Shown here piece after piece: positions 1-64,000 of a DNA stretch of 64,000 nt (its first letter is position 1; each line of letters begins with the position of its first letter). This stretch comes from an uncultured Chloroflexia bacterium (GTDB lineage: Bacteria > Chloroflexota > Limnocylindria > Limnocylindrales > CSP1-4). The translations under genes were made by a program, and so were the position numbers. The notes below the pieces were generated by a model, which ran no database searches, was not told the DNA's origin, and saw nothing but the letters and a program-made list of their open reading frames with translations. Location: the NCBI GenBank assembly GCA_963789905.1, contig CAWBMK010000007.1, forward strand, positions 780 through 64,779. The letters are read 5' to 3'.

Positions 1-1
1 C

Positions 2-280
2 CTGGCCGCGAGCGTGACAGGACCTGATGTGGTCGAGCTGTGGGACTGGGCGCTGGCGGTGGGCGACGCGCACGCCAGCGAGCCGCACGTCGCTGGGACG
101 CGGGAGCTGCTCACCGTGACCGAGGGCGAGGTGATCCTCTCGGTCGCGGGCGAGGAGCTCGTGCTGTACCCGGGCGACGCCGCCTCCTTCCGCGGAGATG
201 TCGTGCACGGCTACCGCAACGACGGCGGGGCCGGCGCACGGTTCGCGCTGACCGTCTACGAGCCGGCTGGGCCGCGATGA
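2..280 (+). CDS. Cupin-domain (XRE-cupin-like) regulator, 5' truncated by window edge
   Basis: Open frame from window start; C-terminal cupin pattern ELLTVTEGEV..LYPGDAASFRGDVVHGYRN. Confidence 0.75.
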   Translation: MAASVTGPDVVELWDWALAVGDAHASEPHVAGTRELLTVTEGEVILSVAGEELVLYPGDAASFRGDVVHGYRNDGGAGARFALTVYEPAGPR

Positions 281-999
281 CGACGGAGCGCCTCGAGGCG
301 TTGCTCGCCGCAGCAGTCGTCGACCCGGCCGTGCACGAGCTCCGGCCGGACTACGTCGTGCTCCTGGTCGCCGCGGACGGCCTTCCGGGCGGGCCGAGCG
401 ACGAGGAATCCGACGGCTGGCTGCGCGAGGCCGAGGCCGCGGCTGCCGGACGGCTGGCCGGATCGCCACCCGAGGAGCGGCCACACGTGGCGCTCTGGCG
501 CGAGGCGTTCCGGGCGTTCGGGGCGAAGCCGCAGAGGACGCGGAGCAGCCTCGAAGCGCTGCTGCGCCGTGTCCCGGACGGGCTGCCACGGATCAACCGG
601 TTGACCGACCTGTACAACTCGGTGTCGGTCCTGCACGAGGTGCCGGTCGGCGGCGAGGACCTCGACGGGTATGTCGGCTCCGCTCACCTCGTCCGCGCGA
701 CTGGAGCGGAGCCCTTCGAGACGACGGCGGACGGCGAGCCAGTCATCGAGCGTCCGGATCCTGGCGAGGTCGTCTGGACTGACGACGCCGGCGTCACCTG
801 CCGACGATGGAACTGGCGACAGTGCACGCGCACACAGCTCTCGCCCGCAACGACGCGGGCGCTGTTCATCATCGACGCCCTCGGGCCCGACGCCGTCGCG
901 ACGGCAACCGCCGCTGGCGATGACCTCGAAGCGCGGCTGCAGGCGCTGGACCCGGCGGTCGAGACGTCGCGACGCCTGCTGACCCGGCCCCGCGCCTGA
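277..999 (+). CDS. B3/B4 (PheT editing-like) domain protein
   Basis: ATGA overlap with upstream stop; WREAFRAFGAKPQRTRSSLEALLRR, LPRINRLTDLYN, GVTCRRWNWRQ motifs. Confidence 0.85.
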   Translation: MTTERLEALLAAAVVDPAVHELRPDYVVLLVAADGLPGGPSDEESDGWLREAEAAAAGRLAGSPPEERPHVALWREAFRAFGAKPQRTRSSLEALLRRVPDGLPRINRLTDLYNSVSVLHEVPVGGEDLDGYVGSAHLVRATGAEPFETTADGEPVIERPDPGEVVWTDDAGVTCRRWNWRQCTRTQLSPATTRALFIIDALGPDAVATATAAGDDLEARLQALDPAVETSRRLLTRPRA

Positions 1000-1013
1000 A
1001 AGGAGCCCAGGAC

Positions 1014-2167
1014 ATGACTGAGTCGCTGTATCCCACCAGCGTGAACCTGGACCAGGGGTGGTCAGCCGACACGGTGGCCGTCCAGGCCGGTCGGCCCGCG
1101 CGCGTCGCTGGTGCTCCCATGAATCCGCCGATCACCCTGAGCTCGACGTACGTCCACGACGCCGAGCATCGAGTACGGCCGCGACGGTAACGCGGGGTGG
1201 GGCGCGCTCGAGTCGGCGCTCGGCGCCCTGGACGGCGGTCAAGCCGTGACGTTCGCCTCGGGCCTCGCGGCGGCCACCGCGATCGCCGCGCTCGTGCCGC
1301 CGGGTGGGACCGTGGCGCTGTCCACGGTGACGTACCACGGCGTGCGGAACATCTTCGACCGGATGCAGTCGAGCGGCCGCCTCCATGTCCGCACGGTGCC
1401 AGGCCGACGACACCGACGCCGTCCTCGCAGCCGCCGACGGTGCCGACCTGGTGTGGGTTGAGTCGATCGCCAACCCGCTCATCGTGGTCGCCGACATCCC
1501 GGCGATCGCGGCTGGTGCTCGGGAGCGAGGCGCCATCACCGTCGTCGACGCGACGTTCGCGACGCCGCTCCGCCAGCGTCCGCTAGAGCTCGGCGCCGAT
1601 CTCGTGCTGCACTCGGCCACGAAGCTCATCGGCGGCCACTCCGACCTCCTGCTGGGCGCGGTCGTGTGCAAGGACGCGGCGCACGCGGATGCCCTGGTGA
1701 CGTACCGCCACGACCACGGGTCCATCCCCGGCGCGCTGGAGGCCTTCCTCGCGTTGCGCGGCCTGCGCACCCTCGCCGTCCGGCTTGACCGCGCCGAGGC
1801 GTCGGCGGCCGTGCTCGCCGGGAGGTTGGCATCGCACCCGCATGTGGCGAAGGTCTACTACCCGGGCCTGCCCGGGGACGCGCAGCACGAGCGCGCCTCG
1901 CGGGTCCTCCCGAACGGGTCGGGATCCATGCTGTCCTTCGAGGTCGCCGGGACCGTCGATCAGACCGAGGCGTTCCTGGCCCGTCTGCGGCTGGTGACCC
2001 ACGCCACCAGCCTTGGAGGCGTCGAGTCCCTGATCGAGCGCCGTGCGCGATATGCCGGCGACGCCGCGATCGTCGGCCCCACCCTGTGCCGTCTATCGGT
2101 CGGCATCGAGAACGTCGATGACCTGTGGGCCGATCTCGACGTGGCCATGCGCGCCGTGCTCGGCTGA
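1014..2167 (+). CDS. Cys/Met metabolism PLP enzyme (cystathionine gamma-synthase/lyase family), two apparent frameshifts (~1165, ~1400)
   Basis: AGGAG RBS before ATG 1014; PPITLSSTY, FASGLAA, VVDATFATP, HSATKLIGGHSD (PLP Lys), SLGGVESLI across three frames. Confidence 0.85.
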
Positions 2168-2176
2168 GAGATACCG

Positions 2177-2533
2177 ATGTTCTCCATCTCGTTCATCTTC
2201 AAGCCAGGCACGTACGACGATGAATTCCGGCGCCTCGACGCGGCAACCCAGGCGGTCGCCGAGTCAACCAAGGGGTACCTAGGTTCGGAGACCTGGTGGT
2301 CCGACGATCGGACCGTGTGCAACGCCGTCTACTACTGGGCGGACCTCGCCCACCTGTCGGACTTCGCCCAGGCCACAACGCACCGCGCGGCGAAGTCGGC
2401 GTACGACCGGTGGTACGACGGCTACCAGGTGGTCGTCGCCGAGGTTCGCGGAGCCTACGGCGACGGTCGCCTCTCGCATCTCACATCAGCGATCGCGAAG
2501 ATCCGTCGGCCGTCCGCAGCCATGGATGGCTGA
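2177..2533 (+). CDS. Antibiotic biosynthesis monooxygenase-like (dimeric alpha/beta barrel) protein
   Basis: GYLGSETWW, YYWADL, HRAAKSAYDRWYDGYQVVVAEV pattern. Confidence 0.7.
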   Translation: MFSISFIFKPGTYDDEFRRLDAATQAVAESTKGYLGSETWWSDDRTVCNAVYYWADLAHLSDFAQATTHRAAKSAYDRWYDGYQVVVAEVRGAYGDGRLSHLTSAIAKIRRPSAAMDG

Positions 2534-2613
2534 GCCGGGACCTGTCTGACAAGCGAGACCTGACAACGGAATAGGCAGGATCCGCGTAGCCCCACGACCT
2601 CTTCGACGGACCC

Positions 2614-2859
2614 CTACTCGTCCGCTTCGGCGTGGCCCTCGGGCTCGGGCAGGCGCGGGGCCAGGATCCACACGAGCTGCGCCGTCGTCGCCGCCCCTAC
2701 CCTGGACCGCGCATTCGCGAGGTGGTGCTTGACGGTCGAATGGGACAGGCCCAGGCGGTGGGCAGCGGCCTTCTCCGACCCCGCGACCAGGACGGCTGCG
2801 ACCACGCCGACCTCACGATCGGTGGCGCGTTGGGCGGGACGGGACGACCGTTGCGTCAT
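2614..2859 (-). CDS. Small stand-alone LuxR-type HTH protein (copy 1)
   Basis: TDREVGVVAAVLVAGSEKAAAHRLGLSHSTVKHHLANARSRVGAATTAQLV, a GerE/LuxR HTH pattern. Confidence 0.75.
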   Translation of the reverse strand: MTQRSSRPAQRATDREVGVVAAVLVAGSEKAAAHRLGLSHSTVKHHLANARSRVGAATTAQLVWILAPRLPEPEGHAEADE

Positions 2860-2955
2860 GCGCTCCGCAGCCAGTCGAAGGGCTCGGGCGGCTCGGCCAG
2901 CCGCATCGTGATCGGAAGGTCGGTGGTCGCGGGGCTATCCCTCTCGCCCCGACCA
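2648..2955. repeat. ~310-bp direct repeat, copy 1 (HTH gene plus upstream micro-ORF)
   Basis: Aligns by eye with 5589-5897. Confidence 0.9.
2856..2906 (-). CDS. Micro-ORF MRLAEPPEPFDWLRSA coupled (ATGA) to HTH gene, or 3' remnant of a longer gene
   Basis: Identical peptide at 5798-5848; the three nucleotide differences are all synonymous. Confidence 0.5.
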   Translation of the reverse strand: MRLAEPPEPFDWLRSA

Positions 2956-3034
2956 CTTACGGAAATCCCGAGCTGTTCGGGTAGGACCCCGGGTCCGGTG
3001 TCGGTGAGGCGGTCGGTGCGACGTGGCCGTCGAG

Positions 3035-4003
3035 CTACCGATGGCCCGTGCGGGCCGGAATCGGCAGACTCGGCCTCAAGAAGCTGACGAGTTCCCGGCG
3101 CACTGCCTCGGTCTGGCCGAGCAGAAGATGGCCGCCCGTTTCGAGGCTCACCAGTCGAGCCCCGGGGATGCGTCCCGCCGCGCGTTCGGCGGCCTCGTAG
3201 GACACCAGCGGATCGTCCTTCGTGTGCACGATCAGGGTCGGGACGTCGATCGCCTCGAGGCGGTACCCGTTGACGGCGGCATTGGAGACGAAGACATCGA
3301 AGTCGACGCCCTGCTCTCTTGGTTTGATCGGGAAGAGGCTGTCGATGAAGTCGGTCACGAACCGGGCGTCGTCGGCGCTGAGCGGCAATCCCCTCGGGAC
3401 GCCTGACAGGAACCTCATCGTGGATGGAAGGAACGTCCAGATCAGCCACACCGGGACCTGCCTGTTCACGAGCCGCGCCCAGGAGGGCAGGACTACGGCG
3501 GTCGGGCTTCCTGGCAGGTTGCCCGACAGGACCACGAGGTGGCTGACTCGTTCAGGGTGCCGTAGAGCGAGTTGAAGCACCGATGTGGTGCCAGCCGACA
3601 CGCCGACGACGTCGATCCGGTCGATCCCGAGCGTGTCGAGCAGGGCGACGAAGGCGTCGGCCTGGTCAGCCGGCGTCGCCCGCGGTGGGATGTCCGAACC
3701 GAGGTAGCCGAACCGCGACGGCGCGATGATGCGCCGGTCCGGGAACAGGCCGCCGAAGAGCAACGCGCTCGCGCAGCCCTGGAAGATCCCATGGCTGACG
3801 AGTACCGGGTCGCCGGTGCCATGCTCGGCGTACTCGATGTGTCCGAATGCAGTCGCGATCCGAGTCGTGTCCGTGGCGGCCAGGCGGGTTCGGGCGGCGG
3901 TGAGATCTCGCCGGTAGCGGCGCCGCCCTCCTGCGGCGGCGATCATCGCAGTCGACAGCGTCGCCAGGATCGCGGCCAGCCACGCGTTCGTGCGGGTCGA
4001 CAT
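3035..4003 (-). CDS. Alpha/beta hydrolase with N-terminal signal/anchor
   Basis: VLVSHG, APSRFGYLGS, GVSAG nucleophile elbow, TLIVHTKDD, GGH. Confidence 0.85.
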   Translation of the reverse strand: MSTRTNAWLAAILATLSTAMIAAAGGRRRYRRDLTAARTRLAATDTTRIATAFGHIEYAEHGTGDPVLVSHGIFQGCASALLFGGLFPDRRIIAPSRFGYLGSDIPPRATPADQADAFVALLDTLGIDRIDVVGVSAGTTSVLQLALRHPERVSHLVVLSGNLPGSPTAVVLPSWARLVNRQVPVWLIWTFLPSTMRFLSGVPRGLPLSADDARFVTDFIDSLFPIKPREQGVDFDVFVSNAAVNGYRLEAIDVPTLIVHTKDDPLVSYEAAERAAGRIPGARLVSLETGGHLLLGQTEAVRRELVSFLRPSLPIPARTGHR

Positions 4004-4244
4004 GTTCGAATGGTGTGCCCGCTGGCAGACGGTGGATAGGGCCCAACGGCCTTGTTTGGCGGCACGATCCGCCTTGCCTCAGTGGCCGGCTCGCCGTCGT
4101 GCGTGGGCGACTCCGGCCGCGATTCCTATTCGGTCGGTTGGGCCATGTCGTCGGGTTGGAGCTCTGGCGGGACCGGGGGTTTGGGGATAGAGACCCGCCG
4201 AGCTGGGCGACAAGTGAGGTCACAGCCGAGCGCAGTGCGCCGAC

Positions 4245-4290
4245 TTGACGGGCACGTGGTCTGGGGTCTACAGTTAACCATGTGGTGAAC
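4245..4290 (+). promoter_or_regulatory. Sigma70-like promoter TTGACG-N18-TACAGT overlapped by ArsR-type operator GTTAACCATGTGGTGAAC (4273-4290)
   Basis: Near-palindrome directly upstream of an ArsR gene. Confidence 0.55.
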
Positions 4291-4295
4291 CTTTA

Positions 4296-4649
4296 GTGGC
4301 AACCATGGACGACTTGAGCCGGGTGTTCGACGCCTTGGCCAACGAGCACAGGCGCGAGATGATCCGACTGCTTGCTCTTCAGCCCCGCTCGATCAGCCAG
4401 TTGGCGGAGCTCCGCGGTCTGTCGCTGCCGGCGATCCACAAGCACGTCCGCGTGCTCGAGGAGGCTGCGATGGTCAGCCGACGCAAGCTCGGGCGGACGA
4501 ACTTCCTGGCACTCGAGCGGGAGCCGCTCAGCCGTCTGCAGGCCTGGACGGGCCAGTTCCATCCATGGTGGGGGACCGATGCGGAGACGCTGGAGAACTA
4601 CGTCGACGCTCTCCGTCGGGACCCACCTTCAAGTGAGGAGGCATCGTGA
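4296..4649 (+). CDS. ArsR/SmtB family transcriptional regulator
   Basis: FDALANEHRREMIRLL, SLPAIHKHVRVLEEA wHTH. Confidence 0.9.
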   Translation: MATMDDLSRVFDALANEHRREMIRLLALQPRSISQLAELRGLSLPAIHKHVRVLEEAAMVSRRKLGRTNFLALEREPLSRLQAWTGQFHPWWGTDAETLENYVDALRRDPPSSEEAS

Positions 4650-4933
4650 AGAAGTTCGTATTCCTGGCCCACGGCGAGATGGAGCGGACGCCGGAGTTCC
4701 GGCAGGCGCATCGGGCGTGGTGGTCGTCGATCGAGGGCCACGTCGTGGACTCGGGCAACCCCTTGTTCAATGGACGGGACGTCACCCGCCACCGGACGGT
4801 GACGGAGCTCACCGCTGACCAGTCGCCGGCGCTCGGCTACTCCATCGTGCAGGCCGAGTCGATCGACGACGCGGTCGCGTTGCTGGCCGAGTGCCCGATG
4901 GACATGTGGGTCTACGAGGCCATGCCCATGTGA
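4646..4933 (+). CDS. YCII-related protein
   Basis: GTGA coupling; VVDSGNP, GYSIVQAESIDDAVALLAECP. Confidence 0.7.
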   Translation: MKKFVFLAHGEMERTPEFRQAHRAWWSSIEGHVVDSGNPLFNGRDVTRHRTVTELTADQSPALGYSIVQAESIDDAVALLAECPMDMWVYEAMPM

Positions 4934-5061
4934 CGTCGCGCCCGAGATGATCGGTCTCGGGCACCTCCGTCGTCGGTATCTCGCCGGTGCCGTAGCGACG
5001 CGGAACGATCGGTCTGGTAGCCAGCCCAGTCCTCATACGTCAGTGTCGCGCATCCGACGGC

Positions 5062-5460
5062 ATGAAGCTGGCGCGGTCGCTCCTCTTGCTGTCGTCTGTC
5101 GTGTTCGCGGTCACCGCGATCGGCTACCTGCTCGTGCCCGGCGCCATGCTCTCCGTCGTTGGTGTTGCCTCACCCGGCACTGCGGACTTCCTGCTCCGGA
5201 CCGAGGGGGTCGCGCTGCTCTGCTGGGGCCGTGTTCCTCTGGGCGACGCGCGATGCGGGTCCGCCCGGGCTGATCCGCATCGTGCTGGCCGGGCTCGCGG
5301 TGTACTACGTGCTCGGATCCGCTCGTCGACCTCGCGGCCTTCGCGCAGGGCGTCGTCGGCACGGCCTCGGTCCCGAGCGCAGTCGTCCTCCTCGGCGTCG
5401 TGCTTCGCGGCGCGCTGGCAGACTCACCGCGGCTGGTCGCGCCGGAGAGGTGCGTCGCGC
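5062..5460 (+). CDS. Small multi-pass membrane protein, frameshifted (~5220, ~5320); end approximate
   Basis: Hydrophobic segments continue across three frames. Confidence 0.5.
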
Positions 5461-5559
5461 CGACGGCCCGGCGGGGTATCTGCCGCCGGAGAGCCCGGAA
5501 ACCAATCGCCCGCCCCCTGCAAGCTGACGTCCTCCATCGGCCGAGCAGGCGGCCACTCT

Positions 5560-5801
5560 TCCGTCGAGCGGCATGCCGTTCGCGCTCAGGCAGTCGCGGG
5601 GCCAGGATCCACACGAGCTGCGCCGTGGTTGTCGCGCCCACCTTGGACCGTGCGTTCGCCAGGTGGTGCTTGACCGTCGAGTGCGACAGGCCGAGGCGGT
5701 GGGCGGCCGCCTTCTCCGACCCGGCGACCAGGACGGCCGCGACCACGCCGACCTCGCGGTCGGTGGCGCGCTCGGCGGGGTGGCGGCGGCCGGCGCGTCA
5801 T
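5560..5801 (-). pseudogene. LuxR-type HTH protein copy 2 (+1 frameshift near 5770, divergent tail); end approximate
   Basis: VAAVLVAGSEKAAAHRLGLSHSTVKHHLANARSKVGATTTAQLV; one extra base versus copy 1. Confidence 0.65.
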
Positions 5802-5897
5802 GCGCTCCGCAGCCAGTCGAACGGCTCTGGCGGCTCGGCGAGCCGCATCGTGATCGGAAGGTCGTTGGTGGCGGGGCTATCTCTCTCGCCCCGACCA
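5589..5897. repeat. ~310-bp direct repeat, copy 2
   Basis: Aligns with 2648-2955. Confidence 0.9.
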
Positions 5898-6005
5898 AAC
5901 CGACCTCATCATGGGAGGCTCGGTAAGAACGCTCAGCGCACGGTGGCATCGAGCCCCTGGCCCGCACCCGTGGCCATCGGCAGGCCGCACGGGCCGGCAG
6001 ATGGG

Positions 6006-7553
6006 TCACGGGACGGCCGGCACCGACACTCTCCCAGCCTCGACGGCCGCGACGTAGGCGGCATGGTCCCGTTCGTTGACGGCCGCGTAGGTCTCGGCGA
6101 AGTCGGCGATCGCCCCGTCGAACCTGTCGCTCGTGCCGAGGTATGCGGAGATCGCGACTGCATCGCCCGTCACGGCGTGGGCCCGCGCGAGTGACCAACC
6201 GCAGATCCCGCCGTAGAAGCCAAGGCCGACCGGTTCGATCGTCGTGATGTCGACCGAGCCCTTCATGTCCCAGAGCTGTCGCAGGTAGAAGTCGCGGCCG
6301 CCCGGTCCCCGCGTCCAGCCGAGGAGGATGTCGGGGGTCGCCTGCATGCGCTGCTGTCCGACCACGACCCGCTCGGCATGGTTGGCATGCGCGCTCTGGT
6401 CGACAAAAGGCGCGAGGACCGACGCGGAGGCCTCCTTCGCCTGAAGGATGAGCGGGTCGTTCTCGTCACGCCCTAGGAGGACGAGCACGAAACAGCGCGT
6501 CCCGACACTGCCGACGCCGACGACCTTGAGAGCGAAGTCCACGAAGCGATACCGCTCCAGGAAGTCTCGCCGGTTCTCAGGCATCGTCGCGCGGTAGTCA
6601 CTGAAGACCTTCTCCAGGGCCTTTGGGCCGCCCATCCCTTCGAGGTCGACGTGGGTGATGACGGGCGGGTCGTCGAGGATGACCCGGCGTCCGTCCACGA
6701 CGGCCGTCAGCTTCTCGAAGGCGTGCATCCCGTCGCGCTGGCGGGCCTTGCTGAAGATGGCCTCGAGGTTCTTGCGGCGAGAGGCGCCCTCTCGGCCCTG
6801 GAGCCTTCCGGTCGCCTCGGCGGCCTCCCGGATCTCGGCCTCGGTGATCGAGGTGTACCAGACGGTCATGAGGCTCATCCCCGCGAAGCGGGCCATCCAT
6901 TGGCGATAGCTTCGGACCGTGGACATCGCTGCATCGCGGTTCTGGGCGACGCTGAAGCCACGCGCCCGGCCCGCGATGACGACGCTCGCGGCGAGCCGCT
7001 TGACATCCCACTCCCAGGGCCCGGGCAGCGTCTCATCGAAGTCATTGGCGTCGAAGACGAGCGTTCGCTCGGGTGAGGCGAACAGTCCGAAGTTGCTGAG
7101 GTGGGCGTCACCACTGGCCTGGACGAGGATGTCCGTGCGGGGCGTGGTCCCGAGGTCGAACGCCATCACGGCTGGGGTCCCGCGGTAGTAGGCGAACGCC
7201 GACTCAGCCATCCGCTCGTGGCGGACGGGAACGAGGTCCTGGAGCCGGTCCTCCTCCTGGGCGGCCAGGATCGCGATCGGGTCGCGGCCGGGGGCGGGTT
7301 CGAAGGTGGCGTGGTCCACTCGCGGGACCCGCTTGCGGGCCGCCCTGCCCGCCGCGGACCGTTCACTCGGAGGGACCCAGGGTCGAGCCGTCCAGGTGGC
7401 GCCTTGGGCCGGGAGATCCGCCTGCCATGCGGCGTCGAACGCGGTCGGGGCCTCGTGGCCCGGAGTCGTTCTCTGCGACCGTCGCACCGGTTGTGCTGGT
7501 TCAGTCAATGGGGATGTCCTCGGATCAAAGCCGACAGGAAGAACCGGCTCCAT
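6006..7553 (-). CDS. DUF2252 family protein (start uncertain)
   Basis: RMAESAFAYYRGTPAVMA, GDAHLSNFG, FDANDFDETLPGPWEWDVKRL, KVVGVGSVGTRC, RDFYLRQLWDMKGS. Confidence 0.9.
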   Translation of the reverse strand: MEPVLPVGFDPRTSPLTEPAQPVRRSQRTTPGHEAPTAFDAAWQADLPAQGATWTARPWVPPSERSAAGRAARKRVPRVDHATFEPAPGRDPIAILAAQEEDRLQDLVPVRHERMAESAFAYYRGTPAVMAFDLGTTPRTDILVQASGDAHLSNFGLFASPERTLVFDANDFDETLPGPWEWDVKRLAASVVIAGRARGFSVAQNRDAAMSTVRSYRQWMARFAGMSLMTVWYTSITEAEIREAAEATGRLQGREGASRRKNLEAIFSKARQRDGMHAFEKLTAVVDGRRVILDDPPVITHVDLEGMGGPKALEKVFSDYRATMPENRRDFLERYRFVDFALKVVGVGSVGTRCFVLVLLGRDENDPLILQAKEASASVLAPFVDQSAHANHAERVVVGQQRMQATPDILLGWTRGPGGRDFYLRQLWDMKGSVDITTIEPVGLGFYGGICGWSLARAHAVTGDAVAISAYLGTSDRFDGAIADFAETYAAVNERDHAAYVAAVEAGRVSVPAVP

Positions 7554-7577
7554 TTCAGGGCTTCGCGACAGCCGGAG

Positions 7578-7598
7578 CATCCTCCCATTCGGAGGACA
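7578..7598. promoter_or_regulatory. Palindromic box type A, CATCCTCC-N5-GGAGGACA
   Basis: One of five copies of C(A/T)TCCTCC-N5-GGAGGA(T/A)G; in the divergent DUF2252/DUF1269 intergenic region. Confidence 0.65.
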
Positions 7599-7641
7599 CA
7601 CTCGATCTGGCCGATCGGCATGAGCGCTCCTTCGATGGCGC

Positions 7642-7662
7642 CTTCCTCCGAAGGGGAGGATG
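7642..7662. promoter_or_regulatory. Palindromic box type A, CTTCCTCC-GAAGG-GGAGGATG
   Basis: 19 bp identical to the box at 13805. Confidence 0.7.
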
Positions 7663-7827
7663 TAGCCGGCCCGTGACACGGGCTACGGTGCGAACGTCCG
7701 GGTGGCCTCGCAAGCGGTCGACGTGCCTGGACGGTCGTCGCAAGCGTTTCCACGCTTCCCTTGCGCACGAGAAACGGTCCGCCGCAGAGGGACCGATGCG
7801 TCGACCGCGAGGAGTTGAGGTATCGAT

Positions 7828-8472
7828 GTGACAGACCAACAGACGACCCCCGAGATGACATCGGCCACCGACGCCGACGACAGCGTCGTCGTCACGGGCC
7901 AGGTGGCGGACGAGCAAGGTGTGCTCGCCGAGGGCGCGATCGCTGCTCAAGGGCCCCATGCGCTCATCGTCGCCCGGTTCGCGGACCCGACCTTGGCGAT
8001 GAGCACATATGACGATCTCATCGACGCCGAGGTCGCGGGGTTCCTCGAGGTCGACGGCGTCCTCGTGGTCAAAGCGGACGAGAAAGGCCAACTCCACGTC
8101 CAGAAGATGACCGACCACAGCACGCGTACGGGCCTGAAGTGGGGCATCGTCGGTGGTGTCGTCGCGGCGGTCTTCCTGCCAGCCACGATCGTGGCGGGCG
8201 CGGTCGCGCTCGGCGTCGCCGGCGCGGCAGCCGGCAAGGCGCGCAACCTCTATCACCGGGTCGAGGTCGAGCAGGAGCTCGCCGGCGTCATCACGCCGGG
8301 CACCTCCGGGATCCTCGCGCTCGTCTCTGCGATGGATGCGGACGCCGTCGCGCAGAAGATGCCCGAGGCCGAGCAGGTCAAGACGGTCCCGGTCGACGAG
8401 GAAACCGCGGGGGCGATCAAGGCGGCCGCGACCGCGGCTGCGTCGCACGACGCGCCCGCGATCCCAGTCTGA
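7828..8472 (+). CDS. DUF1269-like membrane protein
   Basis: DGVLVVKADEKGQLHV, GLKWGIVGGVVAAVF glycine-rich helices, PGTSGILAL. Confidence 0.8.
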   Translation: MTDQQTTPEMTSATDADDSVVVTGQVADEQGVLAEGAIAAQGPHALIVARFADPTLAMSTYDDLIDAEVAGFLEVDGVLVVKADEKGQLHVQKMTDHSTRTGLKWGIVGGVVAAVFLPATIVAGAVALGVAGAAAGKARNLYHRVEVEQELAGVITPGTSGILALVSAMDADAVAQKMPEAEQVKTVPVDEETAGAIKAAATAAASHDAPAIPV

Positions 8473-8550
8473 GTCCGCGGTGGGTAGGACCCGTTCGGCG
8501 TGCGACCGGCGCTGGACATCGGGGAGCAGGGTCGAAGGAGACACAGGGAC

Positions 8551-9552
8551 ATGGCAGACAAGCACGTGACCGGCCCGATCCAGGTGTTCGTGGTCGGGTT
8601 CGACAAGTTCGAGGCGACCGGCCGGATCATGGCCGAGCTGCGCCGGGCGCGGAAGCGCGGCGTGATCCGCCTCGTGGACGTCATCTTCGTCCAGAAGGAC
8701 CGGCACGGCGACATCGAGAACTCGATGCACCTGACCGACCTGTCCGAGGATGAGCGGATGCGTCTCGGCGCGATCGCCGGCGGGCTCATCGGACTTCATG
8801 CGGGTGGTGTCGAGGGCATGGCCGAAGGGGCCGAGCTAGGCGCCCTCGCCGTCGCCGAGCGCGACGCCGGCCTGTCGGTGGACCGCATGCAGGAGCTCGC
8901 CGACTCGATCCCCTCCGGCAGCGCCGCGGCGATCCTCGTCATCGAGCATCACTGGGCGGCGAGCCTCCGCGACGCGATCGTGGATGCCGGCGGTCGAACG
9001 CTCATGCAGGCGATGATCGCGCCCGACGCCCTCGCCATCGTGGGTGACGAGCTGCGCGTCAAGATGGAAGCCGAGGACGCCATCGAGGCGGCCGAGGAGA
9101 TCAAGCTGGCCGCCGCTATGGAGATCGCCCAGACACTTGTCGAGGCCGAGCTCATCGAGGACGCGGCCATCGCCGAGGCAGCCGATGTCGTGGCCACGGC
9201 GCTCGCGGTCGAGGATGCCGCTGCCGAGGACGTCATCGACACGCTGTTCGCCGCCTCGCTCATCGAGGAGGCGGCCAAGGAAGAGGCCGAGAACGTCGTC
9301 CGGATGTCGCTCGACGTCGAGGAGGCAGCGACCGAGGAGGCCGAGGAGGCCGTAGTCGCGGCCGACGAGATCGAGGCCGCTGCGGCTCTTCGCGCGGTTC
9401 GTGCGCTCATAGAGGCGGACCTCATCGAGCGGGAGGCCGCCCAGGAGGCGGTCGACGCCCTCGTCGCGGCCGACATGATCGAACAGGAAGCCGCGGACGA
9501 GGCCCTCGCGTCGGTGCTCGCCGCCGAGGAGGTCGCAGCCGGCGTGAGCTGA
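8551..9552 (+). CDS. DUF6325/DUF1269-like N-terminal domain fused to acidic Ala/Glu repeat tail
   Basis: AAGGAG RBS; GPIQVFVVGF, IRLVDVIFVQKD, IPSGSAAAILVIEHHWA; ~190-aa A/E/D-rich tail. Confidence 0.7.
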   Translation: MADKHVTGPIQVFVVGFDKFEATGRIMAELRRARKRGVIRLVDVIFVQKDRHGDIENSMHLTDLSEDERMRLGAIAGGLIGLHAGGVEGMAEGAELGALAVAERDAGLSVDRMQELADSIPSGSAAAILVIEHHWAASLRDAIVDAGGRTLMQAMIAPDALAIVGDELRVKMEAEDAIEAAEEIKLAAAMEIAQTLVEAELIEDAAIAEAADVVATALAVEDAAAEDVIDTLFAASLIEEAAKEEAENVVRMSLDVEEAATEEAEEAVVAADEIEAAAALRAVRALIEADLIEREAAQEAVDALVAADMIEQEAADEALASVLAAEEVAAGVS

Positions 9553-9610
9553 GTACCAACGCATCCGGGATCGCTGGGTCAACCAATGTCAACGAAGGGA
9601 GATTCCTCAG

Positions 9611-10234
9611 ATGAGTGATGAGACGAAGAACACGCCGGCAGCGCCGGATCAGCCGATCGATGCCGCCGTGGCCACCGTCAGTGACGACCTCGGCGTCGAA
9701 GCCGTGGCCGGGATCGCCGTCCAGGGCAACCAGGCGCTCATCGTGGCGCAGTTCGCCGACATGGACTCCGCGAAGGCGGCCTACAACGCGTTGGTCGACG
9801 CCGAGGTCAACCGGGCGCTCGACATCGACGGCGTCCTGGTTGCGAACGCGGACTACCAGGGCAAGATCCACATCCAGAAGATGACCGACCATAAGACCCG
9901 CAACGGCTTCCTGTGGGGCGCCGTCGGCGGCGCCGTCATCGGCCTGATCTTCCCGCCGACCATCCTCGCCGGCGCAGTCGGCGTCGGCATCGCGGGTGCG
10001 GCCGTCGGCAAGGCCGGCAACGTGCTCATGAAGAGCGACGTGGCCGACGAGCTCGCCGGCGTCATCACCCCGGGCACGTCGGGCATCGTGGCGCTCGTGT
10101 CCATCACAGCGGTCGACGCCGTGGAGGCGACGATCCCGGACGCCAAGGTGGTCAAGTCCGCTCCGGTCAGCGACGAGGCCGCCGCTGCAGTCAAGCAGGC
10201 TGCGAAGGCCGGAGGCGACCAGGCGGCCGGCTGA
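9611..10234 (+). CDS. DUF1269-like membrane protein
   Basis: Paralogue of 7828 (KMTDHKTRNGFLWG, VITPGTSGIVAL). Confidence 0.8.
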   Translation: MSDETKNTPAAPDQPIDAAVATVSDDLGVEAVAGIAVQGNQALIVAQFADMDSAKAAYNALVDAEVNRALDIDGVLVANADYQGKIHIQKMTDHKTRNGFLWGAVGGAVIGLIFPPTILAGAVGVGIAGAAVGKAGNVLMKSDVADELAGVITPGTSGIVALVSITAVDAVEATIPDAKVVKSAPVSDEAAAAVKQAAKAGGDQAAG

Positions 10235-10275
10235 CGTCACTCGGCGGAAAGCCCACCGGCAGCAGAGCGAGCGAT

Positions 10276-10318
10276 GGAGGCGGCCCGGGATCGTATCGAA
10301 CGACTCGGGGCCGCCTCC
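10276..10318. terminator. GC-rich inverted repeat between convergent genes
   Basis: GGAGGCGGCCC...GGGCCGCCTCC. Confidence 0.45.
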
Positions 10319-10489
10319 GAGCCATGAGCGCGGCGTTCCCCTAAGCGCCCGCCCGAAGGTCACTCCGGGCGACGTGCAGCTGATGACTCAGGCCGACGCG
10401 GTCAATAAGGCGGTCGCCGGCGTGTTCACCGCGGACGAGCAGGCCAAGCTCCAGCAGCTCTTGCCGACGCTCAAGCGACAGCGCGTCGA

Positions 10490-10990
10490 TTAGATGGCTG
10501 GGCAAGTAGTCGCGAGCGCGGACTCGACAGCTGAAGCTGCCGTCTTGATCTGCTCGATCGCCGCCTTCACCGCGACAAGCTTTGCGCCGAGGCTCGGCTG
10601 ATCGCCGAGTCCGGTCAGCGTGGTCTGGAGTGCCTGGACGGAGCTCAGCAGATCGCCGACCGGCTGGCCGACAAGCTCGTGCCCCGACACGGCGAGGGCC
10701 TGAGCGGCCGACTGTACGTCGGTGAGCGCCGCCGTCACGCCGCTCACACCGACGGTGGCGAGCGTGATATCGGTGAGCGCGGTCACGGAGGCGCGGAATC
10801 GCGCCGCGTCCGCGCACATCGCGGCCGCGCCCGACGCGGTCGGAGCTGCCGAAACGATCGGAGCTGCCGACGTCGGCGCCGTGGCCGGGGCTGTCGGCGT
10901 GCCCGGTGTCGGCGACGAGGAAGCCGCGCAAGCGGCGACGGCGAGCGTCAAGAAGAGCACGGGGGCGAGGAGGCGAAAGTCTCTGGGCAT
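10490..10990 (-). CDS. Putative lipoprotein with Pro/Thr/Ala linker and helical domain
   Basis: Signal peptide with lipobox LAVAAC; PTPGTPTAPATAPT linker. Confidence 0.7.
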   Translation of the reverse strand: MPRDFRLLAPVLFLTLAVAACAASSSPTPGTPTAPATAPTSAAPIVSAAPTASGAAAMCADAARFRASVTALTDITLATVGVSGVTAALTDVQSAAQALAVSGHELVGQPVGDLLSSVQALQTTLTGLGDQPSLGAKLVAVKAAIEQIKTAASAVESALATTCPAI

Positions 10991-11290
10991 CGGTATTCCC
11001 TTTGGTCGGCGTGGCTTCGATGGACGAGCGTCGGTCACGAGACTGCGCGTTGGTCAGGGATCGGTGGCACGTTCGGGACGTGACGGCCGCTCGCGTGCGG
11101 CGGTCGCCTCCACGCGGTCGACCGCCGTGCCGATAACTATCTGCGGACGGCCGAGATCGGAACCCCGATCCGGGCGCGATGGACGTGACGTGAGCCAGCC
11201 GACCGCGTTTGCGACGAAGGGCCCGGTCACGTCGACATCACCGCTGGACCATCTGGACGCTGTCACGCTAGGCCGCGAACCTTCGAGCCG

Positions 11291-11311
11291 CATCCTCCCT
11301 GTCGGAGGAAG
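11291..11311. promoter_or_regulatory. Palindromic box type A, CATCCTCC-CTGTC-GGAGGAAG
   Basis: Between divergent lipoprotein and MalT-like regulator genes. Confidence 0.7.
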
Positions 11312-11456
11312 GAAGCTTGCTACGGGCGGGCAACGGCGCATGGAGACGCGGTGATCAGCGACGCGGAGCCGATGGACCGCCGTCTGGTCCTTCCGTTAGG
11401 ATGCCACCTTGACCAACGGGCTCGGTCTCTGAACCGCGCCGCCAGCCGGTAGACGC

Positions 11457-13915
11457 ATGCCCCCTTCCACTTCCCCTGTCGAGATCGAACCGATCGAGCT
11501 TGGAAGCCTCGCAAGCGGCGACAGCGCCGGCGGCCTGCTCGATCCTCTCCTCGAGGCGAGGCTCGTCATGCCGCGCCGGCCTGTCGGGACATTGCGCCGG
11601 ACGAGGCTGTTGCGCCAGATCCGGTCAACCCGACGACCTGTCATCTCGATGGTCGCGCCACCCGGCTACGGCAAGTCGAGCCTCCTCGTCCAGTGGGCGA
11701 CGGAAGACTCCGCGCCGGTCGCCTGGCTGACGGCCGACGAAAGTGATAGCGACCCGGTCGCGTTCCTGACCGATCTTGCGACGGCGGTCGACCGCTGCGT
11801 ACCGCTCGGTGCGGAGCTCTTCAGGGCGATCGCGGCGGTCACGGTGTCGCACCGGACCGTGGTCGGGCGATTGCTGGCAGCGATGTCCCGACCCCCGGAG
11901 CGGGTCCGGATCGCCATCGACGACGTGCACCGGATCACCTCACGGGCGAGCCTCGACATCCTTGCGGAGCTCGTCGAACACCTGCCCGAGGGGTCGCAGG
12001 TGGCCATCGCGGGACGCGCCCGGATGCGCCTCCCGTTCGCCCGCTGGCGCGCCGAGGGTTCACTGCTCGAGATCGGTCCCACGGAGCTGGCGATGGACGA
12101 GCGTGAGGCCGTCGGACTGGGACGCGAACTCGGGCTGCGGCTGCCGGCCGAAACCGCCACGCGCCTGACGCGAGAGACCGAAGGGTGGCCGGCTCTGCTG
12201 GCGCTCGCGATCCTGGGAGCCCGGACGTCTCGGGAGGGATCTCGATAGGAGCGACGCCGGCACTGACCACCTCATCGACGACTATCTGCGATCCGAGGTG
12301 CTCGAGCGCCGATCCACGGCCGAGATCACGTTCATGACCCGCACGTCGATCCTCGACCAGCTGCCCGCGCCGCTGTGCGATGTCGTGGCGGATCGACAAG
12401 GGTCGACCGATGTCCTGCGGCGACCTTGCAGGCTCGACTCTGCTGATGGACGACTACGGCGGGTCATACCGCTACCACACGCTCCTGCGCGACTTCCTCC
12501 AGCGGGAACTCGCGATCCGCGAGCCTGATCGGGTGACGGCCCTGCACGGGCGAGCCGCCGCGTGGTACCGGGCGAACCACGCCATCGAGCGTGCCGTCGA
12601 TCACGCCTTCGCGGCAGGGGACTCCGATCTCGTCGCCACGCTGGTCGGCAACGGCTTCGTCCAATTCCACTGGTCCGGCCACCGTGCGACGATCCGAGCA
12701 TGGGCCCGGCGTTTGGGTTTGGACGTTCTAAAGGCACACCCATGGCTGGCCGTGCTGGCAGCCTGGGAGGAGATCGCCGCGGGCGATGTCGCCGCTGCGA
12801 TGCGCTTCGCGGATGTAGCCGAGCGCGGAGCGTTCGAGGGAAGTCCGCCCGATGGCACGGCCTCATTCGAGTCAGGGAGGGCCATGCTCCGGGCCGGCAC
12901 GATCCGCCAGGGAGCCGAGGACGCGCTGGCGAACGCCACTCGAGCAGTCGAACTCGAAGGGGACCACGGCATGTGGCGCGGCTTCGCGCTATGGCAGATG
13001 GCCTTCGCCCGCCTCACGATCGGCGATGCGGCCGGCGCGGACGCGGCCTTGGCCGCCGCGGCCGTCGCGGCCCGATCATCGGGTGACGCCGCGATCTGGT
13101 ACTGCGTGCTCGGACACCGCGCTCTCGTGGCCGCCGAACAGGGGGCCTGGGATGCCGCGGCTGCCTCTATCGCGGAGAGCGATGCGATCACCCCGGCTCC
13201 GCAGATAGACGGGTATCTGTCGAGCGTTCCGTCTCGGGCGGTCCGCATCAAGCTGATGATCCATGGCGGCGACATCGCCGGTGCACGTCGCGAGCTCGCT
13301 CGAGCGACCAGCCTGCGACCACTCCTGACTGCCGCTGCGCCGGCTGGAGCGGTCCAGCTCCTTCTCGCGTTCGCCCGCGCCCATGTCGCGATCGACGACC
13401 CGGCCGGCGCACGCGCCCTCGTTGCCCAGGCGAACGACGTGATCCGCGATCGGCCCGATCTGGGCGTCCTCCCTGCCGAGGTGGACGCCTTCCAGGGGCT
13501 CCTGCACGCACGGGCGCCCGTGCGCGGCGGGGGCGCCACGAGCCTCTCGGTCGCCGAGCTCCGCGTCCTGTCATTCCTGCCGTATTACCTCTCGTTCAAG
13601 GAGATCGGGCAGCGCCTCGGCGTCAAGGAGACGACGATCAAGTCGCAAGCGCTTGCGATCTACCAGAAGCTGGGCGCGGCGACCCGCAGCGACGCTGTCG
13701 ACCTGGCCGTCGACGCCGGACTCCTCGAGCGCTTCTGGCCGGCCGAGGCGACCCCGCCGCGAACGAAGATCACCTTCCAGGGGCTGAATGCACGGGACCG
13801 AGCGTCTCCTCCGAAGGGGAGGATGCTCCCGCTGTCAGGAAGGGCCGAAATGGACGTGCGCTCGACCCTGGCAGCGGGCGTGAGGCCATGGCATTCAGTC
13901 CTCCCGTGCCGGTGA
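11457..13915 (+). CDS. MalT-like STAND ATPase/TPR/LuxR regulator 1, frameshifts ~12250 and ~12420; true stop probably near 13.8 kb
   Basis: Walker A APPGYGKS, IAIDDVHRI, TEGWPALL, YRYHTLLRDFL, C-terminal LSVAELRVLSFLPYYLSFKEIGQRLGVKETTIKSQ. Confidence 0.85.
13805..13825. promoter_or_regulatory. Palindromic box type A, TCTCCTCC-GAAGG-GGAGGATG
   Basis: Upstream of the MFS gene; near-identical to 7642. Confidence 0.65.
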
Positions 13916-14050
13916 GCTCCGATAGGGACCACATCGATGACTGAGGGTGAGTCTTCGAGCACAGGAGGGGATCTCGGGCCGGATGCGATCTTCCTCAATG
14001 AAGTCGGGGAGGTCGTGACGACTGCCCGTAGCCGGCGCGAGGTGTAATCG

Positions 14051-15685
14051 ATGAATCGAAAGTCAGCCCTGATCGCACTCGCAGGCGCGCAGTTCGTGAT
14101 GGTCCTCGACCAGACGGTCATGGGGGTCTCGATCAGCCAGCTGGTGGCCGACTTCGACACGACCGTCACGACGATCCAGGCGATCATCACGCTGTACTGC
14201 CTTGTCATGGCGATGCTGATGCTCGCGGGCGGCAAGATCGGCGACATCATCGGGCGCCGTCGCGCCTTCAAGATCGGCCTCGTCATCTACGGCTGCGGCT
14301 CCGCCATGACGGCGCTCGCCCCGACGGTGGCGATCCTCACCCTCGGCTGGTCGATCCTCGAGGGCATCGGCGCCTCCCTCGTGCTGCCCGCGATGGTCGC
14401 CCTGATCGCCGGCAACTTCGAGGGCAAGGACCGCAAGGTCGCCTACGCAGTCATCGGGGGCGTCGCCGGCGCCGGGATCGCGGTCGGTCCGATCCTCGGG
14501 GGCTGGGCGACCACGGTGCTCAGCTGGCGGGTCGTCTTCGCTGGCGAGGTCGTCCTCGTGATCGGGATCTTCGCCATGACCCGGTTCGTCGCGGACGCCC
14601 TCCGGAGCGGCCCGAAGCCCCGGCTCGACATCGTCGGTGCTGTCCTGTCGGCCACCGGTCTCGGGCTGATCGTCCTGGGGACCCTCCAATCCAGTGTCTG
14701 GGGCCTGATCCAGCCGAAGGACGCGCCGGTCGAGCCCTTCGGCCTTGCTCCGACCCTCTTCGTGATCGCCGCCGGCGGGGTCCTGTTGTGGGCGTTCGTG
14801 GGCTGGCAGCGGCACCGCGAGGCGATCGGGAGCGACCCGCTGGTCCACCTCGACCTGCTCAAGATCCTCCCGCTCCGATCGGGCCTCGTCGGCCTCTTCA
14901 CGCAGAACCTTCTGCTGATGGGCGTCTTCTTCACCATCCCCCTCTATCTCCAGCTCGTCCTCGGCCTCGACGCCCTCCAGACGGGCCTCAAGATGCTGCC
15001 GGTCTCGATCGCGATGTTCGCTGCGTCCGCCGCTGGGTCGCGACTTTCGACCCGCTACTCCGTGCGTTCGATCACGAGGACTGGGCTCATCCTCTCCGGC
15101 ATCGCGTGCGTCATGCTGCTGGCGACAATCAAGCCCGATCTCGCCGATCTCGCCTTCGCTGCGTCGATGGGCGTGCTGGGTGCCGGGATGGGGCTGATGG
15201 CGTCGCAGCTCGGCCTCGTGGTCCAGTCGTCGGTCGACGCCTCGGGTCGCGGCGAGGCCGGCGGGCTGCAGTTCACCGGGCAGCAGCTGGGCTCGTCTCT
15301 CGGGGTCGCCCTCATCGGCGCGATCGTCCTTGCCGGGCTGACGACCACCTTCGTCTCGAGCATCCAGGCGGACTCCCGCATCAGCGAGGAGGTCGCGGCA
15401 CAGGTCGGGACCGAGGTGAGCTCCGGGATCGACTTCGTCTCGTCTGCGGCCGTCGAGGCGGCCGCTCAGAAGGCCGGGCTCGACGCGGCCACCACGGCGG
15501 CGATCGTCGACGACTACGAGCAGGCCCAGCTCCGGTCGCTGAAGGCCGGCCTTCTGGCGGCGGCGCTCCTGGCCCTCGTCTCGCTCGCGTTCACCGGCGG
15601 CCTGCCGGGGAAAGTGCCGATAAGCACGGCAGCGCCTGGCGAAGACGCGGCCGCCCCCGACACGGTCGCGCCGGCAGCGGCATAG
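14051..15685 (+). CDS. MFS transporter, DHA2/EmrB-like 14-TMS
   Basis: AQFVMVLDQT, GGKIGDIIGRRR, GIAVGPILGGW. Confidence 0.9.
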   Translation: MNRKSALIALAGAQFVMVLDQTVMGVSISQLVADFDTTVTTIQAIITLYCLVMAMLMLAGGKIGDIIGRRRAFKIGLVIYGCGSAMTALAPTVAILTLGWSILEGIGASLVLPAMVALIAGNFEGKDRKVAYAVIGGVAGAGIAVGPILGGWATTVLSWRVVFAGEVVLVIGIFAMTRFVADALRSGPKPRLDIVGAVLSATGLGLIVLGTLQSSVWGLIQPKDAPVEPFGLAPTLFVIAAGGVLLWAFVGWQRHREAIGSDPLVHLDLLKILPLRSGLVGLFTQNLLLMGVFFTIPLYLQLVLGLDALQTGLKMLPVSIAMFAASAAGSRLSTRYSVRSITRTGLILSGIACVMLLATIKPDLADLAFAASMGVLGAGMGLMASQLGLVVQSSVDASGRGEAGGLQFTGQQLGSSLGVALIGAIVLAGLTTTFVSSIQADSRISEEVAAQVGTEVSSGIDFVSSAAVEAAAQKAGLDAATTAAIVDDYEQAQLRSLKAGLLAAALLALVSLAFTGGLPGKVPISTAAPGEDAAAPDTVAPAAA

Positions 15686-15763
15686 CTGAGGATCGGGCGC
15701 GCCCGTCCGTTCGCGGTCGCTGCGTTTCCCGCAACGTCGGCCCCCACTGGCCATGGCGCTCGG

Positions 15764-15795
15764 GGATGATCGGTCTTCATCCGTCAAGGAGGATG
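15764..15795. promoter_or_regulatory. Overlapping boxes GGATGA-N7-TCATCC (15764-15782) and CTTCATCC-N5-GGAGGATG (15775-15795)
   Basis: ~100 bp upstream of a DUF1269-like gene. Confidence 0.6.
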
Positions 15796-15894
15796 CGCGG
15801 GGCGCCGTCGACGAGCCTACTCTGGCGCCACCCCGAGCCGGACCTGCCACGCAGAGGGCGATGAGGTCTACCCGTCGGTCGAAGGGAGTTGACG

Positions 15895-16422
15895 ATGCTC
15901 CGACAGTTGGTCCTGGCGATCTTCGCCGACGAGGCGTCCGCGGACGCTGCGGCCGATGGGCTCAACCGGTGGGCGGAACAGGAAGCCGCGGCCAAGATGC
16001 TCGATACGCAACAGATCCAGGCGATGGGCGTCCTCGTACTCGACGAGAACGGCAAACTCAAGACCGAGAAGCTCGGCCCGCGAAGCATCGGGTTAGGCGT
16101 CGGGATCGGAGTCATCCTCGCGATGCTCACCCCGGTGGGCATGGCAGTCGGGATCATCGGCGGCGGGATCCTTGGCGCTCTCCACCACAGGAGCCTGTTC
16201 ATCTCCAAGGACGATCGAGAGCGCCTCGGTCGCGAGCTGCAGGGGGGCAAGGCCGCGCTCGGGGTGATGACCGACAAGATCAGCGCGCCGGCCATCTCCG
16301 CCGAGCTCGCCGCCCTCGGCGGTCGAGCCGAGACCCATGAGCTCGACGACAGCGCTGTCGCTGAGCTCGACGCCGCTTTAGGGGCGGCTCCGGCCGACGC
16401 GTCCGCGAACACGACCGCATGA
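15895..16422 (+). CDS. DUF1269-like membrane protein
   Basis: AAGGGAG RBS; LVLAIFADEASA, MGVLVLDENGKLK, LQGGKAALGV. Confidence 0.7.
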   Translation: MLRQLVLAIFADEASADAAADGLNRWAEQEAAAKMLDTQQIQAMGVLVLDENGKLKTEKLGPRSIGLGVGIGVILAMLTPVGMAVGIIGGGILGALHHRSLFISKDDRERLGRELQGGKAALGVMTDKISAPAISAELAALGGRAETHELDDSAVAELDAALGAAPADASANTTA

Positions 16423-16477
16423 CGGGTTCGCCGCGGTTCGATACCCAAGATCGGCCGCGAAACGTAGATTCGCACTG

Positions 16478-17171
16478 ATGGAGCCCGACCGACGCCCCGA
16501 TGAGACCGTGGCCGACCAGCCTATCGGGCGATCGGTGCGCGACCGTCGCACGTCGCGAGCCGCCGATGTCCTTCCCCTCGACCGGTTCAACGCGTTCACC
16601 GACGGCGTCTTTGCGATCGCGATCACGCTGCTCGTGCTCGAGCTCTCGGTCCCGGCTGTCGGCGGTCGCCTCTTGCCGGCGCTCGGTGAGCAGTGGCAGG
16701 AGTTCCTCGGCTACCTGATCAGCTTCGTGTTCATCGGCGGGATCTGGGTCAGCCACGCCGGGATGACGAAGCTGATGCGGCACGCCGACACCCTGGCGTA
16801 CGGGATCGACCTGCTGATGCTGCTGTTCGTCGGCGTCCTCCCGTTCTCGACCAACCTGATGGTCACCCATCTGTCGGGTCCGGACGTGGAGGCCGCGGTC
16901 ATCATCTACGGGGTCAACGTGCTCCTGGCGTCGCTCTGCCTGAGCCTGCTGATGTTCTACATCGCCAGCGAGCGGTCGCTCGTCATCGACGGGGTCGCCG
17001 ACGAGACCCTGGAGGGCGAAGGTCCGTCAGCGGTGGATCGTGATCGCCCTGAATGTCGCTGCGATCGCGCTTGCCGTCGTCGCACCGATCGCTGCCGTCG
17101 GGGTGTATCTGGTCATGACGTTCCTCGCGCTCGCCCTGCCGCTGATCCACCTTCGTCGGCGCCGGCACTAG
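16478..17171 (+). CDS. TMEM175 (DUF1211) family potassium channel, frameshift ~17015
   Basis: RFNAFTDGVFAIAITLLVLEL signature; YLISFVFIGGIWVSH. Confidence 0.85.
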
Positions 17172-17352
17172 GACTCCCCGGTCGGCGTGAACGGCCCGCC
17201 CGGCACGCTGTCTGGCCCCAGGCCGCGTGTCCCTGGAGCGAGTGGGTCGATTTGGCCTTGAGGAGGAAGTTGGCCGCCGGTTCGTTCAGGGAGAGGATCC
17301 GGGTCATCCGCTCAGCGCACCGGCCGGGTGGTGACACGCAGGAGAAATCGAC

Positions 17353-18051
17353 ATGGGGATGGACGCAAACCAGGACGACGTGACGACGGACGAGCCGGCG
17401 TTCGCCACCCCGGTGCTCGGTGAGTCGCGCTGGCCGATGGCGATCGCAGTCCTCGTCCTTATGACCGCCGCCCTCATCGCCCCGCCACGGCTGACCATCC
17501 TGCCCGGCTGGCTCCTCGCGGCGACCGAGGGTCTCCTGCTCCTCGCGCTCATCGTCGAGGATCCCGGCCGCATCGACCGGACCGGGCCGTGGCAGCGGCG
17601 AACGTCGATCGCGCTCGTGGTCGTGATCCTCGCCAGCACCCTCGGAGCCACGGCGCTCCTCATCTACGACCTCATGACCGGATCGCCACTGACGAGTCAG
17701 GCCGACCAGCTCCTGCTCGCCGGGGCGAAGGTCTGGCTCGGCAACAACATCGCCTTCGCGTTCCTCTACTGGGAGTTCGACGCCGGCGGGCCGGCCGTCC
17801 GCGCCCACGGGATGCCCCGCTATCCCGACCTCGCGTTCCCCCAGCAGCTCAACCCGGAGTTGGCGCCGCCTGATTGGCGGCCCCAGTTCATCGACTACCT
17901 CTACGTGGGCTTCACGACCGCCAACGCCTTCAGCCCGACGGACACGATGCCGATGGTCCACTGGACCAAGGTGGCGATGGGCACGCAGGCGCTCATCTCC
18001 TTCGTCGTGGTCGGCCTCGTCCTCGCCCGCGCCGTCAACGTCTTCACGTGA
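17353..18051 (+). CDS. DUF1345-like membrane protein
   Basis: FAFLYWEFDAGGP, DLAFPQQ, FIDYLYVGFTTANAFSPTD. Confidence 0.75.
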   Translation: MGMDANQDDVTTDEPAFATPVLGESRWPMAIAVLVLMTAALIAPPRLTILPGWLLAATEGLLLLALIVEDPGRIDRTGPWQRRTSIALVVVILASTLGATALLIYDLMTGSPLTSQADQLLLAGAKVWLGNNIAFAFLYWEFDAGGPAVRAHGMPRYPDLAFPQQLNPELAPPDWRPQFIDYLYVGFTTANAFSPTDTMPMVHWTKVAMGTQALISFVVVGLVLARAVNVFT

Positions 18052-18156
18052 TCGGGCCCTCCGACGACGCGTGTGGCCGTGGAGCGATGACGGCTGGGGT
18101 CGCGCCAGTAGAGCGCCGCGCCGCTGATGATGGCCAGGGCTGCGACGATGGGAAAT

Positions 18157-18208
18157 TGGAGAGCGACTGCTCACGAGGGTTGACGGCAGGCGTACCACGT
18201 GTGGATGG
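18157..18208. repeat. 52-bp direct repeat (left), orphan copy of the cupin gene 3' end
   Basis: TGGAGAGCGACTGCTC(A/C)CGAGGGTTGACGGCAGGCGT(-/C)ACCACGTGTGGATGG also at 21309-21361. Confidence 0.9.
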
Positions 18209-18278
18209 CTCGGCCGACTGGGCCATGCCGTCGGGCCCGGGGGCTCGGTCGGGGCTCTGAGCCGGAAGACCCGGACGT

Positions 18279-18920
18279 TCAGCGCGAGAAGGTCAGGTGC
18301 GTGATCCCGCTCGGGGCGACTTCCGACGTCACGCTGTAGCCGTCCTCGAACCCGCGGAGGTCGTCCCAGAGCCGGACGCCGCGGCCGAGCAGGATCGGGA
18401 CGATGGCGACGTGGAGCCGGTCGACGAGTCCTGCCTTGAGGAACTCGCGGACCACGGTCGGGCCGCCGCCGATCCGCACGTCCTTGCCGCCCGCGGCCTC
18501 CAGCGCGAGGTCGAGCGCCTCGCGGGGCGTCGCGGAGAGGAAGTGGAAGGTCGTGCCGCCCGCCATCTCGAGCACCGGGCGCGGGGTGTGGGTGAGGACG
18601 AACACCGGGACACGGAACGGAGGCTCGTCGCCCCACCAGCCGCGCCAGTCCGGATCGTCCGCGGCGGCGTGGAGCCCGAACATGCCGGCGCCCATGATCT
18701 CCGCGCCGACCTCGGCGAAGTACGCCTGCGCGTACTCGTCGTCGACGCCGGTCGTCCCCTCGCCGGACGTGTCGTGCAGCACGCGGGCCCGGAACGTGCG
18801 CGTCGCGGTGTAGGCCTCGACGAGGCGCGCCCAGTCGGGCCCGAACGGGTTCTCGCGCGTCTGGTCGGTCGTTGTCGCGAAGCCGTCCAGGGAGATGTTC
18901 AGGTCAACACGCACGGCCAT
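18279..18920 (-). CDS. Dihydrofolate reductase family / RibD C-terminal domain protein
   Basis: NISLDGF, GAEIMGAGMF, PVFVLTH, VRIGGGPTVVREFL, IVPILLGRG. Confidence 0.9.
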   Translation of the reverse strand: MAVRVDLNISLDGFATTTDQTRENPFGPDWARLVEAYTATRTFRARVLHDTSGEGTTGVDDEYAQAYFAEVGAEIMGAGMFGLHAAADDPDWRGWWGDEPPFRVPVFVLTHTPRPVLEMAGGTTFHFLSATPREALDLALEAAGGKDVRIGGGPTVVREFLKAGLVDRLHVAIVPILLGRGVRLWDDLRGFEDGYSVTSEVAPSGITHLTFSR

Positions 18921-19040
18921 CGACGTCCTCCGAGGTGACTGCTTGCGCACTCGCTTCAGTATGCCAATCGTCTGTGCCAATCGTCTCGCCGGCTACCGAG
19001 CGCGCCCGGAGTCGGCCATCCCCAGCTTCCTGGATCCCCC

Positions 19041-19088
19041 TTGCATTCGCCGATTCGTTGGTGCATACTGAACCGTATGGTTCAGTAT
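19041..19088 (+). promoter_or_regulatory. Promoter TTGCAT-N17-CATACT with ArsR operator ATACTGAACC-N4-GGTTCAGTAT (19065-19088) spanning the start codon
   Basis: Perfect 10-bp inverted repeat. Confidence 0.75.
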
Positions 19089-19442
19089 CCGAGCGGCCGA
19101 CTCGATGCCTCCTTCGCCGCGCTCTCGGACGCCACCCGACGCGGCGTTCTGGAGCAGCTCGGACGTGCCGACGCTTCGATCACGGATCTGGCCCAAACGT
19201 TCCACATGACCCTCACGGGCATGAGGAAGCACGTCGGCGTCCTGGAGCAGGCCGAGCTCGTCACCACGGAGAAGGTCGGGCGCGTGCGGACTTGCCGGCT
19301 CGGCCCGCGCCGACTCGAAGAAGAGACGGCATGGATCGAGCGGTACCGCCAGCTCTGGGACGCACGCTTCGACGAGTTGGACAAGGTTGTCGAGGAACTG
19401 AAACGGAAGGAGAAGGTCGATGGACGCAACAAGAGAGAGTGA
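19077..19442 (+). CDS. ArsR family regulator (SRPBCC-associated)
   Basis: FAALSDATRRGVLEQL, LTGMRKHVGVLEQA, KVGRVRTC. Confidence 0.9.
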   Translation: MVQYPSGRLDASFAALSDATRRGVLEQLGRADASITDLAQTFHMTLTGMRKHVGVLEQAELVTTEKVGRVRTCRLGPRRLEEETAWIERYRQLWDARFDELDKVVEELKRKEKVDGRNKRE

Positions 19443-19935
19443 GGTTGCCCCCATGAAGAACCGTACGACGGTGGAGCGGAAGTCCGAGCGTGAGCTCGTC
19501 GTCACGCGAACTTTCAACGGCCCGGCGCGCCTCGTGTTCGAGGCGTGGACCAAGCCCGAGCTGTTCAGGCAGTGGTGGGTGCCGAAGTCGATGGGAATGT
19601 CCCTGCTTTCCTGCGAAATGGATGTTCGTGTCGGGGGCAGGTACCGTTTGGAGTTCGCACACGGGGACTCACAGTCGGCGTTCTTCGGCACGTACAAGGA
19701 AGTGACACCGCACTCGCGCCTCGTCTGGACCAATGAGGAAAGTGACGAGGGTTCCGTCACGACGGTGACCTTCGCGGAAGAAGGCGGCAAGACGTTGCTG
19801 GTCATGCACGAGCTCTATCCCTCGAAGGAAGCTCTCGACGCCGCCGGCACCGGGGCGGCGGATGCGATGGGAGAGACGTTCGAGCAACTGGACGAGCTTC
19901 TCGTCACCCTGGGCGCGAGCGAGGGACGGTCATGA
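19420..19935 (+). CDS. SRPBCC / AHSA1-like domain protein
   Basis: LVVTRTFNGPARLVFEAWT, MDVRVGGRYR. Confidence 0.9.
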   Translation: MDATRESEVAPMKNRTTVERKSERELVVTRTFNGPARLVFEAWTKPELFRQWWVPKSMGMSLLSCEMDVRVGGRYRLEFAHGDSQSAFFGTYKEVTPHSRLVWTNEESDEGSVTTVTFAEEGGKTLLVMHELYPSKEALDAAGTGAADAMGETFEQLDELLVTLGASEGRS

Positions 19936-19975
19936 AGTCGTCGATCGCGGCAAACCACAAGCGGAAGGAGCCCAC

Positions 19976-20998
19976 GTGCTGAGGCAGGTCGCGGATGGTG
20001 TGCTGATCCACCAGAGCGAGTTGCTCCAGAACAACGCCGTTGTCGTGCAAGGCCGGGCCGGCGTGTTGCTCATCGACCCCGGGATACAGGGCTCCGAAAT
20101 GGCCTGCCTCGCGAACGACCTTCGCGAGTTGGGCCAGCCCGTTGTGGCAGGCTTCTCGACGCATCCTGATTGGGATCACGTGCTCTGGCACGCCGAGCTC
20201 GGCGAAGCGCCCCGTTACGGTACAGCCCGCTGCGCAGCCTATATGCGAGATCTGCTGTCGAACGCGGACTGGAAGGCCCGCGTCGCCGAGGGGTTACCGC
20301 CGGAAATCGCCGAGGAGATACCGCTGGACCTGTTCGGCCTCATTACCGGTCTGCCTGCCGAAACTGCGCAGATTCCCTGGGATGGCCCTCAAGTCCGGAT
20401 CATCGAGCATCCGGCGCATGCCCAGGGCCATGCGGCGCTGTTGATCGAGGAGCGCGGCGTTCTCGTCGCCGGCGACATGCTTTCTGACATCCTGATTCCG
20501 TTCCCCGACCTGGACGCCGCGGATCCGATCGAGGACTACCTCGTTGGGCTGCGGCTGCTCGAGGGCGTGGCGGACGACGTCGATGTCCTCATCCCCGGTC
20601 ACGGGTCCGTCGGCGGAGCTGATCAGGTACGCGCACGGATCGAACAGGATCGCGCGTACGTGCATGCCCTGCGTGACGGCCATGCTCCCGACGACCCGCG
20701 CATCGGCCCATCGGCCACGTTCGGCAAGGATTGGCTGCCCGGCGTGTATGAATGGCAACTACAGCAGCTCGCCCAAAGAGTGAGCGCGACGGGGACACCC
20801 AGCAACGGAAGCACGGAAAGCGCAACCGCGTTCAACCGCTGCACGACCAACAGTCCGCCGGCGTGCGTGAATGACATCCGAAGACCGATAGCTACCGAGG
20901 CGTCCATGTGGGGATCATGCTTTGGAGCACACGGAGGTTCCCATGCAGACACGCCCGTTCCCCTCCACCCCGGATGCCCGTTCCCCCGCCGGGGCTGA
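19976..20998 (+). CDS. Metallo-beta-lactamase fold protein; probable frameshift near 20780, so true end likely ~20.8 kb
   Basis: GAAGGAG RBS before GTG; LLIDPG, STHPDWDH, HAQGH, VAGDML, IPGHG. Confidence 0.8.
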   Translation: MLRQVADGVLIHQSELLQNNAVVVQGRAGVLLIDPGIQGSEMACLANDLRELGQPVVAGFSTHPDWDHVLWHAELGEAPRYGTARCAAYMRDLLSNADWKARVAEGLPPEIAEEIPLDLFGLITGLPAETAQIPWDGPQVRIIEHPAHAQGHAALLIEERGVLVAGDMLSDILIPFPDLDAADPIEDYLVGLRLLEGVADDVDVLIPGHGSVGGADQVRARIEQDRAYVHALRDGHAPDDPRIGPSATFGKDWLPGVYEWQLQQLAQRVSATGTPSNGSTESATAFNRCTTNSPPACVNDIRRPIATEASMWGSCFGAHGGSHADTPVPLHPGCPFPRRG

Positions 20999-21335
20999 GA
21001 TCCGGTACCTGATGGAAGGCGAGACCGGCAACATGATCCACTCCACCGTCCCGCCAGGTCAGGTGAATTGGGCGACCGTTCACGCCACCGTGAGCGAGTT
21101 CTGGCACATTCTCTCGGGTCAGGGGCAGATCTGGCGACGAGACGCCACTGGTGAGGAGACGACCGTTCTGGGGAGAGGCGTTTCCATCGACATTCCGGTC
21201 GGGACCGCATTCCAGTACCGCTGCACCGGTGTCGACCCGCTCCAGTTCCTCTGCATCTCAATGCCGCGCTGGCCCGGCGACAAGGAAGCGACGGTCATTG
21301 AGGGGCCCTGGAGAGCGACTGCTCCCGAGGGTTGA
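20943..21335 (+). CDS. Cupin domain protein
   Basis: HATVSEFWHILSGQG, IDIPVGTAFQYR. Confidence 0.85.
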   Translation: MQTRPFPSTPDARSPAGAEIRYLMEGETGNMIHSTVPPGQVNWATVHATVSEFWHILSGQGQIWRRDATGEETTVLGRGVSIDIPVGTAFQYRCTGVDPLQFLCISMPRWPGDKEATVIEGPWRATAPEG

Positions 21336-21361
21336 CGGCAGGCGTCACCACGTGTGGATGG
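21309..21361. repeat. 53-bp direct repeat (right), includes cupin stop codon
   Basis: Matches 18157-18208 with one substitution and one indel. Confidence 0.9.
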
Positions 21362-21755
21362 TCCCCCTCGGCCAGTGTGACCTCACGGGTGCCCCGAGGG
21401 CCACAACGACCGGCGACTGAAGCACGATCTGCTGCGTGGGACCGGCGGGTTCAGTCCCGTTTACCAGACCGCTACTCGTCCGCTTGGGGGCTGGTCTTCA
21501 GGTTCGGGCAGGCGCGGGGCGAGCGCGAGAAGGAGCAGCGGCAGATCGAGCCGGTTCGAAAGCTGCATCCGCCTCGCCCGTCCGCGGGGCAATCGGGAAG
21601 TTCTGGGTGAAGACGTCTTCGGGGTCATACTGAGCCTTCGCCCGTGGAGCCGAGACAGGGTCGCGCCGGGAAACGCGTCCGCGAGACGGTCGGGCCGCAA
21701 GTCGGTCTCCAAGGCTCAGGCAGAGCCCGGCGACGCTAGGGCGCAGGTCGTCACA

Positions 21756-22235
21756 GTGGCGCAGGAAGGCGCGCTCATCCGCTGGAAGGAGGACCCATCC
21801 GTGTTCGCGAACAGCCAGCACCATCCGGTCGTCGTCCGACTGAACGACGAACGCTTTGCCGACTTTCAGTTGCGTCTCGCCGATCGGATCACTGCGTTCG
21901 CCGGATCGATGAACTTCGTCTACCTCCACGCCTTGGTGTTCGTCACCTGGATGATCGCTGTCGAGCAGCGCCCGTGGCCGACGCTCACCCTTGCCGTTTC
22001 CGTCGAGGCGATCTTCCTGTCGACGTTCGTCATGATCGGGCAGAACCGCCAGGGAATGTTTCAGCAGGCGAAGGCCGATCACGATTTCCTCGAGGAAGAG
22101 CAGGAACTCAAACTGAACACCGAGCTGACTCGCTCGATCCACGACCTCACGCTGGAGCTTCGCCAGCGGTTCGTGACTGGGCAAACCGGTCCTCAACCAG
22201 AAACAACGATTCCAGACGGACCGAAACCCGCTTGA
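21756..22235 (+). CDS. DUF1003 family membrane protein
   Basis: LADRITAFAGSMNFVYLH, LTLAVSVEAIFLSTFVMIGQNRQ. Confidence 0.85.
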   Translation: MAQEGALIRWKEDPSVFANSQHHPVVVRLNDERFADFQLRLADRITAFAGSMNFVYLHALVFVTWMIAVEQRPWPTLTLAVSVEAIFLSTFVMIGQNRQGMFQQAKADHDFLEEEQELKLNTELTRSIHDLTLELRQRFVTGQTGPQPETTIPDGPKPA

Positions 22236-22468
22236 TGGTGTACGACCAGGGCCGCTGGAGGACAATGTCGTCGTGGGGCGACGTGCCGCCGAGTCTGGTG
22301 CGCGGCGTCCCCGGGGCCGACGGCACGGTCGGTGGCCGTCGCTCCCGCACCGCTGGTGCGACAGCGACAACCCGCACGAGGGGAGGTGATGCCGATCGGG
22401 CAGACCAGGATCCGGCTCGACCCGGCAGGGCCCGAGCGAGGAGCAGCAAAGGATGAAAGGACGTTCCC

Positions 22469-22900
22469 GTGGATTTTGACAAGCAACTCGCCGAACTCCA
22501 GGTCCACGTCGCCGAAGCCCAGGCCGCCGCCCGGGCGGCGGTGACGGAGTCGCACGACCAGATCAAGGAGCGACTCGATCAGGCCCAGGGCGACATGAAC
22601 AAGACTGTCAAGGCCGCCAAGGCCGAGGCCGCCCAGGGCAGCGACGATGCCAAGGCTCGTTGGGGCCAGATGAAGGCGGACGCCGCGGCCAAGGCGGCCG
22701 AGGCGAAGCGGACGATCGATCGACGCGGCGATGAGTTCGACGCGGATATCGCCGAGTCGGACGCCGCGATGGCCGAGGACGATGCCGCTTCCGCGATCGA
22801 CTTCGCGGAATGGGCGGTCGACAACGCTCGCATCGCTGTCCTCGATGCGATCGACGCACGCATCTATGCGCGCCAGAAGGAAGTGTCCATCCGACGCTGA
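22469..22900 (+). CDS. Ala-rich coiled-coil hypothetical protein
   Basis: GC3-consistent ORF with GTG start; DIAESDAAMAEDDAASAIDFAEWAVDNA. Confidence 0.65.
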   Translation: MDFDKQLAELQVHVAEAQAAARAAVTESHDQIKERLDQAQGDMNKTVKAAKAEAAQGSDDAKARWGQMKADAAAKAAEAKRTIDRRGDEFDADIAESDAAMAEDDAASAIDFAEWAVDNARIAVLDAIDARIYARQKEVSIRR

Positions 22901-22997
22901 CCCCGCGTCAGCGCAGCGCCCAGGCAGCGCAGGCTGACCGCGCAGCCGTGCCCGCCGGCCGCCCATGACCGAGCGGTGTTGGCCGAGACCAAGGGCG

Positions 22998-23725
22998 TCA
23001 ACGAGATGTGAACGCGGACGAACCGGAGCGGCGGCCGGCCCCTAGGGCCCGGCCGCCGACCGGTTTTGCCGCCATTGCCACCGCGCTCCTGTCCTGTCCA
23101 CCCGGCCGCCCAGCGCAGGCAACCCTCGTGGACAACCGCGGTCCAGGCGGGTCAGTGCGCTGCCGCGCGCTGAAGAGCTTGGGCAGCGCCGCGCCGAGCT
23201 CATGGAGCCGATACGCGAGGCCGAGGCTCGAGACCCCGAACACGACCGACCAGATCCCTACCAGCCACACGAGCGAGATCAGTCCCTCGCCCGGGAAGGC
23301 GATGAGCAGCGCGCCGAACACGATCGACGCCACGCCGCCGAGCGCCATCCAGAACTCGCCATCGAGCTCGCGCCGGAGGGCGATGGCCGCGATGACCTGG
23401 AACGTGCCCGTCGCGATCGCCCAGAAGGCCACGAGGTAGAGCAGCGACAGGGCCGTCAGGCCCGGCCATGCGAAGGTGACGACGCCGGCGACGATGCCGA
23501 GGACGCCAATGATCCCCACGGCCCAGGCGTGACGCCGCGCGACCGGTCGCCGCGAACGAGCGCGACGAGCAGCGCGACGCCGTCGACGAGGACGTAGGCG
23601 CCGAACAGGAAGACGAGCACCGTGAGCGTCGTCTCCGGCCAGATGAATGCGAGGATGCCGAACACGAGCGCGGCGATGCCCCGGATCGCGAACACCCACC
23701 AGTCGCGGGTCACCAGACCAAGCAT
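22998..23725 (-). CDS. HdeD/DUF308 family membrane protein, frameshift ~23545; real stop may be ~23152
   Basis: WWVFAIRGIAALVFGILAFIWP, FGAYVLVDG, FWAIATGTFQ, LLIAFPGEG. Confidence 0.85.
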
Positions 23726-23763
23726 TGGAACCTTCTCCTTTCGATTGAAACCTGAAATCTGGA

Positions 23764-23822
23764 CGAAGCGTCCGATCCGACAGGATGAGCGGTCGTCACC
23801 CGATCCGGCCGATTCGGCCAGC
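23764..23822. promoter_or_regulatory. 59-bp upstream element type B containing GGATGA-N7-TCACCC
   Basis: 55/59 identical to 30257-30315; same offset from a minus-strand start. Confidence 0.75.
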
Positions 23823-23952
23823 TGGTCCCGCAGGCCAGCCGCCGCCGACTCGCGTCAGCTCGGGTGGCGCGTGGCTCCGCGCCGTCCGCAAATGGAAAGC
23901 GGGGCCACCGGAGGCTCCACGCACCCGGTGGCCCCGCCACGCTCGCCCCTGG

Positions 23953-24777
23953 TCAGGGCACGAGCGCCTCGCGCGTGGCCTCGACCGACTCCTTCGCGAG
24001 CCGGCGGGCCTCCTCGAGCTTCGCCTTGCGCGCCTCGTGCGACGCCTTCAGCTCCTCCATGCGGGCGTCGATCTGCTGCCGCTGGCTCTCACGCGCCTTG
24101 GCCTGCTGCTCGCGCAGCGTGGCGAGCCGCGCCTCGAACTCGGCCTTCTGCTGGGCGAGCGTCTTGTCGATGCGATCCACCAGGGCCTCCAGCTTGCTGC
24201 CGCTGCGCGTCGATCGCCTTCTCCACGTTCGCCTTCGCCTCGGCCGAGGTCTCCCGAAGCTCGGCGCGGAGCTGCTCGAGCTCCAGCCGCGCGGACTCGG
24301 TCTCGCGGATCAGCTCTGCGTCGATGACCTCGCCAGGGAGACGACGGAACGTCGTCCCGCCCAACGCTCCGAGGCGAATGTCGATCGGCGTCACCCACAT
24401 CTCGTCGATGTCCGCGACGACGGCGGCCTTGCCCGGGGTCAGTGAGGCCGAGACCTCGTCGACGAAGTCCATGCTCACGCCGGCCTTGAACATGTCGTAC
24501 ATGAGCCCGCCGAAGCCGCCGACGTACGCGCCCACCGCGACGCCCACCGGGCCTCCGAGCAGCCCGACGAGGCCGCCGGTGACCATGCCAACGAGCGTGC
24601 CGATCGGTCCGCGTCCGCCGCCTGGCGGACCGACACGGTCCCCGAGGCGTCCTTGGCGATCACGGTCGACGCGTACAGGGTGATGTCACCGTCCCGGTGC
24701 AGGTCCTTGAGGGCGGTCAGCCCCTCGAATGCCGTTCGCTCAGAGTCGAACACCGAAACCAGGATCTTGTTTCCCAC
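23953..24777 (-). CDS. DUF1269 protein with C-terminal coiled coil, frameshifts ~24620 and ~24200
   Basis: AAGGAG RBS, GTG start; ILVSVFDSERTAFEGLTALKDLH, GLVGLLGGPVG, LTPGKAAVVADIDE. Confidence 0.8.
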
Positions 24778-24842
24778 TTCTCGTGGCTCCTTTCCATAGT
24801 CGCGATGGTTCGCGACGATCAGGTGGAGCCTCCCGCCCGCCC

Positions 24843-24875
24843 GGATGAGCGTGCGTCGTCCGATCCGACCAATTC
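24843..24875. promoter_or_regulatory. Degenerate type B element GGATGA-N7-TCGTCC-GATCCG
   Basis: GGATG 66 bp upstream of the DUF1269 start, similar to the 58 and 62 bp offsets of the other copies. Confidence 0.55.
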
Positions 24876-24931
24876 CAACGCTCGGCTGAGCCGCGGCGCT
24901 CCACGGGAGATCGCGGCTCGCGGCGTGACCG

Positions 24932-25150
24932 TCAGCGTCTCGGGCGACGGACCTCGAGGAGCTCGAGCCCGAGCGCCTCGATCTGTGCCAGGACCCCATG
25001 CAGCGCCGCCTGGTCGGGCAGCGCGCCCGCGAGAACGGTGTCGCTGCGATCCGTGCGCGACCGGAGCCCGGGGAAGGCGGTGAGCAGCCTGTCGCTCAGG
25101 ACCCCGCGGACCCGGATCACGTACTGCGTCGGCCCAAGGTGTTCGTCCAC
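24932..25150 (-). CDS. Small conserved hypothetical protein (72 aa) downstream of the MalT-like regulator
   Basis: YVIRVRGVLSDRLLTAFPGL..TVLAGALPDQAALHGVLAQIEALGLELLEV. Confidence 0.7.
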   Translation of the reverse strand: MDEHLGPTQYVIRVRGVLSDRLLTAFPGLRSRTDRSDTVLAGALPDQAALHGVLAQIEALGLELLEVRRPRR

Positions 25151-25238
25151 GGGCACAGCGTCGGCGCCGGCGGGATGAGCGCACATCCACCGGATCGTGT
25201 GAGAGCGACCACCGGGGCGCCCGCCGTGAGCGGTCGCC

Positions 25239-27903
25239 CTAGCGACCCGATCGCGCCGACGGTCCGAGCAGCCCCAGCTCGCGCGCGCGGTCCACCGCCT
25301 CGGTGCGCCGATGCGCGTCCAGCTTCTCGTAGATGTGGCGCATGTGGGTCTTGACGGTGCTCGTCGAGACGTAGAGCTGGCCGGCGATCTCGCCCGCGGA
25401 CAGGTTGCTCGGCAGGAAGCGGAGCACTCGGAGCTCGCTCTCACTGAGCGGCTCGGGCGGCGTCGCGGGCTCGCGGCGACGTGGCTGGGAGCGACGACCC
25501 GCCGAGGACGCTGAGGAGGTCGGCCAGCAGGGCGGCGTGCGCCGTGCGGTGCCGCGGATGCCGCTCGAGGAGGTCCCGTGCCGGCACCACGACGAACGGG
25601 AAGACGAGCGAGTCGGGTTCGGCGATGTCGAGGCCGCGCTCGATATCGCGCTCGGCCGTCACGCGGTCGCCGAGCTGGTCGCGCGCGACCGCATCGCAGC
25701 ATCAGCGCCTGGATCACGGTCCCGGCGCGGACGACCGGTGCCGTCCCGTCGAGCACCGGCGCGAGTGCTTCGATGGCCGCCCCGTGGTCGCCCTCGGCGA
25801 GTCGAAGCGCGGCGAGGGCCGTCCGCGCCTCACCGAACTCGTGGTCCCGGTCGGTCAGGCTGGCGACCGTGGCCCGTGCGCCGGTCACGTCGCCCATCCG
25901 CAGCTGCGTCTGCGCGATCGACACCCTGGCCGGGCCGGTCAGCGCGTGCGAGGTGGCCAGCACGTCCTGGAGCCGCTCGGCGGCCCGGAACTCGCCGAGT
26001 GCCTCCCCGAACCGGCCCTCGCCGGCATGCAGCTCGCCGCGCACGAAGTGCACGAGCAGGGCCGTGGCGGGGTCGAGCTCCGCCCGGATCGAGTGCTCGG
26101 CTCGGTCGAGCCAGCGGCGTCCCTCCTCGAACCGGCCCTGCGCCGCGTCGGCCGAGGCCATCGTCGCCAATGCGGTGCAGGCGATCGGGTCGGTCGCCCA
26201 GCCGTGCGCCTCGGCGATCGCGATCGCCTCGCAGGCATCGTTGCCGTGCCTGCGCGAGCGAGCGTCGGGCGGCGCCAAGCCCGAGGTGCGAGAGACAGCC
26301 GATCTGGACGTAGGGCCGGTCGATCAGCCGCGCGAGCGCCAGGCCCTGCTCCAGGTGTCGCTCGGCGTCGTCCAGCCGGAACGACCAGAGCTCGACGATG
26401 CCGAGGTTCATCAACGCGACCGCCCTCGCGTCGTTGCTCAGCGTCAGCTCGGTCACCGAGTCCGCCTCGACGGGTTCGAGCAGCGGACCCACCTCGCGGA
26501 GCGCCGACTCGAGATCACCGCGCCGGCGGGCGAGCTCCAGCCGGACGACCGCGAGCATGACCGCGAACTGATGCTGCCGTTCGGCGACGACCTCCGAAGC
26601 ATGTCGCTCGGCCAGCGCGATGTATGCGGCCGCCGTCTCGAGGGAGTGCTGCGTCAGCTCGACGTAGGCGAGGAGCGCGGCCAGCTCGGGATGCGACAGC
26701 GCATCGGCGGGGAAGGCCGCGAGCAGGGCGCCGATGGTCGCGACCTGACCGTCGAGCGAGAGGCTGAGACCATGGTCGGCGAGCAGACGCCCCGCGTGCT
26801 TCCAGTCGCCGGCGGCCTGGGCGTGACGGATCGCGTCGACGGCGTGCCCATGCTCGGCGAGCCAGTCGGCGGCGACCCGGTGCAGGTCCCCGATGGCATC
26901 GGGTTCGCTGCGCCGAAGCTCGAGGAGCAGGAGATCCGCGAACAGCGGGTGGTAGCGGAACCACGACCGCTCAGGGTCGACCGAAACGACGAACGCGTTC
27001 GAGTCCTCCAGCTCGAGGAGCATCCGCTCCGAGCCGCTCGCTCCGGTGAGGCGGTCGGCGAGCGGGCCGCAGACCCGCTCCAGGATCGAGGTGCGGAGCA
27101 GGAGCTGCCTGACCTCTTCGGGCTGGCGCTCGAGGACCTCGGCGAGCAGGTAGTCCGCCACCGTCCGCTCGCTGCCGGCGAACTCGGCGACGAACCGCTC
27201 GGGGTCCGGGTGACCGGCGAGCGACATCGTGGCGAGCCGCAGGCCCGCGGCCCACCCCTCGGTCCGTGCCAGGAGCATGGCGGCGGCCTCGGCGGACAGC
27301 TCGACCCCGGAGGCATCGAGCAGTTGCCGCGCCTCCTCGGCCGACAGCCGGAGGTCGACGGCACGGAGCTCGGTCAGCTCGCCAGCCAGGCGCAGGCGAT
27401 GGAGTCCCAGGGAGGGGTCATGGCGGGTGGCCAGGACCACGTACAGCAACCGTGGCCGCCGCGCGAGCAGGAGCTCCAACTGCGCCTGCGCATCCGGCGA
27501 GACCAGCTCATGCAGATCGTCGATCACGAGCACGACGGGCTCATCGAGCGCCTCGAGCTCCGAGATGAGGCGCCGCACCAACCCTTCGCCGTCGAACTCC
27601 GGCGTCGGCGCGAGCTTCTGCGACGAGCCCATCCCTGCCGACCGCGGAGCGCAGCCGCTCGACGACCGACAGCCAGAAGCGCTGGGCGTCGCGTTCGTGG
27701 CGCTCCACCAGCACCCAGGCCGTTCGTGCGCGGAGGCCCGCCTCATCGATCCACGAGCGAAGCAGCACCGTCTTCCCGCTGCCGGGCGGCGCCGAGACGA
27801 GCGTTACTCCAGCGGAGACTCCGGCAGACAGGCGCGCGTACAGAGCTCCTCGTGCCACGACGCCAGGGGCGCGGACGGCGACCGTCTCCTCGGGACCGCC
27901 CAT
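25239..27903 (-). CDS. MalT-like STAND ATPase/TPR/LuxR regulator 2, about four frameshifts
   Basis: APPGSGKT, LVIDDLHEL, RTEGWAAGLRLA, WFRYHPLFADLL, LSESELRVLRFLPSNLSAGEIAGQLYVSTSTVKTH. Confidence 0.85.
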
Positions 27904-27977
27904 GCCGTCATGGTTGCACGCCGGCATGACCGTCTGAGGCCGCGTCGGACGTCGCCGTCCGCGTCCAGCGCGCTCCA

Positions 27978-29099
27978 TCAGCTCGAGGACGGCATCGGGG
28001 CCATGTCATTGCCCCCGAGCAGCTCCCCCGAGTGGCCTCGCCGCATCACGATGAGGAGCACCCACCCGATGGGGATCGGGGCGAACCATTGGGCGATCCG
28101 GAACAGCGACACGGCGGCGGTGAGCTGGTCGGTCATCCCCGACCCTGCCACGCTCGACAAGATGCCGATGTAGGCGACCTCGGAGACGCCGACGGCTCCC
28201 GGCGTGATTGGCACGAGCGACACGATCCCGACGACCGCCATCGCGGCCAGCACAGCCGACGGCGGGAGGACATCCGGCCCGACGCCGACGCACCAGAGGG
28301 CGACCTCGAGAACGACGAACCAGGCAAGCTTGCCGACCACCGCCGCGGCGAATCCGAGCAGGCCATGCAGCGTGAGCATCGCCTTCAAGCGCTCGCGCAG
28401 GTCCAGCATGCCCTCGACGATGCCCGTTGGCGGCGTCTTCCGGAACAGCCTCCAGATGCGCTGGGCCATCGAGTCGAGCCAGCCGCCGAGCCTCCGCGCG
28501 AGGCTCTCTGACCGCACGACGGAGACCAGCAAGACCGCGGCTGCGGCCAGCACGATGAGGCCGATAAGGGCGAGCAGGAGCGCCTGCCACTGGATCGGGG
28601 GACCGTCGACAAGCAGACCGACGGTGGCGATCACCGGCAGGGCAAAGGGGGAGAGCGTCTCGAACAGGCTCGCCAGGACGATCCCGGCGCTCGCGACGTC
28701 GGCGGGGATCGACCACTGGCGGTACAGAACGAACCGCGTGGCAACCTCGGTCGGCCCGGGCACGGTGCTGACGACCGCGCGCGCGGCCAGGTCCGATGCG
28801 ACGGCATGCGGCCAGGAGAGCCCGGGGACGAGGACACGGTAGGGACCAGAGCTGGCGACATAGGCGACGATGCTGGCGGCGCCGAGAAGCGCGAACTGCC
28901 ACGGGGTCAGCGCTGCGAGCGCGGCGCGAACGGCGTCGTAGTCGACCAGCCGGGGCAGCATGATCCCGAACACGAACACGAAGACACCGACGAGCACGAG
29001 CGCACGACCCACGATCGCTCGACGAGTCAGCGTCGGCTGGGCCGGTGGCGCCACCGGCGGGCTCGCGATCGCGCCCGCGGATGCTGCGTCCGGCGTCAC
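27978..29099 (-). CDS. Lysylphosphatidylglycerol synthase TM region (UPF0104/MprF flippase-like) protein
   Basis: GTGA overlap with AI-2E stop; LVPITPGAVGVSE, FRIAQWFAPIPIG. Confidence 0.8.
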   Translation of the reverse strand: MTPDAASAGAIASPPVAPPAQPTLTRRAIVGRALVLVGVFVFVFGIMLPRLVDYDAVRAALAALTPWQFALLGAASIVAYVASSGPYRVLVPGLSWPHAVASDLAARAVVSTVPGPTEVATRFVLYRQWSIPADVASAGIVLASLFETLSPFALPVIATVGLLVDGPPIQWQALLLALIGLIVLAAAAVLLVSVVRSESLARRLGGWLDSMAQRIWRLFRKTPPTGIVEGMLDLRERLKAMLTLHGLLGFAAAVVGKLAWFVVLEVALWCVGVGPDVLPPSAVLAAMAVVGIVSLVPITPGAVGVSEVAYIGILSSVAGSGMTDQLTAAVSLFRIAQWFAPIPIGWVLLIVMRRGHSGELLGGNDMAPMPSSS

Positions 29100-30214
29100 G
29101 CGATGGTCCCAGGGTGCGGCTCGACGTTGTTGCGGAACAGGCTCGCAATGCCACGCGAGGACGGGAAGGCCTCGAGGAGCATGACCAGCCCCACGGTCAG
29201 CGGGACCGCGAGGAGCGCGCCGGCCGGGCCGAGGATCCAGGCCCACACGATGACTGCGACGAAAACGACCAGCGGGCTCAGGTTGAGCTCGCTCCCCATG
29301 ACCACCGGCTGGAGGAATTGGTCCTGGGCGAAGTTGATGAGCGCGTAGCCGAGGACGACCATCGCCGCGGCCGTCGGCCCGCTGTCGAGGTATGCCAGCA
29401 CCGTCGGCGGGATGACGGCGATGACGGAGCCGATGTTCGGGACGAAGCTGGCGGCGAACACGAGCATCGCCCACAGGACGGGGAATGACACGCCGAGCAC
29501 GAGGAGGAGGCCGAACGAGAGCACCGCGGCGAACAGCCCGAGCTTGGCGCGCACAACGAGGTAGCGCCGCAGGTCGGTGCCGAACCGCTCCATGCCGAGC
29601 AGGACCGCAGGCTGCTCGCCGAACGCTGCGGTCGCCCTGTCTCGGAAGGACGCCCCGCCGGCGAGCGCGTAGATCATGGTGAAGGCGAGGACGAACAGCG
29701 CGCCGCCGGCCTCGGACACGGACGATACGACCGGCCTGACGAATGCGAAGACCTGCTCCGGCGAGATGATCGCGCTGATGGCTCCGGGATCGACGCCGAT
29801 CGGGAGCTGCGCGATGAGATCGCGCAGTGCCGCAAGTGCCGCGTTCAGGCGGCTTTCGTACCTGGGGATCTGGACGACGAGCTCGCCCACCGAGAGCGCG
29901 GCGATGATGGCCGCAAGGACGACGACGGCGAGAACGACCACGATCGCCCCCGCCAGGGCGACGGCGTGGCGGACGCCACGCCGCTCGAGCGTGCCGACCA
30001 TCGGCCAAGCGGTGAGGGCGATGAAGAGCCCGAACAGCACCGGGACGACGAGCGAAGCCATCTCGCGAAGGGCGAGCACCGCGACGAGGACGAGCACGAA
30101 CCCGGCCATCGCCGTGAGCGGGCCGGCATGCTGGCTCAGCCTGTCCGCGCCGGACACGTCGCGGCGATGCCAAACGGCGCCGCCGCTCGCAGGTTCCTCG
30201 TTGCCATCGGGCAT
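29096..30214 (-). CDS. AI-2E (PerM/UPF0118) family transporter
   Basis: FVPNIGSVIAVIPP, FLQPVVMGSELNLSPLVVF, GALLAVPLT. Confidence 0.9.
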   Translation of the reverse strand: MPDGNEEPASGGAVWHRRDVSGADRLSQHAGPLTAMAGFVLVLVAVLALREMASLVVPVLFGLFIALTAWPMVGTLERRGVRHAVALAGAIVVVLAVVVLAAIIAALSVGELVVQIPRYESRLNAALAALRDLIAQLPIGVDPGAISAIISPEQVFAFVRPVVSSVSEAGGALFVLAFTMIYALAGGASFRDRATAAFGEQPAVLLGMERFGTDLRRYLVVRAKLGLFAAVLSFGLLLVLGVSFPVLWAMLVFAASFVPNIGSVIAVIPPTVLAYLDSGPTAAAMVVLGYALINFAQDQFLQPVVMGSELNLSPLVVFVAVIVWAWILGPAGALLAVPLTVGLVMLLEAFPSSRGIASLFRNNVEPHPGTIA

Positions 30215-30256
30215 CTTCGACCTCCCTGATCTCGGTCTGCTCAGCCGGGCCGTGGG

Positions 30257-30315
30257 CGAAGCGTCCGATCCGCCGGGATGAGCGGTCGTCCCACGATCCG
30301 GCCGATTCGGCCAGC
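30257..30315. promoter_or_regulatory. 59-bp upstream element type B
   Basis: 55/59 identical to 23764-23822. Confidence 0.75.
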
Positions 30316-30554
30316 CCGGTCGGACGTGGCCGACCATAGCGACTTAGTTCTCGCAGGCGCAGGATCCGGTGCCCCAACGCACCGCAGATCGTCCTTCCGG
30401 CATCGTAGCGCTGGTACGATGGGCGACGTCACGCGCTCTTCATCGAACCGTCAGCGTCCCGGGTGAGTGGCGGATCGGCGCGGTGTTGTGACGCCGCGGG
30501 CGCCATGATCGCACCTACGACATGGGTGCCCACGACGTCCGGCATAGTGGTGGC

Positions 30555-30683
30555 ATGAACGCGCCCGAGACGCGGTACGCGACTGCTGGTGATCTGTCGA
30601 TCGCTTGTCAGGTGTTCGACGACGGGCCACTCGACATCGTCGTCCTCAGCGGGCTCGGGTATCACGGCGAGGCCCAGGGGTGA
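30555..30683 (+). pseudogene. 42-codon remnant resembling the N-terminus of LipJ-like hydrolase/cyclase proteins
   Basis: MNAPETRYATAGDLSIACQVFDDGPLDIVVL; stop overlaps the ABC ATPase start. Confidence 0.5.
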
Positions 30684-31625
30684 CCGATCTCGCGGTCGAG
30701 ACGACCGGCCTGACCAAGCGCTACCGGGGAGGAGTCCTCGCTGTCGACGGCGTCGACCTGCGCGTTGCTCGAGGTGAGATCTACGCTCTTCTCGGCCTCA
30801 ACGGCGCGGGCAAATCGACGACGATCAGGATGCTGCTCGGCATGATCCGGCCCACGGCCGGCCACGCGGAACTCTTCGGCCAGCGGGTCACTGCCGGGGC
30901 GACGAGCCTGTGGCGACGGGTCGGCCATCTCGTGGAGAGCGCAACCGCGTACCCGGAACTCAGCGTTCGCGACAACCTCGACATCGCGGGCCGCCTGGCG
31001 AGGATGGCAGACCGTGGCGCCGTGGATGCGGTCATCGAGCGGCTCGCGCTCGAGGCCTATGCGGACCAGCGGGCCGGCACGCTGTCGCTCGGCAACCTCC
31101 AGCGCCTTGCCCTGGCTCGGGCGCTGCTTCCCTGCGCCCGAGCTGCTCGTGCTCGACGAACCGGCGAACGGCCTCGACCCGGCGGGCGTCATCGAGATCC
31201 GAGAGTTGATCCGGTCGCTCGCCACCGAGCACGGCGTCACCGTGTTCATGTCGAGCCACATCCTCGGCGAGGTCGATCGGCTGGCCACGCGGCTCGGTAT
31301 CGTCCATCGCGGGCGGCTGGTCGAGGAACTCGACCGCGACGCGCTCGAACGCCATCGCGACCGTCGGCTCGAGGTCGCGGCGAATGACCTCGATCGGGCC
31401 GAGGTCGCCCTTCGATCGGCCGGCCTGACACCCAGCCGCCGCGGGCCTCACGGTGGGCCTGCCATGCTCGAGCTGCGTGACCCTCGAGCGCTCGATGCAC
31501 CCGATGAGATCGCCGTCGTGCTGGTGGCCGCCGGCGCCCCGCCGACCCGACTCGCGATCGCGCGCGAGTCGCTCGAAGAGCACTTCATCCGGCTGACGGG
31601 CCGTGGCAACGAGACGGCATCGTGA
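30680..31625 (+). CDS. ABC transporter ATP-binding protein (BcrA/lantibiotic-immunity-like), frameshift ~31130
   Basis: GLNGAGKST, LSLGNLQRL, LLVLDEPANGLDP, SSHILGE. Confidence 0.9.
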
Positions 31626-32410
31626 ACGCCCTGATGGCCGCGGTCGGGACCGAGATGCTCAAGGCTCGTCACTCGCGGGTGCCATGGGGCGTGGCGGTCG
31701 GCTTCTCGCTCGCACCCCTGGTGATGGGCCTGTTCATGGTCATCCTCAAGGATCCCGAGCGGGCTCGGTCGCTCGGGCTACTCGGCGCCAAGGCCCAACT
31801 GACCGCCGGCACGGCGGATTGGCCGACATTCCTCAACATGCTCGGTCAGGCGGTCGCCGTCGGTGGGGCGATCCTGTTCGCGTTCCTAACGGCCTGGGTC
31901 TTCGGGCGCGAGTTCGCGGATCGGACCGTTCGAGGCCTGCTCGCGAACCCGACGCCGCGACGGACAATCGTCCTCGCCAAGGCGTGCGTCATCGTGATCT
32001 GGGCCGTCGCGATCTCTGCGTGGGTCGTCGCGCTTGGGCTCATGATCGGCGCGCTCATCGGCCTGCCGGGCTGGTCTGCGGCCGATGCCGGTGCGACCGT
32101 GTCGGCGATCGCGCTCGCCGCCGTTCTGACGATCGCGCTGCAAACCGGCGCGGCGTTCTTCGCTGGAGTCGGACGCGGTTACATCGCGCCGTTGGCATGG
32201 ACCGTGGCGGTGATCGTCGTGTCCCAAGTCTTGACGGTGCTGGGCTGGGGAGCATGGTTCCCGTGGTCTGTCCCAGCGCTGCTCGCCGGGGCGGGCGGAA
32301 CATCGGTCGAGCCGGTGACCGCGGCCGGGGTCCTGCTCGTCCTCGTCGTCGCTGCGGCCGGTCTCGGGGCGACCATCGTGTGGTGGGATCGCGCCGACCA
32401 GACGGGGTGA
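31622..32410 (+). CDS. ABC-2 type permease (BcrB-like)
   Basis: GTEMLKAR, FGREFADRT, WFPWSVP; six hydrophobic segments. Confidence 0.85.
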   Translation: MNALMAAVGTEMLKARHSRVPWGVAVGFSLAPLVMGLFMVILKDPERARSLGLLGAKAQLTAGTADWPTFLNMLGQAVAVGGAILFAFLTAWVFGREFADRTVRGLLANPTPRRTIVLAKACVIVIWAVAISAWVVALGLMIGALIGLPGWSAADAGATVSAIALAAVLTIALQTGAAFFAGVGRGYIAPLAWTVAVIVVSQVLTVLGWGAWFPWSVPALLAGAGGTSVEPVTAAGVLLVLVVAAAGLGATIVWWDRADQTG

Positions 32411-32521
32411 AGAGCGACCCGAGCGTCACGGCGACCCTGCGATGGCATCGTGATCGACAGCACCGCGCCGGGCATGCACGCGCTGTTCGTGGCGTGCGTC
32501 GCGGCACTGCCGTCTTCGACT

Positions 32522-33140
32522 CTAGCCCGGAACGGACGTCACCCGCTTGTCGCTGTAGCCATGCGCTGCGATCTCGGCGGCGCGAGCACGGTATGCGTCG
32601 GCACTCGGTGGAGTATTGGCTCGGAACCCCTCGACCATCCGGTTGTACATCGAGAACGCGGCGGCGATGAGCACCGCCAGCTGGACGTCGGCGTCGGACG
32701 CTCCAGCGGCGCATGCCGCCGCGACATCGGCGGCGGTCAGCTCGCGGGGCTCGCGTCGAACGGTCCGGGCGATGTGGAGCAGCGCGCGCATCCTGTCGTC
32801 GAATCCCTCGGACGATCCGAGTCTTGACGACGTCGACGAGCGGCACCGACTCCATCGCTCCACTTCGTTCGAGCACCGCGGTCGCGAACGCACCGTGCGA
32901 ATCCATGCAATAGAAGCAGTCGTTCGCGGCAGAGACCGCGGTTGCGAGCACCTCCCGTTCGGCGCGGCTGAGCGTAGCGCCCGGGAAGTCGTTGACGAGC
33001 AATTCGTCGGCCAACCCGCGCAGGTGGATACCGAGACCGGGCGTCAATCGGATTGCGGTGAGGATCCCTGGGGCATCTGGCAATCCACCGACAATCGGTT
33101 CTTCCTGCGAGCGCGCGAGGCGCTCTTCATCACGTGCCAT
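32522..33140 (-). CDS. AhpD/carboxymuconolactone decarboxylase-like peroxidase-related protein, frameshift ~32825
   Basis: LSRAEREVLATAVSAANDCFYCMDSH (CxxC), AFSMYNRMVEG. Confidence 0.8.
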
Positions 33141-33257
33141 GCGCACCAAACTCCTGTCGTTCTGGTGGGAGTGCGCCCAAGTATGCCCGCACCGGTCGAT
33201 CCGGGTCGGCGGCGCGACATCGGATGACCGGCCGGTCGAGCGTGCTCGAAGCCTCGA

Positions 33258-34850
33258 TCAGCCGTCGGCCCCAGGGGGGAGCACGGCCACGTTGAGCCAA
33301 CGGCCTCCTGTCGCCCGACGCATCGCGAACGTCTGGGCGAAGGGGGACGCCTCCTGCGACAGCAGCTTCCCGGCGGCGTCATAGGTCTCGGTGATCATCG
33401 TTCCGCGAGCGTCGAGGCCAAGGCTCAGGCCGCTCTGCTTCCCAAACGGCACCAGCAGGGACACGTCGAGCGTGTCGAACTGGTAGCGAGCGAGGACGGT
33501 CGAACCCGTGGCAACGGCGTCCTGCAGTCGACCTTGCATCTCCGTCAGGCGGTCTCCGTGATCGACGGCGGTCAAGAGATTCTCGTCGCGACGGAGCAGC
33601 GCCTGATTCTCGAGTTCGAGGTTCTGGGCCAGCGACAGCACCACCTCCTGCATCCCTGGCCCGGCGACTTCATGGTCCCACTCCACGACATCCTGTCCAA
33701 CGGAGATGGTGGGGAACGTCGCCGGATCGACGTTGCGGGGCATGCCGTCCAGCATCTCGGCCGTGTCCGGAACCACGAGCCCGCGCGCTGGGGTGCCTGC
33801 GGCAACGATGCCGACCCCGAGGACCAGAACCGCGGCGACTGTCAGCCCGACCCGAATGGCGCCCCTGGCGATCCCATGGCCGGAGCCGCTGCCGACCGTG
33901 AGTTGCGTCGCGAACCGACCGAAGTCGTCCGCCTCCGAACGCGGCTCGGGAAGCAGGCGATCGAGGATTGGACGTGCCGCACATATGACGACCAGACCGG
34001 CGAGCAGGCCGACCTTCGTGCCGAACTCGTTGGTCTGCGGTGCGATCAGGAGCGTGCTCGCCACCGCCACGAGGAGGCCGAACACGACGCGCCCAACGCG
34101 ACCAGCCGGCACGGTCTTGGGGTCCGTGATCATAAAGAAGAGGAAGATCAACACCTCGGGCGAGGTGACGATGACCCGCCAGAAGTCGAAGCCGCAGACG
34201 GGCGCGAACGCCCAGTTCGCGGTCATGCAGTGCCCGGAGCCGGCGAGGATCCCGATCCCGACCGCAAGGGCGACCCAGAACGTCGCTGCCAGGGCGAGAA
34301 GATGCAATCGCCTGGTGATCAGCAGCCCGCCGCCGATGATGACGGCGTAGGCCGCGATCATCCAGACATTCAGCGGAGCCCACCAGAAGTCGAGCGGCTC
34401 GACGAGCGAGCTGCCGAGCACGACGAAGGTCAGGACCAGCCCGATGTTCGATGGGTTGAAGACGTGGGAGCCGCGGTAGCGGATGACGTACTTCGTCAGG
34501 AGAGAGAGGCCGCCGACGACCGCGAACACATACCAGGCGTAGGTGGTCCAGGGATCATCAGGGGGCGTCCCGACGACGCGAAGGATCAGGGCGACACCGC
34601 TGCCCGTCAGCATCGCGCTGGCCGGCCACACGAACGCCCGGCTCTGGCGGAAGGTCAGGACGATCTCGATGATCGCGCAGGTCAGGATCGCCGCGAGGAT
34701 CTGCGGGACGCTCACCCGGAAGTGCAGCCCGAGCTGGCCGAAGACGTGGATCGTGATGATGACCGCCGCGACATGGAGACGCGGATCGCGGATGCTCGGC
34801 AGGACCAGGGGGTAGCTGCTCCCCCCGACCGTCAGCGCTCGGCTGGTCAC
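33258..34850 (-). CDS. Orphan RnfD/NqrB-like (UnbU-like) membrane protein with C-terminal extramembrane domain
   Basis: PASAMLTG, SHVFNPSNIG, FLFFMITDPKT. Confidence 0.7.
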   Translation of the reverse strand: MTSRALTVGGSSYPLVLPSIRDPRLHVAAVIITIHVFGQLGLHFRVSVPQILAAILTCAIIEIVLTFRQSRAFVWPASAMLTGSGVALILRVVGTPPDDPWTTYAWYVFAVVGGLSLLTKYVIRYRGSHVFNPSNIGLVLTFVVLGSSLVEPLDFWWAPLNVWMIAAYAVIIGGGLLITRRLHLLALAATFWVALAVGIGILAGSGHCMTANWAFAPVCGFDFWRVIVTSPEVLIFLFFMITDPKTVPAGRVGRVVFGLLVAVASTLLIAPQTNEFGTKVGLLAGLVVICAARPILDRLLPEPRSEADDFGRFATQLTVGSGSGHGIARGAIRVGLTVAAVLVLGVGIVAAGTPARGLVVPDTAEMLDGMPRNVDPATFPTISVGQDVVEWDHEVAGPGMQEVVLSLAQNLELENQALLRRDENLLTAVDHGDRLTEMQGRLQDAVATGSTVLARYQFDTLDVSLLVPFGKQSGLSLGLDARGTMITETYDAAGKLLSQEASPFAQTFAMRRATGGRWLNVAVLPPGADG

Positions 34851-34967
34851 ATCCCCTCCCGACGCGGATCCGCCCAAATGCGAAATCGGCGCCGAAGTCT
34901 AGCCGCAGGTGCGCCTGATCGACTTCTGAGGGTCCCCTCTAGCGGCCGGTGGGCCCTCGACTCACGC

Positions 34968-35627
34968 TCAGGCGGCGGGCGTCTCCCCGGTGGCGTAGCG
35001 GTAGATCGCCCAGCCGATCACGGCTCCGACGATCGGCCCGACGATGTAGACCCACAGCGAAGTGAGGTCGCCTCCGACGACCGCCGAGGCGATCGATCGA
35101 GCCGGGTTCACCGACGAGCCGGTGAACGGGACGATCGCGAAGTGGATGACCATAAGGGTCAGCGGGATCGCGAATGCGGCCTGGGTCGGCGCCTTCTTCG
35201 TCGAGACCAGGATCACGAGGATGAAGAACGCCGTGAAGATCGCCTCGATGACGACCGCTTTGATGTCGTCGATCCCATTCCCCGGCAGGGTTCTGGTACT
35301 CGCAACCGCCGCCTGATCGAACAACGCGAGGACGACCGCGGCGGCAGCGATACCGCCGATGAGCTGCGAGGCGACATAGCCCACGCCGGTCATCGCGTCG
35401 AGCCGCTTGTCGATGACCGCCGCGACCGTGACAGCGGGATTGAAGTGGCCGCCCGAGACCGCGCCGAAGATCTGGATCGCGACGAAGAGGCCCAACCCGA
35501 ACCCGAAGGCGATGACGACGAGGTTCCCTTCCGGTGAGAACACCGTCTCCGACAGGATCGCCATGAATCCGATGAGGAAGAAGGTGAATGTGCCGACGAG
35601 CTCGGCCAGCAGCTTCTTGGTGTCCAT
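34968..35627 (-). CDS. MIP family aquaporin (AqpZ-like)
   Basis: SGGHFNPAVT and SVNPARS motifs. Confidence 0.95.
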   Translation of the reverse strand: MDTKKLLAELVGTFTFFLIGFMAILSETVFSPEGNLVVIAFGFGLGLFVAIQIFGAVSGGHFNPAVTVAAVIDKRLDAMTGVGYVASQLIGGIAAAAVVLALFDQAAVASTRTLPGNGIDDIKAVVIEAIFTAFFILVILVSTKKAPTQAAFAIPLTLMVIHFAIVPFTGSSVNPARSIASAVVGGDLTSLWVYIVGPIVGAVIGWAIYRYATGETPAA

Positions 35628-35878
35628 GGTCAGCTCCTCCTCCGAGTCCCTCACGCGGGCGCCGCGTGTCAGCCCGCGAATCAGTCTAACGGCGTGCCCG
35701 AGGTCGGACCGACTCAATGCTCGCCATCGACGGTGAGCGTATTCAGGTCAGGCGGAGCGTCGGCGACGCGTACCATCGCTTCCCACCCCGTCGATCTCGG
35801 ATCCCCGCTCGATGGGGCCGAGGGTGTCAACTCGTTCAGGGTTCCGGGAACGGATCTTCGTAGCTTCGGAGTCACCTC

Positions 35879-36139
35879 ATGACCGGGCAATTCAAGGGCA
35901 CGATCAATGTCGACATTCGAGACTCGGCGCCCGACTGGTCGCCCTTCGAGCCCCTCAAGGCTCCCGAAGGAGCGCCGAACGTCGTGTACATCGTCCTCGA
36001 CGACGTGGGTTTCAGTGCCATGAGTTCTTATGGCGGCCCGATCGACACGCCCAACATCGACCGGATCGCCGTCGACGTGAGCGGCGAGCCCTATGTCGAC
36101 CTCGAGCGCGAGGCCGTCGCCATGCTGATGCGAGAATAG
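35879..36139 (+). pseudogene. Arylsulfatase with large in-frame internal deletion (N- and C-termini only)
   Basis: FKGTINVDIRDSAPDW..APNVVYIVLDDVGF..GGPIDTPNIDRIA joined to VDVSGEPYVDLEREAVAMLMRE. Confidence 0.75.
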
Positions 36140-36143
36140 GGCG

Positions 36144-37646
36144 ATGACGGATACGCCCACGCGCTCCAGGGCCAAGAAGGAGGCTGTCCCGGACGAGGCC
36201 ATCGCAGCCGCATACGATGCGGCCTGGGAAGTCGAGACTCCGGGCGGCGACATCTGGACGGCGCGACCGTGGGTCCACCCGACGGCTCGGATCGAGGAGG
36301 CCAAGGCCGCCCGCAAGCGCGTCCCCAGGCCCAGCCACGCGACCTTCGAACCGCGACCCGATCGCGACCCGATCGCGATCCTGGAAGGCCAGGAGGCCGA
36401 CCGGCTCCCGGACCTCGTCCCGCTACGGCATGCTCGTATGGCTGAATCGGCCTTTGCCTACTACCGCGGTACGCCGGCGGTGATGGCGTTCGATCTAGCC
36501 GACGCGGCCCGCACCGACATCTGGGTTCAGGCCAGCGGTGACGCTCATCTCTCCAACTTCGGCCTGTTCGCCTCACCGGAGCGGACCCTCGTGTTCGACT
36601 CGAACGACTTCGACGAGACCCTGCCGGGGCCGTGGGAGTGGGACGTCAAGCGGCTTGCCGCGAGCATCGTCATCGCCGGTCGCACCAACGGTTTCAACTC
36701 GGAACTCAATCGGAAGGCGACGATGGCCACCGTTCGCGGGTACCGCCAGTGGATGGCCCGCTTCGCTGGCATGCGCCTCATGGACGTGTGGTACTCCCCC
36801 ATTACCGAGGCCGACCTCCGCGTTGCGGCCGAGGCAAGCGGATTGCTCGGGGGGGCTGACGCCGCAAGCCGGCGGCAGAGACTCGAGGCCGTGTTCACCA
36901 AGGCCCGTCGACGTGATGGGATGCGGGCGTTCGAATCGCTGACCGGAATCGTCGACGGTCGCCGAGTCATCCTCGATGACCCGCCGGTATTGACCCACGT
37001 GGAGATCGAAGCGGGCCCCGGCGCGCTCGAGCGGGTGTTCACCGATTATCGGGCCTCGATGCCGGAGGCTCGACGCGGCTTCCTCGAGCGATACCGCTTC
37101 GTCGACTTCGCCTTGAAGGTCGTTGGGGTCGGCAGCGTCGGAACTCGCTGCTTCGTCGTCGTCCTCCAGGGTCGCGACGAGAACGATGCTCTCATCCTCC
37201 AGGCAAAGGAGGCGACCGCGTCGGTCCTCGAGCCCTACCTCCGACCGTCAACCCACGCGAACCAGGCTCAACGCGTCGTCGTCGGTCAGCAGATGATGCA
37301 GGCTAGCTCGGACATCTTCCTCGGTTGGACGCGCGGTCCGGGCGGCCGCGACTTCTATTTCCGTCAGCTCTGGGACATGAAGGGCTCGGTCGACACCACA
37401 ACCATTCGGCCGCCTGGCCTCGGCTTCTACGGCAGCCTGTGTGGATGGGCCCTCGCCCGCGCGCATGCCCGCACCGGCGACGCGGTTGCGATCGCCGCCT
37501 ATCTCGGGACGAGCGACACCTTCGATGGGGCGATCGCCGATTTCGCGGAGACCTACGCGGACGTGAACGAGCGCGACCACGCGGCCTATCTAGCAGCGAT
37601 CGAGGCCGGACGGATCTCGATGCCGCCTGATGCCGATCCCGCCTGA
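36144..37646 (+). CDS. DUF2252 family protein (paralogue of 6006-7553)
   Basis: Same motifs as the first copy. Confidence 0.9.
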   Translation: MTDTPTRSRAKKEAVPDEAIAAAYDAAWEVETPGGDIWTARPWVHPTARIEEAKAARKRVPRPSHATFEPRPDRDPIAILEGQEADRLPDLVPLRHARMAESAFAYYRGTPAVMAFDLADAARTDIWVQASGDAHLSNFGLFASPERTLVFDSNDFDETLPGPWEWDVKRLAASIVIAGRTNGFNSELNRKATMATVRGYRQWMARFAGMRLMDVWYSPITEADLRVAAEASGLLGGADAASRRQRLEAVFTKARRRDGMRAFESLTGIVDGRRVILDDPPVLTHVEIEAGPGALERVFTDYRASMPEARRGFLERYRFVDFALKVVGVGSVGTRCFVVVLQGRDENDALILQAKEATASVLEPYLRPSTHANQAQRVVVGQQMMQASSDIFLGWTRGPGGRDFYFRQLWDMKGSVDTTTIRPPGLGFYGSLCGWALARAHARTGDAVAIAAYLGTSDTFDGAIADFAETYADVNERDHAAYLAAIEAGRISMPPDADPA

Positions 37647-37692
37647 GAACTGGAGCGGTCCCGGCTGTCCGCGTCTGGCTTGACGGCGGCGA

Positions 37693-38928
37693 TCAGCCGC
37701 AGAAGGCGCGCGCGGCTGCCAGAAGGGCGCGGGCGCAGGCGACTGTGCTGGGAAGGTCCACCCACTCGATGTCGGCATGGGCGCCCTCGCCGATCGGACC
37801 GAAGAGCACTGTGGGAATCCCGGCCGCGGAGATGAACGCGGAGTCCGCCCAGTAGCTCACCCCGCCGAGCGCGGCGGGCCGGCCCAACGTGTTGGCGGCT
37901 GCTGCGGCGACGGCCTCAACGATCTCACTGTCGTGCGCTGTCTCGAATGGATCCCGGGCGAGCGTTGTCCGGCTGGTCACGACCAGCTCCGGATCGGCGA
38001 TCCGGCAGTCCGCAAGGAGAGCCTCGATGTCCCGTTCGACGTCCGCCGCCGTCTCCCCCGGCAGGGTTCGCCGCTCGATCGTCAGCTCGCAGCGGGCGGG
38101 GATGCTCGACTCCTCGATGCCGCCCGCCACGAGAGACGCGTGCAGCGAGCCCGAGTCGAGGGTCGGGTGCTCCTTGGCTCGGAGCTTCCGATCCAGCTTG
38201 TCGAGGGCCACGAGGATCGGCCCCGTCTTCAGGATGGCGTCGACGCCGAGGTGAGGGCGGGAGCCGTGCGCTGCCTTACCGACGACCGAGATCTCGGTCC
38301 ACACGAATCCCTTGTGCCCGGTGGCGATGGTGAGCTCGGTCGGTTCGGTCACGATCGCGGCATCGGCGCTGACGTGACGCAGCACCTCCTGCACCCCGAT
38401 GCTGGAGTGCTCCTCGTCGGCGACCGCGGCGACCAGGACCTCACCGGGCAGGTCAGCGGCGGCGGCATCGCGACAGGCGATCAGGGCAGCAGCCAGGCCG
38501 CCTTTCATGTCGTACACGCCGCGCCCGTACATCCTGTCGCCGTCGATGCGGGGGCGTAGCGGGTCTGCCATCGCCCCAAGCCCGACCGTGTCCAGGTGCC
38601 CGCAGAGCAGAAGGGATCTCCCGCTCCGGGTAGCGGCCGGCCGGCTGCGGACGAGGACGCTGGGGCGACCTGACGTCGCCTCCAGGACCTGAGCCCCGAG
38701 CCCGGCGTCCGTCGCCCAGTCGACGACAAACCTGGCCAGCTCACCTTCGCCGGCTGCGCCGGGCGACAGCGACGGGTTGACCGAGTCGATGGCCGCGAGC
38801 TCGCCGAGCAGATCGACGACCCCGGCGTCCGAGCTCAAGGTTCCTCCGATTGCGGACCGCTCCGCGGATTCTGCCTTAGGTGGTGCGCTGGTACGATTCG
38901 CGTTGCCGCATTGATCGTCGTTGTGCAT
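37693..38928 (-). CDS. M20 family deacylase (ArgE/DapE-like)
   Basis: LCGHLDTV, GRGVYDMKGG, VADEEH, IVTEPT, GEGAHADIE. Confidence 0.9.
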   Translation of the reverse strand: MHNDDQCGNANRTSAPPKAESAERSAIGGTLSSDAGVVDLLGELAAIDSVNPSLSPGAAGEGELARFVVDWATDAGLGAQVLEATSGRPSVLVRSRPAATRSGRSLLLCGHLDTVGLGAMADPLRPRIDGDRMYGRGVYDMKGGLAAALIACRDAAAADLPGEVLVAAVADEEHSSIGVQEVLRHVSADAAIVTEPTELTIATGHKGFVWTEISVVGKAAHGSRPHLGVDAILKTGPILVALDKLDRKLRAKEHPTLDSGSLHASLVAGGIEESSIPARCELTIERRTLPGETAADVERDIEALLADCRIADPELVVTSRTTLARDPFETAHDSEIVEAVAAAAANTLGRPAALGGVSYWADSAFISAAGIPTVLFGPIGEGAHADIEWVDLPSTVACARALLAAARAFCG

Positions 38929-39002
38929 CGCCTCCTCCTTCGAGCGATCGCGACGCGCCGGGTCGGCACCATGATCGGGGGCATCGTCACGGAGGTTCCA
39001 GA

Positions 39003-39626
39003 ATGACGGACGACACAACCACGCCTCACAATGGCTCGGGCGACGTCGCGGTCGTGACCGCCACGCTCGCCGACGACCAGGGGGTCATAGCCGAAGCTGC
39101 GGTCGCGGTCGAGGGAGATCACGCCCTGATCGTTGCCCGCTTCGCCGACATGTCGTCGGCGCGCTCGATCTACGATGGACTGCTCGACGCCGAGCTCGAA
39201 GGCTCGCTTCACATCGACGGTGTGCTGGTCGTCAACGCCGATGATGAGGGCAAGCTCCACGTCCAGAAGATGACCGACCACAGCACCCGGACCGGTCTCA
39301 AGTGGGGCATCGTCGGTGGCGTCATCGCCGGTGTGTTCCTGCCGGTGACGATCGTTGCCGGTGCCGTGGGCCTTGGGATCGCCGGGGCGGCCGCCGGAAA
39401 GGCCCGCAATCTCTCCCATCGCTTGGACGTCGAGAAGGAACTGGCCGATGTGATCACTCCGGGCACATCCGGGATCCTGGCTCTGGTCACCGCGGCCGAC
39501 GCGCCGGCCGTTGCGGCCAAGATGCCCGATGCAGCCGAGGTCAAGACGATCCCCGTCGACGCGGCCACGGCGGGCGAGATCAAGGAAGTCGCCGGTGAGG
39601 CGGCAGCGGCTCCGTCCGAGGGCTGA
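39003..39626 (+). CDS. DUF1269-like membrane protein (close paralogue of 7828)
   Basis: KLHVQKMTDHSTRTGLKWGIVGG shared. Confidence 0.8.
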   Translation: MTDDTTTPHNGSGDVAVVTATLADDQGVIAEAAVAVEGDHALIVARFADMSSARSIYDGLLDAELEGSLHIDGVLVVNADDEGKLHVQKMTDHSTRTGLKWGIVGGVIAGVFLPVTIVAGAVGLGIAGAAAGKARNLSHRLDVEKELADVITPGTSGILALVTAADAPAVAAKMPDAAEVKTIPVDAATAGEIKEVAGEAAAAPSEG

Positions 39627-39656
39627 GCCCGCTTCTTCCGACAGGTCTACGGATAT

Positions 39657-39696
39657 CAAGAAGGCCCCGCTCGCCAAGGCGAGCGGGGCCTCTTCG
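39657..39696. terminator. Intrinsic terminator, likely bidirectional
   Basis: GGCCCCGCTCGCC-AA-GGCGAGCGGGGCC between convergent genes. Confidence 0.75.
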
Positions 39697-39710
39697 AGTT
39701 GCTCGCGAGG

Positions 39711-40022
39711 TCACATGACCTCGAGGATCTCCGCGACCTGGATCGAGGCTCCACCGGCGAGAACCGGGCAGCCCCGTGCGAGCTCGACCGCTCGATCGAT
39801 CGAGTTGGCACTGAGGATCGTGTAACCGGACGGGCCACTGGCGTCATCGGTCACCGACCCGGTGGCGCTGAGGTGCTTCGTGTGGGCGGTCGGGTTGCCG
39901 GGGTCCTTGAGGGCCCCGTCCAGCGTCCCGAACCAGTCGGTCCAGGCCTGCATGACCTGTTTCTGCTCCGTCTCGCCCTCGGGCATCGATCCACCGTGGA
40001 ACACGAGCAGGTAGTTTCCCAT
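39711..40022 (-). CDS. YCII-related protein
   Basis: YLLVFHGGSMP, AWTDWF, GYTILSANSIDRAVELARGCP. Confidence 0.75.
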   Translation of the reverse strand: MGNYLLVFHGGSMPEGETEQKQVMQAWTDWFGTLDGALKDPGNPTAHTKHLSATGSVTDDASGPSGYTILSANSIDRAVELARGCPVLAGGASIQVAEILEVM

Positions 40023-40142
40023 CGCTCGATCTCCTCTGCCTTCTGGCCGCCGTGGGTCGTACGCTCCTGTGGCGTCGTCTGGGGCGGTCCTATCTCTTCG
40101 ACGAACGACGACCACCCGAATCGACAACCGTGTATGAACGAT

Positions 40143-42932
40143 CTAGCCGGTCGTCAGGATCCCGGCCGCGACACCGTTGATCGTCAGCTGGACGAGGTGA
40201 CGATCGTCGGCCGTCGCAGGATCGTCCCGCGGCCGCGCCCGGAGGCGACGCATGAGACGGACCTGGAGAAGCGACAGCGGATCGACGTACGGGGCGCGAA
40301 GCTCGATCGAGCGTCGGATGTCCGGCTCATCGTCGAGGAGCCGGCTCCGCCCGGTGACCCGGAGCAGGGTCGAGATCGCGAGGGCGTGCTCCGACTCGAT
40401 GCGCGACCACAGAGCGACGGCCGACGGCTCGTCGGCGAGTCGGGCATATTCCCGGCCGATCCCGATATCCGATCGAGCCAGGGCGAGCTCGGCATTGTCG
40501 AGAACCGAGGCGAAGAATGGCCACGTCCGGTAGAGCCGCTGGAGAGATCGGAGGCCGGCCTTCCGGTGCTCCCTGAGATAGCCGTCCAGCGCCGCACCCA
40601 GGCCGAACCAGCCTGGCAGGCCGATGCGGGATTGGGACCAGGCGAAGACCCATGGGATCGCCCGCAATCCGTCCAATGAGGGCTGCGACTCCATCGCCGA
40701 GGCGCGCCGACGTGACGCGGGGCGGGACCCGATACGCAGCGATGCGATCTCCCTGATCGGAGTGATCGTGTCGAAGAAGGGGGCGAACGCCGGCTCCTCC
40801 CACACAAGGGCCCGATAGGCGTCTCTGGCCTCGCGAGCGAGCTCGTCCATGATCGGAGCGCCACGCGCGCGGGCCACGGCCGCCTCCGCGTCGTGCTCAG
40901 GGGTCGAGGCGCGCAACGTCGCGCCGGTCATCAACTCGAGCTCACGCAGGGCGATGTCCCGGTCGCCATACCTTGCCGCGATCACCTCGCCCTGCTCGGT
41001 GAGCTTGAGTCGTCCCGCGACCGCGCCCGGGGCCATGGCCACGATCGCGCGCTCCATCGGGCCTCCGCCACGGCCGATGGCGCCACCGCGACCGTGGAAG
41101 ATCGTCAGGCTGACCCCTGCCCGAGTCGCTGCGTCGACAAGCTGCTCCTGGGCCCGGTAGAGCAACCACGACGCGGCCAGGAAGCCCGACTCCAGGTTCG
41201 AATCCGAGTAGCCGAGCATCACCTCCTGGCCCGATCGCCCGGCCAGGTGAGCCGCGTAGACGGGATCGGCGAGGAGGGCGTCGAGGAAAGGCCCGGCCTG
41301 GCCCAGGGCCTCCGCCGACTCGAGGAGAGGGACGACGTCGAGCCTCGGTCGGGCCGGCGGGAATCCGGACGTCGCGTCGTCGGCGATGTCGTCCGCCCCG
41401 GCCAGCCGGGCCAGCTCGAGCACGGCCCGGATGTCGGCAGGACTCGCCGTGAAACTCACGATGTACCGACTGCAGGCCCCCTCTCCGAACCGGCGCTGGA
41501 GTTCGGCCATCGCCCGGAAGGTCGCCAGGACCTCACCCGCGGAGATGCCCGCTGCCGAGGCAAGTGGGGATTCGAGCGGCGCGCCATCTTCCACGACGCG
41601 GATCGCCTCTCGGTGGACCGCGGCGTGCTGGCGGACCTCGAGGGACGCGAGATGGAACCCGAACGTATCGAGCTGCCAGCGCAGGTCGGCCACCTCTCCT
41701 CCGGCCGCCCGGTCGAGGCCATCGCGGACCAGGGCGTCGGCCAGCTCCGTCAGCTCTGCCCGGAAGGATTCGGCGTCCTCATATGCACCGGTCCGCCGAT
41801 CGTCCCCCTCGACAAGCACGGCCCGCGTTCGTCGTACCCGCTCGGCCATCGCACCAAGGCGTTTACGGTAGGGCTCGTGCGGGAATCGCCGCTCGAGCGT
41901 GCGCATCGTCGACGGTAGATCGACCCGGTCCGCATCGAGCCGGACGGCCAGCACAGGGTCGACGCGATCGTCGGGGACCGTTGCGCTGATCGCCTGCATG
42001 AGCCGCTGGCAGACAGCTTCGTAGCCGCGCAGGACATGATCGACCTGGATGCGCATCGCGGCGACGGTGATCTCCGCAGTGACGGCTGGATGCCCATCAC
42101 GATCGGCGCCGACCCACGAGCCCAGGCGCAGGAACGCCGGAGGCCAGAGGGCCGGCTCAGGCTCCGGCCTCGGGACCGCATCGCCGACAGCCCGATAGAG
42201 GCGCGCCACGACCGAAAACAAGGTCTCGTCGAAGAAGACCATCGCCGTCCGGACCTCGTCGAGTGGCGTCGGGTCGACGGCGCGAAGGTCAGCCGTTCGC
42301 CACAGGATGGCGATCTCCTCGCGCAACCGTCGTCGCACCTCGCGATCCTGGTCGGTCGTGAGGCGGGGGTCGTCGAGCCGTTCGATGAGGCGTGCACATC
42401 GGCCGAGGGCGACGATGATCGTCCGGCGTCGGGCTTCGGTCGGATGGGCCGTGAGGACCGGTGTGATCGCCAGGTCGGCGACCAATCGATGGATGTCGTT
42501 GTCGCCCAGTCGGCGCCGGATGACTGCCGTTGTGTCGGCGATCGATCCGGGGACCGGCCCATCGCGCAGCCGACGCGAGCGGCGGGAGACCAGTCGCGTC
42601 TGGTGGCGTCGCTCGGCGAGGTTGATCAACCCGAAGTAGAGACCGAAGGCCCGGATCAAGATCGCCTGGTCGTCCGGGCTCAGGTGCTCGAGCTCGTCGG
42701 CCAGGGCCGATCGCCCGGAGGGATCGTCGAGGCGACGAAGGGCGATCGCGCGACGCCTGACCCTCTCGATCAGCTCGAGTTTGTCGGGGCCCTCCTGCTC
42801 GACGATGACCTGGCCGAGGAGGCTGCCGAGGAGCTTGACCTCGCGGGCGAGCGGATCGCGCGAGCGCCCGGTCCCGACCCCGCGCGGCTCGGCGCGCTGC
42901 GCGGCGTTCCGGCCACCGGCGTCCCGTTTCAT
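40143..42932 (-). CDS. ppc: Phosphoenolpyruvate carboxylase (bacterial type)
   Basis: VLTAHPT, GSWVGADRDG, QEVMLGYSDS, FHGRGG, LTEQGE, LRAIPWVFAWSQ. Confidence 0.93.
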   Translation of the reverse strand: MKRDAGGRNAAQRAEPRGVGTGRSRDPLAREVKLLGSLLGQVIVEQEGPDKLELIERVRRRAIALRRLDDPSGRSALADELEHLSPDDQAILIRAFGLYFGLINLAERRHQTRLVSRRSRRLRDGPVPGSIADTTAVIRRRLGDNDIHRLVADLAITPVLTAHPTEARRRTIIVALGRCARLIERLDDPRLTTDQDREVRRRLREEIAILWRTADLRAVDPTPLDEVRTAMVFFDETLFSVVARLYRAVGDAVPRPEPEPALWPPAFLRLGSWVGADRDGHPAVTAEITVAAMRIQVDHVLRGYEAVCQRLMQAISATVPDDRVDPVLAVRLDADRVDLPSTMRTLERRFPHEPYRKRLGAMAERVRRTRAVLVEGDDRRTGAYEDAESFRAELTELADALVRDGLDRAAGGEVADLRWQLDTFGFHLASLEVRQHAAVHREAIRVVEDGAPLESPLASAAGISAGEVLATFRAMAELQRRFGEGACSRYIVSFTASPADIRAVLELARLAGADDIADDATSGFPPARPRLDVVPLLESAEALGQAGPFLDALLADPVYAAHLAGRSGQEVMLGYSDSNLESGFLAASWLLYRAQEQLVDAATRAGVSLTIFHGRGGAIGRGGGPMERAIVAMAPGAVAGRLKLTEQGEVIAARYGDRDIALRELELMTGATLRASTPEHDAEAAVARARGAPIMDELAREARDAYRALVWEEPAFAPFFDTITPIREIASLRIGSRPASRRRASAMESQPSLDGLRAIPWVFAWSQSRIGLPGWFGLGAALDGYLREHRKAGLRSLQRLYRTWPFFASVLDNAELALARSDIGIGREYARLADEPSAVALWSRIESEHALAISTLLRVTGRSRLLDDEPDIRRSIELRAPYVDPLSLLQVRLMRRLRARPRDDPATADDRHLVQLTINGVAAGILTTG

Positions 42933-42982
42933 CGACAGGTGTCCGGTCCGCCGCCGTCGGCCCGGCCTGTATCGTTGGCGCC

Positions 42983-44269
42983 ATGACCGCGCTCGATCAG
43001 CCCATCGAGGGCCACGAGGACGAGGGCCGCCAACTCCGGCAGCTCCGCTTCCTCCACCACGTAATTCGATTGGCCGCCACCGCGACGACCTGGGACGAGC
43101 TCCTCGAGACCGTGGTCGATGGAACGCGCGACGCGCTTCATGCCGACGTCTCCTCGCTCTACCTCCTGGACCGCGACGCCGAGTATCTGACGCTGGCAGC
43201 GACCAACGGCCTCGATCGATTCCAGATCGGCCGGGCGCGCGTTCCGTTCGGGAGCGGCGTCACCGGTCGGGTCGCAGCGACCCGCCAGGCCCGGGTCATC
43301 CCGGACGTGCCGATCGATCCCGACTTCCTGTGGGTCCGCGGAATCGATCAGAGGCGATTCATCGCCTCGATGCTTTCGGTCCCCCTCGTCTGGCACGACG
43401 TCGTCGTCGGCGTCCTCAACGTCCAGACGGAGCGTCCACGAACGTTCACGACCGATGACGTCGATCAGCTTCGCGCGATCGCGGACCTGTTGGCCGGGAT
43501 CGTCGAGCGCAGCCGGCTGCAGCGCGAAGCCGAAGATCGCGTCGCTCAGCTGCGGGCGATCGACCAGGCTCGTATCGAGCTCATCGCCCTCGTGACGCAC
43601 GAGCTGCGGACGCCCCTCGCGGTCGTCCGTGCCTATACGGATCTCCTTGCCGAGGAGCCGGCGCTGGAGGGCCGCGATTCGCGCGATCCGAACCGCCGGG
43701 CGGAGCGATCGGAATGGCACGAAGGGGCTCTTGCCCAGATCGAGCGCCTCGACCGTCTCGTCGATTCGATCATCACCTCGGTCCGCCGGGCGGATGACAG
43801 CGTGGCCACCATCGGCCCGATCGATGCCGGCGCCGTGGTCGCGGACGTCGTCCGGACGCTGGCCCCGCTCCTGCGTCACCATGTCGTCGAGATCTCCGGC
43901 GGAGTCGACCGCCATGTCCTCGGTGACGAGGTCCGCCTCCGCCAGATCCTCGAGCATCTGCTCGAGAATGCGGTCAAGTACGCGCCGCCAGGTACGACGA
44001 TCCGGGTGGGCTCCGATCTGATCGAGGGCGTCGTCCATCTCTCGGTCACCGATGAGGGGCCCGGCGTTCCGGCCGATTGGCGCGACCGGATCTTCGAGCC
44101 GTACGCCCGCCAGGAGACGCAGACGGCGCGCGGATCGGGGATCGGCCTGTATGCGGCGCGTCGGATGAGCGAGGAGATGGGGGCGCACCTGTGGTGCGAA
44201 CCGGCCGATCCGACGTCCGGTCAGGGCGCTCGCTTCGTCCTCGCTCTGACTGCCGTGGCTGGGCTCTGA
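42983..44269 (+). CDS. GAF-domain sensor histidine kinase (cytoplasmic)
   Basis: N-terminal GAF, THELRTPL H-box, ENAVKY, DEGPG, GSGIGL; no TM segments seen. Confidence 0.92.
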   Translation: MTALDQPIEGHEDEGRQLRQLRFLHHVIRLAATATTWDELLETVVDGTRDALHADVSSLYLLDRDAEYLTLAATNGLDRFQIGRARVPFGSGVTGRVAATRQARVIPDVPIDPDFLWVRGIDQRRFIASMLSVPLVWHDVVVGVLNVQTERPRTFTTDDVDQLRAIADLLAGIVERSRLQREAEDRVAQLRAIDQARIELIALVTHELRTPLAVVRAYTDLLAEEPALEGRDSRDPNRRAERSEWHEGALAQIERLDRLVDSIITSVRRADDSVATIGPIDAGAVVADVVRTLAPLLRHHVVEISGGVDRHVLGDEVRLRQILEHLLENAVKYAPPGTTIRVGSDLIEGVVHLSVTDEGPGVPADWRDRIFEPYARQETQTARGSGIGLYAARRMSEEMGAHLWCEPADPTSGQGARFVLALTAVAGL

Positions 44270-44270
44270 C

Positions 44271-44975
44271 ATGCCACCCGTGACCTCTCGTCGCCAGCTC
44301 CAGATCCTCGTCGTCGATGACGATCCGGCTATGGTCGGCGCGATCACCGCACTCGTGGCGAGCGAGGGACATCAGGTGATCACCGCGTACGACGGGTTGA
44401 CCGCTGTGCGTCGCTTCCGTGAGGAGCATCCGGACATCGTCCTTCTCGACCTCGCCATGCCCGGGCCCGACGGGTTCACCGTGACGGGCCTGATCCGGGC
44501 CGAAGGCGACACGCCCATCATCGTCGTGTCGGGCGAGATCGGCGAGCCGGCCAAGGTCCGGGCGCTGTCGCTCGGTGCCGACGACTACCTGACCAAACCC
44601 TTCGGCAAGGCCGAGCTGATGGCCAGGATCGCAGCCGTGATGCGGCGCTCGACGATGGACGCCACGAGGCCGGGAACGACGGGCGTCATTGGCTTCGGAA
44701 GGCTCGCCATCGACCCAGCCAGGCACGAATCTCGGGTCGGCGACGCGAGCCTGTCCCTGACGCCGACCGAGTTCCGCCTGCTCGACGTTCTCGCCCGTGC
44801 CGGCGGCGATGTCGTGGCCCATGAACGGCTTCTGCGCGCGGGGTGGCCGGCCGAGAACGATCCCGACCCGCTGTGGCTCAAGCCCCATCTCACCCGCCTC
44901 CGGACGAAGTTGGCGGACGCAGACGGCCCCGTCATCGTGGCGATCCGCGGCGTCGGCTACCGCCTCGAGACCTAG
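44271..44975 (+). CDS. OmpR/KdpE-like response regulator
   Basis: LVVDDD, LLDLAMP, GADDYLTKPF, wHTH ending IRGVGYRL. Confidence 0.92.
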   Translation: MPPVTSRRQLQILVVDDDPAMVGAITALVASEGHQVITAYDGLTAVRRFREEHPDIVLLDLAMPGPDGFTVTGLIRAEGDTPIIVVSGEIGEPAKVRALSLGADDYLTKPFGKAELMARIAAVMRRSTMDATRPGTTGVIGFGRLAIDPARHESRVGDASLSLTPTEFRLLDVLARAGGDVVAHERLLRAGWPAENDPDPLWLKPHLTRLRTKLADADGPVIVAIRGVGYRLET

Positions 44976-45054
44976 GCGCGAGGCACGCAGAAACCAGGGA
45001 CTGGTGTGCGATCGGCCGGGCGGCCGGGCGGAGCGAAGACCGGCGAGCGACCGC

Positions 45055-45285
45055 CTAGGCGATCGAGGCGACGACGATGTGCCCGCCTGCGTCGTGGGCG
45101 GCCTCGGCGCACGGGACGATGCACCCGCGGGCATCACGGCCGTCGAACGGCGAGAAGTGATACCAGGTGCCAGCCTCACTCGCGGATGGTGTGAGGCGAC
45201 AACCACAGGTGGCGCAGGTCACGACGCCAGGTCGCGACATCACCCGAAACGCGTACGTGGGGCGACCGTCGCTTGGCTGGATCAT
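45055..45285 (-). CDS. Small Cys/His-rich hypothetical protein (start uncertain)
   Basis: CATCGC...WYHF...GCIVPCAEAAHD; directly downstream of gltB. Confidence 0.5.
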   Translation of the reverse strand: MIQPSDGRPTYAFRVMSRPGVVTCATCGCRLTPSASEAGTWYHFSPFDGRDARGCIVPCAEAAHDAGGHIVVASIA

Positions 45286-45300
45286 CGTCGTCCTCAGCAG

Positions 45301-48300
45301 TCATGGTCCGGGCGGCGGGGCGACCGCAGCCAGGATGCCGTCTGGCTGTTGCCCACCGTACCGATCGCCCGCCCCGATGTCGGTGACGGCGATGGGCCGG
45401 CTGGGTTGCGGTTCGGTTGCGGTCGTCGCCGGGATCGCGATCGGTTCGACGACCCAGACCTCGTCAAGCGGTATGCCGGCAGCCATGATCCGTTCCGCCT
45501 GGATCGACCCAGCCGCGGCATGATCCGCCAGGAGCCGCCCGAGCTCATCGATCAGATCAGCGCCGCGTGGCCGGTCGCGAGCGACGACGGACAGCCGCGT
45601 CGCAACCACCCAACCCGTCGCGAGGCCCGGACCCCGACGGCCCCAGCGATCGATGATGTATGCCCGCCCGCCGGTCATGCCCGCCCCGAAGTTGGCCCCG
45701 ACGGGCCCGAGGACGACAACGACGCCACCGGTCATGTACTCACAGCCATGGGGCCCGACACCCTCGACGACTGCTGTCGCCCCACTGTTGCGAACGGCGA
45801 AGCGCATGCCCGCTCGACCGACGATGTGGAGCCGACCGGCTGTCGCACCGTATAGGCAGGTATTCCCGACGATCGCCTGGCTCTCCGGCTCGGCGGCCAG
45901 TTCGCTTTCGGGGTTGACGATCACGGTTCCGCCGGACAAACCCTTGGCCACATAGTCGTTGGCGACCCCCGAAAGGCGGAGCTCGATTCCGGCCGTCACG
46001 AATGCCCCGAAGCTCTGGCCCGCGGCCCCGTGGAGCGCGATCTGCACAGGCCGTCCGATCTCGCCGCGCTCGACCGCCCCGCTGAGTCCTGCCCCGAACG
46101 ATCGGTCGGCCGTCGAGAGCGCGATCGGGGCGTCGCCGACAGTGCCGCCCTTGCGAAGCGAGTCGAGGATGGCCTCCTCGACCGCCGAGGCGGGGGACCG
46201 CGAGACGACCCGTGAGGCCCGTGTCGGGTCGGAGCGACGTGCTGCCCCGACCGACCATTCGGGTGCGTCGAGGACCGCTCGAAGGTCGAAGGTTCGCGAC
46301 GTCCTCGTCTGCTTCAATCCCACAGCGGCCCGGCCGACGATCTCGCCGATCGAGCGAGCCCCGATCCCGGCCAGCTCGCGACGAACATCCTCGGCGATGA
46401 GGGTCACGAACCGCTCTACCTGCTCCGGGCTGCCGGCGAACTTGGCCCGCAGATCGTCGCGCTGGGTGGCGATACCGGTCGGGCAGGTGTCGAGATGGCA
46501 CTGCCGAGCCATATCGCAGCCGAGGGCGACAAGGAGTGCCGTTCCGAAACCGAACTCCTCCGCGCCGAGCATCGCCGCGACGACTACATCACGACCTGTC
46601 TGGAGGCCACCGTCCGTTCGCAACGCGACCTGGTCTCTGAGCCCGTTCCGCAGGAGGACCTGGTGAACCTCGGCAAGCCCAAGCTCCCACGGCGAGCCGA
46701 CGTGCTTGATCGAGGACAGCGGACTCGCTCCGGTCCCACCCGCGTGGCCGGCAACGTGGATGTAGTCGGCTCCGGCCTTGGCGACACCCGCGGCGATCGT
46801 CCCGATGCCCCGGGTAGCGACGAGCTTCACCCCGATCCGCGCAACGGGGTTGATCGCCCGCAGGTCGGTGATGAGCTGGGCCAGATCCTCGATCGAGTAG
46901 ATGTCGTGATGGGGCGGGGGGCTGATGTAGTCCTGACCGGGGAGGCCCCGTCGCAAGGAGGCGATGTAGGCGCTCGCCTTTCGTCCAGGCAGATGACCGC
47001 CCTCTCCGGGTTTTGAGCCCTGGGCGATCTTGATCTCGAGCTGGTCGGCGCGGGTCAGGTAGTGAGCCGTCACCCCGAACCGCGCCGAGGCGACCTGCTT
47101 GATGCGGGCATCGTGCCGCCGTCCGTCCGAACCGCTCGTGTACCAGGCGGGATCCTCCCCGCCCTCGCCCGTGTTCGCCGCCCCGCCCGCCCGCTGGATG
47201 CCGATGGTCACGGCCTGGTGCGCCTCCGGCGACAGGGCTCCGACGCTCATCGCGGAGGCGACGAAACGGCGAATGATCGAGGTGGCGGGCTCGACTTCGC
47301 TGAGATCGACGGCGGGCCCGACCGACCGCAGCGCGATGCCGTCGCGGGCCACGGCCGGCTCGCGGACGACGCCCGCCCGGTAGACGGCAAGCGCGGCGGC
47401 CGTGTCGTCGGCGTTCGCGACGAGGTCCTGGATCCGTCCGACCATCGCCGGGGCGTAGAGATGGAGCTCCCCGTCGCCTCGGAACCGGGCCAGACCAGGG
47501 TCCCGGAGTCGGTTCGGCGGTGTCGCCGGTTCGATGACGAGCGCTCCTTGGCGCCTCTCCATGATCCGCCGTGCCAGGGCGTCCCAGCCGATCGAACCGG
47601 GCCATGTCGGCGCCGCCGGGAAGCACCGCTCGGTGACGTCCATGTCGAGCTCGAGGGCCTCGAACAGGGCGCCCCCGACATACGAAGCAGCCGTGCTGAT
47701 ACCCATCCGGGCCAGGGTCTTGCGCAGACCGCCCTCGAATGCGTCGAGCAGATTGGCGATCGCCTGTTCCGCTGTCAGACCCTCGGCTCCGCGTCCGCCT
47801 GCGAGCTCAGTGGCGAGTTCGACGGCGAGACGGGGAGCGACGACCGTGGCTCCAGCAGCGAGAGCCATGGCCGCGGCATGGACGTCGAGGATGTCGGAGG
47901 CATCGGCCGCCACATCCGTGCGGCCGCGCATCCCGGCGTCGGTAAGGGCGGTGTGGACGCGCCCGACGGCAAGCACCGATGGGATCGGCATCCGATCCAG
48001 GTTCGCCCGCCGGTCGGACACCATCAACAGCTGAACGCCTCGACGCGCTGCGGCGAGTGCCGCCGTGGCGAGGCGCTCGACGGCCTTCGGGAGCCCCGCC
48101 GGGCCGTCCGTCGGATCCCAGGTCGCATCGAGCCAGCGAACCCGGCCCGGGAACCCAGCCGCCAGCACCTCGCCGTCGGCGACGAATGGCCGGCGCAGAT
48201 GCATCGTCGATGGTCGGGCCCTGGGCATCCCGCCGAGCAGGGGCTGGCGGCGCCCGAGGACGATCGACAGGTCAAGGACGGCTCGCTCTCGCTCCGGATC

Positions 48301-49866
48301 GATCGGCGGGTTGGTCACCTGGGCGAAGGACTGTCGCAGGTGATCGGTCACCTGCCGTGCGATCCGGGCATGGCCCGGCGTCGGCGTGTCGTCGCCCATG
48401 CTCCAGAGCGGTTCCCGTGCGTCGATCGCCATCGATCTCAGGTGGAGCCTGTACCGCTCAGCGTCGAGGCCGAGGAGGTATCGGATACCGGCTGGCGTGT
48501 CGCTGGCCGGGGAATCGTCGATCAGCGGCTCGTCCGCAGGCCCCTTCCAGGCGCCGTCGGGCACCCACGCTCGGCGGAGCGCCTCGACCTTCGCTTCGGC
48601 ATCCTCGAGCACGAGATGGCGTCGAGGCTCGACCAGCAGCATCTCGCCCGGCCCGAGTCGACCCCGAATGATCGTCTGATCGGCCGGCAGCGGGATCGCC
48701 CCGGCCTCCGAAGTCAGGGCCACGAGCCCGTCCTTGGTCCGGGCGTAGGCGGCCGGCCGGAGGCCGTTGCGGTCGAGAAGGGCGCCCACCGCGGTCCCGT
48801 CGCCCCACACCAACGCAGCCGGCCCATCCCACGGAGCGAGGAACCCTGCCGATCGGCGAGCGAGGGCGGCGACGAGCGGATGGCCGTCCAGGCGCAGGGC
48901 GAGAGCCTCGGGAAGCAGGGCCACCAGGGCGCCCGGCAGCGACCAGCCGGTCAGCGTCAGGAGCTCGAGTGTCTCGTCGAGGGACAACGAATCCGACCCA
49001 TCCGGCGAGACGAGAGAGCCGGCAGCGGCCAGCCGTCGGGCGGCGGTCGACGGCAGGGGATCGAGCCTTCGCCCGCGCAGTTGCTCACGATTGCCGCGGA
49101 CCGTGTTGATCTCGCCGTTGTGGGCGATGAGGCGGAACGGCTGGGCGAGCCGCCAGCTTGGATGCGTGTTCGTCGCGTATCGCTGATGGAAGATCGCGTA
49201 GCTGACGGGAGGGCCGTCGTCGAGGTCCGGATACAGCGAGCCCAGCAGCCCACCCGCGACGAGGCCCTTGTAGACGATCGTCCGACACGACGCCGATGCG
49301 ATCGAGAAGGAGGTCAGACCGGCTTCGCGGGCGGCTTCCTCCATGCGCCGCCGGGCGGAGACGAGGCGGACCTCGAAGGCCTCGTCCGACATCCGCGCCG
49401 GCCGCGGCACGATCGCCTGGCGAAAGGATGGTCGCGATGCCCGCGCCTCGGGGCCGAGGACCGCGGGCCGGACCGGTACCGATCGCCACCGTTCGAGCGG
49501 GATGCCCTCACAGGCGAGGGCTGTCTCGACGATCAGCCGACCGGCAACAGCATTGGTGCCTCCTCGAGGAAGGAACGCGAACACCACACCGGGCCGCCCG
49601 GCTCCGGGTCCCGCCACACGGGCAATAACGGCCGGTTCCAGGGGAAGAGAGACGCCCGCGCCGTCCGACAATTCACCATCCGCGGCGACGGCCCCGCGAT
49701 GGCCGAGGGCCGCGAGGCCGGCCAGGGCAAGGGCGAGGACATCGCCGGTTCGCTTCCCGCCGGCATCCGCCACGAAACCCACGCCGCACGCGTCGTGCTC
49801 GAACCGCTGGTCGTAGAGCGGCGTCCGGGGTGGCTTTCGGGGCGGGGTCCGGGGCGGAGAAGCCAA
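45301..49866 (-). CDS. gltB: Glutamate synthase large subunit (TTG start inferred)
   Basis: HDACGVG, HNGEINT, FAQVTNPPID, IKIAQGSKPGEGG, CDMARQCHLDTC, GXGXG C-terminal domain. Confidence 0.93.
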   Translation of the reverse strand: MASPPRTPPRKPPRTPLYDQRFEHDACGVGFVADAGGKRTGDVLALALAGLAALGHRGAVAADGELSDGAGVSLPLEPAVIARVAGPGAGRPGVVFAFLPRGGTNAVAGRLIVETALACEGIPLERWRSVPVRPAVLGPEARASRPSFRQAIVPRPARMSDEAFEVRLVSARRRMEEAAREAGLTSFSIASASCRTIVYKGLVAGGLLGSLYPDLDDGPPVSYAIFHQRYATNTHPSWRLAQPFRLIAHNGEINTVRGNREQLRGRRLDPLPSTAARRLAAAGSLVSPDGSDSLSLDETLELLTLTGWSLPGALVALLPEALALRLDGHPLVAALARRSAGFLAPWDGPAALVWGDGTAVGALLDRNGLRPAAYARTKDGLVALTSEAGAIPLPADQTIIRGRLGPGEMLLVEPRRHLVLEDAEAKVEALRRAWVPDGAWKGPADEPLIDDSPASDTPAGIRYLLGLDAERYRLHLRSMAIDAREPLWSMGDDTPTPGHARIARQVTDHLRQSFAQVTNPPIDPERERAVLDLSIVLGRRQPLLGGMPRARPSTMHLRRPFVADGEVLAAGFPGRVRWLDATWDPTDGPAGLPKAVERLATAALAAARRGVQLLMVSDRRANLDRMPIPSVLAVGRVHTALTDAGMRGRTDVAADASDILDVHAAAMALAAGATVVAPRLAVELATELAGGRGAEGLTAEQAIANLLDAFEGGLRKTLARMGISTAASYVGGALFEALELDMDVTERCFPAAPTWPGSIGWDALARRIMERRQGALVIEPATPPNRLRDPGLARFRGDGELHLYAPAMVGRIQDLVANADDTAAALAVYRAGVVREPAVARDGIALRSVGPAVDLSEVEPATSIIRRFVASAMSVGALSPEAHQAVTIGIQRAGGAANTGEGGEDPAWYTSGSDGRRHDARIKQVASARFGVTAHYLTRADQLEIKIAQGSKPGEGGHLPGRKASAYIASLRRGLPGQDYISPPPHHDIYSIEDLAQLITDLRAINPVARIGVKLVATRGIGTIAAGVAKAGADYIHVAGHAGGTGASPLSSIKHVGSPWELGLAEVHQVLLRNGLRDQVALRTDGGLQTGRDVVVAAMLGAEEFGFGTALLVALGCDMARQCHLDTCPTGIATQRDDLRAKFAGSPEQVERFVTLIAEDVRRELAGIGARSIGEIVGRAAVGLKQTRTSRTFDLRAVLDAPEWSVGAARRSDPTRASRVVSRSPASAVEEAILDSLRKGGTVGDAPIALSTADRSFGAGLSGAVERGEIGRPVQIALHGAAGQSFGAFVTAGIELRLSGVANDYVAKGLSGGTVIVNPESELAAEPESQAIVGNTCLYGATAGRLHIVGRAGMRFAVRNSGATAVVEGVGPHGCEYMTGGVVVVLGPVGANFGAGMTGGRAYIIDRWGRRGPGLATGWVVATRLSVVARDRPRGADLIDELGRLLADHAAAGSIQAERIMAAGIPLDEVWVVEPIAIPATTATEPQPSRPIAVTDIGAGDRYGGQQPDGILAAVAPPPGP

Positions 49867-49937
49867 ATTGGATCCCTTCGCGCTTAGGGGCGATGGCCCG
49901 ACTCGGATAGCCGTGGCGGGCCGACGACGCGGGTGTC

Positions 49938-51155
49938 TCAGGACTGGTAGGCGACCTCGCCGTGGACGGCGAGGTCGAGCCCGACCTCCTCTTCGGTCCG
50001 TGGGACGCGGATCCCAAGCACGAGGTCGACGACCTTGACGATCACGAAGGTGGCGACGACCGCATACGCCACCGTGGCCCCGACCGCCAGGAGCTGGGTG
50101 ACCACCTGCTCCGGGTTGCCGTCGATGAGGCCCGGGTAGGCATTGATGGCCGTCGTTGCGAAGATGCCGGTCGCGATCGCGCCCCACATCCCGCCGACCC
50201 CGTGGACCGCAAAGACGTCGAGCGCGTCGTCGATCTTCACCCGGGAGCGCAGCAGGGTCGCCGAGTAGCACAGCCCGCCGACGGCGAGGCCGATGATGAG
50301 CGCGCCGCCGGCGGTCACGTACCCCGAGGCGGGAGTGATGGCAACGAGCCCGGCGACCGCTCCGCATGCCGCGCCGACGACGCTGACCTTGCGCTTGTGG
50401 ATGTAGCTCGCCAGGACCCACGTGACGGTGGCCGCGGCGGCCGCCGTATTGGTGACCAGCAGGGCGTTGGCCGCAATGCCGTTCGCAGCGGCGGCCGAGC
50501 CGGCATTGAAACCGAACCAGCCGAACCACAGGAGGCCCGCCCCGAGAACGGTCATCGGGATGTCGTGAGGCTCCATCGGGTCTCCGCTGGCGAACCGCCG
50601 TCCGATGAGCAGGGCCACGACGAGGGCCGACACGCCCGACGAGGCATGGACGACCGTGCCGCCCGCGAAGTCCAGCGCGCCGCGCCCGAACAACCAGCCG
50701 TCGGCTGCCCAGACCCAGTGGGCGATCGGCGAGTAGACGAGGATCGACCACAGGATCGTGAACAGGACGAAGGCGCCGAACCGCTTGCGCTCGGCGAATG
50801 CACCGGTGATGAGAGCCGGCGTGATCGCCGCGAACATGAGCTGGAAGGCGGCGAACAGGACGAACGGGATCGTCGTCGCGTAGACGGTGCTCGGCTCGAG
50901 ACCGACGTTCATGAAGCCGACGAAGTCGAGGCCGCCGATGAGACCCATGCCGTTGACGTCCGGCGCGAAGGCGAGTGAGAAGCCGACGAGGACCCAGACG
51001 ATGCTCACCAGAGCCAGGCCGAAGAAGCTGTGCATGATCGTGGACAGAACGTTCTTCCGGCGGACGAGCCCGCCGTAGAAGAGCGCCAGTCCCGGAAGCA
51101 TGACCATGACGAGCGCGGTCGCCACGAGCAGCCAGGCGGTGTCGCCGGAGTCCAT
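49938..51155 (-). CDS. amtB: Ammonium transporter Amt
   Basis: MDSGDTAWLL, GLALFYGG, DFAGGTVVH, WFGWFGFNAGS, DDALDVFAVHG. Confidence 0.97.
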   Translation of the reverse strand: MDSGDTAWLLVATALVMVMLPGLALFYGGLVRRKNVLSTIMHSFFGLALVSIVWVLVGFSLAFAPDVNGMGLIGGLDFVGFMNVGLEPSTVYATTIPFVLFAAFQLMFAAITPALITGAFAERKRFGAFVLFTILWSILVYSPIAHWVWAADGWLFGRGALDFAGGTVVHASSGVSALVVALLIGRRFASGDPMEPHDIPMTVLGAGLLWFGWFGFNAGSAAAANGIAANALLVTNTAAAAATVTWVLASYIHKRKVSVVGAACGAVAGLVAITPASGYVTAGGALIIGLAVGGLCYSATLLRSRVKIDDALDVFAVHGVGGMWGAIATGIFATTAINAYPGLIDGNPEQVVTQLLAVGATVAYAVVATFVIVKVVDLVLGIRVPRTEEEVGLDLAVHGEVAYQS

Positions 51156-51328
51156 CGATCGCTCCCTCCGTACGGCGCGACGTCCCGTCCGACGGACGGC
51201 TCGGATCTCGCCGTTTCGAGGTTAGGGCGCCCGCCGCTGCGGTCGGAGGTGCGGTCCGAGGCCGAAAGGGATGCGGTTCGGTTGCGGCGATGCGCCTCGG
51301 GAGACCCGAGGATCGGGCCAGCGCTGAC

Positions 51329-52261
51329 TCAGAAACCGACCCGGTGTTGGCCTTTCAGAGCAAGCCGAGCTCGCGTCTCAGTGGGCGTCGCGACCTCGAG
51401 AGACAGCTCGCCCAGGATCCTGCGAATGCGCGCCACCTGGTCGGCGTTGGAGCGGGCGAGCTCGCCGCGACCGAGCCAGATGCTGTCCTCGAGCCCGACC
51501 CGGACGTTCCCGCCCATGGCCGCGGCGACGGTGATGAACGGCATCTGGTGGCGTCCCGCCGCGAGTACCGACCACTCGTAGTCGTCGCCGAAGAGCCGGT
51601 CGGCGATCCGGCGCATGTGGACGAGATTGTCGATGTCGGCTCCGATCCCGCCGAGGATGCCGAAGATCGTCTGGACGAAGAGCGGTGGCTTGACCAGCTC
51701 GCGATCGAGGAAGTGGGCGAGGGTGTAGAGATGCCCGACGTCGTAGCACTCGAACTCGAAGCGCGTGCCGTGCCCTTCGCCGAGGTCACGGAGCACCGAC
51801 TCGATGTCCTTGAAGGTGTTCTTGAAGATCAGATCGCGTGAGCCTTCGAGGTACGGCTGCTCCCATGGATGCTTCCACGAGTCGTAGCGGTCAAGCATGT
51901 GATAGAGCCCGAAGTTCATCGAGCCCATGTTGAGGGTCGCGATCTCGGGGCTTGCTCGGCGGGCACCCGCAAGCCGGTCGTCGAACGACATCGTGGCCGA
52001 CCCGCCCGTCGTGATGTTGATGACGGCATCGGTCCGCTCGTGGATGACCGGCAGGAACTGCATGAAGACCTCGGGATCGGCGGTCGGATGGCCGTCGATC
52101 GCGTCCCGTGCGTGGAGATGGAGGATCGAGGCCCCCGCCTCGGCGGCGGCGACGGCCTCGATGGCGATCTCCTCGGGCGTGATCGGGAGATACGGCGTCA
52201 TGGTCGGGGTGTGGATCGATCCGGTGATCGCGCAGGTGATGATCACGGGTCGCGACGGCAT
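51329..52261 (-). CDS. Beta-keto acid cleavage enzyme family (BKACE/Kce, DUF849)
   Basis: IITCAITG, ILHLHARD, EIATLNMGS, FEFECYDVGH, GNVRVGLED. Confidence 0.92.
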   Translation of the reverse strand: MPSRPVIITCAITGSIHTPTMTPYLPITPEEIAIEAVAAAEAGASILHLHARDAIDGHPTADPEVFMQFLPVIHERTDAVINITTGGSATMSFDDRLAGARRASPEIATLNMGSMNFGLYHMLDRYDSWKHPWEQPYLEGSRDLIFKNTFKDIESVLRDLGEGHGTRFEFECYDVGHLYTLAHFLDRELVKPPLFVQTIFGILGGIGADIDNLVHMRRIADRLFGDDYEWSVLAAGRHQMPFITVAAAMGGNVRVGLEDSIWLGRGELARSNADQVARIRRILGELSLEVATPTETRARLALKGQHRVGF

Positions 52262-52291
52262 CGTCAGCTCCTCTCCGGGTCGCTCGGGCAG

Positions 52292-53512
52292 TCAGGCGGC
52301 CGCGACGTCCGCCAGCGCGGTGCCGATCCGGTCGACCGCCGAATCGACGATCGCCGCATCGGTGATGGTCGACGTGCAGAGCATCCCGCGAGGGGCGAAG
52401 AAAGCGCCGTGATTGAGAGCGGCGAGGTGGAAGTTGGCCTGCGCGGGTGAATCGGGCAGGGTGATCCCGAGGAGCGACCCGACACGCCGGATGACGATCG
52501 GGATGCTGGCCGCATCGGCGGCTGCCTGGATGCCATCGGCCAAGCGTTCGGTCAGCCGTGCCATGACCTCGATGCGTTCGGCCGTCAGGGCGCGGACGGA
52601 GGCCAGGCCGGCCGCCGCGGTCATCGGATTCCCGTTGAACGTTCCCGAATGGGTCGCCTTGCCGGTGCGCGGATCCAGCAGGCCGAGCAGGTCGGCGCGA
52701 CCACCGACGCCACCGACAGGCAGGCCACCACCGATGATCTTGCCCATCGTCGTCAGATCGGGAACGATGCCGTGGCGCGACTGGGCGCCACCGGGGGCCA
52801 GGCGGAGGGCGATGACCTCGTCGAGGATGAAGATGGCGCCCGCCTGTCGCGCGGCCGCATGAACACCGGCCAGGAACCCTGGCGGGGCATCGACGATCCC
52901 ACCTGAGCCCAGAACCGGTTCGAGGATCACGGCTGCGATCTCGTCACCGCGTTCGGCCAGGATCGCCTCGAAGGCACCCAGGTCGCCGAACGGCGCGATG
53001 AGCGTCGTCGGTCCCTCGTGGCCGTGCGTGCCGACCTCCGTTTCCTCGGCAGATCCGTGATACCCGAACCGGGCCATGAGGATCTTGGATCGGCCGGTGG
53101 CCAGCCTCGCGATCTGGATCGCGACGAGATTCGCCTCCGTCCCTGAGTTCGTGAACCGGACGCGTTCGACGGAACCGACCCGCTCGACGAGCATCTCCGC
53201 GAGCTCGAGCTGGGGCAGGTTTCGGGCGGCGAAGGCGGAGCCGTGCGCGACCTGCCTGGAGACGGCTTCGACGATGGCTGGATAGGCGTGCCCGTGGGCG
53301 AGGCTCGTGTAGTTCATGATGAGATCGAGATAGCGGTTGCCGTCGACGTCGACGATCTCGTGGCCCTGGCCCTCCGCGATCGTGAGGGGGTATGGCTCGT
53401 GGTAGGTAGCAGAGCGGGTATCACCGCCGGGCATGACGGCCTCGGCCCGGATCGCCAGGGACGCCGACCCCGGAGTCCGAGCCCGATACGTTGCCTCGAT
53501 GCCGTCGATCAT
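52292..53512 (-). CDS. Class III aminotransferase (GSA-aminomutase-like)
   Basis: DVDGNRYLD, RFTNSGTEA, ILDEVI, GKIIGGGLP, GTFNGNP. Confidence 0.88.
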   Translation of the reverse strand: MIDGIEATYRARTPGSASLAIRAEAVMPGGDTRSATYHEPYPLTIAEGQGHEIVDVDGNRYLDLIMNYTSLAHGHAYPAIVEAVSRQVAHGSAFAARNLPQLELAEMLVERVGSVERVRFTNSGTEANLVAIQIARLATGRSKILMARFGYHGSAEETEVGTHGHEGPTTLIAPFGDLGAFEAILAERGDEIAAVILEPVLGSGGIVDAPPGFLAGVHAAARQAGAIFILDEVIALRLAPGGAQSRHGIVPDLTTMGKIIGGGLPVGGVGGRADLLGLLDPRTGKATHSGTFNGNPMTAAAGLASVRALTAERIEVMARLTERLADGIQAAADAASIPIVIRRVGSLLGITLPDSPAQANFHLAALNHGAFFAPRGMLCTSTITDAAIVDSAVDRIGTALADVAAA

Positions 53513-53556
53513 CCGATCTACTCCTCGCTAGGCCATGGGTGGGCGGGTCGATTGGC

Positions 53557-54525
53557 TCATCGCGTCGTGTCCGGGCCGCTGGCGATGATGGCATCGAGCT
53601 CTGTGCGCGTCGGCAATCCTGTCATGTCGCCGATCGTCGCGGCGACCGACGCGCCGGCAGCATTGCCCCAGGCGAGGGCCGTCGCCAGCTCATGCCCCTC
53701 GAGCCGGGCGGCGATGAAGCCGGCCACGAAGGCGTCGCCTGCCCCGACCGGATCGAGGACGAGGGGCACGACGAAACCCTCGTGCATGGCGCCGGGCTGA
53801 TCGCGCTCGCGAGCGAGGGCGCCCGCCTCGCCCAGCTTGAGGACCGCGAGCGATGGCCCGAGATCCAGGAGGCCGCGGGCCACGTCGCTCATCGAGCCGC
53901 CGGTCGCGCCGATGAGGATGACGGCCTCATCGAGGCCTGCGAACAGGACATCGCTGCGAGTGGCGATCTCCTGGAGCACGGGTCGGGCCTCCTCCTCGCT
54001 CCACAGCTTGCGCCGCATGTTGACGTCGAAGCTGATGGTCATTCCGATCCCGCGCGCACGACCGATCGCCGCGTCCACAGCCGCGCGACTTGACGGGGAC
54101 AGAGCAGGCGTGATCCCGGTGACGTGCAGCCAGCCGCCAGCGGAGAATCCAGCGGCGGTCGCCTCCACGTCGGTGGGATCGAGTCGCGATCCAGCGGACC
54201 CGGTCCGGTGGTAGGTGAGGTCGGCCGCTCCGACGAGTCGCCGCTCACGGACGAAGACTGCGGTCCGTGCATCGCCGTCGATCCGGAGGCCGCCGACGTC
54301 AACGCCCTCGCCGCGGAGACGACGCAGGATCGCCGTGCCGAATCCGTCGGCGCCGACGCGTCCGATGAACGCCGCCCGGTGGCCGAGGCGGGCAAGTCCG
54401 ACCGCGACGTTCGCTTCGGCTCCGGCCACATGGCGCTCGAAGCGGGTGGCATCGGCCAGTGGTCCGACCTCGGACGCGACCAGCCCGACCATGGCCTCAC
54501 CAAGCGTGACCACCTCGATGGACAT
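53557..54525 (-). CDS. PfkB family carbohydrate kinase (KdgK-like)
   Basis: LGEAMV, AGAEANVA, FDVNMR, DPVGAGDAF. Confidence 0.9.
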   Translation of the reverse strand: MSIEVVTLGEAMVGLVASEVGPLADATRFERHVAGAEANVAVGLARLGHRAAFIGRVGADGFGTAILRRLRGEGVDVGGLRIDGDARTAVFVRERRLVGAADLTYHRTGSAGSRLDPTDVEATAAGFSAGGWLHVTGITPALSPSSRAAVDAAIGRARGIGMTISFDVNMRRKLWSEEEARPVLQEIATRSDVLFAGLDEAVILIGATGGSMSDVARGLLDLGPSLAVLKLGEAGALARERDQPGAMHEGFVVPLVLDPVGAGDAFVAGFIAARLEGHELATALAWGNAAGASVAATIGDMTGLPTRTELDAIIASGPDTTR

Positions 54526-54550
54526 GCCACGAGGATGCCATAGTCAGGTC

Positions 54551-55676
54551 ATGGGATTCACATACGACCTTTCCGCGGTGCGCTTCCACGACGACGATCC
54601 ATCGATGTGGCGATCGCGCGAGCTCCTGCCGGTGCCAGCCGATGCGGCGCTCGTGACCCTGGGCGAGGGCGGTACACCCCTGATTTCGGCAGGGATCGAC
54701 ACGGGCTGCCCCACCTGGTGGAAGGACGAGACCAGGAATCCGTCCGGCTCCCATAAGGACCGGGCTCTGTCCGTGTCCCTGACCGTTGCCAGGGCCGCCG
54801 GCGAGCTTTCAGTCGTCGTGGCCTCGGCCGGGAGCACGGCCCTCGCTGCCGCCACCTACGCCGGCCGGGCCGGCATTGCCTGCACGGTCGTCGTCGGGTC
54901 CGACGCGTCGGATGAGCGCCTGGTGCCCCTCGCGGTCCTGGGTGCTCGGGTACTGCGCGTCGACGGCTCGGTCGATGATGCTCTCGATCTCGTGGCCGAG
55001 GCATCCAGCGAGGTTGGCCTTCGCGATGTGTCGACCCGTCGATCCGGCGATCCGTGGGGCACCGAGGGCCCCAAGACGATCGCTCACGAGATCGTCCGCG
55101 ACATCGGCGTTCCGGACTGGGTCATCGTCCCGATCGGAGGCGGCGGAACGATCGCCGCGATCTGGCGCGGGTTTCGTCGAGCTCGTCGGGATGGGCCTGG
55201 CCGAGCGTCTACCGCGGATCGTCGGCCTCCAGCCGGTCGGCTACTCGACCCTCGTCACGGCCATGGAACGAGGTTGGACGTCGGATCAGGACCTTCGCGA
55301 TAACGCGCCCACGAGCCGACCACCGACCGTCCAGCTCAAGATCGCCCACACGGTGCCACCGGACGGCGCCGAAGCGCTGGCGGCCGTCCGCGAGTCGAAC
55401 GGGCTCATCCTTGCCACGTCCGATGACGAAGCCCTGGCCGGCGTCAAGGAGCTCGGCGCCCGCGAGGGTCTGTACGTCGAGCCGTCGTCCGGGATCGTCG
55501 TGTCCGCCGTGCGTCGGCTCGTCGCCGATGGCATCGTGGCCGCCGGCGACCGAGTCGTCGCCGTCGTCTGCGGCGGGGGCCATCGCGAGAGTGCGGCCAT
55601 TGCCGCGTCGCTGGGATCGCGACCGCGTGACGTCACGAGAGAGGAGCTCGGTCGCCTCCTGCGGTCCGGTTCGTAG
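54551..55676 (+). CDS. Threonine synthase-like PLP (fold type II) enzyme, frameshift ~55170
   Basis: LGEGGTPL, KDETRNPSGSHKDR, PIGGGG, EGLYVEPSSG. Confidence 0.82.
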
Positions 55677-55858
55677 GCAATCCCTGGACGTCGACGGCCG
55701 AGCCGAAGACGCTTTGGGCCTGTTCTTCTGCAGGTGGTGACTCGAGGCAACGTTTCAAGTTGCGCTGAAATCTCGGTCCCCAAACATCAGCATCCTTCTC
55801 CGGTTAGCCGCGTGACCGGTCCACCGACAACTATGGATTCGGGAGTCACGCGACCGAG

Positions 55859-56320
55859 ATGATTGCTACCCCCAGCCACGACACCCAACCCCATGGGCGA
55901 CGGCGCCGACTGCGCGGCGGACGGGGCCAATCGCTCGTCGAGTTCGCGGTCGTGTTTCCGGTCTTCATCCTCCTGCTCGCGGGGATGGTCGACTTCGGCC
56001 TTGGCCTTTACGCGAACGTCACGATCATCAACGCCGCACGGGAAGGAGCCCGACTCGGCGTGACGCTCCAGCCGATGAACACGTCGGCGATCGATACGCG
56101 GGTCCGTTCAATGGCGACCGGCCTCGACCAGGCCCAGCTGGGCGTCACCTCGACCTGCCTTCGCCCGTCCGGCTCGACGTTCGTCGCCTGCACCTCACCG
56201 TCGTGGGTGGCCGGGGACTCCGTCAAGGTCAATGTCACTTACCACTACTCGATGGTCTGGCCCCTCGCGTTCGGCACTCAGCTCGATCTCGCGTCGGCCG
56301 TCCAGATGAGGATCGAATGA
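55859..56320 (+). CDS. TadE/TadG-like pseudopilin (copy 1)
   Basis: RGQSLVEFAVVFP prepilin motif, AAREGAR. Confidence 0.9.
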   Translation: MIATPSHDTQPHGRRRRLRGGRGQSLVEFAVVFPVFILLLAGMVDFGLGLYANVTIINAAREGARLGVTLQPMNTSAIDTRVRSMATGLDQAQLGVTSTCLRPSGSTFVACTSPSWVAGDSVKVNVTYHYSMVWPLAFGTQLDLASAVQMRIE

Positions 56321-57741
56321 ACACGCCGGTCGCGCGGCACAAGGTGGTTGAAAGGGACCAGATGATGCAGTCGCGCAGCGGCGGCGATAGCGCCCCGGAC
56401 CGCAAGGGCGAGCGAGGTCAAATCCTCGTCCTCTTCACCCTCGTGATCGTCCTGATCATGGGCCTCGTTGCCCTCGTCGTGGACGTTGGGGTTCTCAGAG
56501 GCGCAAGCCAGAACCTCTGGAACGCCCTCGATGCGGGTGCCCTCGCCGGCGCCTCGCAGTTGCCGGCCGACGGCGTTGCGGCAGACGCCATGGCCAACCA
56601 GTTCCTCCAGACGAACTATCCGAATGGTGTTCCACCCGGCAACGTCTCAACGACCTTCCGCTGTCTCATCGGGAGCAACAGCGGCTCACCGCGGCTCAGC
56701 GACGTCCCAACCGTCTGCGACCCCGGGGCGGGAGCGACATGGACGTGCAACAGCAGCATCTGCGTGGCCATGTGTGTGCCGACCTCGGGCGACACCTGCA
56801 ACACGATCGTCCTCACCGGCAACGTCACGGTGCCCTATGGTTTCGGCCCCGCCATAGGTGTCAACAACGGAGACACCGGTCCCGTGACGTCCGCAGCCTG
56901 CAAGGGACCATGCGGGGCGCCACCGGAGAACCCCGTCGACATCGCCCTCATCGTCGACCGGACGTCGAGCATGAGCGGCGTCGATACGACCAACGCCCGG
57001 AATGCCTCTCAATCTGTCCGCGGGATGCTCGATCCGGCATTCCAGTGGCTGTCCTATTCGATGCTCGGCCCGAGCAACATTGGCGCCTGCAAGACCACGC
57101 CGGCGAGCACGATCGGCACCGCCGTCGCGCCGGCTGATCTCCCGCGCTGGGTGCCGATCGGCCTGACCGGACTCCAGTGGCATGGCCAGAATCCGCACGT
57201 GACGCAGGACTTCACGAGCGGCTCGAGCGCGATGCAGAACGCGATCGCGTGCTACACGAACTCGAGCACCGGAACTGACCTCCGGGATCCGATCCCGATG
57301 GCCACGTACGAGCTCAACACCTACGGTCGGCCGGGGGTGCCGAAAGGCATCATCCTCATGACCGACGGTCAGCCGAACGCCTCGACGATCAACCCCGGTG
57401 GCAGCAACTACTGCAACCAGGCCAACAACGTGGCCACGACCGCCAAGAACGTCGACAAGATCGAGATCTTCACGGTCGCCTTCGGGCTCGATGGCTCCAA
57501 CGACATCGACTGTCCGGACACGACCGGGTTCTGGTCGACCCAGAAGGCATCGGATCTCGTCGCCAGCATGGCAACGAGTTCCGACAACGACCTCCCCTGC
57601 GGCGACCCCGAGAACAACGACGACACCGACCACTACTTCTGCGTTCCCAAGACGGCCGGCGCCTCAGCCGACCTCACGAACGCGTTCAAGAAGGCGACCG
57701 CCGCGTTGGTCGCCGGTACCAGGCTTATCCAGCTGCCCTAG
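56317..57741 (+). CDS. TadG-like protein with vWA domain (copy 1)
   Basis: RGQILVLF, DAGALAGA, DIALIVDRTSSMS MIDAS, ILMTDGQPN; Cys-rich. Confidence 0.85.
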   Translation: MNTPVARHKVVERDQMMQSRSGGDSAPDRKGERGQILVLFTLVIVLIMGLVALVVDVGVLRGASQNLWNALDAGALAGASQLPADGVAADAMANQFLQTNYPNGVPPGNVSTTFRCLIGSNSGSPRLSDVPTVCDPGAGATWTCNSSICVAMCVPTSGDTCNTIVLTGNVTVPYGFGPAIGVNNGDTGPVTSAACKGPCGAPPENPVDIALIVDRTSSMSGVDTTNARNASQSVRGMLDPAFQWLSYSMLGPSNIGACKTTPASTIGTAVAPADLPRWVPIGLTGLQWHGQNPHVTQDFTSGSSAMQNAIACYTNSSTGTDLRDPIPMATYELNTYGRPGVPKGIILMTDGQPNASTINPGGSNYCNQANNVATTAKNVDKIEIFTVAFGLDGSNDIDCPDTTGFWSTQKASDLVASMATSSDNDLPCGDPENNDDTDHYFCVPKTAGASADLTNAFKKATAALVAGTRLIQLP

Positions 57742-57755
57742 CAGCACTTCCGCGG

Positions 57756-57791
57756 TGCGAACGCCCGCCCCAACCGGGGCGGGCGTTCGCA
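57756..57791 (+). terminator. Intrinsic terminator hairpin
   Basis: TGCGAACGCCCGCCCC-AACC-GGGGCGGGCGTTCGCA, 16-bp stem. Confidence 0.75.
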
Positions 57792-58010
57792 TGTCCGCTG
57801 TGCCGGCAGGGTCGTGGCCGGACGCTCGATTCTGACGGAGGTCCTACCCTGTCGGGACCACTGGCGTGGCCGATCGAGCCCGAAGATCGCCAATACGCAA
57901 CATTGCAAGTTGTCCTGCAATGTTGGCATTAGTACTATCGTCGCCCTTCTCCGGTCAGCCGTGTGGCCGGCCTATTCGACGCTGTTGCACCCTGGAGTCA
58001 CGCGACGGAG

Positions 58011-58460
58011 ATGAGCGCTTCCTTTCCCTTTGAGATCAGACGCCGCGGGCGGCGCCGACTGCGCGGCGGACGGGGCCAATCGCTCGTCGAGTTCGCGGTC
58101 GTCTTTCCGGTCTTCATCCTCCTGCTCGCGGGGATGGTCGACTTCGGCCTTGGCCTCTACGCGAACGTCACCATCATCAACGCGGCTCGCGAAGGCGCCC
58201 GCCTCGGCGTGACCCTCCAACCCTGGGATCAGACGAAGGTCGTGCAGCGCGTCAATGACATGTCGACGGGGCTCGATCTGACAAAGCTGACAGTCACCCC
58301 GACCTGTCTGAAGCCCGGAGGCGCATCGGTCGCATGCGGCTCAGCGGTTGGGGGCGACACAGTCAAGGTGCACGTCACCTACCACTACTCGATGGTATGG
58401 CCCCTAGCGTTCGGCACCCAGCTCGATCTCGCGTCGGAAGTCCAAATGAGGATCGAATGA
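58011..58460 (+). CDS. TadE-like pseudopilin (copy 2)
   Basis: Near-identical N-terminal half to copy 1. Confidence 0.9.
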   Translation: MSASFPFEIRRRGRRRLRGGRGQSLVEFAVVFPVFILLLAGMVDFGLGLYANVTIINAAREGARLGVTLQPWDQTKVVQRVNDMSTGLDLTKLTVTPTCLKPGGASVACGSAVGGDTVKVHVTYHYSMVWPLAFGTQLDLASEVQMRIE

Positions 58461-59916
58461 ACCCGCCGGTCGCCGGCGCAAGGTGGTTGAAAGGGACCCG
58501 ACGATGCCTTCTCGAGACCGGGAGGGCGAGCGAGGTCAGATCCTCGTCCTCTTCACCCTTGTGATCGTCCTCATCATGGGCCTCGTGGCCCTCGTCGTCG
58601 ACGTTGGCGTCCTGAGAGGCGCCAGCCAGAACCTGTGGAACGCCCTCGATGCGGGCGCCCTCGCCGGGGCATCGCAGCTGCCGGCCGACGCGACGAACGC
58701 CGACACCATGGCCACCACTTCATCTCAGACGAACTACCCAGGCGGCGATCCCCCGAGCAACATCACGGTGAGCTTCCGATGCGTTATTGGCAGCGACGGC
58801 CAGGTGGTGCCCCACGAACGTCGGACATACCGTAGCGTCTGCGATCCGGGCTCTAACGTGACCTGGAGATCAGAGCGCATCTGCGTCGGCTCTATCTGCG
58901 CTGAGATATGCGTGCCTTCCGAGGGCGACATCTGCAACACGATCGTCCTGTCCGGCGGATGTTACGGTGCCCTACGGGTTCGGCCCCGCCATCGGAGTCA
59001 ACTCTGGCAACACTGGCCCCGTTACCTCTGCGGCCTGCAGGGGACCTTGCGGGTCGCCTCCGGACAGCCCGATCGATATCGTCATGGTCATCGACCGGAC
59101 GTCGAGCATGTCTGGCGCCGACACGACCAACGCGAAGAATGCCGCCCAGGCGGCGCGCCGGATCCTGGATCCCACCCAGCAATGGCTCGCACTCGCGATG
59201 CTCGGCCCGACCAACACAGCGGCCTCGGGGTGCGCACACGCAGCCCCTGCCCCCGCCGGCTCCGGGCGCGACAGCCAACATCCCGGCCGATGTCAACAAG
59301 TGGGTCCCGATCGGCCTGACGGGCTTCACCTGGAAGTTCCGGAATCCGACGGTCTCGGGCGATTACACGAAGTCGGGAGCGGCTGGGAGCGGCATGGCCG
59401 AAGCCATCTCGTGCTACCCGAACTCGAGTACGAACACCGATCTCCGCGACCCGATGCTGATGGCGACGCACGTCCTCCAAACGAGTCCGCGCTTCGCACC
59501 GGCCGTCGCCAAGGGCATCATCTTCATGACCGACGGCGAACCGAACATCTCGACGATCTCCGGCAACACGAACTACTGCGACCAGGCGGCCACGGCCGGG
59601 GATGACGCGAAGGCCGTCGGGATCGAGGTCTTCACGATCGGCTTCGGCCTCGATGATGGCTCCCTCGATTGCCCCGATCCGTCCCTGCCTTGGCGCAACC
59701 AGCCTGCTTCGCGGCTGTTGGCGGACATGGCCACCCACGTTGCGGGCGACCCAGCCCGGCTCGACGATCTGCGCCTGCGGCGACCCGGAGAACGGCGATG
59801 GCGATCACTTCTACTGCGTCCCCAAGACGTCAGGAACCTCGCCCGACCTCACGAACGCATTCAAGTCGGCCATCAACCAGCTCGTCGGAGGGACGAAGCT
59901 TATCCAGCTGCCCTAG
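58457..59916 (+). CDS. TadG-like vWA protein (copy 2), about four frameshifts
   Basis: Collinear with copy 1 across frames; DRTSSMS, FMTDGEPN, ends GTKLIQLP. Confidence 0.75.
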
Positions 59917-59932
59917 CGGCTCCTCCGCGATC

Positions 59933-59961
59933 GGACGCCCGCCCCATCGGGGCGGGCGTCC
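59933..59961. terminator. Intrinsic terminator between convergent tadG-like and arsC-fusion genes
   Basis: GGACGCCCGCCCC-ATC-GGGGCGGGCGTCC. Confidence 0.75.
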
Positions 59962-59971
59962 CCTGCTTTGT

Positions 59972-60814
59972 TCAGTCGGCGAGTATCGAGCGGGGGACTC
60001 GGCCGGCCGCTCGTAGCGCCACCTCGACGAACGGTCGCAGCCGCTGCGCCAGCTCGGTCGCAGTGCTACGAAAAGCTGTGAGCTTCTCGGCGTCCCTACC
60101 CTCCACCTCGGCCGGGTCGTCAAGACCCCAGTGGAGGGAGTTGTAGTCCCCTGGAAAGACCGGGCAAACCTGTCGGGCGCGATCGCAAACGGTGATGACG
60201 TAGTCCCACTCCTGATCGGTGAACTCGTCGACCGACTTGCTCCGGGCATCGGACCAGTCGATGCCGCGCTCGCCCAGCGCTCGGATCGTGTACGGGTTCA
60301 CGGCCTTGGGATGGCTACCGGCAGATGCGACCTCGAAGGCCCCACCGCCGAACTGCCTCAGCAGGGCCTCGGCGATCTGGCTACGTGCAGAGTTGCCGGT
60401 GCAGACGAAGAGCACCCGGATCGGTGCGTCGGACATGGCATGGTTCTCCTTGATCGCCCGGAAGCGACCTGCGGCGTCGATCGTCGTTTCGAGATCGACG
60501 AGCTCGCTCTCGAGCCGATCGAGATCGGCTCGCTGACGATCGATGGCAGCCCGCTGTTGGGCGATGAGGGGCGCCAGATCGGCATCGATCTCGCGCCGGT
60601 CGATACACAGGCGCGCCAGCCGCCCGGCGTCCTGCGGACCGAGGCCAAGCCGTCGCAGGCTGAGCACGATCCGCAGTGTTGCCAGATCGCCGTCGTCGTA
60701 GTCGCGGTAGCCGTTCTCTCGTCTCGCAGGCGGCGGCAGGATGCCGACCGATTCATACCAGCGGACGGCCGACGCTGCGACGCCAGCTCTCGCAGCCACC
60801 TCGGAAACCTTCAT
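59972..60814 (-). CDS. MerR-family HTH fused in frame to ArsC/LMW-PTP domain
   Basis: MKVSEVAARAGVAASAVRWYESVGILPPPARRENGYRDY, coiled coil, then VLFVCTGNSARSQIAEA, VITVCD..CPVFPG, WGLDDP. Confidence 0.88.
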   Translation of the reverse strand: MKVSEVAARAGVAASAVRWYESVGILPPPARRENGYRDYDDGDLATLRIVLSLRRLGLGPQDAGRLARLCIDRREIDADLAPLIAQQRAAIDRQRADLDRLESELVDLETTIDAAGRFRAIKENHAMSDAPIRVLFVCTGNSARSQIAEALLRQFGGGAFEVASAGSHPKAVNPYTIRALGERGIDWSDARSKSVDEFTDQEWDYVITVCDRARQVCPVFPGDYNSLHWGLDDPAEVEGRDAEKLTAFRSTATELAQRLRPFVEVALRAAGRVPRSILAD

Positions 60815-60820
60815 AGAGCG

Positions 60821-60851
60821 AAGGTACATCTTCAAGTGACTTGAAGGTCAA
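60821..60851 (-). promoter_or_regulatory. MerR-type promoter TTGACC-N19-TACCTT with dyad CTTCAAGT-N-ACTTGAAG (60830-60846)
   Basis: 19-bp spacer, perfect 8-bp inverted repeat, ATG 6 nt after the -10 element. Confidence 0.85.
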
Positions 60852-60929
60852 GAGGCTTGTGACGCACGGACCCCAACCGCGGGTATCCCGGCCCTGTGCT
60901 ATCGGGTGGCGGCGAACGATGCTGCACGC

Positions 60930-61436
60930 ATGAAGAAGCGTGTACTTGTCGCCTATGCGACCAAACATGGTGCGACCCGGGAGATAGCGGACCGGATCGC
61001 CGAAGAATTGCGCGAATCTGGGCTCGTCGTGTCGATCGCAGAGGTGCGAGAGGCTCCGAGTCTCGAGCAGTATGACGCCGTCGTTCTGGGCAGCGCCCTC
61101 TACGCCGGTCGCTGGCGAGGCGAGGCCGTTCACTTCGTGAAGCGCCATCGGGCGCAGCTGGCGACGCGTCCGTTGTGGCTGTTCAGCAGTGGGCCTCTCG
61201 GCGAGCGGGAGGATCCCTCGGACATCGAGATGACGCAGCCAGTCGCCAAGGTGACGGCCGGGCTAAATCCCGTCGATCACGAGACGTTCGGCGGTGCGCT
61301 CCAGACGGGCACGCCGGGGTTCGTCGAGGGGTTGATGCTTCGCCGCATGGAAGGCGATTTCCGGGATTGGGACCACGTCCGCGACTGGGCTCGCGCGATC
61401 GCCGCGGATCTCGCCACGGAGGTCCCTGTCGGCTGA
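60930..61436 (+). CDS. Flavodoxin-domain protein (HemG-like)
   Basis: LVAYATKHGATREIA, VVLGSALY, WLFSSGP, GDFRDWD. Confidence 0.85.
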   Translation: MKKRVLVAYATKHGATREIADRIAEELRESGLVVSIAEVREAPSLEQYDAVVLGSALYAGRWRGEAVHFVKRHRAQLATRPLWLFSSGPLGEREDPSDIEMTQPVAKVTAGLNPVDHETFGGALQTGTPGFVEGLMLRRMEGDFRDWDHVRDWARAIAADLATEVPVG

Positions 61437-61471
61437 CGCAGCGACGGGCCGGTCGGGCGTAGCATCAGTTC

Positions 61472-61966
61472 GTGACCCGGTTGGCGGATGGACTCGACGT
61501 CGACGGACCGGTCCAGGCCGAGGTGTTCGTCGTCTGGCTCGCGGGCGACCATCTCGAGCTGACGGGTCCGTGTGGCCCGGCGCCCTGGATCATCGAGATC
61601 CGCGAGGCGGAACACCCGGTGGAGGTCGTCGAGCGGATCGTTCGGGATGTCATCGGCGACCCACTGCTCATCCATTCCACATCGTGGCGCCGTGATCGCG
61701 ACGCGGTCATCCTGAGCTTCGTCGTGGTCATCGACCCCGCCCGTGTCGGCGACATGAAGTCCGCTCCGATCGGACGAGCGGAGTTGGCTCGGGGCGAGGC
61801 GACCGCGGCGCCCCACTCGATCGCCCAGGCGCAGGTGGTCGAGCATGGCCTTCGTCATATGGCCTGGCTCGTGCGAGACGACCCCGTCGTCCGAGCCGAG
61901 CTGCCGGTGGGTTGGTGGTCGGCACTCGAGGCCTACGTGGCCGAGCCGTTCCGCAACCTGGGATAG
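61472..61966 (+). CDS. Hypothetical protein, possibly degenerate NUDIX-like fold
   Basis: GC3-consistent ORF; no canonical NUDIX box. Confidence 0.6.
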   Translation: MTRLADGLDVDGPVQAEVFVVWLAGDHLELTGPCGPAPWIIEIREAEHPVEVVERIVRDVIGDPLLIHSTSWRRDRDAVILSFVVVIDPARVGDMKSAPIGRAELARGEATAAPHSIAQAQVVEHGLRHMAWLVRDDPVVRAELPVGWWSALEAYVAEPFRNLG

Positions 61967-61980
61967 CAATGGAGGACAAG

Positions 61981-62170
61981 ATGGGCGTCGATCTGGTCAC
62001 CGTCCGGTGTGTCTGCGGCTGGCAGACTCAGGGAACCGAGGACGAGGTTGTTCCGGCGACACAGGAACACGGCCGCCGCGTCCACAACATGGAGGCGACG
62101 CGGGAGGAGGTCCTCGCGATGGCCGTCCAGGCGAGGTCGCGATCGAGCCCTGACCTCGGACCGGACTCGG
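61981..62170 (+). CDS. DUF1059-like small metal-binding protein; stop uncertain (ORF runs into neighbour)
   Basis: GGAGG RBS; RCVCGW..TEDEVV..QEHGRRVHNM..TREEVLAM. Confidence 0.65.
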
Positions 62171-62171
62171 G

Positions 62172-64000
62172 TCAGGGTTCGGAAGGCGCAGCCTCCGAGA
62201 TCGGCGGTGGCAGTCCGCTGGGGACGGTCCCGTTGGCCGGCGCGAGGGTCGGCACGATACGGAGCGCGCCTTCGGGATCCGATGCGAAGGCAGCCAGGAC
62301 CGTACGCCACGTCGTCGCCACGACGCCAAGTAGCGGCACGACGATGAGCATGCCGGTGATCCCGGCCACAGCCGCGCCCGCCGGGATCGAGAGGAGGACG
62401 ATCGCCGGGTGGAGGTTGACGGCCTTGCCGTAGACCAGCGGGGCCACGAAGTTGCCCTGGACGATGTTGAAGACCAGGGTGAAGATCACCATCACCGCGA
62501 TCTGAGTCGGCGAGCCGACGGCGATGGTCACGAGCAACGCGATGCCCGTCGTGATCAGGCTCCCGATGTAGGGGACGAAGCCGCCGAAGAATGACAGCAC
62601 CGCGAGAGGCAGGGCGAGCGGGATGCCGAGCACGAACATGATGAGCAGCTGCGTCGCTGCCCCGAACGCCGAGATGGCGGCCGTCCCGATCATGTAGCCG
62701 CTCAGGACACCGCTCGCCTGTGTGCCGGCGACATCGATATCCGCCCGAGGTCCCTTCGGCAGCCGACTGAGTGCCCAGCTCCAGATCTGCCCACCATCGC
62801 GCAGGAAGAAGAAACAGAGCAGTGCCGTGAGCACCATCCCGATGAGCAAGCTCATGACGCCTGCGAGTGCAGCCGTGGCGGCACCGGTTATCGCCCCGCT
62901 GAACGAGCCGGCAACTCCCCCCAGCCAGTCGAGGCTCGTGCCCCCGACGATCGAGCTCGCGCCACCTATTGCCGCGGCGGCGATCTCGCTCGACTGGCGG
63001 ATCAGGGACTCGATCGACAGCCACATGATGAGGGCCACCCCACCGAACGTCGCCCCGGTCGTGAGCCCGGCCGCGATGGTTCGGCTCTGACCGCGGCGCA
63101 GGAGCGCCGAAACGGCCGGCGCGAGGGTGGCCGCGACGAACGTTCCGAAGAGGGCCGGGATGAAGAGGATGGGCACGCTTGAGATCGCAGCGATCGCCAG
63201 GCCGGCGATGGCGAACGCGACGAGCAGGCGCCAGCTCCATTGGGCAACGCGATCGAGCCAGCCCGGCACGAGCGTGTCCCGCTGCTCGGCCGGTCCCGGA
63301 TCGAGTGCGGATATGACAGCTCCGTTCACGGCCACGAACATCGCCACGATCGGGATGACGATGAACACGCCGGCAAGCCCGCAAGGGAGGCGCCGATGGG
63401 CAGGGCAACAAGAACCAGGGCCGGGTGGATGCTGGCGTTCCGGCCGGCCGTCATCGGGCTGAGGAACCTCGCTTGGACCACCTTGACGGCAACGATGAGC
63501 CCGACGAGGGCAACGACCGCAGTCACCCCGCTCGCGGCCCAGGTCGCGATCACGAGGACACCCGCCGCGATGATCGGCCCGAAGTACGGGATGAACCCGA
63601 GCATGAACACGAGGACGGCGAGCGGCCCGGCGAGAGGTACGCCGAGGAGGACGAGGAAGACCAGGTCCGACAGGGAGTCGATGCTCGCGACGATCGCGGC
63701 GCCCCTGAAGTAACGACCGACCCGGCCAAGTGCATCCCTGCCCGCCGCGGTGAGCTCGCCGCGCTTTTCGGCCGGCGCGACTCCGATCGCCCAGGCCCAG
63801 GCCTTGTCGCCGTCGAGAAGGAGGAAGAACGTCGTGAACAGCGACAGGATCGCGATCGAGAACGCGTTGGCGATCGAGCCGACGATCGCCCCGCCCGTCG
63901 CTGATATCGACGACTTGATTTGGGCAGTTGTCTGCGCGAGGGCATCCGATGACGCGGGCGGCACTCCGGCCCTGGCCAGTTCCTCGCGCACCTTGTCGAG
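62172..64000 (-). CDS. AI-2E family transporter with two tandem domains, frameshift ~63375, 5' end outside window
   Basis: Two PerM-like units (FIPYFGP..SIHPALVL and FVPYIGS..NLHPAIVL). Confidence 0.8.
   Translation of the reverse strand, partial: RQGARGTGQGRSAARVIGCPRADNCPNQVVDISDGRGDRRLDRQRVLDRDPVAVHDVLPPSRRRQGLGLGDRSRAGRKARRAHRGGQGCTWPGRSLLQGRRDRREHRLPVGPGLPRPPRRTSRRAARRPRVHARVHPVLRADHRGGCPRDRDLGRERGDCGRCPRRAHRCRQGGPSEVPQPDDGRPERQHPPGPGSCCPAHRRLPCGLAGVFIVIPIVAMFVAVNGAVISALDPGPAEQRDTLVPGWLDRVAQWSWRLLVAFAIAGLAIAAISSVPILFIPALFGTFVAATLAPAVSALLRRGQSRTIAAGLTTGATFGGVALIMWLSIESLIRQSSEIAAAAIGGASSIVGGTSLDWLGGVAGSFSGAITGAATAALAGVMSLLIGMVLTALLCFFFLRDGGQIWSWALSRLPKGPRADIDVAGTQASGVLSGYMIGTAAISAFGAATQLLIMFVLGIPLALPLAVLSFFGGFVPYIGSLITTGIALLVTIAVGSPTQIAVMVIFTLVFNIVQGNFVAPLVYGKAVNLHPAIVLLSIPAGAAVAGITGMLIVVPLLGVVATTWRTVLAAFASDPEGALRIVPTLAPANGTVPSGLPPPISEAAPSEP

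Follow-up and report, generated by a model that had tools for sequence, protein, structure and literature searches.

We analyzed a window of 64,000 nucleotides from an uncultured Chloroflexia bacterium. Judging from its sequence, there are probably two local regulons in it, and a separate MalT-family (LAL/STAND-LuxR) activator would run each of them. The original prediction had proposed a single regulon over 6006-39626; instead, we found two modules that differ in both regulator and boxes and that occur apart from each other in relatives. Module 1 (6.0-18.05 kb) contains five copies of TCCTCC-N5-GGAGGA(TG), four exact and one near, with the regulator LAL1 in its middle. Module 2 (21.7-30.4 kb) contains three copies of CGGATCG..GA-N6-CTCATCC, located before DUF308, DUF1269, and AI-2E/LPG-synthase-TM, and the second regulator, LAL2, lies among them. 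At 18.2-21.7 kb and at 30.6-39.6 kb, motif and PWM scans of the window detected neither box type. Systems of this kind are already known, and no new mechanism is revealed.

Genes and boxes of the two modules

Pfam scans agree with nearly all the gene families and positions of the original prediction; the label "DUF6325-like" was not confirmed by these scans. DUF1269 matches were found at 7828, 8500/8551, 9611, 15889/15895, 23953-24777 (minus strand), and 38880/39003. In module 1, DUF2252a (6006..7508, minus strand) encodes a kinase-like protein of 500 aa (Pfam DUF2252, E 1.7e-133). Its start, read from the sequence, is a TTG at 7508 with the Shine-Dalgarno (SD) sequence GAGGA ahead, and its orthologues show 88-95% identity across the related loci L001-L011. 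The DUF1269 trio (7828..10234, plus strand; genes at 7828-8472, 8551-9552, and 9611-10234) was recognized by Pfam and synteny, and sequence motifs indicate a glycine zipper within the soluble domain of every member. A lipoprotein of 166 aa with the lipobox LAVAAC, identified from sequence (10490..10990, minus strand), has no Pfam or NCBIfam match and belongs to no known family; it is kept in relatives with 69-90% identity. The DHA2-type MFS transporter (544 aa; 14051..15685, plus strand; Pfam MFS_1) matches the NCBIfam efflux_EmrB subfamily with E 3.2e-48, below the cutoff. A putative operon (15895..18051, plus strand; Pfam) comprises DUF1269 (15895-16422), a TMEM175-type K+ channel (16478-17383), and DUF1345 (17353-18051), the last with a weak Pfam match of 26 bits, below the cutoff.

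TCCTCC-N5-GGAGGA is the most recurrent inverted repeat with 6-bp arms in the window (4 exact copies vs 0.02 expected), and a PWM scan of the 64 kb gave just five LAL1-type sites, all within 7.5-15.8 kb. The box TCCTCCGAATGGGAGGA (7580..7596, minus strand, 38.8 bits) faces DUF2252a, with a -10-like TGAAAT at 7557-7552, and occupies the same place in 14 loci. Those facing the DUF1269 trio (7644..7660, plus strand, 38.4 bits; -10-like TACGGT at 7684-7689) and the lipoprotein gene (11293..11309, minus strand, 37.2 bits; -10-like TAGCGT at 11270-11265) are each kept in 13 loci. The box facing the MFS gene (13807..13823, plus strand, 38.7 bits; -10-like CGAAAT at 13846-13851) falls inside the 3'-terminal portion of LAL1, and relatives use this promoter type for MFS or other cargo. 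A weaker box, TCATCC-N5-GGAGGA (15777..15793, plus strand, 23.9 bits; -10-like TACTCT at 15818-15823), faces the fourth DUF1269 gene. All five aim at a regulon gene on their own strand, with 22-24 nt from the box to the -10-like hexamer downstream, and the arrangement box-TG-N20-(TACGGT / TAGCGT / TGAAAT / TACTCT) is common to independent promoter classes.

Because the -10-like hexamer lies 22-24 nt past the motif, the predicted start sites would be about 35-37 nt from it, and the TG together with this hexamer would place the repeat centre near -44. We propose that a dimer of the LuxR-type HTH domains of LAL1 binds this 17-bp inverted repeat, whose half-site is the MalT core GGA(G/T)GA, and that the repeat substitutes for the -35 element in a class II-type activation rather than in repression. 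Five LAL1 promoters would drive DUF2252a, the DUF1269 trio, the lipoprotein, MFS, and DUF1269-TMEM175-DUF1345. By analogy with MalT, a ligand may switch the ATPase domain to an oligomeric ATP form and so enable promoter binding.

In module 2, the gene for a DUF308/HdeD-like membrane protein (22998..23725, minus strand, ATG at 23725; Pfam) is preceded by the element CGGATCGGGTGA-N6-CTCATCC (23783..23807, minus strand), also present in the related loci L201 and L202. The fifth DUF1269 gene (23953..24777, minus strand, GTG at 24777; Pfam; 274 aa in relatives) has its element, found by motif search, at 24843..24867 (minus strand). A third copy (30276..30300, minus strand), differing from the IUPAC search pattern at 1 position, lies upstream of the AI-2E transporter gene (29096-30214, minus strand; Pfam), whose start/stop codons overlap with those of the LPG_synthase_TM-like gene (27978-29099, minus strand; Pfam). 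At up to 3 mismatches, the element has 6 matches in the window vs 1.0 expected, and 0/100 shuffles reach 6. The DUF1003 gene (21756..22235, plus strand; Pfam) belongs to module 2 in relatives; no box was found ahead of it in the window, and in L201 and L202 the element is kept upstream of DUF1003 as well as of DUF308, DUF1269, and LAL2. The LAL2 element contains several GGAT-containing sub-boxes, and its internal architecture is ambiguous. LAL2 would act via TCGGCC-GGATC-GGACGA-N6-CTCATCC, with GACGCT 23 nt after its first 17 nt, in front of DUF308, DUF1269, and AI-2E/LPG-synthase-TM. With low confidence, a role in homeostasis of ions, pH, or the membrane can be read from the cargo; the membrane-remodelling/osmotic role of the original prediction is conjectural.

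The stretch at 18.2-21.7 kb carries RibD_C, ArsR, AHSA1, and MBL genes. At 30.6-39.6 kb lie genes for an ABC transporter, CMD, MIP (34968-35717, minus strand; Pfam), a second DUF2252 (DUF2252b; 36144-37646, plus strand; Pfam), M20, and a sixth DUF1269, and a sulfatase remnant (35879-36139; weak Pfam match).

The regulators LAL1 and LAL2

Both regulators belong to the MalT/STAND-LuxR family, as had been predicted, according to profile and PDB matches and the GerE HTH. LAL1 (11457..13915, plus strand; Pfam and MalT homology) consists of a STAND ATPase, a putative TPR-like sensor, and a LuxR HTH, and LAL2 (25239..27746, minus strand; Pfam) has its HTH at 25266-25448. Their Walker A motifs are PPGYGKS and PPGSGKT, respectively. 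LAL1 homology was scored on the intact orthologue from L006, which matches NCBIfam MalT (E 3.9e-63, residues 50-567) and the MalT structure PDB 8BOB (E 1.6e-27). The GerE match of LAL1 reaches 26.5-27.2 bits, over the Pfam cutoff of 23.5; its AAA_16 and AAA_22 matches, taken alone, are below their cutoffs, and TPR_MalT gives 18 bits vs a cutoff of 45. The LAL2 orthologues (841-886 aa) carry WHD_MalT, TPR_MalT, and GerE (PF00196), the first two being precomputed annotations. We rejected LAL1 as an orthologue of MalT, the E. coli maltose activator: its 214 bits fall well short of the MalT equivalog cutoff of 537, which makes it a MalT paralogue and not MalT itself, and no maltodextrin (mal) genes were found in the window or related loci.

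1-nt insertions near 12245 and 12422 spread LAL1 over three reading frames, and LAL2 contains four 1-nt insertions (25486, 25696, 26232, and 27622). If both were true pseudogenes, the regulons would be defunct here and the boxes would be relics. These insertions are window-specific, and indels are also present in the genes for TMEM175 (1-nt insertion near 17016), DUF308 (1-nt deletion near 23546), and the fifth DUF1269 (frameshifts near 24198 and 24614); LAL1 is split in L001, L010, and L021 too. In L002, L006-L009, L048, and L057, it is one uninterrupted ORF, 776-915 aa long from stop to stop. However, the housekeeping gene gltB likewise has its N-terminus in another frame, an ABC ATPase gene in the window is split as well, and the window comes from a long-read MAG lineage. 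A CTGCGA/TCGCAG context is common to 3/4 LAL2 insertions and therefore indicates a systematic base-calling error, and 4/5 module 1 boxes are perfect. Decay of the two regulons appears unlikely to us, and the frameshifts in LAL1 and LAL2 are probably assembly errors.

Conservation of the boxes and alternative readings

The association of boxes, regulators, and DUF1269/DUF2252 cargo described in the original prediction recurs across genomes in related loci. Across 1.58 Mb of these loci, exact matches to TCCTCC-N5-GGAGGA number 43 and are concentrated where LAL1-module genes occur; the arms are near-invariant and the spacer varies. In the genome loci, the majority of sites with high scores aim at a regulon gene on the same strand (DUF2252a, 14; DUF1269_1, 13; lipoprotein, 13; MFS, 4), orthologous loci being non-independent observations in all these conservation counts; the main exceptions in orientation face other cargo. 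Both elements keep their position in related Chloroflexota MAGs despite shuffled gene order.

The boxes could also be operators of another factor with its gene elsewhere, such as a response regulator of the NarL/LuxR type, with the LALs as bystanders. In L003-L005, boxes are present without LAL1 within +/-10 kb, and none of the LAL1 boxes points at LAL1 itself. In most loci, however, the boxes are tightly co-localised with LAL1 or LAL2, and a different box type accompanies each of the LAL paralogues. The half-site is identical to the MalT box core, and in Actinoplanes the homologous arrangement is genetically proven (PMC7567727). A separate factor strikes us as quite improbable, and we favor LAL1 and LAL2 as the candidate box-binding proteins.

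At the RNA level, UCCUCC/GGAGGA could pair as a GC-rich 6-bp stem holding an SD-like sequence, and the palindromes might be hairpins (GGAGGA/anti-SD sequestration or terminators) rather than DNA operators. This is highly improbable, since the palindromes lie upstream of the predicted -10 boxes, 66-270 nt from start codons, and are followed by no T-run. Moreover, arm variants are one-sided: TCATCC, TCGTCC, and TACTCC are never compensated on the opposite arm and equal other GGANGA half-sites. The true SD sites stand apart from the palindromes.

The recurrent GGAGGA/GGATGA boxes of the original prediction are real, built from the MalT core, and located before genes for DUF1269, DUF2252, and membrane proteins. 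Rather than isolated hexamers, however, they form composite elements. In the island, 18/64 hexamers are intergenic vs 9.8 expected. Ten belong to the five palindromes (8 intergenic; the pair at 13807, in the 3' tail of the LAL1 ORF, lies outside intergenic DNA), 3 to the second composite element, and 2 are SD sites. Chance hexamers or ordinary SD sequences in a GC-rich genome deserve hardly any credence as an explanation: bare GGAKGA is not enriched window-wide (107 vs 106.5 expected, the shuffled expectation) and the two intergenic SD sites are of this kind, but the composite motifs are far above chance and position-conserved across genomes, which refutes this reading for them.

Comparison with known systems

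In LuxR/TraR class II activation at lux and tra boxes, a LuxR-type HTH sits as a dimer on a palindrome centred in the low -40s and replaces the -35 element. Streptomyces has LAL-family pathway regulators, which are large LuxR proteins that bind ATP. The window system differs from these in sensing domains and ligands, and its cargo is not related to quorum sensing or antibiotic biosynthesis. E. coli MalT is homologous to LAL1 over the NOD-arm region, and its activator site overlaps the -35 region, as predicted for the window boxes; however, the mal promoters contain asymmetric 10-mer repeats, whereas the window boxes are paired 6-5-6 inverted repeats. The E. coli MalT box core is GGA(T/G)GA (quoted in PMC7567727).

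In Actinoplanes sp. SE50/110, MalT (ACSP50_3915) activates 40/51 genes via TCATCC-5nt-GGATGA (Droste et al. 2020, PMC7567727). [quoted passage not shown] Its cargo includes three DUF1269 genes, AI-2E, DUF308, MFS, SHOCT, and a dipeptidase, to which relatives add DUF2252 and ppk2 (PMC7567727). Like the window, the MRLGR has two MalT-like LuxR regulators inside the island and a 6-5-6 palindrome with GGANGA half-sites upstream of island genes, and its boxes travel with the genes while gene order shuffles between genomes. The measured motif-to-start distance of ~34 nt compares with the predicted 35-37 nt here. Shared cargo comprises DUF1269 copies, AI-2E, DUF308, MFS, M20-type dipeptidase, SHOCT, and, in relatives, DUF2252 and PPK2, compared by family name/annotation, not sequence, with Tables S3 and S4 of PMC7567727 plus the cargo of relatives. 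The window is from Chloroflexota, and Actinoplanes belongs to Actinomycetota; the half-site is GGAGGA for LAL1, with a distinct composite element for LAL2, and GGATGA in Actinoplanes. The single block also contrasts with two small separated modules (5 + 3 promoters), and the glucosidase, amylase, and arginine-deiminase genes of the MRLGR are absent from the window system.

Its match to this experimentally shown regulon makes the window a new example of a known, functionally unexplained system. It is quite possible, and we propose it tentatively, that islands of a LAL and 6-5-6 boxes form a widespread, horizontally shuffled stress module of Actinomycetota and Chloroflexota, in which paralogous regulators diverged and which controls an uncharacterised ion/pH/membrane homeostasis response in soil bacteria. 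Its cargo may include DUF1269, AI-2E, DUF308, LPG-synthase-TM, DUF2252, PPK2, and SHOCT. The recognition helix (TIKSQALAIYQKL vs TVKTHMRHIYEKL) and the boxes (GGAGGA, GGATGA, GGGTGA, and GGATC/GGACGA) may have diverged among the paralogous regulators, which, if true, would insulate adjacent sub-regulons from one another. These variants provide a natural series for the DNA specificity of MalT-type HTHs. A shared regulator type links DUF1269, DUF2252, DUF308, DUF1003, DUF1345, AI-2E, TMEM175, and LPG-synthase-TM-like genes across phyla and gives a handle on families without known function; the Actinoplanes inducer and malT-mutant phenotype could be carried over to each of these families as hypotheses to test.

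A further counterpart was found in the actinomycete Nonomuraea gerenzanensis (L205; NZ_LT559118.1, 8.09-8.13 Mb, an unannotated record), with two adjacent LALs, three DUF1269 homologues (<=42% identity), and AI-2E. This locus contains six TCAYCC-N5-GGRTGA boxes vs 0.00 expected, with the half-site GG(G/A)TGA; TG comes next (TT in one), and a -10-like hexamer lies 23 nt downstream, as spaced in the window. The range of the regulon, defined by experiment in one actinomycete family, now also takes in uncultured soil Chloroflexota and Nonomuraea.

Two MalT-type regulators in an assembly with many 1-nt indels

Genes were called by codon statistics and Pfam, and the gene content that had been predicted was borne out nearly item by item. 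The window encodes two DUF2252 and six DUF1269 proteins, members of the MFS, TMEM175, DUF1003, DUF308/HdeD, LPG_synthase_TM, AI-2E and MIP families and a sulfatase fragment, while the Pfam match to DUF1345 is weak. Both regulators, LAL1 (11457-13915, + strand) and LAL2 (25239-27746, - strand), are real MalT relatives, as originally proposed. The intact LAL1 orthologue of comparison locus L006 matches the NCBIfam MalT model (E 3.9e-63, 214 bits, under the equivalog cutoff of 537) and the MalT structure 8BOB (E 1.6e-27). The GerE HTH of this orthologue lies above the Pfam cutoff. LAL2 orthologues (841-886 aa) are named “LuxR family maltose regulon positive regulatory proteins.” The two regulators share 28% identity in the NOD and 51% in the HTH, and their recognition helices are unlike (TIKSQALAIYQKL in LAL1, TVKTHMRHIYEKL in LAL2).

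The GC content of the window is 65-73%. An actinobacterial origin, which the value of 69% had suggested, was rejected because the relatives are Chloroflexota MAGs: a search with the first DUF2252 protein against a single genome from each species recovered 80 loci, nearly all from soil Chloroflexota MAGs, most of them Microflora Danica bins with the label “uncultured Chloroflexia” and a small number Limnocylindrales. The flanking sequence is unremarkable chromosome, encoding PEP carboxylase, a GAF histidine kinase together with an OmpR-type regulator, glutamate synthase and AmtB, among others.

The window assembly contains many 1-nt indels. Comparison with several relatives revealed private 1-nt insertions in LAL1 (12245 and 12422), LAL2 (25486, 25696, 26232 and 27622), the fifth DUF1269 gene (24198) and TMEM175 (17016). 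In the related loci L002, L006-L009, L048 and L057, one uninterrupted reading frame of 776-915 aa (stop to stop) encodes LAL1. Even the housekeeping gene gltB is split over two frames, its N-terminus lying in the other frame (5' region 49393-49900). Three of the four LAL2 insertions have a CTGCGA/TCGCAG context. The insertions thus resemble systematic errors of long-read sequencing, perhaps linked to a methylation motif, more than decay of the genes. Because the private indels are numerous and the gltB frame is also broken, we take the disrupted LAL1 and LAL2 genes as probable assembly errors. Another indel probably splits an ABC-transporter ATPase (30605-31625) into two frames, with ABC_tran at 30605-31387 and the C-terminal part at 31014-31625. 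Separately, an 86-codon sulfatase N-terminal fragment (35879-36139) ends 4 nt ahead of the start codon of the second DUF2252 gene, DUF2252b (36144); a deletion or rearrangement may have left this scar ahead of DUF2252b.

An oriented palindrome at the predicted promoters around LAL1

The original prediction described recurrent boxes built from GGAGGA/GGATGA. As bare hexamers these are at chance frequency, GGA(G/T)GA occurring 107 times window-wide against 106.5 expected; what stood was a composite form, as the list of hexamer matches contains convergent pairs at a fixed spacing. The palindrome TCCTCC-N5-GGAGGA is present in four exact copies compared to 0.02 expected in the window, with a fifth copy carrying one mismatch. 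All five lie within 7.5-15.8 kb, in the module around LAL1 (module 1, 6.0-18.05 kb), and a PWM built from all instances found only these five sites in 64 kb, low thresholds included. It is also the most recurrent inverted repeat with 6-bp arms in the window, and our search for such repeats found no other recurrent ones there.

The palindrome occupies equivalent positions in the orthologous loci L001-L011 and is also found in the more distant L021, L026, L048 and L057. Its arms are nearly invariant and its spacers variable among these relatives. DUF2252 paralogue loci that lack module 1 also lack the motif, rare isolated matches excepted. The arm variants that do occur are one-sided, never compensated, and equal other GGANGA half-sites, which favours a protein-binding site over an RNA hairpin. 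In locus L064, a LAL1 paralogue (53-57% identity) lies amid 6-5-6 palindromes of the GGAGGA and GGATGA types (4663, 6872, 9739 and 11386), so both half-site variants occur in one locus.

The motif is oriented. In the direction of the gene it reads TCCTCCGAnnGGGAGGA-TG(C/T), followed 20 bases later by TACGGT, TAGCGT, (T/C)GAAAT or TACTCT. All five window boxes and the majority of high-scoring sites in the genome loci face a gene on the same strand: DUF2252a in 14 cases, the first DUF1269 gene in 13, a lipoprotein gene in 13, an MFS gene in 4 and others in 8. At the DUF2252a promoter (- strand), the box (7596-7580) is followed by TGAAAT (7557-7552), the Shine-Dalgarno sequence GAGGA and a TTG start at 7508 for a 500-aa product. 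With a -10 hexamer starting 24 nt past the box, the box centre would lie near -44 and transcription would start about 35-37 nt past the box. A sigma-70 consensus scan of 7400-18400 detected no promoters, which is partly a limit of the tool and fits with activator-dependent promoters.

In relatives, LAL1-box promoters also precede an LPG_synthase_TM-like gene (L001, 276-1475), PPK2 and P-type cation ATPase genes (L008, 1066-2160; L010, 1799-5205), a PLDc_N-SHOCT gene (L004, 9091-9474; also L005), and genes for a DUF6264-like membrane protein and a 634-aa protein without known family (L003, 789-3229; also L005-L007 and L057). A metagenome scan with the box as query (17 specified bases) gave 8 genuine loci among the 120 listed, all from the same Chloroflexota module, and no new regulon members among these matches.

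Downstream of the promoters, the leaders of the first DUF1269 gene and the lipoprotein gene have a paralogous segment of some 60 nt in common (7690-7760, + strand; 11264-11200, - strand), containing the blocks CGTCC..TGG, GTCGACGTG and GTCGCAA. This segment is kept in most relatives and is missing where the leader is short (L004, L005, L009 and L021). A structured leader RNA was rejected, as RNAalifold gave no consensus structure for this stretch. Rfam gave no matches in the window or in unrelated metagenome loci. An unrelated conserved sequence, TCCTCCGAnnGGGAGGATGCAGGTCAACTGGCG.GCGCCGGAATTATCGGCCAC, is found repeatedly in metagenome contigs with a GC content near 60% (L081, L082, L086, L092, L098, L109, L138, L163, L174 and L187); it has no Rfam match, is probably coding and has no connection to the LAL finding. 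Exact-protein look-ups of the window MFS protein and its Streptomyces scabiei homologue returned no matches.

The LAL2 element and the extent of the two proposed regulons

Three intact LAL2 orthologue contexts (L201, L202 and L203) share DUF1003, LPG_synthase_TM, LAL2, a 274-aa DUF1269, DUF308 and AI-2E, the same set that surrounds LAL2 in the window (module 2, 21.7-30.4 kb). The upstream regions of genes in these contexts have in common the element GAATCGG-CCGGATCG(G/T)(A/G)(C/T)GA-N6-CTCATCC, then GGACGCT. In the window, three copies on the - strand (23783-23807, 24843-24867 and 30276-30300) precede the starts of DUF308, the fifth DUF1269 gene and AI-2E, respectively, by 57-65 nt. Allowing up to three mismatches, the pattern gave 6 matches compared to 1.0 expected, a number reached in none of 100 shuffles. 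In L201, it is also found upstream of DUF1003 and of LAL2 itself. The start and stop of the AI-2E and LPG-synthase-like genes overlap, so the two probably form one operon. The first 17 nt of the element (TCGGCC-GGATC-GGACGA) form a degenerate 6-5-6 arrangement with GACGCT 23 nt further on, a geometry equal to that of module 1, and CTCATCC reads on the reverse strand as GGATGAG, the MalT core.

Neither box type was found by PWM and pattern scans at 18.2-21.7 kb (RibD_C, ArsR-AHSA1 and MBL genes) or at 30.6-39.6 kb (ABC transporter, CMD, membrane protein, MIP, sulfatase remnant, DUF2252b, M20 peptidase and the sixth DUF1269). Low-threshold scans of 18-40 kb likewise detected no weak LAL1-type sites and no LAL2-type sites past the three. 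Since the relatives examined do not carry modules 1 and 2 side by side, the “island” consists of two independent units plus unlinked genes. Together with the box-free stretches, this speaks against the single regulon that had been drawn over 6006-39626. Co-occurrence across genomes was supported: the LAL1 palindrome and module genes recur in relatives, as do LAL2, DUF1269, DUF308 and AI-2E in L201-L203. The original prediction is right in its main idea and too broad in extent.

Proposed mechanism and relation to known systems

Most likely, each LAL would bind its own boxes at about -44 through LuxR-type HTH dimers and recruit RNA polymerase to promoters lacking a -35 element; ligand-driven oligomerisation of the STAND ATPase would gate this activity, as in MalT. 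Regarding the cargo, DUF1269 proteins carry a glycine zipper inside a soluble domain with, according to a preprint, a ferredoxin fold like that of CutA1 and NikR, and DUF2252 has been described as a member of the protein-kinase clan with swapped lobes. Other cargo includes TMEM175-type K+ channels, a P-type cation ATPase, AI-2E, HdeD-like DUF308, PPK2 and MFS transporters. Because of this set, a role in ion, pH or membrane homeostasis may tentatively be suggested.

In Actinoplanes sp. SE50/110, the MalT-like LuxR regulator ACSP50_3915, which adjoins a second LAL (ACSP50_3917), activates 40 of the 51 genes ACSP50_3900-3950 (PMC7567727). The palindrome 5'-TCATCC-5nt-GGATGA-3' overlaps the -35 region at 17 mapped start sites, its 3' end lying 34.4 +/- 1.0 nt from the start, and was tied to the E. 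coli MalT box GGGGA(T/G)GAGG (Droste et al., 2020; PMC7567727). The cargo tables list SHOCT, three DUF1269, AI-2E, two MFS, DUF308 and a beta-Ala-His dipeptidase; relatives additionally have DUF2252 and ppk2, and gene order is shuffled between genera (PMC7567727). The controlled set includes no maltose genes, and no function was assigned to it (PMC7567727); our literature search found no later work on this region.

The Nonomuraea gerenzanensis locus (L205, NZ_LT559118.1) is an actinomycete counterpart with another half-site variant. Two LALs lie next to each other there, accompanied by three DUF1269 homologues, AI-2E and six TCAYCC-N5-GGRTGA boxes (19508, 28758, 30091, 35218, 35247 and 37548; 0.00 expected). 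After every box comes TG (TT in one case), and a -10-like hexamer follows at a distance of 23 nt. A Streptomyces sp. NBC_01136 plasmid (L204) shows part of the LAL2-type element in another phylum: around 14600, the partial copy GAATCGCCGGATTCGAGTGATGACC lies between a LAL2 homologue (45% identity) and the DUF308 gene downstream of it. No 6-5-6 box was found in L204, and IS elements surround the locus. The window system resembles the Actinoplanes regulon in regulator family, box architecture, inferred box position, cargo families and evolutionary behaviour. It is not new in kind: we take it as a further member of the MalT-type regulon known from Actinoplanes, one that adds a phylum and novel variants of the box.

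Follow-up and report, generated by a model that had tools for sequence, protein, structure and literature searches.

Five copies of a 21-bp palindrome in DNA from an uncultured Chloroflexota lineage probably (we put the probability near 0.78) act as activator sites for a MalT-like protein encoded among them, regulator 1, with each copy replacing the −35 element of one of five promoters. We refer to the whole 64-kb stretch analyzed as the window. That regulator 1 targets the palindrome is very likely, given a half-site bearing the MalT core, co-occurrence with the regulator, a fixed distance to −10-like hexamers, and a precedent supported by genetics in Actinoplanes; on these grounds of sequence and analogy, the target proposed in the initial annotation of the window appears to be correct. 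Beyond this, we infer binding by regulator 1 specifically, activation, the transcription starts, and the existence of a signal.

Five copies of a palindrome lie within 8.2 kb

We searched the window for CWTCCTCC-N5-GGAGGAWG, allowing up to two mismatches, and recovered exactly five matches, at 7578, 7642, 11291, 13805, and 15775, the positions initially annotated. The background estimated by shuffling is 0.13 matches, and 0 of 100 shuffles reached five. The 17-bp core, TCMTCC-N5-GGAKGA, is matched exactly at 7580, 7644, 11293, 13807, and 15777 (0.04 expected), all within 8.2 kb, with no further site at 0 or 1 mismatch elsewhere in the 64 kb. All five sites are exact matches to the published MalT-type palindrome, TC(A/C)TCC-N5-GGA(T/G)GA. 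Four carry the half-sites TCCTCC/GGAGGA (the G variant) and one the mixed pair TCATCC/GGAGGA; sites 7642 and 13805 have 19 identical bp in common, as had been noticed before. The E. coli MalT box is GGGGA(T/G)GAGG, with the core GGA(T/G)GA (quoted in PMC7567727 and PMC9628970), and GGGGAGGATG agrees with this decamer at 9 of 10 positions. The sites are as follows:

7578–7598, minus strand: palindrome of the putative DUF2252 promoter, class A; core TCCTCCGAATGGGAGGA at 7596–7580, minus strand
7642–7662, plus strand: palindrome of the putative DUF1269a-b-c operon promoter, class B; core 7644–7660
11291–11311, minus strand: palindrome of the putative lipoprotein promoter, class B; core 11293–11309, with orientation and −10-like hexamer on the minus strand
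13805–13825, plus strand: palindrome of the putative MFS promoter, class A; core 13807–13823, 17 nt past the regulator's true stop
15775–15795, plus strand: palindrome of the putative DUF1269d promoter; core TCATCCGTCAAGGAGGA at 15777–15793, with an Actinoplanes-type left half

Class A copies share approximately 75 nt of flanking sequence. All five sites are non-coding and directional, with one downstream gene each. The genes discussed here are:

6006–7508, minus strand: DUF2252 (protein-kinase-like) gene; Pfam DUF2252, E=1.7e-133
7828–8472, 8500–9552, and 9611–10234, plus strand: three DUF1269 genes (a, b, and c); Pfam DUF1269
10341–10931, minus strand: lipoprotein gene (MPRDFRLLAPVLFLTLAVAAC...), target of site 11291; lipobox in the translation
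11457–13787, plus strand: MalT-like LAL/STAND regulator 1; true stop TGA at 13785–13787
14051–15685, plus strand: MFS transporter gene; Pfam MFS_1, E=4e-41
15889–16422, plus strand: DUF1269d; Pfam
16478–17383, plus strand: TMEM175-like channel; Pfam
17353–18051, plus strand: DUF1345; Pfam
25266–27803: regulator 2, a second MalT-like gene, 31% identical

The initial annotation had allowed that the motif might be a ribosome-binding sequence or equally common in coding DNA. We found none of its copies in coding regions, and the cores lie 72 nt (DUF2252), 168 nt (DUF1269a), 362 nt (lipoprotein), 228 nt (MFS), and ~96–103 nt (DUF1269d) from the start codons. These distances exclude GGAGGATG as a ribosome-binding site with its start codon, and the ATG at 7553 is missing from one relative, L001. 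The likely DUF2252 start is not ATG 7553 but TTG 7508, which follows a conserved GAGGA; L001 has GTG at the position of TTG 7508. The Pfam search assigned the lipoprotein to no family. DUF1269d, the TMEM175-like channel, and DUF1345 possibly form one operon; the same locus in L001 contains TMEM175-like and DUF1345 homologs, the latter on the opposite strand. In metatranscriptome run X23, the DUF1269 genes were covered by a few contigs of low depth (8305–8737, 9637–9840, and 10092–10286) and the promoters by none.

Regulator 1 is a MalT homolog by sequence

The reading frame of regulator 1 is disrupted by +1 shifts at three places (near 12245, 12422, and 13763), and its three pieces are 84–86% identical to an intact 775-aa protein encoded by a relative (L196:493–2820). 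The nucleotide-binding oligomerisation domain (NOD) of this ortholog matches residues 2–383 of E. coli MalT (PDB 8bob) with E=2.7e-32 and includes the Walker A motif PPGYGKSS. At the C terminus, a GerE helix-turn-helix domain scores 26–27 bits in Pfam (cut-off 23.5), and the DNA-binding domain is 42% identical to E. coli MalT residues 836–890, with TTIK...YQKLG...R.DAV in common. The central domain matches TPR_MalT at 18.3 bits, below the cut-off of 45. On this sequence evidence, regulator 1 is a true MalT homolog.

The three insertions, if real, would make the local copy a pseudogene, but they are probably assembly errors. At 12245 and 12422, the extra base is absent from short-read contigs of relatives, and an alignment around the stop codon shows that L196, L158, and L001 lack the 1-nt insertion near 13763. 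This insertion throws the conserved TGA at 13785–13787 out of frame, and the tail of the open reading frame initially annotated at 11457–13915, which enclosed site 13805, is thus an artefact; the intact ortholog stops 22 nt before its own motif copy. A gap in short-read contigs that omitted two bases at 13727 was set aside in favor of the insertion near 13763: these very high-depth contigs probably represent other LuxR paralogs, and the gap does not restore the frame.

Regulator 1 had also been suggested to control its own transcription through site 11291. This proposal is not supported: the site faces away from the regulator, its −10-like hexamer lies on the minus strand, and it stays with the lipoprotein gene in relatives where the regulator lies elsewhere (L001 and L195). 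A weak site with two mismatches upstream of regulator 1 (11388–11404) does not count in favor of such control either; it is partly retained in L196, absent from L180, and has no −10 at the right distance.

The palindromes lie 22–24 nt from −10-like hexamers

Downstream of each core we identified a candidate −10 hexamer:

7552–7557, minus strand: TGAAAT, −10-like, DUF2252 promoter, 22 nt past the core
7684–7689, plus strand: TACGGT, −10-like, DUF1269a-b-c promoter, 23 nt past the core
11265–11270, minus strand: TAGCGT, −10-like, lipoprotein promoter, 22 nt past the core
13846–13851, plus strand: CGAAAT, −10-like, MFS promoter, 22 nt past the core; weak, without A at position 2
15818–15823, plus strand: TACTCT, −10-like, DUF1269d promoter, 24 nt past the core

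Within the window lineage, TAnnnT follows every class B copy (at 22–23 nt) and site 15775 (at 24 nt), in one orientation only, and at the lipoprotein promoter it is kept as TAGCGT or TACCGT in L001, L085/L195, L180, and L196. The class A promoters (DUF2252 and MFS) have only an nnnAAT hexamer, which lacks the canonical A at position 2 and recurs at equal offset in the class A copies (TGACAT, TCCAAT, TCAAAT, CGAAAT, and TGGAAT).

A −10-like hexamer 22–24 nt past the core places GGAGGA at about −40 to −35. This implies that the box overlaps the −35 region, its 3′ end ~34–37 nt from the predicted transcription start, which for DUF2252 would fall near 7545 on the minus strand. A scan of 7000–16500 for consensus sigma-70 promoters found none; the lack of a recognizable −35 element is expected if these promoters depend on an activator.

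We propose that an inducer, together with ATP, would switch regulator 1 on, whereupon it would bind each palindrome as a dimer, or as a pair of subunits within a multimer. The related Actinoplanes regulon is responsive to maltose. The box would stand in for the −35 element of a sigma-70-type promoter, with its proximal half-site, GGAGGA, at about −40 to −35 and 22–24 nt upstream of the −10-like hexamer, and RNA polymerase would be recruited in the manner of a class-II-like activator. Five units would be turned on: DUF2252, DUF1269a-b-c, the lipoprotein, MFS, and DUF1269d, the last perhaps together with the TMEM175-like channel and DUF1345.

The palindromes had been termed operators, and a site that overlaps −35 can indeed serve repression by blocking RNA polymerase; moreover, some LAL regulators repress, among them SCO6993, which also autoregulates (PMC9628970). 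We nonetheless judge repression by regulator 1 decidedly improbable, as these promoters have no recognizable −35 of their own and both MalT and its Actinoplanes homolog activate from the same position. A site overlapping −35 fits an activator, and in its repressor sense the earlier term is best dropped.

The palindromes travel with their genes and co-occur with MalT-like regulators

A metagenome scan with TCCTCCGANNGGGAGGATG returned 120 matches, most of them unrelated sequences; about nine contigs represent relatives (L085, L117, L147, L158, L159, L180, L195, L196, and perhaps L101). The identical 21-mer of site 7578 lies upstream of DUF2252 in L001 (at 9954), L147, and L159; orthologous copies of site 7642 precede DUF1269a in L117, L147, and L159; and in L001, L180, L195, and L196 the motif precedes a lipoprotein homolog. 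Sites are kept with their target genes through rearrangements in eight relatives (L001, L117, L147, L158, L159, L180, L195, and L196).

As an independent set, we took unrelated DUF2252 loci (L002–L080) and split them by the presence or absence of a MalT-like gene. Loci with such a gene contain 12 exact palindromes in 485 kb, whereas those without contain none in 994 kb (Fisher p=4.8e-4 over loci); at up to one mismatch, the two groups have 91 and 19 sites per Mb, respectively. TAnnnT lies exactly 22 nt past the core at 14 of 63 such sites in the independent loci (P ~2e-23). Eighteen of the 24 regulator-bearing loci contain no exact palindrome, which suggests that many MalT-like regulators use other sites.

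These data bear on whether regulator 1 is a mere neighbor and another factor binds the palindromes, either regulator 2 or an unlinked protein of the LuxR/GerE family. Such a binder would accommodate the disrupted frame of regulator 1 and the presence in the window of a second MalT-like gene; actinomycete loci, too, often have two or three paralogs (L018 and L051), and of two MalT-like genes in the Actinoplanes region, only one is the activator (PMC7567727). However, palindromes flank regulator 1 orthologs in L196, L158, L180, and L001 with no second regulator on view, and a palindrome directly past the 3′ end of the regulator recurs in L001, L158, L196, L065, L074, L030, and L018, distant lineages among them. 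Our search near regulator 2 found no recurring palindromes. We therefore consider a different binder unlikely.

Each palindrome could also be read as RNA, either as a 5′-leader hairpin in which CCUCC pairs with a Shine-Dalgarno-like GGAGG or, after the regulator gene, as a terminator or stabilizer. The perfect G+C-rich stem of 6–8 bp with its 5-nt loop, the resemblance of GGAGG to a ribosome-binding site, and the location of site 13805 just past a stop codon would suit such a role. Several observations render it very improbable. Start codons are 72–362 nt away, and scans of 7000–16500 returned no terminator at the five sites, where there is no T-run, and only two Rfam matches, both at chance level (E=3.3 and 4.6) and away from the palindromes. 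In sites from outside the window lineage, the variable half-site positions combine as A-T six times, A.G four times, and C.T twice; they do not co-vary, with the pair broken in 6 of 12 independent sites, which argues against a hairpin. Finally, the fixed 22-nt spacing to −10 puts the palindrome upstream of the transcript. A consensus RNA structure for class B leaders (−5.85 kcal/mol, no covariation) was likewise rejected.

The palindromes might instead lack any regulatory function and be copies of a miniature mobile element or of a repetitive extragenic palindrome; they are short and intergenic, and the likeness of the class A flanks could be taken as a trace of such copying. Against this, all cluster around one regulator, with none elsewhere in the 64 kb; their orientation toward a gene and spacing to −10 are both fixed; and conservation across phyla extends to the sequence of the half-sites and is not limited to their symmetry. 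We regard this origin as exceedingly improbable, and activation by regulator 1 remains our preferred reading.

Comparison with known MalT-type systems

The closest parallel comes from Actinoplanes sp. SE50/110, in which Droste et al. (2020) described the "MRLGR" regulon of the MalT-like protein ACSP50_3915, with the box 5′-TCATCC-5nt-GGATGA-3′ (PMC7567727). There, the box overlaps −35 at 17 mapped starts, with 34.4 ± 1.0 nt between its 3′ end and the start; deletion of ACSP50_3915 lowers, and overexpression raises, the expression of ~40/51 genes. The evidence is genetic and transcriptomic rather than a direct binding assay, and DUF1269 proteins belong to the regulon, as does a DUF2252 gene in A. 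missouriensis (PMC7567727). In both systems the MalT core hexamer forms an inverted repeat of 6-5-6 layout, the MalT-like LuxR-family regulator is encoded within the cluster, and the position of the box corresponds, mapped there as overlapping −35 (34.4 ± 1 nt) and predicted to do so here (~34–37 nt). Both clusters also have boxes at many places and an abundance of membrane proteins of unassigned function, DUF1269 among them (and, for Actinoplanes, DUF2252 in a relative); relatives differ in gene order, but the boxes travel with their genes. The systems differ in that the window has the G variant TCCTCC/GGAGGA four times and TCATCC/GGAGGA once, that its host is an uncultured Chloroflexota lineage and not a member of the Micromonosporaceae, and that its cluster is small, with five putative promoters.

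The MalT systems of E. coli and Klebsiella likewise pair a homologous regulator with an identical core hexamer and a promoter-proximal box in place of −35. E. coli MalT, however, is 901 aa long, compared with 775 aa for the regulator here; it uses several boxes, including a direct repeat, rather than a single inverted repeat per promoter; and it controls maltose/maltodextrin genes, none of which are present in the window. The head-to-head geometry emphasized in the initial annotation does set these sites apart from the E. coli direct repeats, but it is not new, having been published in 2020. Actinomycete LAL regulators (SCO6993, PikD, and PimM-type) are also large ATP-binding LuxR-family proteins that act on short promoter palindromes (PMC9628970), but their binding sites are unrelated in sequence and they are often specific to antibiotic clusters, whereas no biosynthetic cluster is present here.

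Implications

The palindromes are a further example of the MalT-type box described in Actinoplanes and involve no new mechanism. They define a putative regulon that can be tested in an uncultured Chloroflexota lineage, comprising five promoters and about a dozen genes without assigned function, and they widen the range of the palindromic MalT-type box, previously described from Micromonosporaceae alone, by a second phylum and a G half-site variant. The fixed 22-nt distance between box and −10, seen in many genomes, is usable for promoter annotation and for connecting MalT-like regulators with DUF1269, DUF2252, and the membrane proteins that accompany them.

We tentatively suggest, at somewhat less than even odds, that a MalT-like activator, the kinase-like DUF2252, several DUF1269 membrane proteins, and MFS (with the TMEM175-like channel and DUF1345 as optional members) may constitute one conserved regulon that moves horizontally, occurs across Actinomycetota and Chloroflexota, and is wired by TC(A/C)TCC-N5-GGA(T/G)GA exactly 22 nt upstream of −10. 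If so, this grammar of palindrome and −10 could predict the regulons of many orphan LAL regulators, and the protein families of the cassette would have a common role, perhaps in an envelope or ion/osmotic stress response.

Palindromes around a MalT-like regulator face downstream genes

We scanned the window (64 kb, 68.7% G+C) for CWTCCTCC-N5-GGAGGAWG, allowing up to 2 mismatches, and recovered exactly the five positions named in the initial annotation (7578, 7642, 11291, 13805 and 15775, each the start of a 21-mer). This pattern has a chance expectation of 0.13, and none of 100 dinucleotide-preserving shuffles reached five. The 17-bp core, TC(A/C)TCC-N5-GGA(T/G)GA, is exact at 5/5 sites against 0.04 expected, and no additional core match with 0 or 1 mismatch occurs elsewhere in the 64 kb; sites 7642 and 13805 have 19 identical bases in common, again as initially described. 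The five-palindrome pattern is real, its frequency being far above the chance level. The site surroundings are asymmetric and, when written as nnTCCTCCGAnnGGGAGGATG, every site faces a downstream gene, in agreement with the earlier placement of the sites upstream of transcription units.

Genes around the palindromes, from Pfam and ORF analysis
6006-7508/7553, minus strand: DUF2252 gene
7828-10234, plus strand: three DUF1269 genes (DUF1269a/b/c)
10341-10931, minus strand: lipoprotein gene without a Pfam family, lipobox visible
11457 onward, plus strand: MalT-like regulator (regulator 1)
14051-15685, plus strand: MFS transporter
15889-16422, plus strand: fourth DUF1269 gene (DUF1269d), then TMEM175-like channel and DUF1345 genes

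Palindromic sites, with orientation
7578, minus strand: faces DUF2252
7642, plus strand: faces DUF1269a
11291, minus strand: faces the lipoprotein gene
13805, plus strand: faces the MFS gene
15775, plus strand: faces DUF1269d

The nearest relatives of the window are uncultured Chloroflexia metagenome-assembled genomes (MAGs), with DUF2252 protein identity of 90% in the closest locus, L001, and 62–79% in L002-L010. The DUF2252 start is probably the TTG at 7508 (minus strand; GTG in L001), behind a conserved GAGGA; we rejected the ATG at 7553 (minus strand), which overlaps a -10-like hexamer and is missing in L001. The TMEM175-like potassium-channel and DUF1345 genes (16478-18051, plus strand) have homologs at the same locus in L001 (7412-9035, DUF1345 homolog on the opposite strand), and homologs of one or the other occur in a few regulator-bearing actinomycete loci. 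In a public metatranscriptome (X23), low-depth contigs 90–99% identical to the window cover 8305-8737, 9637-9840 and 10092-10286 in DUF1269a/b/c; relatives of this operon are therefore probably expressed in situ, and DNA carry-over is also possible.

The palindrome lies at a fixed distance from a -10-like hexamer

Class B sites (7642, 11291 and orthologs in the window relatives L001, L085/L195, L117, L147, L159, L180 and L196) carry TAnnnT 22–23 nt past the core, only in the gene-facing orientation, and site 15775 carries it at 24 nt. Class A sites (7578, 13805 and orthologs) have an nnnAAT hexamer 22 nt past the core. If these hexamers are -10 elements (-12 to -7), the proximal GGAGGA would lie at about -41/-40 to -36/-35; a consensus sigma-70 scan of the site region found no separate -35. 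The initial annotation had allowed that the motif might be explained solely by GGAGG ribosome-binding sites, which is ruled out by core-to-start-codon distances of 72–362 nt.

Just 3' of the -10, a conserved leader block, GTG..CGTCC...G(T/G)CGACGTG(C/A)C...GTCGCAA(A/G)CG, precedes DUF1269a (7700-7760, plus strand) and the lipoprotein gene (11250-11190, minus strand) and recurs in L117, L147, L159, L180, L196 and L001. It shows no consensus RNA structure or covariation, and may represent either a second protein site or what is left of a promoter duplication. The predicted lipoprotein 5' leader is very long, ~325 nt (10931-11258, minus strand), and its length differs among relatives (motif-to-ATG ~157 nt in L196); both ends are conserved and the variation lies in the middle.

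Regulator 1 is a MalT homolog with a broken reading frame

The nucleotide-binding oligomerisation domain (NOD) of regulator 1 matches that of E. coli MalT (PDB 8bob) with E=2.7e-32, and within its GerE-type DNA-binding domain the identity to MalT residues 836–890 is 42%, with TTIK...YQKLG...R.DAV in common; by these alignments regulator 1 is a genuine MalT homolog. In the window it is spread over three reading frames, which align as three pieces, 84–86% identical, to an intact 775-aa ortholog on a metagenome contig (L196:493-2820). One base at ~12245 and another at ~12422 are missing from short-read contigs of related populations, and alignment with L196, L158 and L001 revealed a third 1-nt insertion near 13763. 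This last insertion shifts the frame ahead of the conserved stop (TGA, 13785-13787), so that the ORF reads on across site 13805; the true end lies 17 nt before that 21-mer, and the site is therefore intergenic. Frameshifts also interrupt the MFS and regulator genes of L001, a similar MAG assembly, which suggests that the breaks are long-read indel errors, the likelier explanation, rather than marks of a pseudogene.

A second MalT-like gene, regulator 2 (25266-27803, minus strand), is 31% identical to regulator 1 and likewise appears in two pieces (27653-26268 and 25448-25266). Neither a MalT-type palindrome nor a recurring inverted repeat was found near it, and binding of the palindromes by a different protein, such as regulator 2, is a weaker explanation than binding by regulator 1.

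Sites travel with their target genes

The palindromes travel together with target genes. In L158 the order is regulator, palindrome, DUF1269d, and in L001 and L195 the class B site stays beside the lipoprotein gene with the regulator 5–8 kb off, which argues against the autoregulation of regulator 1 initially proposed. Between site 11291 and the regulator 1 start lies only a poor 2-mismatch site, not conserved in L180. A TTGAC(C/A) box upstream of this start (11409-11414, plus strand), kept in the window and L180 and TCGACC in L196, may be the -35 of a palindrome-independent promoter of the regulator's own; we found no convincing -10 for it. That the palindromes are a repeat element is also a weaker reading than that they are regulator 1 targets.

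At the divergent DUF2252/DUF1269a pair, palindromes are 64 bp apart in the window (7580/7644), 65 bp in L147 (1984/2049) and L159 (480/545), and 75 bp in L117 (1370/1445). Such spacings approximate 6 or 7 whole helical turns; both sites would then lie on the same DNA face, which fits cooperative multimer binding.

Palindrome and regulator co-occur in independent genomes

We examined 79 DUF2252 loci of other lineages (L002-L080, mostly Actinomycetota) and counted 12 exact copies of the palindrome in 485 kb of MalT-like-encoding loci versus 0 in 994 kb without such a gene. By locus, 6/24 with the regulator and 0/55 without it have an exact palindrome (Fisher p=4.8e-4), and density at up to 1 mismatch is 91 versus 19 per Mb. 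Palindrome and MalT-like regulator gene are thus linked across independent genomes. Regulator-bearing loci repeat the neighbourhood of regulator, DUF2252, DUF1269 and MFS, often with one palindrome directly 3' of the regulator and further ones upstream of DUF2252 or DUF1269. The core-to--10 spacing is fixed here too: TAnnnT stands exactly 22 nt past the core in 14/63 sites (up to 1 mismatch), where ~0.15 are expected at any given offset (P ~ 2e-23 for the 22-nt peak).

The sole variable half-site positions (A/C left, T/G right) would face each other as a base pair if the palindrome folded as a hairpin. Beyond the window lineage their combinations are A-T 6, A.G 4 and C.T 2; the halves therefore vary independently, pointing to protein-contacted half-sites rather than an RNA stem, and the palindrome sites have no Rfam matches. 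Action as an RNA hairpin is accordingly the weaker reading.

L002, a more distant Chloroflexia relative, lacks the regulator and has a degenerate remnant, TCTTCCGGTGGGACGATG, upstream of DUF2252 (~9800-9820), with a 4-nt spacer and non-complementary changes, suggesting that the box decays where the regulator is absent. We also compared recognition helices in regulator C-termini (L065, L051 and L074 versus L041, L048, L053 and others). Regulators of palindrome-bearing loci have K(T/S)(Q/E) (TTIKSQ, TTVKTQ, NTVKTQ, NTVKTE), and many from loci without it have KTH. The association is only a hint: L075 and L080 have KTQ yet lack an exact box, and E. coli MalT has KTH.

A proposed MalT-type regulon in Chloroflexota

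In Actinoplanes sp. SE50/110, 5'-TCATCC-5nt-GGATGA-3' overlaps the -35 at 17 mapped transcription starts, 34.4 +/- 1.0 nt from palindrome 3' end to start, and its authors related it to GGGGA(T/G)GAGG, the MalT box of E. coli, with core GGA(T/G)GA (Droste et al. 2020, PMC7567727). The head-to-head geometry, which the initial annotation had set apart from E. coli MalT, was thus already published. The Actinoplanes regulon includes the DUF1269 proteins ACSP50_3901 and 3908, the A. missouriensis region includes a DUF2252 gene (both from supplementary tables), and among relatives gene order is shuffled with the motif still upstream of ORFs (PMC7567727). Deletion of the MalT-like ACSP50_3915 lowers, and its overexpression raises, expression of ~40/51 genes of the region (PMC7567727); for the window, repression by regulator 1 is a weaker reading than activation. 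The window motif is the Actinoplanes box with a G alternative at the T/G position, and the left half of site 15775 is of the Actinoplanes type. The literature searched gave no link between this palindrome and Chloroflexota.

The central proposal of the initial annotation, that the palindrome is the target of regulator 1, is in our judgement right; binding itself we infer from the enrichment, orientation and position of the sites, their spacing to the -10, co-occurrence and homology. Switched on by a ligand and ATP, regulator 1 would bind the inverted repeat, with half-site centres 11 bp (one helical turn) apart, and from about -45 touch RNA polymerase at a promoter without its own -35. Five transcription units, encoding mostly membrane proteins and a kinase-like DUF2252 protein, would be turned on; activation at the five promoters, the transcription-start positions and the activating signal are all putative. 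This kind of system is already published; new here are the G-variant box and its presence in a new phylum, and the added value is a cross-genome rule for box placement, 22 nt ahead of the -10.

Follow-up and report, generated by a model that had tools for sequence, protein, structure and literature searches.

What is a nearly identical 59-bp element doing in front of several genes around the second of two MalT-like regulators in a 64,000-nucleotide stretch of DNA from an uncultured Chloroflexia bacterium (the window)? The original prediction took it for a second class of operator, GGATGA-N7-TCAYCC, with a geometry distinct from that of the boxes next to the paralogous regulator 1; a genome-wide REP-like repeat unrelated to gene starts was the competing possibility. 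We found the second box class, type B, to be real: it groups around regulator 2 at fixed distances from gene starts and travels with regulator-2 orthologues in ~30 other genomes. The 59-bp element is a whole compact promoter module of ~63 bp, extending from upstream boxes through a predicted -10 hexamer to about +1, and we consider it probable that the module is activator-dependent and belongs to the regulon of regulator 2. As dozens of soil relatives carry the element before the same set of genes for membrane and stress proteins, type B is a variant within a regulatory system already known, and our results do not establish a new mechanism.

Type-B modules and their promoter grammar

Comparison of 23764-23822 with 30257-30315 gave 55 identities in 59 positions, as predicted, and a repeat search stretched the pair to 63 nt (23760-23822 and 30253-30315; 92% identity) and recovered the expected degenerate third copy (24820-24882; 63% identity). 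GGATG lies 58 nt (ATG 23725), 66 nt (GTG 24777) and 62 nt (ATG 30214) from the start codons on the minus strand, and Pfam bore out the proposed identities of the genes as HdeD (DUF308/HdeD-like), DUF1269 and AI-2E. The further proposed site, GGATGAGCGCACATCC, was located at 25173, and a fourth member of the class was found at 25157-25202. All four copies in the window lie on the minus strand inside the regulator-2 cluster and follow one common grammar (Table 1). The pattern GGATGA-N7-TCAYCC stood in its divergent geometry, which is real and conserved, but as written it is exact only in the copy at 23783: the partner half is degenerate in the window (GGGTGA, GGACGA and GTGGGA in gene orientation) and perfect (GGATGA) in several relatives. 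The window has three exact copies of the core CGGATCG-N3-GACG-N4-CTCATCC, where 200 shuffles gave none, and four of CTCATCC-N10-[GCA]AnnnT, where shuffling gave 0.13 on average; the repeats are thus not due to chance. Occurrences of GGATGAGCG at 6446, 8748, 44163, 54910 and 21780 (minus strand) were not counted as members, the remaining grammar being absent there.

Table 1. Genes, type-B modules and type-A boxes in the window; module parts are given in gene orientation, and -10 hexamers and TSSs are predictions
Feature	Position	Strand	Details
DUF308/HdeD-like membrane protein gene	23000..23725	-	Pfam; 1 frameshift in assembly
DUF308/HdeD-like promoter, type B	23760..23822	-	TCGGCC 23812-23807, GGATC 23806-23802, GGGTGA 23801-23796, TCATCC 23788-23783, -10 GACGCT 23772-23767; TSS ~23760; ATG 23725
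DUF1269-like gene, coiled-coil tail	23953..24777	-	Pfam; 2 frameshifts in assembly
DUF1269-like promoter, type B	24820..24882	-	TTGGTC 24872-24867, GGATC 24866-24862, GGACGA 24861-24856, TCATCC 24848-24843, -10 GAGGCT 24832-24827; TSS ~24820; GTG 24777
Small conserved ORF, ~72 aa	24932..25150	-	own leaderless type-B promoter
Fourth type-B promoter, subclass B2, of the small ORF 24932-25150	25150..25202	-	TCACAC 25202-25197, GATCC 25196-25192, GGTGGA 25191-25186, TCATCC 25178-25173, -10 GACGCT 25162-25157; leaderless
MalT-like STAND/LuxR regulator 2	25239..27950	-	at least 4 one-base frameshifts in assembly
LPG_synthase_TM-like gene	27978 to ~29090	-	adjoins regulator 2
AI-2E transporter	29096-30214	-	Pfam
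Type-B module before the AI-2E / LPG_synthase_TM-like / regulator 2 string	30253..30315	-	TCGGCC 30305-30300, GGATC 30299-30295, GTGGGA 30294-30289, TCATCC 30281-30276, -10 GACGCT 30265-30260; TSS ~30253; ATG 30214
Type-A boxes TCCTCC-N5-GGAGGA	7580, 7644, 11293, 13807; hybrid 15777		
Hybrid site before DUF1269-like gene (ATG 15895)	15764..15823	+	GGATGA 15764-15769, N7, TCATCC 15777-15782, N5, GGAGGA 15788-15793, 24 nt, TACTCT 15818-15823; type-A register plus type-B-like pair

In gene orientation, the type-B grammar reads TCnnyC-N5-GGnnGA-N7-TCATCC-N10-GAnnnT, where GAnnnT is likely the -10 hexamer, with G rather than T as its first base. Exactly 10 nt separate TCATCC from nAnnnT in 86 of 110 distinct site readings, and the remaining 24 are mostly reverse-strand readings of palindromic sites. 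At ~15 distinct orthologous sites in as many genomes, the ATG or GTG of a small ORF lies 6-7 nt past the hexamer (6 nt in the window) and no Shine-Dalgarno sequence is present. A start so close to the hexamer points to a leaderless layout, which in turn would fix the -10 at GAnnnT, downstream of the conserved blocks. An alternative reading of this segment, which would make GGAsGCT (at N9) a third half-site for MalT, was rejected, as the invariance of A2 and T6 and the fixed 6-7 nt to the starts favour a -10.

We infer the TSS to lie ~7 nt past GAnnnT, which would put GGnnGA, 23 nt ahead of the hexamer, ~35-36 nt ahead of the start. The type-A promoters of the window agree, with 22-24 nt from GGAGGA to TAnnnT, and the mapped distance from box end to TSS in Actinoplanes is 34.4 +/- 1 nt (PMC7567727). 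A sigma-70-like hexamer is missing at the -35 of type-B promoters; half-sites of the MalT type flank the position, with GGnnGA (~-42 to -37) on one side and the invariant TCATCC (~-29 to -24) on the other, and the degenerate distal half falls at ~-53 to -48. The spacer GGATC is better conserved than this distal half-site, which a simple half-site grammar leaves unexplained.

RNA from a soil metatranscriptome (X20) gives an approximate 5' boundary for the DUF1269 transcript: contig coverage falls from ~50 to 2.6 between 24780 and 24817, with the drop at 24816/24817, within ~4 nt of the predicted TSS, although this boundary is read from contig ends of relatives and may also reflect strain variation. 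The RNA contigs end at 24808 (two contigs) and 24816, and the ends at 24808 are also compatible with GATCGT as the -10 and a start of transcription 35 nt past TCATCC. We keep this as a minority alternative: with TCATCC at -35, a -10 of GATCGT or CAGATT varies from one gene class to another and conflicts both with the leaderless small ORF and with the RNA reaching 24816. RNA gives no such boundary for DUF308: in relatives, transcripts running through from DUF1269 cover its element and mask the TSS.

The geometries of the two box classes proved not wholly distinct, the palindrome register being common to both. Type B retains a degenerate palindrome of the type-A or Actinoplanes type, TCGGyC-N5-GGAyGA, in the type-A register (GGnnGA half 22-24 nt before the -10), and adds the invariant TCATCC 7 nt downstream of it. 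Ahead of the gene at 15895, where cross-talk had been suggested, the perfect GGATGA-N7-TCATCC is indeed present (15764-15782) and overlaps a type-A box, sharing its TCATCC with the hybrid palindrome TCATCC-N5-GGAGGA (15777-15793). The N7 pair lies ~23 bp further upstream of the likely -10 than in type-B promoters, and the site is therefore not simply an extra type-B site.

Conservation across genomes and a duplicated promoter

An exact-pattern scan over 185,579 species genomes returned 70 loci. At 32 of them (39 matches in ~30 assemblies), the element stands 54-75 nt upstream of DUF1269, DUF308 or DUF1003 starts in Chloroflexia/Limnocylindrales and a few Actinomycetota, and most have a MalT homologue inside the 8-kb locus; the other 38 are chance matches within unrelated DNA. 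With one to three copies per genome among the ~30 assemblies, all before the same gene families, and a single exact match in a closed 2.9-Mb chromosome, the element does not have the distribution of a REP-like repeat.

As an unbiased set, we collected 80 metagenome loci by DUF1269 protein similarity. A perfect CTCATCC and the consensus CGGATCGGAyGACG-N4-CTCATCC are found in 21 of the 23 distinct upstream regions of DUF1269 orthologues with at least 55% identity, and within this protein-anchored set the element is absent upstream of homologues from other phyla with at most 50% identity. The partner half in related promoters is GGAyGA or GGTGGA, and the layout of the DUF308 promoter is kept in orthologous promoters of >15 genomes. 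The 342 kb around regulator-2 orthologues contain no type-A palindrome (TCCTCC-N5-GGAGGA), no Actinoplanes-type palindrome and no close regulator-1 orthologue; TCATCC-N5-GGATGA was found neither there nor in the window. One locus, L005, whose regulator is 75% identical, is degraded and uninformative.

The high similarity of two of the window copies has a local origin. Judged by sequence comparison, 30253-30315 is a recent 63-bp duplicate of the DUF308 promoter on a relocated AI-2E operon, so that the 55/59 identity reflects recent local duplication and not operator constraint alone. In relatives, AI-2E lies downstream of DUF308 and has no type-B element, and in the window the native AI-2E leader (GCTGAGC...GGAGG) is kept, fused to the copied module.

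Regulator 2 and the working of the module

Regulator 2 is the presumed binder of the type-B boxes, and we infer that it acts on them as an activator. Alignment of the regulator-2 orthologue P0007 to E. coli MalT (8BOB) gave E = 6e-42, the NOD-WHD fold family being common, and the precomputed Pfam domains of the regulator homologues are WHD_MalT, TPR_MalT, GerE and AAA_16. The recognition helix of regulator 2 is STSTVKTHMRHIYEKL; regulator 1 has TTIKSQALAIYQKL versus STVKTHMRHIYEKL in the regulator-2 clade. The AI-2E and LPG_synthase_TM-like genes abut regulator 2, which is therefore probably co-transcribed with them from the 30.3-kb module; this would make it autoregulated. Always directly downstream of the regulator is the small ORF, to which Pfam gives no family. 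In situ, DUF1269 and DUF308 are highly covered by RNA and the regulator is low, the regulator and the small ORF being barely covered; metatranscriptomes from soil and ice give high coverage of DUF1269 homologues.

In the mechanism that we favour, the STAND ATPase/LuxR-HTH regulator, once switched on by a signal, would multimerise on the type-B boxes and recruit RNA polymerase, like MalT in E. coli and Actinoplanes. Of the four promoters in the window, one would then drive AI-2E, the LPG-synthase-like gene and, probably, regulator 2; the other three would serve the leaderless small ORF, DUF1269 and DUF308, respectively. A bolder version, which we put forward tentatively and hold to be rather unlikely, makes type B a distinct form of MalT-type STAND activation: two HTH domains would clamp GGnnGA and TCATCC around the missing -35, replacing rather than extending the contacts of sigma region 4. 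The two paralogues would be orthogonal through one box base, T or G, read by the helices KTHxRH (regulator 2) and KSQALA (regulator 1), respectively.

The position of the repeat could also suit a repressor. GGnnGA-N7-TCATCC, centred near -33, would then be an operator at which regulator 2 or another LuxR-type protein blocks RNA polymerase when bound, with induction by release. At ~-42 to -24 the repeat spans the -35 and the spacer, a classical repressor position; the spacer TCATCC is without counterpart at type-A promoters, and class-II-type activators do not usually have an invariant half-site between -35 and -10. We nevertheless consider repression unlikely. The lack of a recognisable -35 hexamer is typical of activator-dependent promoters, and high expression of DUF1269 and DUF308 in situ goes with a low level of the regulator. 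STAND/MalT-type regulators, moreover, are established as activators. MalT activates the homologous regulon of Actinoplanes, in which gene families, box core and register are the same (PMC7567727).

We regard as very improbable that a dedicated alternative or ECF sigma factor recognises GGAAT ... CGGATCGGAyGACG ... CTCATCC as its -35 and -10. A GGAAT-like block does stand upstream in subclass B1 and the distance from element to start codon is fixed, but GAAT is only moderately conserved and missing from subclass B2, and no conserved CGTC-type -10 follows it at 16-17 nt. Both the contiguous 14-nt block and the hexamers fit the MalT box cores GGA(T/G)GA, the leaderless small ORF would place the -10 (GAnnnT) downstream of all blocks, and no sigma/anti-sigma gene is conserved in the loci. 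The specific ECF-type reading GGAAT-N16-CGnC was dropped, its -10 position not being conserved and subclass B2 having no GAAT.

Finally, it is scarcely credible that the element is a dispersed repeat of the REP or MITE kind, or a cis-regulatory RNA leader, that lies near these genes by accident. An identity of 55/59 is unusually high for independent operator sites and the B1 copies hold a small hairpin, GGCCGAATCGGCC, but one local duplication accounts for the identity, conservation of the hairpin does not extend to the third copy, and the few copies per genome keep to the same gene families. Rfam (no match at E <= 1 over 21400-30500), fold z-scores of -1.3, +0.2 and -0.5 and RNA coverage that stops downstream of the DUF1269 element together rule out an RNA leader.

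With the element read as an activator-dependent promoter module, box grammar, -10 hexamer and TSS provide a precise and portable annotation rule for a regulon that is widespread among Limnocylindria-like MAGs of uncultured soil Chloroflexota and occurs in some Actinomycetota. It comprises the MalT-like STAND regulator with DUF1269, DUF308/HdeD, DUF1003, AI-2E, LPG-synthase-like and small leaderless ORF genes; DUF1269 and DUF308 rank with the well-expressed genes of the hosts in metatranscriptomes from soil and ice.

Comparison with known MalT-type systems

The MalT boxes of E. coli and Klebsiella read 5'-GGGGA(T/G)GAGG-3' (as quoted in PMC7567727). Type B has the core hexamer GGA(T/G)GA or its complement, the window sites reading (C/G)GGATGAGCG on the plus strand, and a MalT-homologous regulator (NOD ATPase, WHD_MalT, TPR_MalT sensor, GerE HTH) lies beside the sites; the promoter-proximal box is predicted to overlap the -35, as it does in E. 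coli. The E. coli boxes, however, are asymmetric direct repeats upstream of -35 and serve maltodextrin genes, whereas type B has inverted box pairs, with one box of the pair downstream of -35, and a regulon of membrane and stress proteins.

Within the window, type A shares with type B the island and the register, its GGAnGA half lying 22-24 nt before the -10 hexamer, and each class adjoins a MalT-like paralogue, type A being associated with regulator 1 and type B with regulator 2. The core base differs (G in GGAGGA versus T in GGATGA/TCATCC), and type A, unlike type B, is a perfect 17-bp palindrome without the extra downstream half-site. With a box class beside each of two paralogues, the window provides a natural system in which to study one-base discrimination by MalT-type HTH domains.

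The closest known system is the MalT (ACSP50_3915) regulon MRLGR of Actinoplanes sp. SE50/110, with the box 5'-TCATCC-N5-GGATGA-3' at -35 (Droste et al. 2020, PMC7567727). Three DUF1269 genes, one AI-2E gene, one DUF308 gene and two MalT-like regulators belong to it, and deleting malT lowers the expression of each significantly (PMC7567727 supplementary Table S3). Type B differs in that its distal palindrome half is degenerate (TCGGyC or TCAyAC), so that the 17-bp convergent palindrome with both halves conserved is not formed. Between -35 and -10, 7 nt past the palindrome, it has in addition an invariant TCATCC, which creates the divergent GGnnGA-N7-TCATCC. Its predicted -10 is GAnnnT, and it occurs in uncultured Chloroflexota and in a few Actinomycetota. 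The likenesses are a MalT-type STAND/LuxR regulator with two paralogues in the island, the box core GGATGA/TCATCC, a GGnnGA half that ends ~35 nt before the TSS and overlaps the -35 (both as predicted from the putative TSS in type B), and many promoters grouped in one rearrangement-prone island with DUF1269 (three copies), AI-2E, DUF308, MFS and diacylglycerol-kinase genes. The window thus has the DUF1269, AI-2E and DUF308 genes clustered with a regulator that mark the MRLGR, tying genes of unknown function to an experimentally studied regulon; the MRLGR would therefore be one instance of a cross-phylum, horizontally shuffled stress/membrane island.

Copies and anatomy of the type-B element

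The two long copies of the type-B element, a predicted promoter module of the regulator-2 cluster, were identical at 55 of 59 positions (23764–23822 against 30257–30315), and the distances of 58, 66 and 62 nt from GGATG to the start codon were exact on remeasuring, both as originally predicted. A repeat search stretched the same pair to 63 nt at 92% identity and identified a diverged third copy at 24820–24882 (family D12). The core motif had three exact matches in the window and none in 200 shuffles, far beyond chance, and CTCATCC-N10-[GCA]AnnnT was found at exactly four sites in the 64 kb, all inside the regulator-2 cluster (shuffle mean 0.13). All genes adjoining the elements lie on the minus strand. 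The assembly contains one-base frameshifts, at least four in regulator 2, two in the DUF1269 gene and one in the DUF308 gene; these look like (unpolished) long-read consensus errors rather than decay or pseudogenes, because the short-read contigs from relatives differ by 1-nt indels exactly at the frame breaks (23545, 24198 and 24611).

Genes of the regulator-2 cluster (window coordinates) and parts of the type-B element (approximate positions from the inferred TSS)
Feature	Position	Strand
DUF308/HdeD-like gene	~23000–23725	minus
DUF1269-like gene	23953–24777	minus
Small ORF, ~72 aa	24932–25150	minus
MalT-like regulator 2	~25239–27950	minus
LPG_synthase_TM-like gene	27978 to ~29090	minus
AI-2E transporter	29096–30214	minus
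Distal half, degenerate	-53 to -48	
Spacer GGATC / GATCC	-47 to -43	
GGnnGA	-42 to -37	
Unconserved N7, place where a -35 hexamer would be	-36 to -30	
Invariant TCATCC	-29 to -24	
Predicted -10 GAnnnT	-12 to -7	

Written in the direction of the genes, the element is GAA-TCGGyC-GGATC-GGAyGA-CGnnnGC-TCATCC-N10-GAnnnT. A fourth member, TCACAC-GATCC-GGTGGA-TGTGCGC-TCATCC-N10-GACGCT (25202–25157), sits between the stop codon of regulator 2 and the small ORF, and the GGATGA..CATCC earlier noticed at ~25173 is part of it. The perfect pair GGATGA-N7-TCATCC is present in several genomes, and the pattern is completed by more distant relatives: one related locus (L006) carries TCATAC-N5-GGATGA-N7-TCATCC and TCATCC-N5-GAATGA-N7-TCATCC, another (L096) TCATCC-N5-GGTCGA-N7-TCATCC. 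From these sites, type B is a palindrome like that of Actinoplanes and of the type-A boxes beside regulator 1, in the canonical position, with its distal half weakened and an extra invariant half-site placed in the -35/-10 spacer. The N7 inverted repeat of the original prediction is real and forms the best-conserved portion of this larger array. The distinct geometries proposed for the two regulators hold for the invariant TCATCC added in type B, while the palindrome itself has kept its type-A-like position.

Conservation across genomes and origin of the copies

Close homologues of regulator 2, annotated as LuxR/MalT-type, number in the hundreds; we compared the contigs of six (L001–L006), handling L005 and L006 apart. 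The loci L001–L004, with regulators 78–94% identical, share the order LPG-synthase-like, (DUF1003), MalT, small ORF, DUF1269, DUF308 and AI-2E. The element recurs there ahead of each of DUF1269, DUF308 and DUF1003 (or the regulator); the small ORF is preceded by the B2 variant. The L006 locus was more rearranged and that of L005 degraded. At L006:1600–12900 (regulator 69% identical), type-B and B2 sites precede FtsH, BON-domain, DUF308 and other genes, and the locus also encodes an ABC1 kinase, PLD, aquaporin and OTCase; the regulon is therefore larger and differently composed there. At L005:12600–14600, where the box has the sequence CAATCATCC, truncations or fusions affect the small ORF, DUF1269 and AI-2E, reflecting either real decay or misassembly.

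Scanning 185,579 species genomes for CGGATCG-N3-GACG-N4-CTCATCC returned 70 loci. Thirty-two of these (39 matches, ~30 assemblies) came from Chloroflexia/Limnocylindrales MAGs and a few Actinomycetota (Acidimicrobiales, Solirubrobacterales and one Arachnia MAG); each match lay 54–75 nt ahead of a DUF1269-like (MGNKILVSVFD...), DUF308 (MLGLVTRDWW...) or DUF1003 start, usually with a MalT homologue within the same 8 kb. The other 38 loci fell in coding DNA of unrelated taxa, without related genes; a pattern of 18 bases would be expected to turn up that often by chance in 596 Gb. There were at most three matches per genome and a single one in a closed 2.9-Mb chromosome. The original prediction had set a genome-wide REP-like repeat against its own reading; one to three copies per genome in these ~30 assemblies, always at the starts of the same gene families, remove that alternative.

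As the scan pattern forces 18 positions, we added 80 metagenome loci retrieved by DUF1269 protein similarity alone. Among orthologues of at least 55% identity, a perfect CTCATCC stood 61–69 nt before the start codon in 21 of 23 distinct upstream regions (consensus cggaATcgg.CGGATCGGAcGACGcccgCTCATCCGg); among homologues of at most 50% identity in this set (low-GC, other phyla), the upstream regions were unrelated and lacked the element. This split argues that the element is clade-specific and evolves together with the regulator.

The AI-2E gene of relatives lies after DUF308, separated from it by a terminator-like hairpin, and lacks an element of its own. In the window, the gene has been relocated ahead of the LPG-synthase-like gene; its native leader (GCTGAGCAGACCGAGATCAGGGAGG) is retained, and before it stands a 63-nt duplicate of the DUF308 promoter. 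The near identity of the long copies points to a recent duplication of that promoter, recent enough for nonfunctional spacer positions to be identical as well, and the third copy (63% identity) is the orthologous DUF1269 promoter, long separate. DUF1003 lies on the opposite (plus) strand in the window (GTG at ~21801). In the stretch 21772–21810, only CGCTCATCC and a GACCCA remnant stand 21 nt before its start, whereas relatives have a complete type-B module 55 nt ahead of the gene; this suggests a rearrangement junction or promoter deletion.

Predicted transcription start and RNA coverage

The likely -10 hexamer is GAnnnT, 10 nt past TCATCC, and the TSS was placed from it. The form nAnnnT occurred at exactly +10 in 86 of 110 distinct site readings, most of the remainder being the reverse strand of perfectly palindromic sites, and such a hexamer, with A2 and T6 fixed and the middle bases free, is the signature of the -10 element in sigma-70-family promoters. 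The duplicated 63-nt segment stops just past the hexamer, at about +1, and therefore makes a complete promoter. In ~15 distinct orthologous small-ORF promoters, ATG or GTG follows the hexamer by 6–7 nt without a Shine–Dalgarno sequence; in the window, GACGCT (25162–25157) is followed by GTG at 25150. The small ORF appears from this arrangement to be leaderless, with a type-B promoter of its own. It matched no Pfam family and is conserved in most related loci, behind the regulator. Further B2-like sites, TCACAC-N5-GGCTGA/GGTCGA-N7-TCATCC-N10-GACGCT, were seen in two related loci (L085:4348 and L023:1392, reverse); ATGAACCACGAG begins 6 nt later and would be another leaderless regulon gene, absent from the window's cluster.

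The RNA consisted of relatives' transcripts, as contigs, and therefore supports the TSS rather than maps it. In a soil metatranscriptome, DUF1269 depth was ~50 in the coding region, 13–31 over the predicted 5′ UTR and 2.3–2.6 from 24817 upstream, and this drop at 24816/24817 lies beside the predicted TSS at ~24820. Three further metatranscriptomes had similar drops (90 to 12, 419 to 3 and 38 to 10). Two RNA contigs end at 24808, and a minority reading, with GATCGT as the -10 and the TSS 35 nt past TCATCC, fits these ends. The DUF308 start is not readable from RNA because read-through from the strongly expressed DUF1269 covers its element.

A perfect hairpin, GTCGCGA-ACCA-TCGCGAC (24799–24816, minus), stands ~4 nt past the DUF1269 TSS predicted from GAnnnT. 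Its arms are kept in more than 20 orthologous leaders, the loop varying in sequence and length (2–5 nt), and it looks like a 5′-terminal stabilizing stem-loop or a protein-binding site. After DUF1269, RNA depth in a soil metatranscriptome falls ~10- to 20-fold across a terminator-like hairpin (GCGGGGCCACCGG...CCGGTGGCCCCGC, then TTTCCATTT; 23880–23952, minus). DUF1269 and DUF308 homologues (window 23000–24777) were strongly represented in four metatranscriptomes from soil and ice (X20, X25, X27 and X31), with the regulator and small ORF nearly absent, so active expression of these membrane proteins occurs in nature.

Regulator 2 and the MalT regulon of Actinoplanes

Regulator-2 homologues carry WHD_MalT, TPR_MalT and GerE domains, and the alignment of one orthologue (P0007) to E. 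coli MalT (8BOB; E = 6e-42) marks regulator 2 as a genuine MalT homologue by sequence. The 342 kb around its orthologues contained type-B sites and no type-A palindrome, no TCATCC-N5-GGATGA palindrome and no close regulator-1 orthologue. The recognition helix reads STVKTHMRHIYEKL throughout the regulator-2 clade versus TTIKSQALAIYQKL in regulator 1, and these correlative patterns suggest that each paralogue is specific for its own box class. Possible cross-talk between the two would concern the DUF1269-like 15895 gene. Its promoter has the type-A register, TCATCC-N5-GGAGGA followed after 24 nt by TACTCT (15818–15823), and one added GGATGA 7 nt upstream of TCATCC; compared with type B, the N7 pair is set back ~23 bp from the -10. 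Autoregulation of regulator 2 is likely: its gene directly adjoins the LPG-synthase-like gene, with the 30.3-kb module upstream, and relatives have a type-B module ahead of DUF1003-MalT or MalT itself.

The main alternative is that the element serves as a repressor operator, as the inverted pair overlies the -35 position and the spacer, but we consider this improbable. A dedicated-sigma promoter fits poorly and is very unlikely, and a REP-like repeat or an RNA leader is scarcely credible, with copy number, Rfam, folding and RNA coverage all against it. Regulator 2 would instead activate the type-B promoters, the most economical reading, as the cluster has its gene families, its box core and its register in common with the MalT regulon of Actinoplanes sp. 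SE50/110 (MRLGR). That regulon holds three DUF1269 genes, an AI-2E transporter, DUF308, MFS transporters, a diacylglycerol kinase and two MalT-like regulators (PMC7567727), all significantly down in a malT deletion mutant (PMC7567727 supplementary Table S3). The spacing of the boxes also favours GAnnnT as the -10: the 23 nt from the end of GGnnGA to the hexamer in type B agree with the 22–24 nt from GGAGGA to TAnnnT/GAAAT in the type-A promoters of the window and with the distance of 34.4 ± 1 nt that separates the end of the box from the mapped TSS in Actinoplanes (PMC7567727). Type B is a genuine, conserved feature that can be interpreted functionally. It serves annotation and poses a neat question of specificity, although it reveals no new mechanism. 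The MalT-box promoter class is known and type B is a new form of it, by which the MRLGR-type regulon of Actinoplanes reaches uncultured Chloroflexota.

Follow-up and report, generated by a model that had tools for sequence, protein, structure and literature searches.

The locus occupies positions 51329 to 55676 of the window, by which we mean the whole 64,000-nucleotide stretch of DNA that was analysed. Profile searches confirmed four open reading frames and the family assignments given to them in a preliminary description of this DNA. Three of the genes are co-oriented on the minus strand and encode, in order of transcription, a PfkB kinase (54525 to 53557), a class-III aminotransferase (AT; 53512 to 52292) and a BKACE (52261 to 51329), with gaps of 44 nt between the first two and 30 nt between AT and BKACE. 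The preliminary description had listed them in this order, which is correct for transcription and not for coordinates, since the coordinate order opens with BKACE. The fourth gene, which is ThrC-like, is read in the opposite direction from a short spacer. The features are as follows.

49938 to 51155, minus strand: amt, the downstream neighbour of BKACE (TIGR00836, 446.7 bits)
51329 to 52261, minus strand: BKACE, 310 aa, predicted triacetate or neutral beta-keto-acid type (PF05853, NF053538)
52292 to 53512, minus strand: class-III aminotransferase (AT), 406 aa, predicted beta/omega-transaminase type (PF00202)
53557 to 54525, minus strand: PfkB kinase, 322 aa, predicted KDG-kinase-like (PF00294)
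54526 to 54550, no strand: divergent spacer of 25 nt with a 17-nt core, CGAGGATGCCATAGTCA (alignment of the window with L110 and L111)
54551 to 55676, plus strand: ThrC-family paralogue with a +1 frameshift, 374 aa on read-through (PALP profile, two frames)
55169 to 55171, plus strand: GGG run with one G surplus, the frameshift site (DNA alignment with L110, L111, L115 and L116)

The ThrC-like gene is not a single open reading frame, as an extra G splits it over two frames. Positions 1 to 183 of the PALP profile matched frame A (open reading frame 54215 to 55303, with the actual start at ATG 54551), and positions 177 to 295 matched frame B (54786 to 55676); the read-through product (P0003) has 374 aa. 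L110, L111, L115 and L116 carry GG in the DNA alignment where the window reads GGG, and the reading frame is unbroken in all of the homologues (71 to 77% identity, 373 to 385 aa). Another 1-nt indel, 8 kb away, interrupts the gene for the AI-2E transporter near position 63376. Because the homologues are intact at the site and a second single-base frameshift lies so close, the break is probably an assembly indel rather than a true pseudogene. A real frameshift would mean that this genome has lost the ThrC-like step.

The read-through protein scored 146.2 bits against TIGR00260, below the equivalog cut-off of 167.1, so that the gene, called divergent in the preliminary description, diverges not just in orientation but also in sequence. 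Its motifs read GSHKDR, SAGST, DPWG and GGGGT; the class-I ThrC loops GSFKDR, STGNT, NPxR and GNAGN were absent, with identical replacements across 120 homologues, and a motif census found the class-I loop Asn kept in 0 of the 120. Judged by sequence, the protein is a member of a ThrC subfamily that is rare, uncharacterised and altered in its active-site loops. No orthologue was found in 40 relatives, the top match (44%) being the housekeeping thrC. Phosphate elimination is established for the ThrC family, and the class-I loops are phosphate-binding in the T. thermophilus structures; because those loops are missing, elimination of phosphate by this subfamily, as the preliminary description had proposed, cannot safely be assumed. 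The subfamily occurs in sugar-acid surroundings, in about six context types only: in L116 it adjoins Eda and PfkB, and elsewhere it lies beside RpiR, SDR, M20 and a sugar ABC transporter (L199), a sugar SBP and M20 (L202), an SBP and a GFO/IDH oxidoreductase (L203 and G404) or GntR/FCD and a lactonase (L205). The linkage to PfkB thus recurs in L116, at about 60% identity for the ThrC-like protein and 53% for the kinase.

PfkB matched PF00294 with 168.4 bits and carries a GAGD motif (GxGD anion hole and catalytic Asp) at residue 261. The best model was NF040938 (KDG/KDGal kinase), yet the score of 218 bits lay below the cut-off of 400; the KDG kinase of PDB 1V19 aligned with 179 bits. Homologues at 53 to 59% identity share operons with KDPG aldolase, and one of these, P0020 (59%), is part of an Eda-PfkB operon. 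These matches class the enzyme as KDG-kinase-like, and it is probably translated from a leaderless transcript. Two features set it apart from a KDG/KDGal kinase proper, namely, the unreached equivalog cut-off and the missing partner, as a search of the genome (completeness, 94.7%) found no KDPG aldolase (PF01081). The best PfkB relative in the phylum sample reached 47% identity, and a search of 15 same-family genomes at E <= 1e-70 gave none.

AT matched PF00202 with 203.8 bits, and its best solved relatives were 6K8H (273 bits), 4AO9 (247 bits) and 2YKU. The equivalents of R36, N70, K282 and T317 of 6K8H are conserved, and the PGGxxR Arg, the PLP Lys and the nearest characterised members are those of the beta/omega-transaminases. 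AT is thus closest to the beta/gamma-amino-acid omega-transaminase type and, within it, appears nearest to a broad-range member: the StoTA-type enzyme, its nearest characterised homologue, is a broad beta/gamma-amino-acid transaminase, for which a carboxylate-binding role of R36 has been suggested (PMC10589169). Assignment as HemL was also considered and was rejected (279 against a cut-off of 527 for TIGR00713, 292 against 398 for PRK00062); the genome contains two stronger HemL-like genes at other sites. Among species-representative genomes, the best AT match had 56% identity.

BKACE covered profile positions 1 to 274 of PF05853 with 353.8 bits (gathering cut-off, 24.8) and scored 521.3 bits, above the cut-off of 430, with NF053538 (3,5-dioxohexanoate:acetyl-CoA acetone transferase, TAL). 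Its PDB matches were 3E02 (462 bits) and 8RIO (397 bits), and in the alignment with 8RIO the segments LHLHAR, FEFECYD and VRVGLED, with the equivalents of HxH, E171 and R254, were conserved. HxH and a Glu, assigned after the Kce structure, are presumably the Zn ligands. The roles of the catalytic Glu E171 and of R254 follow BKACE15, and close homologues accept beta-ketopentanoate, beta-ketohexanoate, 3,5-dioxohexanoate and 5-hydroxy-beta-ketohexanoate (PMC11961710). By predicted specificity, BKACE belongs to the triacetate or neutral C5-C6 beta-keto-acid group, a result that counts against the linear pathway weighed below. DPGC (PF04199), the cyclase-family partner in phloroglucinol degradation and the sole such partner searched for, was found neither in the cluster nor in the 94.7%-complete genome. 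CoA-transferase subunits, which could activate acetoacetate, are encoded in the genome.

The ThrC-like, PfkB and AT genes also form a block in two metagenomic relatives, L110 and L111, where no BKACE follows AT. Both align with the window at 74% nucleotide identity from the ThrC-like gene exactly to the AT stop codon, at which the alignment ends on that side; their AT copies are 79% identical to that of the window, and the ends of their PfkB and AT genes share 4 and 1 nt. The divergent spacer measures 25 to 26 nt in the window, L110 and L111, and its 17-nt core is identical in all three, whereas the DNA around the spacer is merely 74% identical. Beyond the block the neighbours vary: heme oxygenase or TadE lies at one end, and Zip, LacI or BKACE at the opposite end. 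The block is conserved among fairly close relatives only (71 to 81% amino-acid identity), and this conservation partly reflects shared ancestry, because the L110 block sits within a longer synteny from AI-2E to TadE. Of the co-conservation on which the preliminary description had staked its proposal, one part was therefore found, in that three genes are kept together, and the other was not, in that BKACE is missing from L110 and L111. Similarly, the trio does lead into amt-gltB in the window, where amt follows BKACE after 173 nt and gltB, with four glutamate-synthase domains, comes next, but in L110 and L111 no amt lies close to the block, and neither the four genes together nor the amt-gltB link was seen in any relative examined.

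BKACE has a different distribution. In L179, AT (78%) is followed by BKACE (90%), with 80% nucleotide identity to the window, and the contig stops 181 nt past BKACE, which is as far as amt-gltB could be looked for there; BKACE is a lineage-specific addition downstream of AT, shared by this genome and the closest relative sampled. None of 17 checked same-phylum BKACE loci (G013 and 16 others) had AT, PfkB or the ThrC-like gene beside BKACE; an 18th same-phylum genome, G012, has a broken BKACE with only an aminotransferase of 30% identity about 8 kb away. Among the best 80 AT homologues from species-representative genomes, none was accompanied by PfkB or the ThrC-like subfamily, and a BKACE (29% identity) was present in L076 only, directly adjacent to the AT homologue. 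In two Dormibacterota-type loci (L017 and L019), a thrC of a different type occurs at the AT-homologue locus. BKACE lay within 10 kb of an AT homologue at 5 further unrelated loci out of 159, against a rough expectation of 0.1 to 1.1, so that the AT-BKACE pairing extends to one closer relative (L179) and, loosely, to five distant lineages.

The reading that we hold, tentatively and at somewhat less than even confidence, is that the locus is composite: an acquired three-gene unit, joined later by BKACE, that would draw nitrogen and carbon from a sugar acid bearing an amino group or from a related amino acid. A narrow lineage would have acquired the ThrC-like, PfkB and AT genes as a self-contained block, in which the ThrC-like PLP gene diverges from PfkB and a translationally linked AT, with a 25-nt control region common to both directions; the triacetate-type BKACE would then have been inserted straight after AT, both here and in the closest relative sampled. 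A horizontal origin of the block is favoured by the failure to find a ThrC-like orthologue in 40 relatives and by the modest identity of the best AT (56%) and PfkB (47%) matches. The ThrC-like enzyme may be a PLP lyase whose substrate is a 2-amino-(deoxy)aldonate or the phosphate ester of this compound, giving ammonia and a 2-keto-3-deoxy acid, and PfkB would phosphorylate the resulting KDG-type acid or its amino precursor. AT, as a beta/gamma-amino-acid type, would transfer an amino group that is not in the alpha position onto an accepting keto acid, leaving an unstable beta-keto acid, which BKACE, where present, would convert with acetyl-CoA to acetoacetate and an acyl-CoA. Counted against the composite unit are the lack of any transporter or regulator within the cluster and of KDPG aldolase in the genome, and that no chemistry joins a KDG-type kinase to a beta-amino-acid transaminase. 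A more specific version is unlikely to hold in full: that the GS(H/Q)KDR/SxGSx/GGGGT subfamily is a new amino-sugar-acid PLP lyase feeding a KDG-type kinase (a non-homologous DgaE counterpart or the unassigned glucosaminate ammonia-lyase), that AT and BKACE form a CoA-dependent trap for unstable beta-keto acids from beta-amino acids, and that both are under the one 25-nt control region. The earlier proposal of nitrogen-yielding catabolism of an amino acid or amino-sugar acid agrees with the surroundings in which the ThrC-like subfamily and the kinase occur, and survives to that extent; a conserved four-step pathway does not.

That pathway was linear: a hydroxy-amino acid is phosphorylated by PfkB and loses its phosphate through the ThrC-like enzyme, AT and BKACE finish the degradation, and the nitrogen enters Amt/GltB. 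The four genes are indeed adjacent and tightly spaced, phosphate elimination is known for the ThrC family, and the ThrC-like subfamily stands beside PfkB twice, in the window and in L116; the family assignments and the idea of a nitrogen-yielding unit are retained. We nevertheless consider the pathway distinctly improbable, because BKACE is gone where the other three genes persist and the link to amt-gltB is not conserved. Against its kinase step stands a kinase of the KDG type, for keto-deoxy sugar acids, that is 59% identical to Eda-linked KDG kinases and unlike known amino-acid kinases, and against its elimination step stand the missing STGNT, GNAGN and NPxR loops of the nearest class-I ThrCs, including the Asn. 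Moreover, neutral C5-C6 beta-keto acids are the preferred substrates of the BKACE subgroup, and canonical thrC and thrB are already present elsewhere in the genome.

The opposite explanation is that there is no common pathway and that an ordinary KDG kinase, a general-purpose omega-transaminase, a BKACE independent of both and a ThrC paralogue in decay are adjacent by history alone. It would account for the lack of a common neighbour among the best 80 AT homologues, for the L110 synteny that extends well past the block, for the ThrC-like gene broken in the present assembly and for the BKACE orthologues of relatives, which lie in unrelated contexts near 3-hydroxyacyl-CoA dehydrogenase or HD-domain genes. 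We regard it as unlikely in view of the PfkB/AT overlap in L110 and L111, the block boundaries that are sharp in three lineages, the ThrC-like/PfkB linkage seen again in L116 and an AT-BKACE proximity above the rough chance estimate; the identical core within the spacer, in addition, argues for joint control. A further variant makes AT a stereo-inverting D-amino-acid transaminase that converts a 2-amino-aldonate to a 2-keto-aldonate, PfkB a 2-ketogluconate-kinase-like enzyme acting on this product and the ThrC-like lyase a parallel deaminating entry. D-phenylglycine aminotransferases do occur among the solved relatives of AT (188 bits), 2-ketogluconate kinases are members of the PfkB family, and in L110 the genes for a LacI-type regulator and for a 2-hydroxyacid dehydrogenase are found 2 to 5 kb from the block. 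However, AT is nearer to the beta/omega-transaminases (273 and 247 bits), neither the window nor L111 has the LacI and dehydrogenase genes, and BKACE is left unexplained, which makes this variant very unlikely.

If the composite reading is true, a rare and unannotated ThrC-family branch that is labelled 'threonine synthase' in databases would acquire a function open to testing, and beta-amino acids would be used by two enzymes, the transaminase and then BKACE. Beta-keto acids are unstable (PMC10589169), and since this instability limits transaminase processes, the AT-BKACE pairing would be of biocatalytic interest. For annotation, the four-gene 'cluster' should not be propagated as a single pathway, and the ThrC-like gene call is broken by a probable assembly error.

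Each enzyme resembles a known system in part. AT has in common with Sphaerobacter thermophilus StoTA (6K8H) and the beta-phenylalanine or beta-transaminases 4AO9 and 2YKU the carboxylate-binding Arg of PGGxxR, the PLP Lys and the T317 equivalent, but it is about 45 residues shorter. BKACE shares its subfamily, the 310-aa length class, the Zn ligands, the E171 base and R254 with the TAL of anaerobic phloroglucinol degradation and with Paracoccus denitrificans BKACE15 (8RIO/8RIP/9HNF), whereas, in contrast to the TAL system, it has no adjacent dehydrogenase and its upstream partner is an aminotransferase. The kinase has its greatest similarity to KDG kinases, such as those of the KdgK-Eda modules that degrade sugar acids, but here an aminotransferase rather than an aldolase comes after PfkB, and no Eda was found in the genome. 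The best solved relatives of the ThrC-like protein are class-I threonine synthases (2D1F and 1UIM, 148 to 180 bits), with which it shares the fold family and the PLP-lysine motif GSxKDR; the subfamily differs in having GS(H/Q)KDR, SxGSx and GGGGT in place of GSFKDR, STGNT and GNAGN and in the replacement of the NPxR Arg. DgaE, a fold-type I enzyme, is not homologous to the ThrC-like enzyme, which is of fold-type II and of the ThrC family. What the two would share is the logic of a PLP lyase: PMC9529869 describes a PLP lyase that converts a phosphorylated amino-aldonate to KDPG and ammonia, and the ThrC-like, Eda and PfkB set of L116 would be analogous to that system.

The PfkB kinase, class III aminotransferase (AT) and BKACE (beta-keto-acid cleavage enzyme) genes and the divergent ThrC-like gene were found where the preliminary description had placed them and belong to the families it had named. 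The region has a G+C content of ~66 to 71%, and the genes are as follows.

54525-53557, minus strand, PfkB kinase, 322 aa
53512-52292, minus strand, class III aminotransferase (AT), 406 aa
52261-51329, minus strand, BKACE, 310 aa
start 54551, plus strand, ThrC-family gene, 25 nt from the PfkB start

PfkB, AT and BKACE are co-oriented, with gaps of 44 nt (PfkB-AT) and 30 nt (AT-BKACE), and AT and BKACE have good Shine-Dalgarno sequences. The block order described earlier held as regards the genes present, although in coordinates it starts with BKACE. The amt gene lies 173 nt beyond BKACE and is followed by gltB. Scanning for promoters and terminators yielded no useful result.

Two metagenomic relatives, L110 and L111, were found through the kinase query. 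In both, an intact ThrC-like gene (374 to 376 aa), a spacer of 25 to 26 nt and a PfkB gene overlapping AT stand in that order, the kinase being 71 to 74% and AT 79% identical to the proteins of the window, and no BKACE follows AT. Their DNA is 74% identical to that of the window over a stretch whose ends coincide exactly with the ThrC-like gene on one side and the AT stop on the other. The spacer contains a 17-nt core, CGAGGATGCCATAGTCA, that is identical in all three loci, whereas the surrounding DNA is just 74% identical.

Divergent ThrC-like/PfkB spacer containing the 17-nt core
54526-54550, window
7975-8000, L110
2496-2520, L111

The core probably serves as an operator common to both genes, or else as two leaderless promoters placed back to back. 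Synteny between L110 and the window includes the Tad and AI-2E side as well, so conservation of the block is partly inheritance. In the compared loci, insertions and breakpoints occurred only outside the ThrC-like, PfkB and AT genes. A closer relative, L179 (80% nucleotide identity to the window), carries the 3' half of AT and then a 90%-identical BKACE. The stable unit is ThrC-like/PfkB/AT, to which BKACE was added later in one sub-lineage. Moreover, all three genes of the unit are without orthologues in the other genomes of the family and the best AT homologue in a species-representative genome is only 56% identical, which points to acquisition of the unit by transfer.

The PALP domain of the ThrC-like gene has its N-terminal half in one frame and its C-terminal half in another. 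At the break the window reads CGC GGG TTT C where L110, L111 and two further loci (L115 and L116) read CGC/CGG/CGA GGx TTC, the G run being one base shorter in those four loci. Reading through the break yields a 374-aa product (P0003), and the close homologues in the protein collection (71 to 77% identity) are all intact at 373 to 385 aa. The AI-2E transporter gene (62262-63997, minus strand) is likewise split between two frames, near 63376, one nucleotide being missing compared with L110, in which the transporter is a single 722-aa open reading frame. Two single-base breaks within 9 kb of a seven-contig assembly suggest consensus errors, and the ThrC-like break is therefore probably an assembly error, with true decay holding the smaller but appreciable share of the likelihood.

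The ThrC-like protein scored below the cut-off of TIGR00260 (146 versus 167 bits). GSFKDR was absent from all 120 homologues compared (identity as low as 42%), being replaced by GS(H/Q)KDR, and so was the Asn of STGNT; GGGGT replaces GNAGN in 112 of them, and the Arg of NPxR is also replaced. Because these replacements run through the 120 homologues, the protein is, by its motifs, a member of a distinct and consistent subfamily. In class I ThrC these loops (GSFKDR, STGNT, NPxR and GNAGN) bind substrate and phosphate, but some of them differ in class II ThrC too, so that loss of phosphate binding in the subfamily is possible. A literature search on the subfamily and on ThrC residue roles found nothing usable, and the ESM Atlas returned generic names only. 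The subfamily is rare, with 1 occurrence in 400 genomes of its own phylum and 0 in 400 genomes of a second phylum (four candidates scored per genome), a survey too sparse for a neighborhood census. An alternative threonine route through PfkB, AT and the ThrC-like protein was ruled out, since the genome has a canonical thrC-thrB pair at another site and the kinase belongs to the KDG (2-keto-3-deoxy sugar acid) type; a second thrC is located just outside the window. In nine Dormibacterota-type loci (L017, L019, L122, L123, L126, L128, L129, L135 and L141), an AT homologue (41 to 44%) is divergent from a thrC-family gene with the motifs GSFKARG, SAGNAG and GGGTG. As these motifs are near-identical across the loci, they probably represent one lineage, and they were discounted as support for the block because the ThrC is of another type (GSFKARG, GGGTG).

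The kinase carries a GAGD motif and most resembles KDG kinases (NF040938, 218 bits, below the cut-off of 400; 1V19, 179 bits). Its homologues in L114 (59% identity) and L116 (53%) share an operon with KDPG aldolase (Eda). The L114 operon (7348-10264) comprises the aldolase, the kinase and an overlapping class V/kynureninase-like PLP enzyme, then a lactonase, an MR/MLE dehydratase and a galactokinase, and again couples a KDG kinase with a PLP enzyme. Neither a PF01081 aldolase nor a second kinase of this type was found in the window's own genome (94.7% complete), and no Eda, AT, BKACE, ThrC-like, M20, SDR, GFO/IDH or RpiR gene was within 1.5 kb of the kinase homologues of the phylum (45 to 47%). 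Among loci with readable context, the ThrC-like subfamily gene stands alone in two; its neighbors elsewhere were the following.

Neighbors of ThrC-like subfamily genes
L116, KDPG aldolase and PfkB kinase
L199, RpiR regulator, SDR, M20 amidohydrolase and sugar ABC transporter
L202, sugar-binding protein and M20
L203 and genome G404, sugar-binding protein and GFO/IDH oxidoreductase
L205, GntR/FCD regulator near a lactonase

This recurring sugar-acid setting suggests that members of the subfamily may be PLP lyases with an amino-aldonate, or the phosphate of one, as substrate.

Among solved structures, AT is closest to the omega-transaminase of Sphaerobacter (6K8H), with beta-phenylalanine and beta-transaminases next. 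The substrates of 6K8H include a gamma-amino acid besides beta-amino acids of the aromatic, branched and aliphatic kinds, and R36 of this enzyme was suggested to bind the carboxylate (PMC10589169); AT keeps the equivalents of R36, N70, K282 and T317. Assignment as a phospho-lyase was ruled out (5G4I, 113 bits, versus 273 bits for the omega-transaminase), as was assignment as HemL, AT being below both model cut-offs with two better HemL-like genes elsewhere in the genome. Those two genes (G000:C7:354318-355583 and G000:C1:1758220-1759491) are themselves below the TIGR00713 cut-off (377 versus 527 bits). The best 80 AT homologues in species-representative genomes (34 to 56% identity) shared no common neighbor; PfkB and the ThrC-like subfamily were absent from the 10 kb around every one of them, and only L076 had a nearby BKACE (29% identity). 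A metagenome scan with AT gave a single close match, L179.

By profile and residues, the enzyme type of BKACE is clear. It passes the equivalog NF053538 (3,5-dioxohexanoate:acetyl-CoA acetone transferase; 521 bits, cut-off 430), matches 3E02 (462 bits) and Paracoccus BKACE15 (8RIO, 397 bits), and keeps the HxH, E171 and R254 equivalents. The NF053538 activity was demonstrated for triacetate acetoacetate-lyase of Clostridium scatologenes (PMC10470551). A phloroglucinol pathway is not indicated, and BKACE was rejected as a marker of it because no cyclase-family gene of that route was found in the genome. Orthologues (73 to 74%) occur in only 2 of 40 relatives, one of them broken, and no PfkB, ThrC-like or close AT homologue was near BKACE in either; in G012, only a 30%-identical aminotransferase lies ~8 kb from the broken copy. 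That copy (L012, G012:C1, 9317-10241, same family, 70 to 74%) is in three frames with an in-frame TAG, beside genes for 3-hydroxyacyl-CoA dehydrogenase and hydantoinase B. Across the phylum, 16 of 400 genomes had a BKACE homologue, with a cluster partner within 1.5 kb in 0 of the 16.

In 5 of 159 loci (L076, L172, L174, L181 and L185), from unrelated lineages, a BKACE and an AT homologue are no more than 10 kb apart, compared to 0.1 to 1.1 expected by chance in 2.26 Mb of flanking DNA at an assumed 0.05 to 0.5 BKACE per Mb, a rough estimate rather than a formal test. In L076 the two are directly adjacent in the same operon. This co-directional set from an alphaproteobacterial MAG (6949-14516: TPP enzyme, AT homologue, BKACE, PLP decarboxylase and solute-binding protein) is a candidate operon for beta-amino acids. 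Beta-keto acids are prone to decarboxylation (PMC10589169); if a BKACE acted after a beta-amino-acid transaminase, the carbon would be saved as acetoacetate and acyl-CoA, and the CoA-transferase subunits encoded in the genome could use the acetoacetate.

We tentatively favor, at just short of an even chance, a composite reading in which a transferred three-gene amino-acid or amino-sugar-acid module with one shared control region is joined by an add-on BKACE working with the transaminase. The linear pathway proposed earlier, in which a hydroxy-amino acid or amino-sugar acid used as a nitrogen source undergoes phosphorylation, elimination, transamination and cleavage, has its four genes together in the window, but it was unsupported as one unit, BKACE being missing where the other three are kept, and the linkage to amt-gltB was not conserved in relatives; we regard it as improbable. 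Pure juxtaposition of the genes is unlikely though worth keeping in view. A keto-aldonate variant seems very improbable.

Each part of the composite module belongs to a known family; neither the arrangement of the parts nor the ThrC subfamily has been characterised. The lyase reading of that subfamily has a precedent in DgaE, a non-homologous PLP lyase on the known route that leads from glucosaminate-6-phosphate to KDPG (PMC9529869, PMC12343721).
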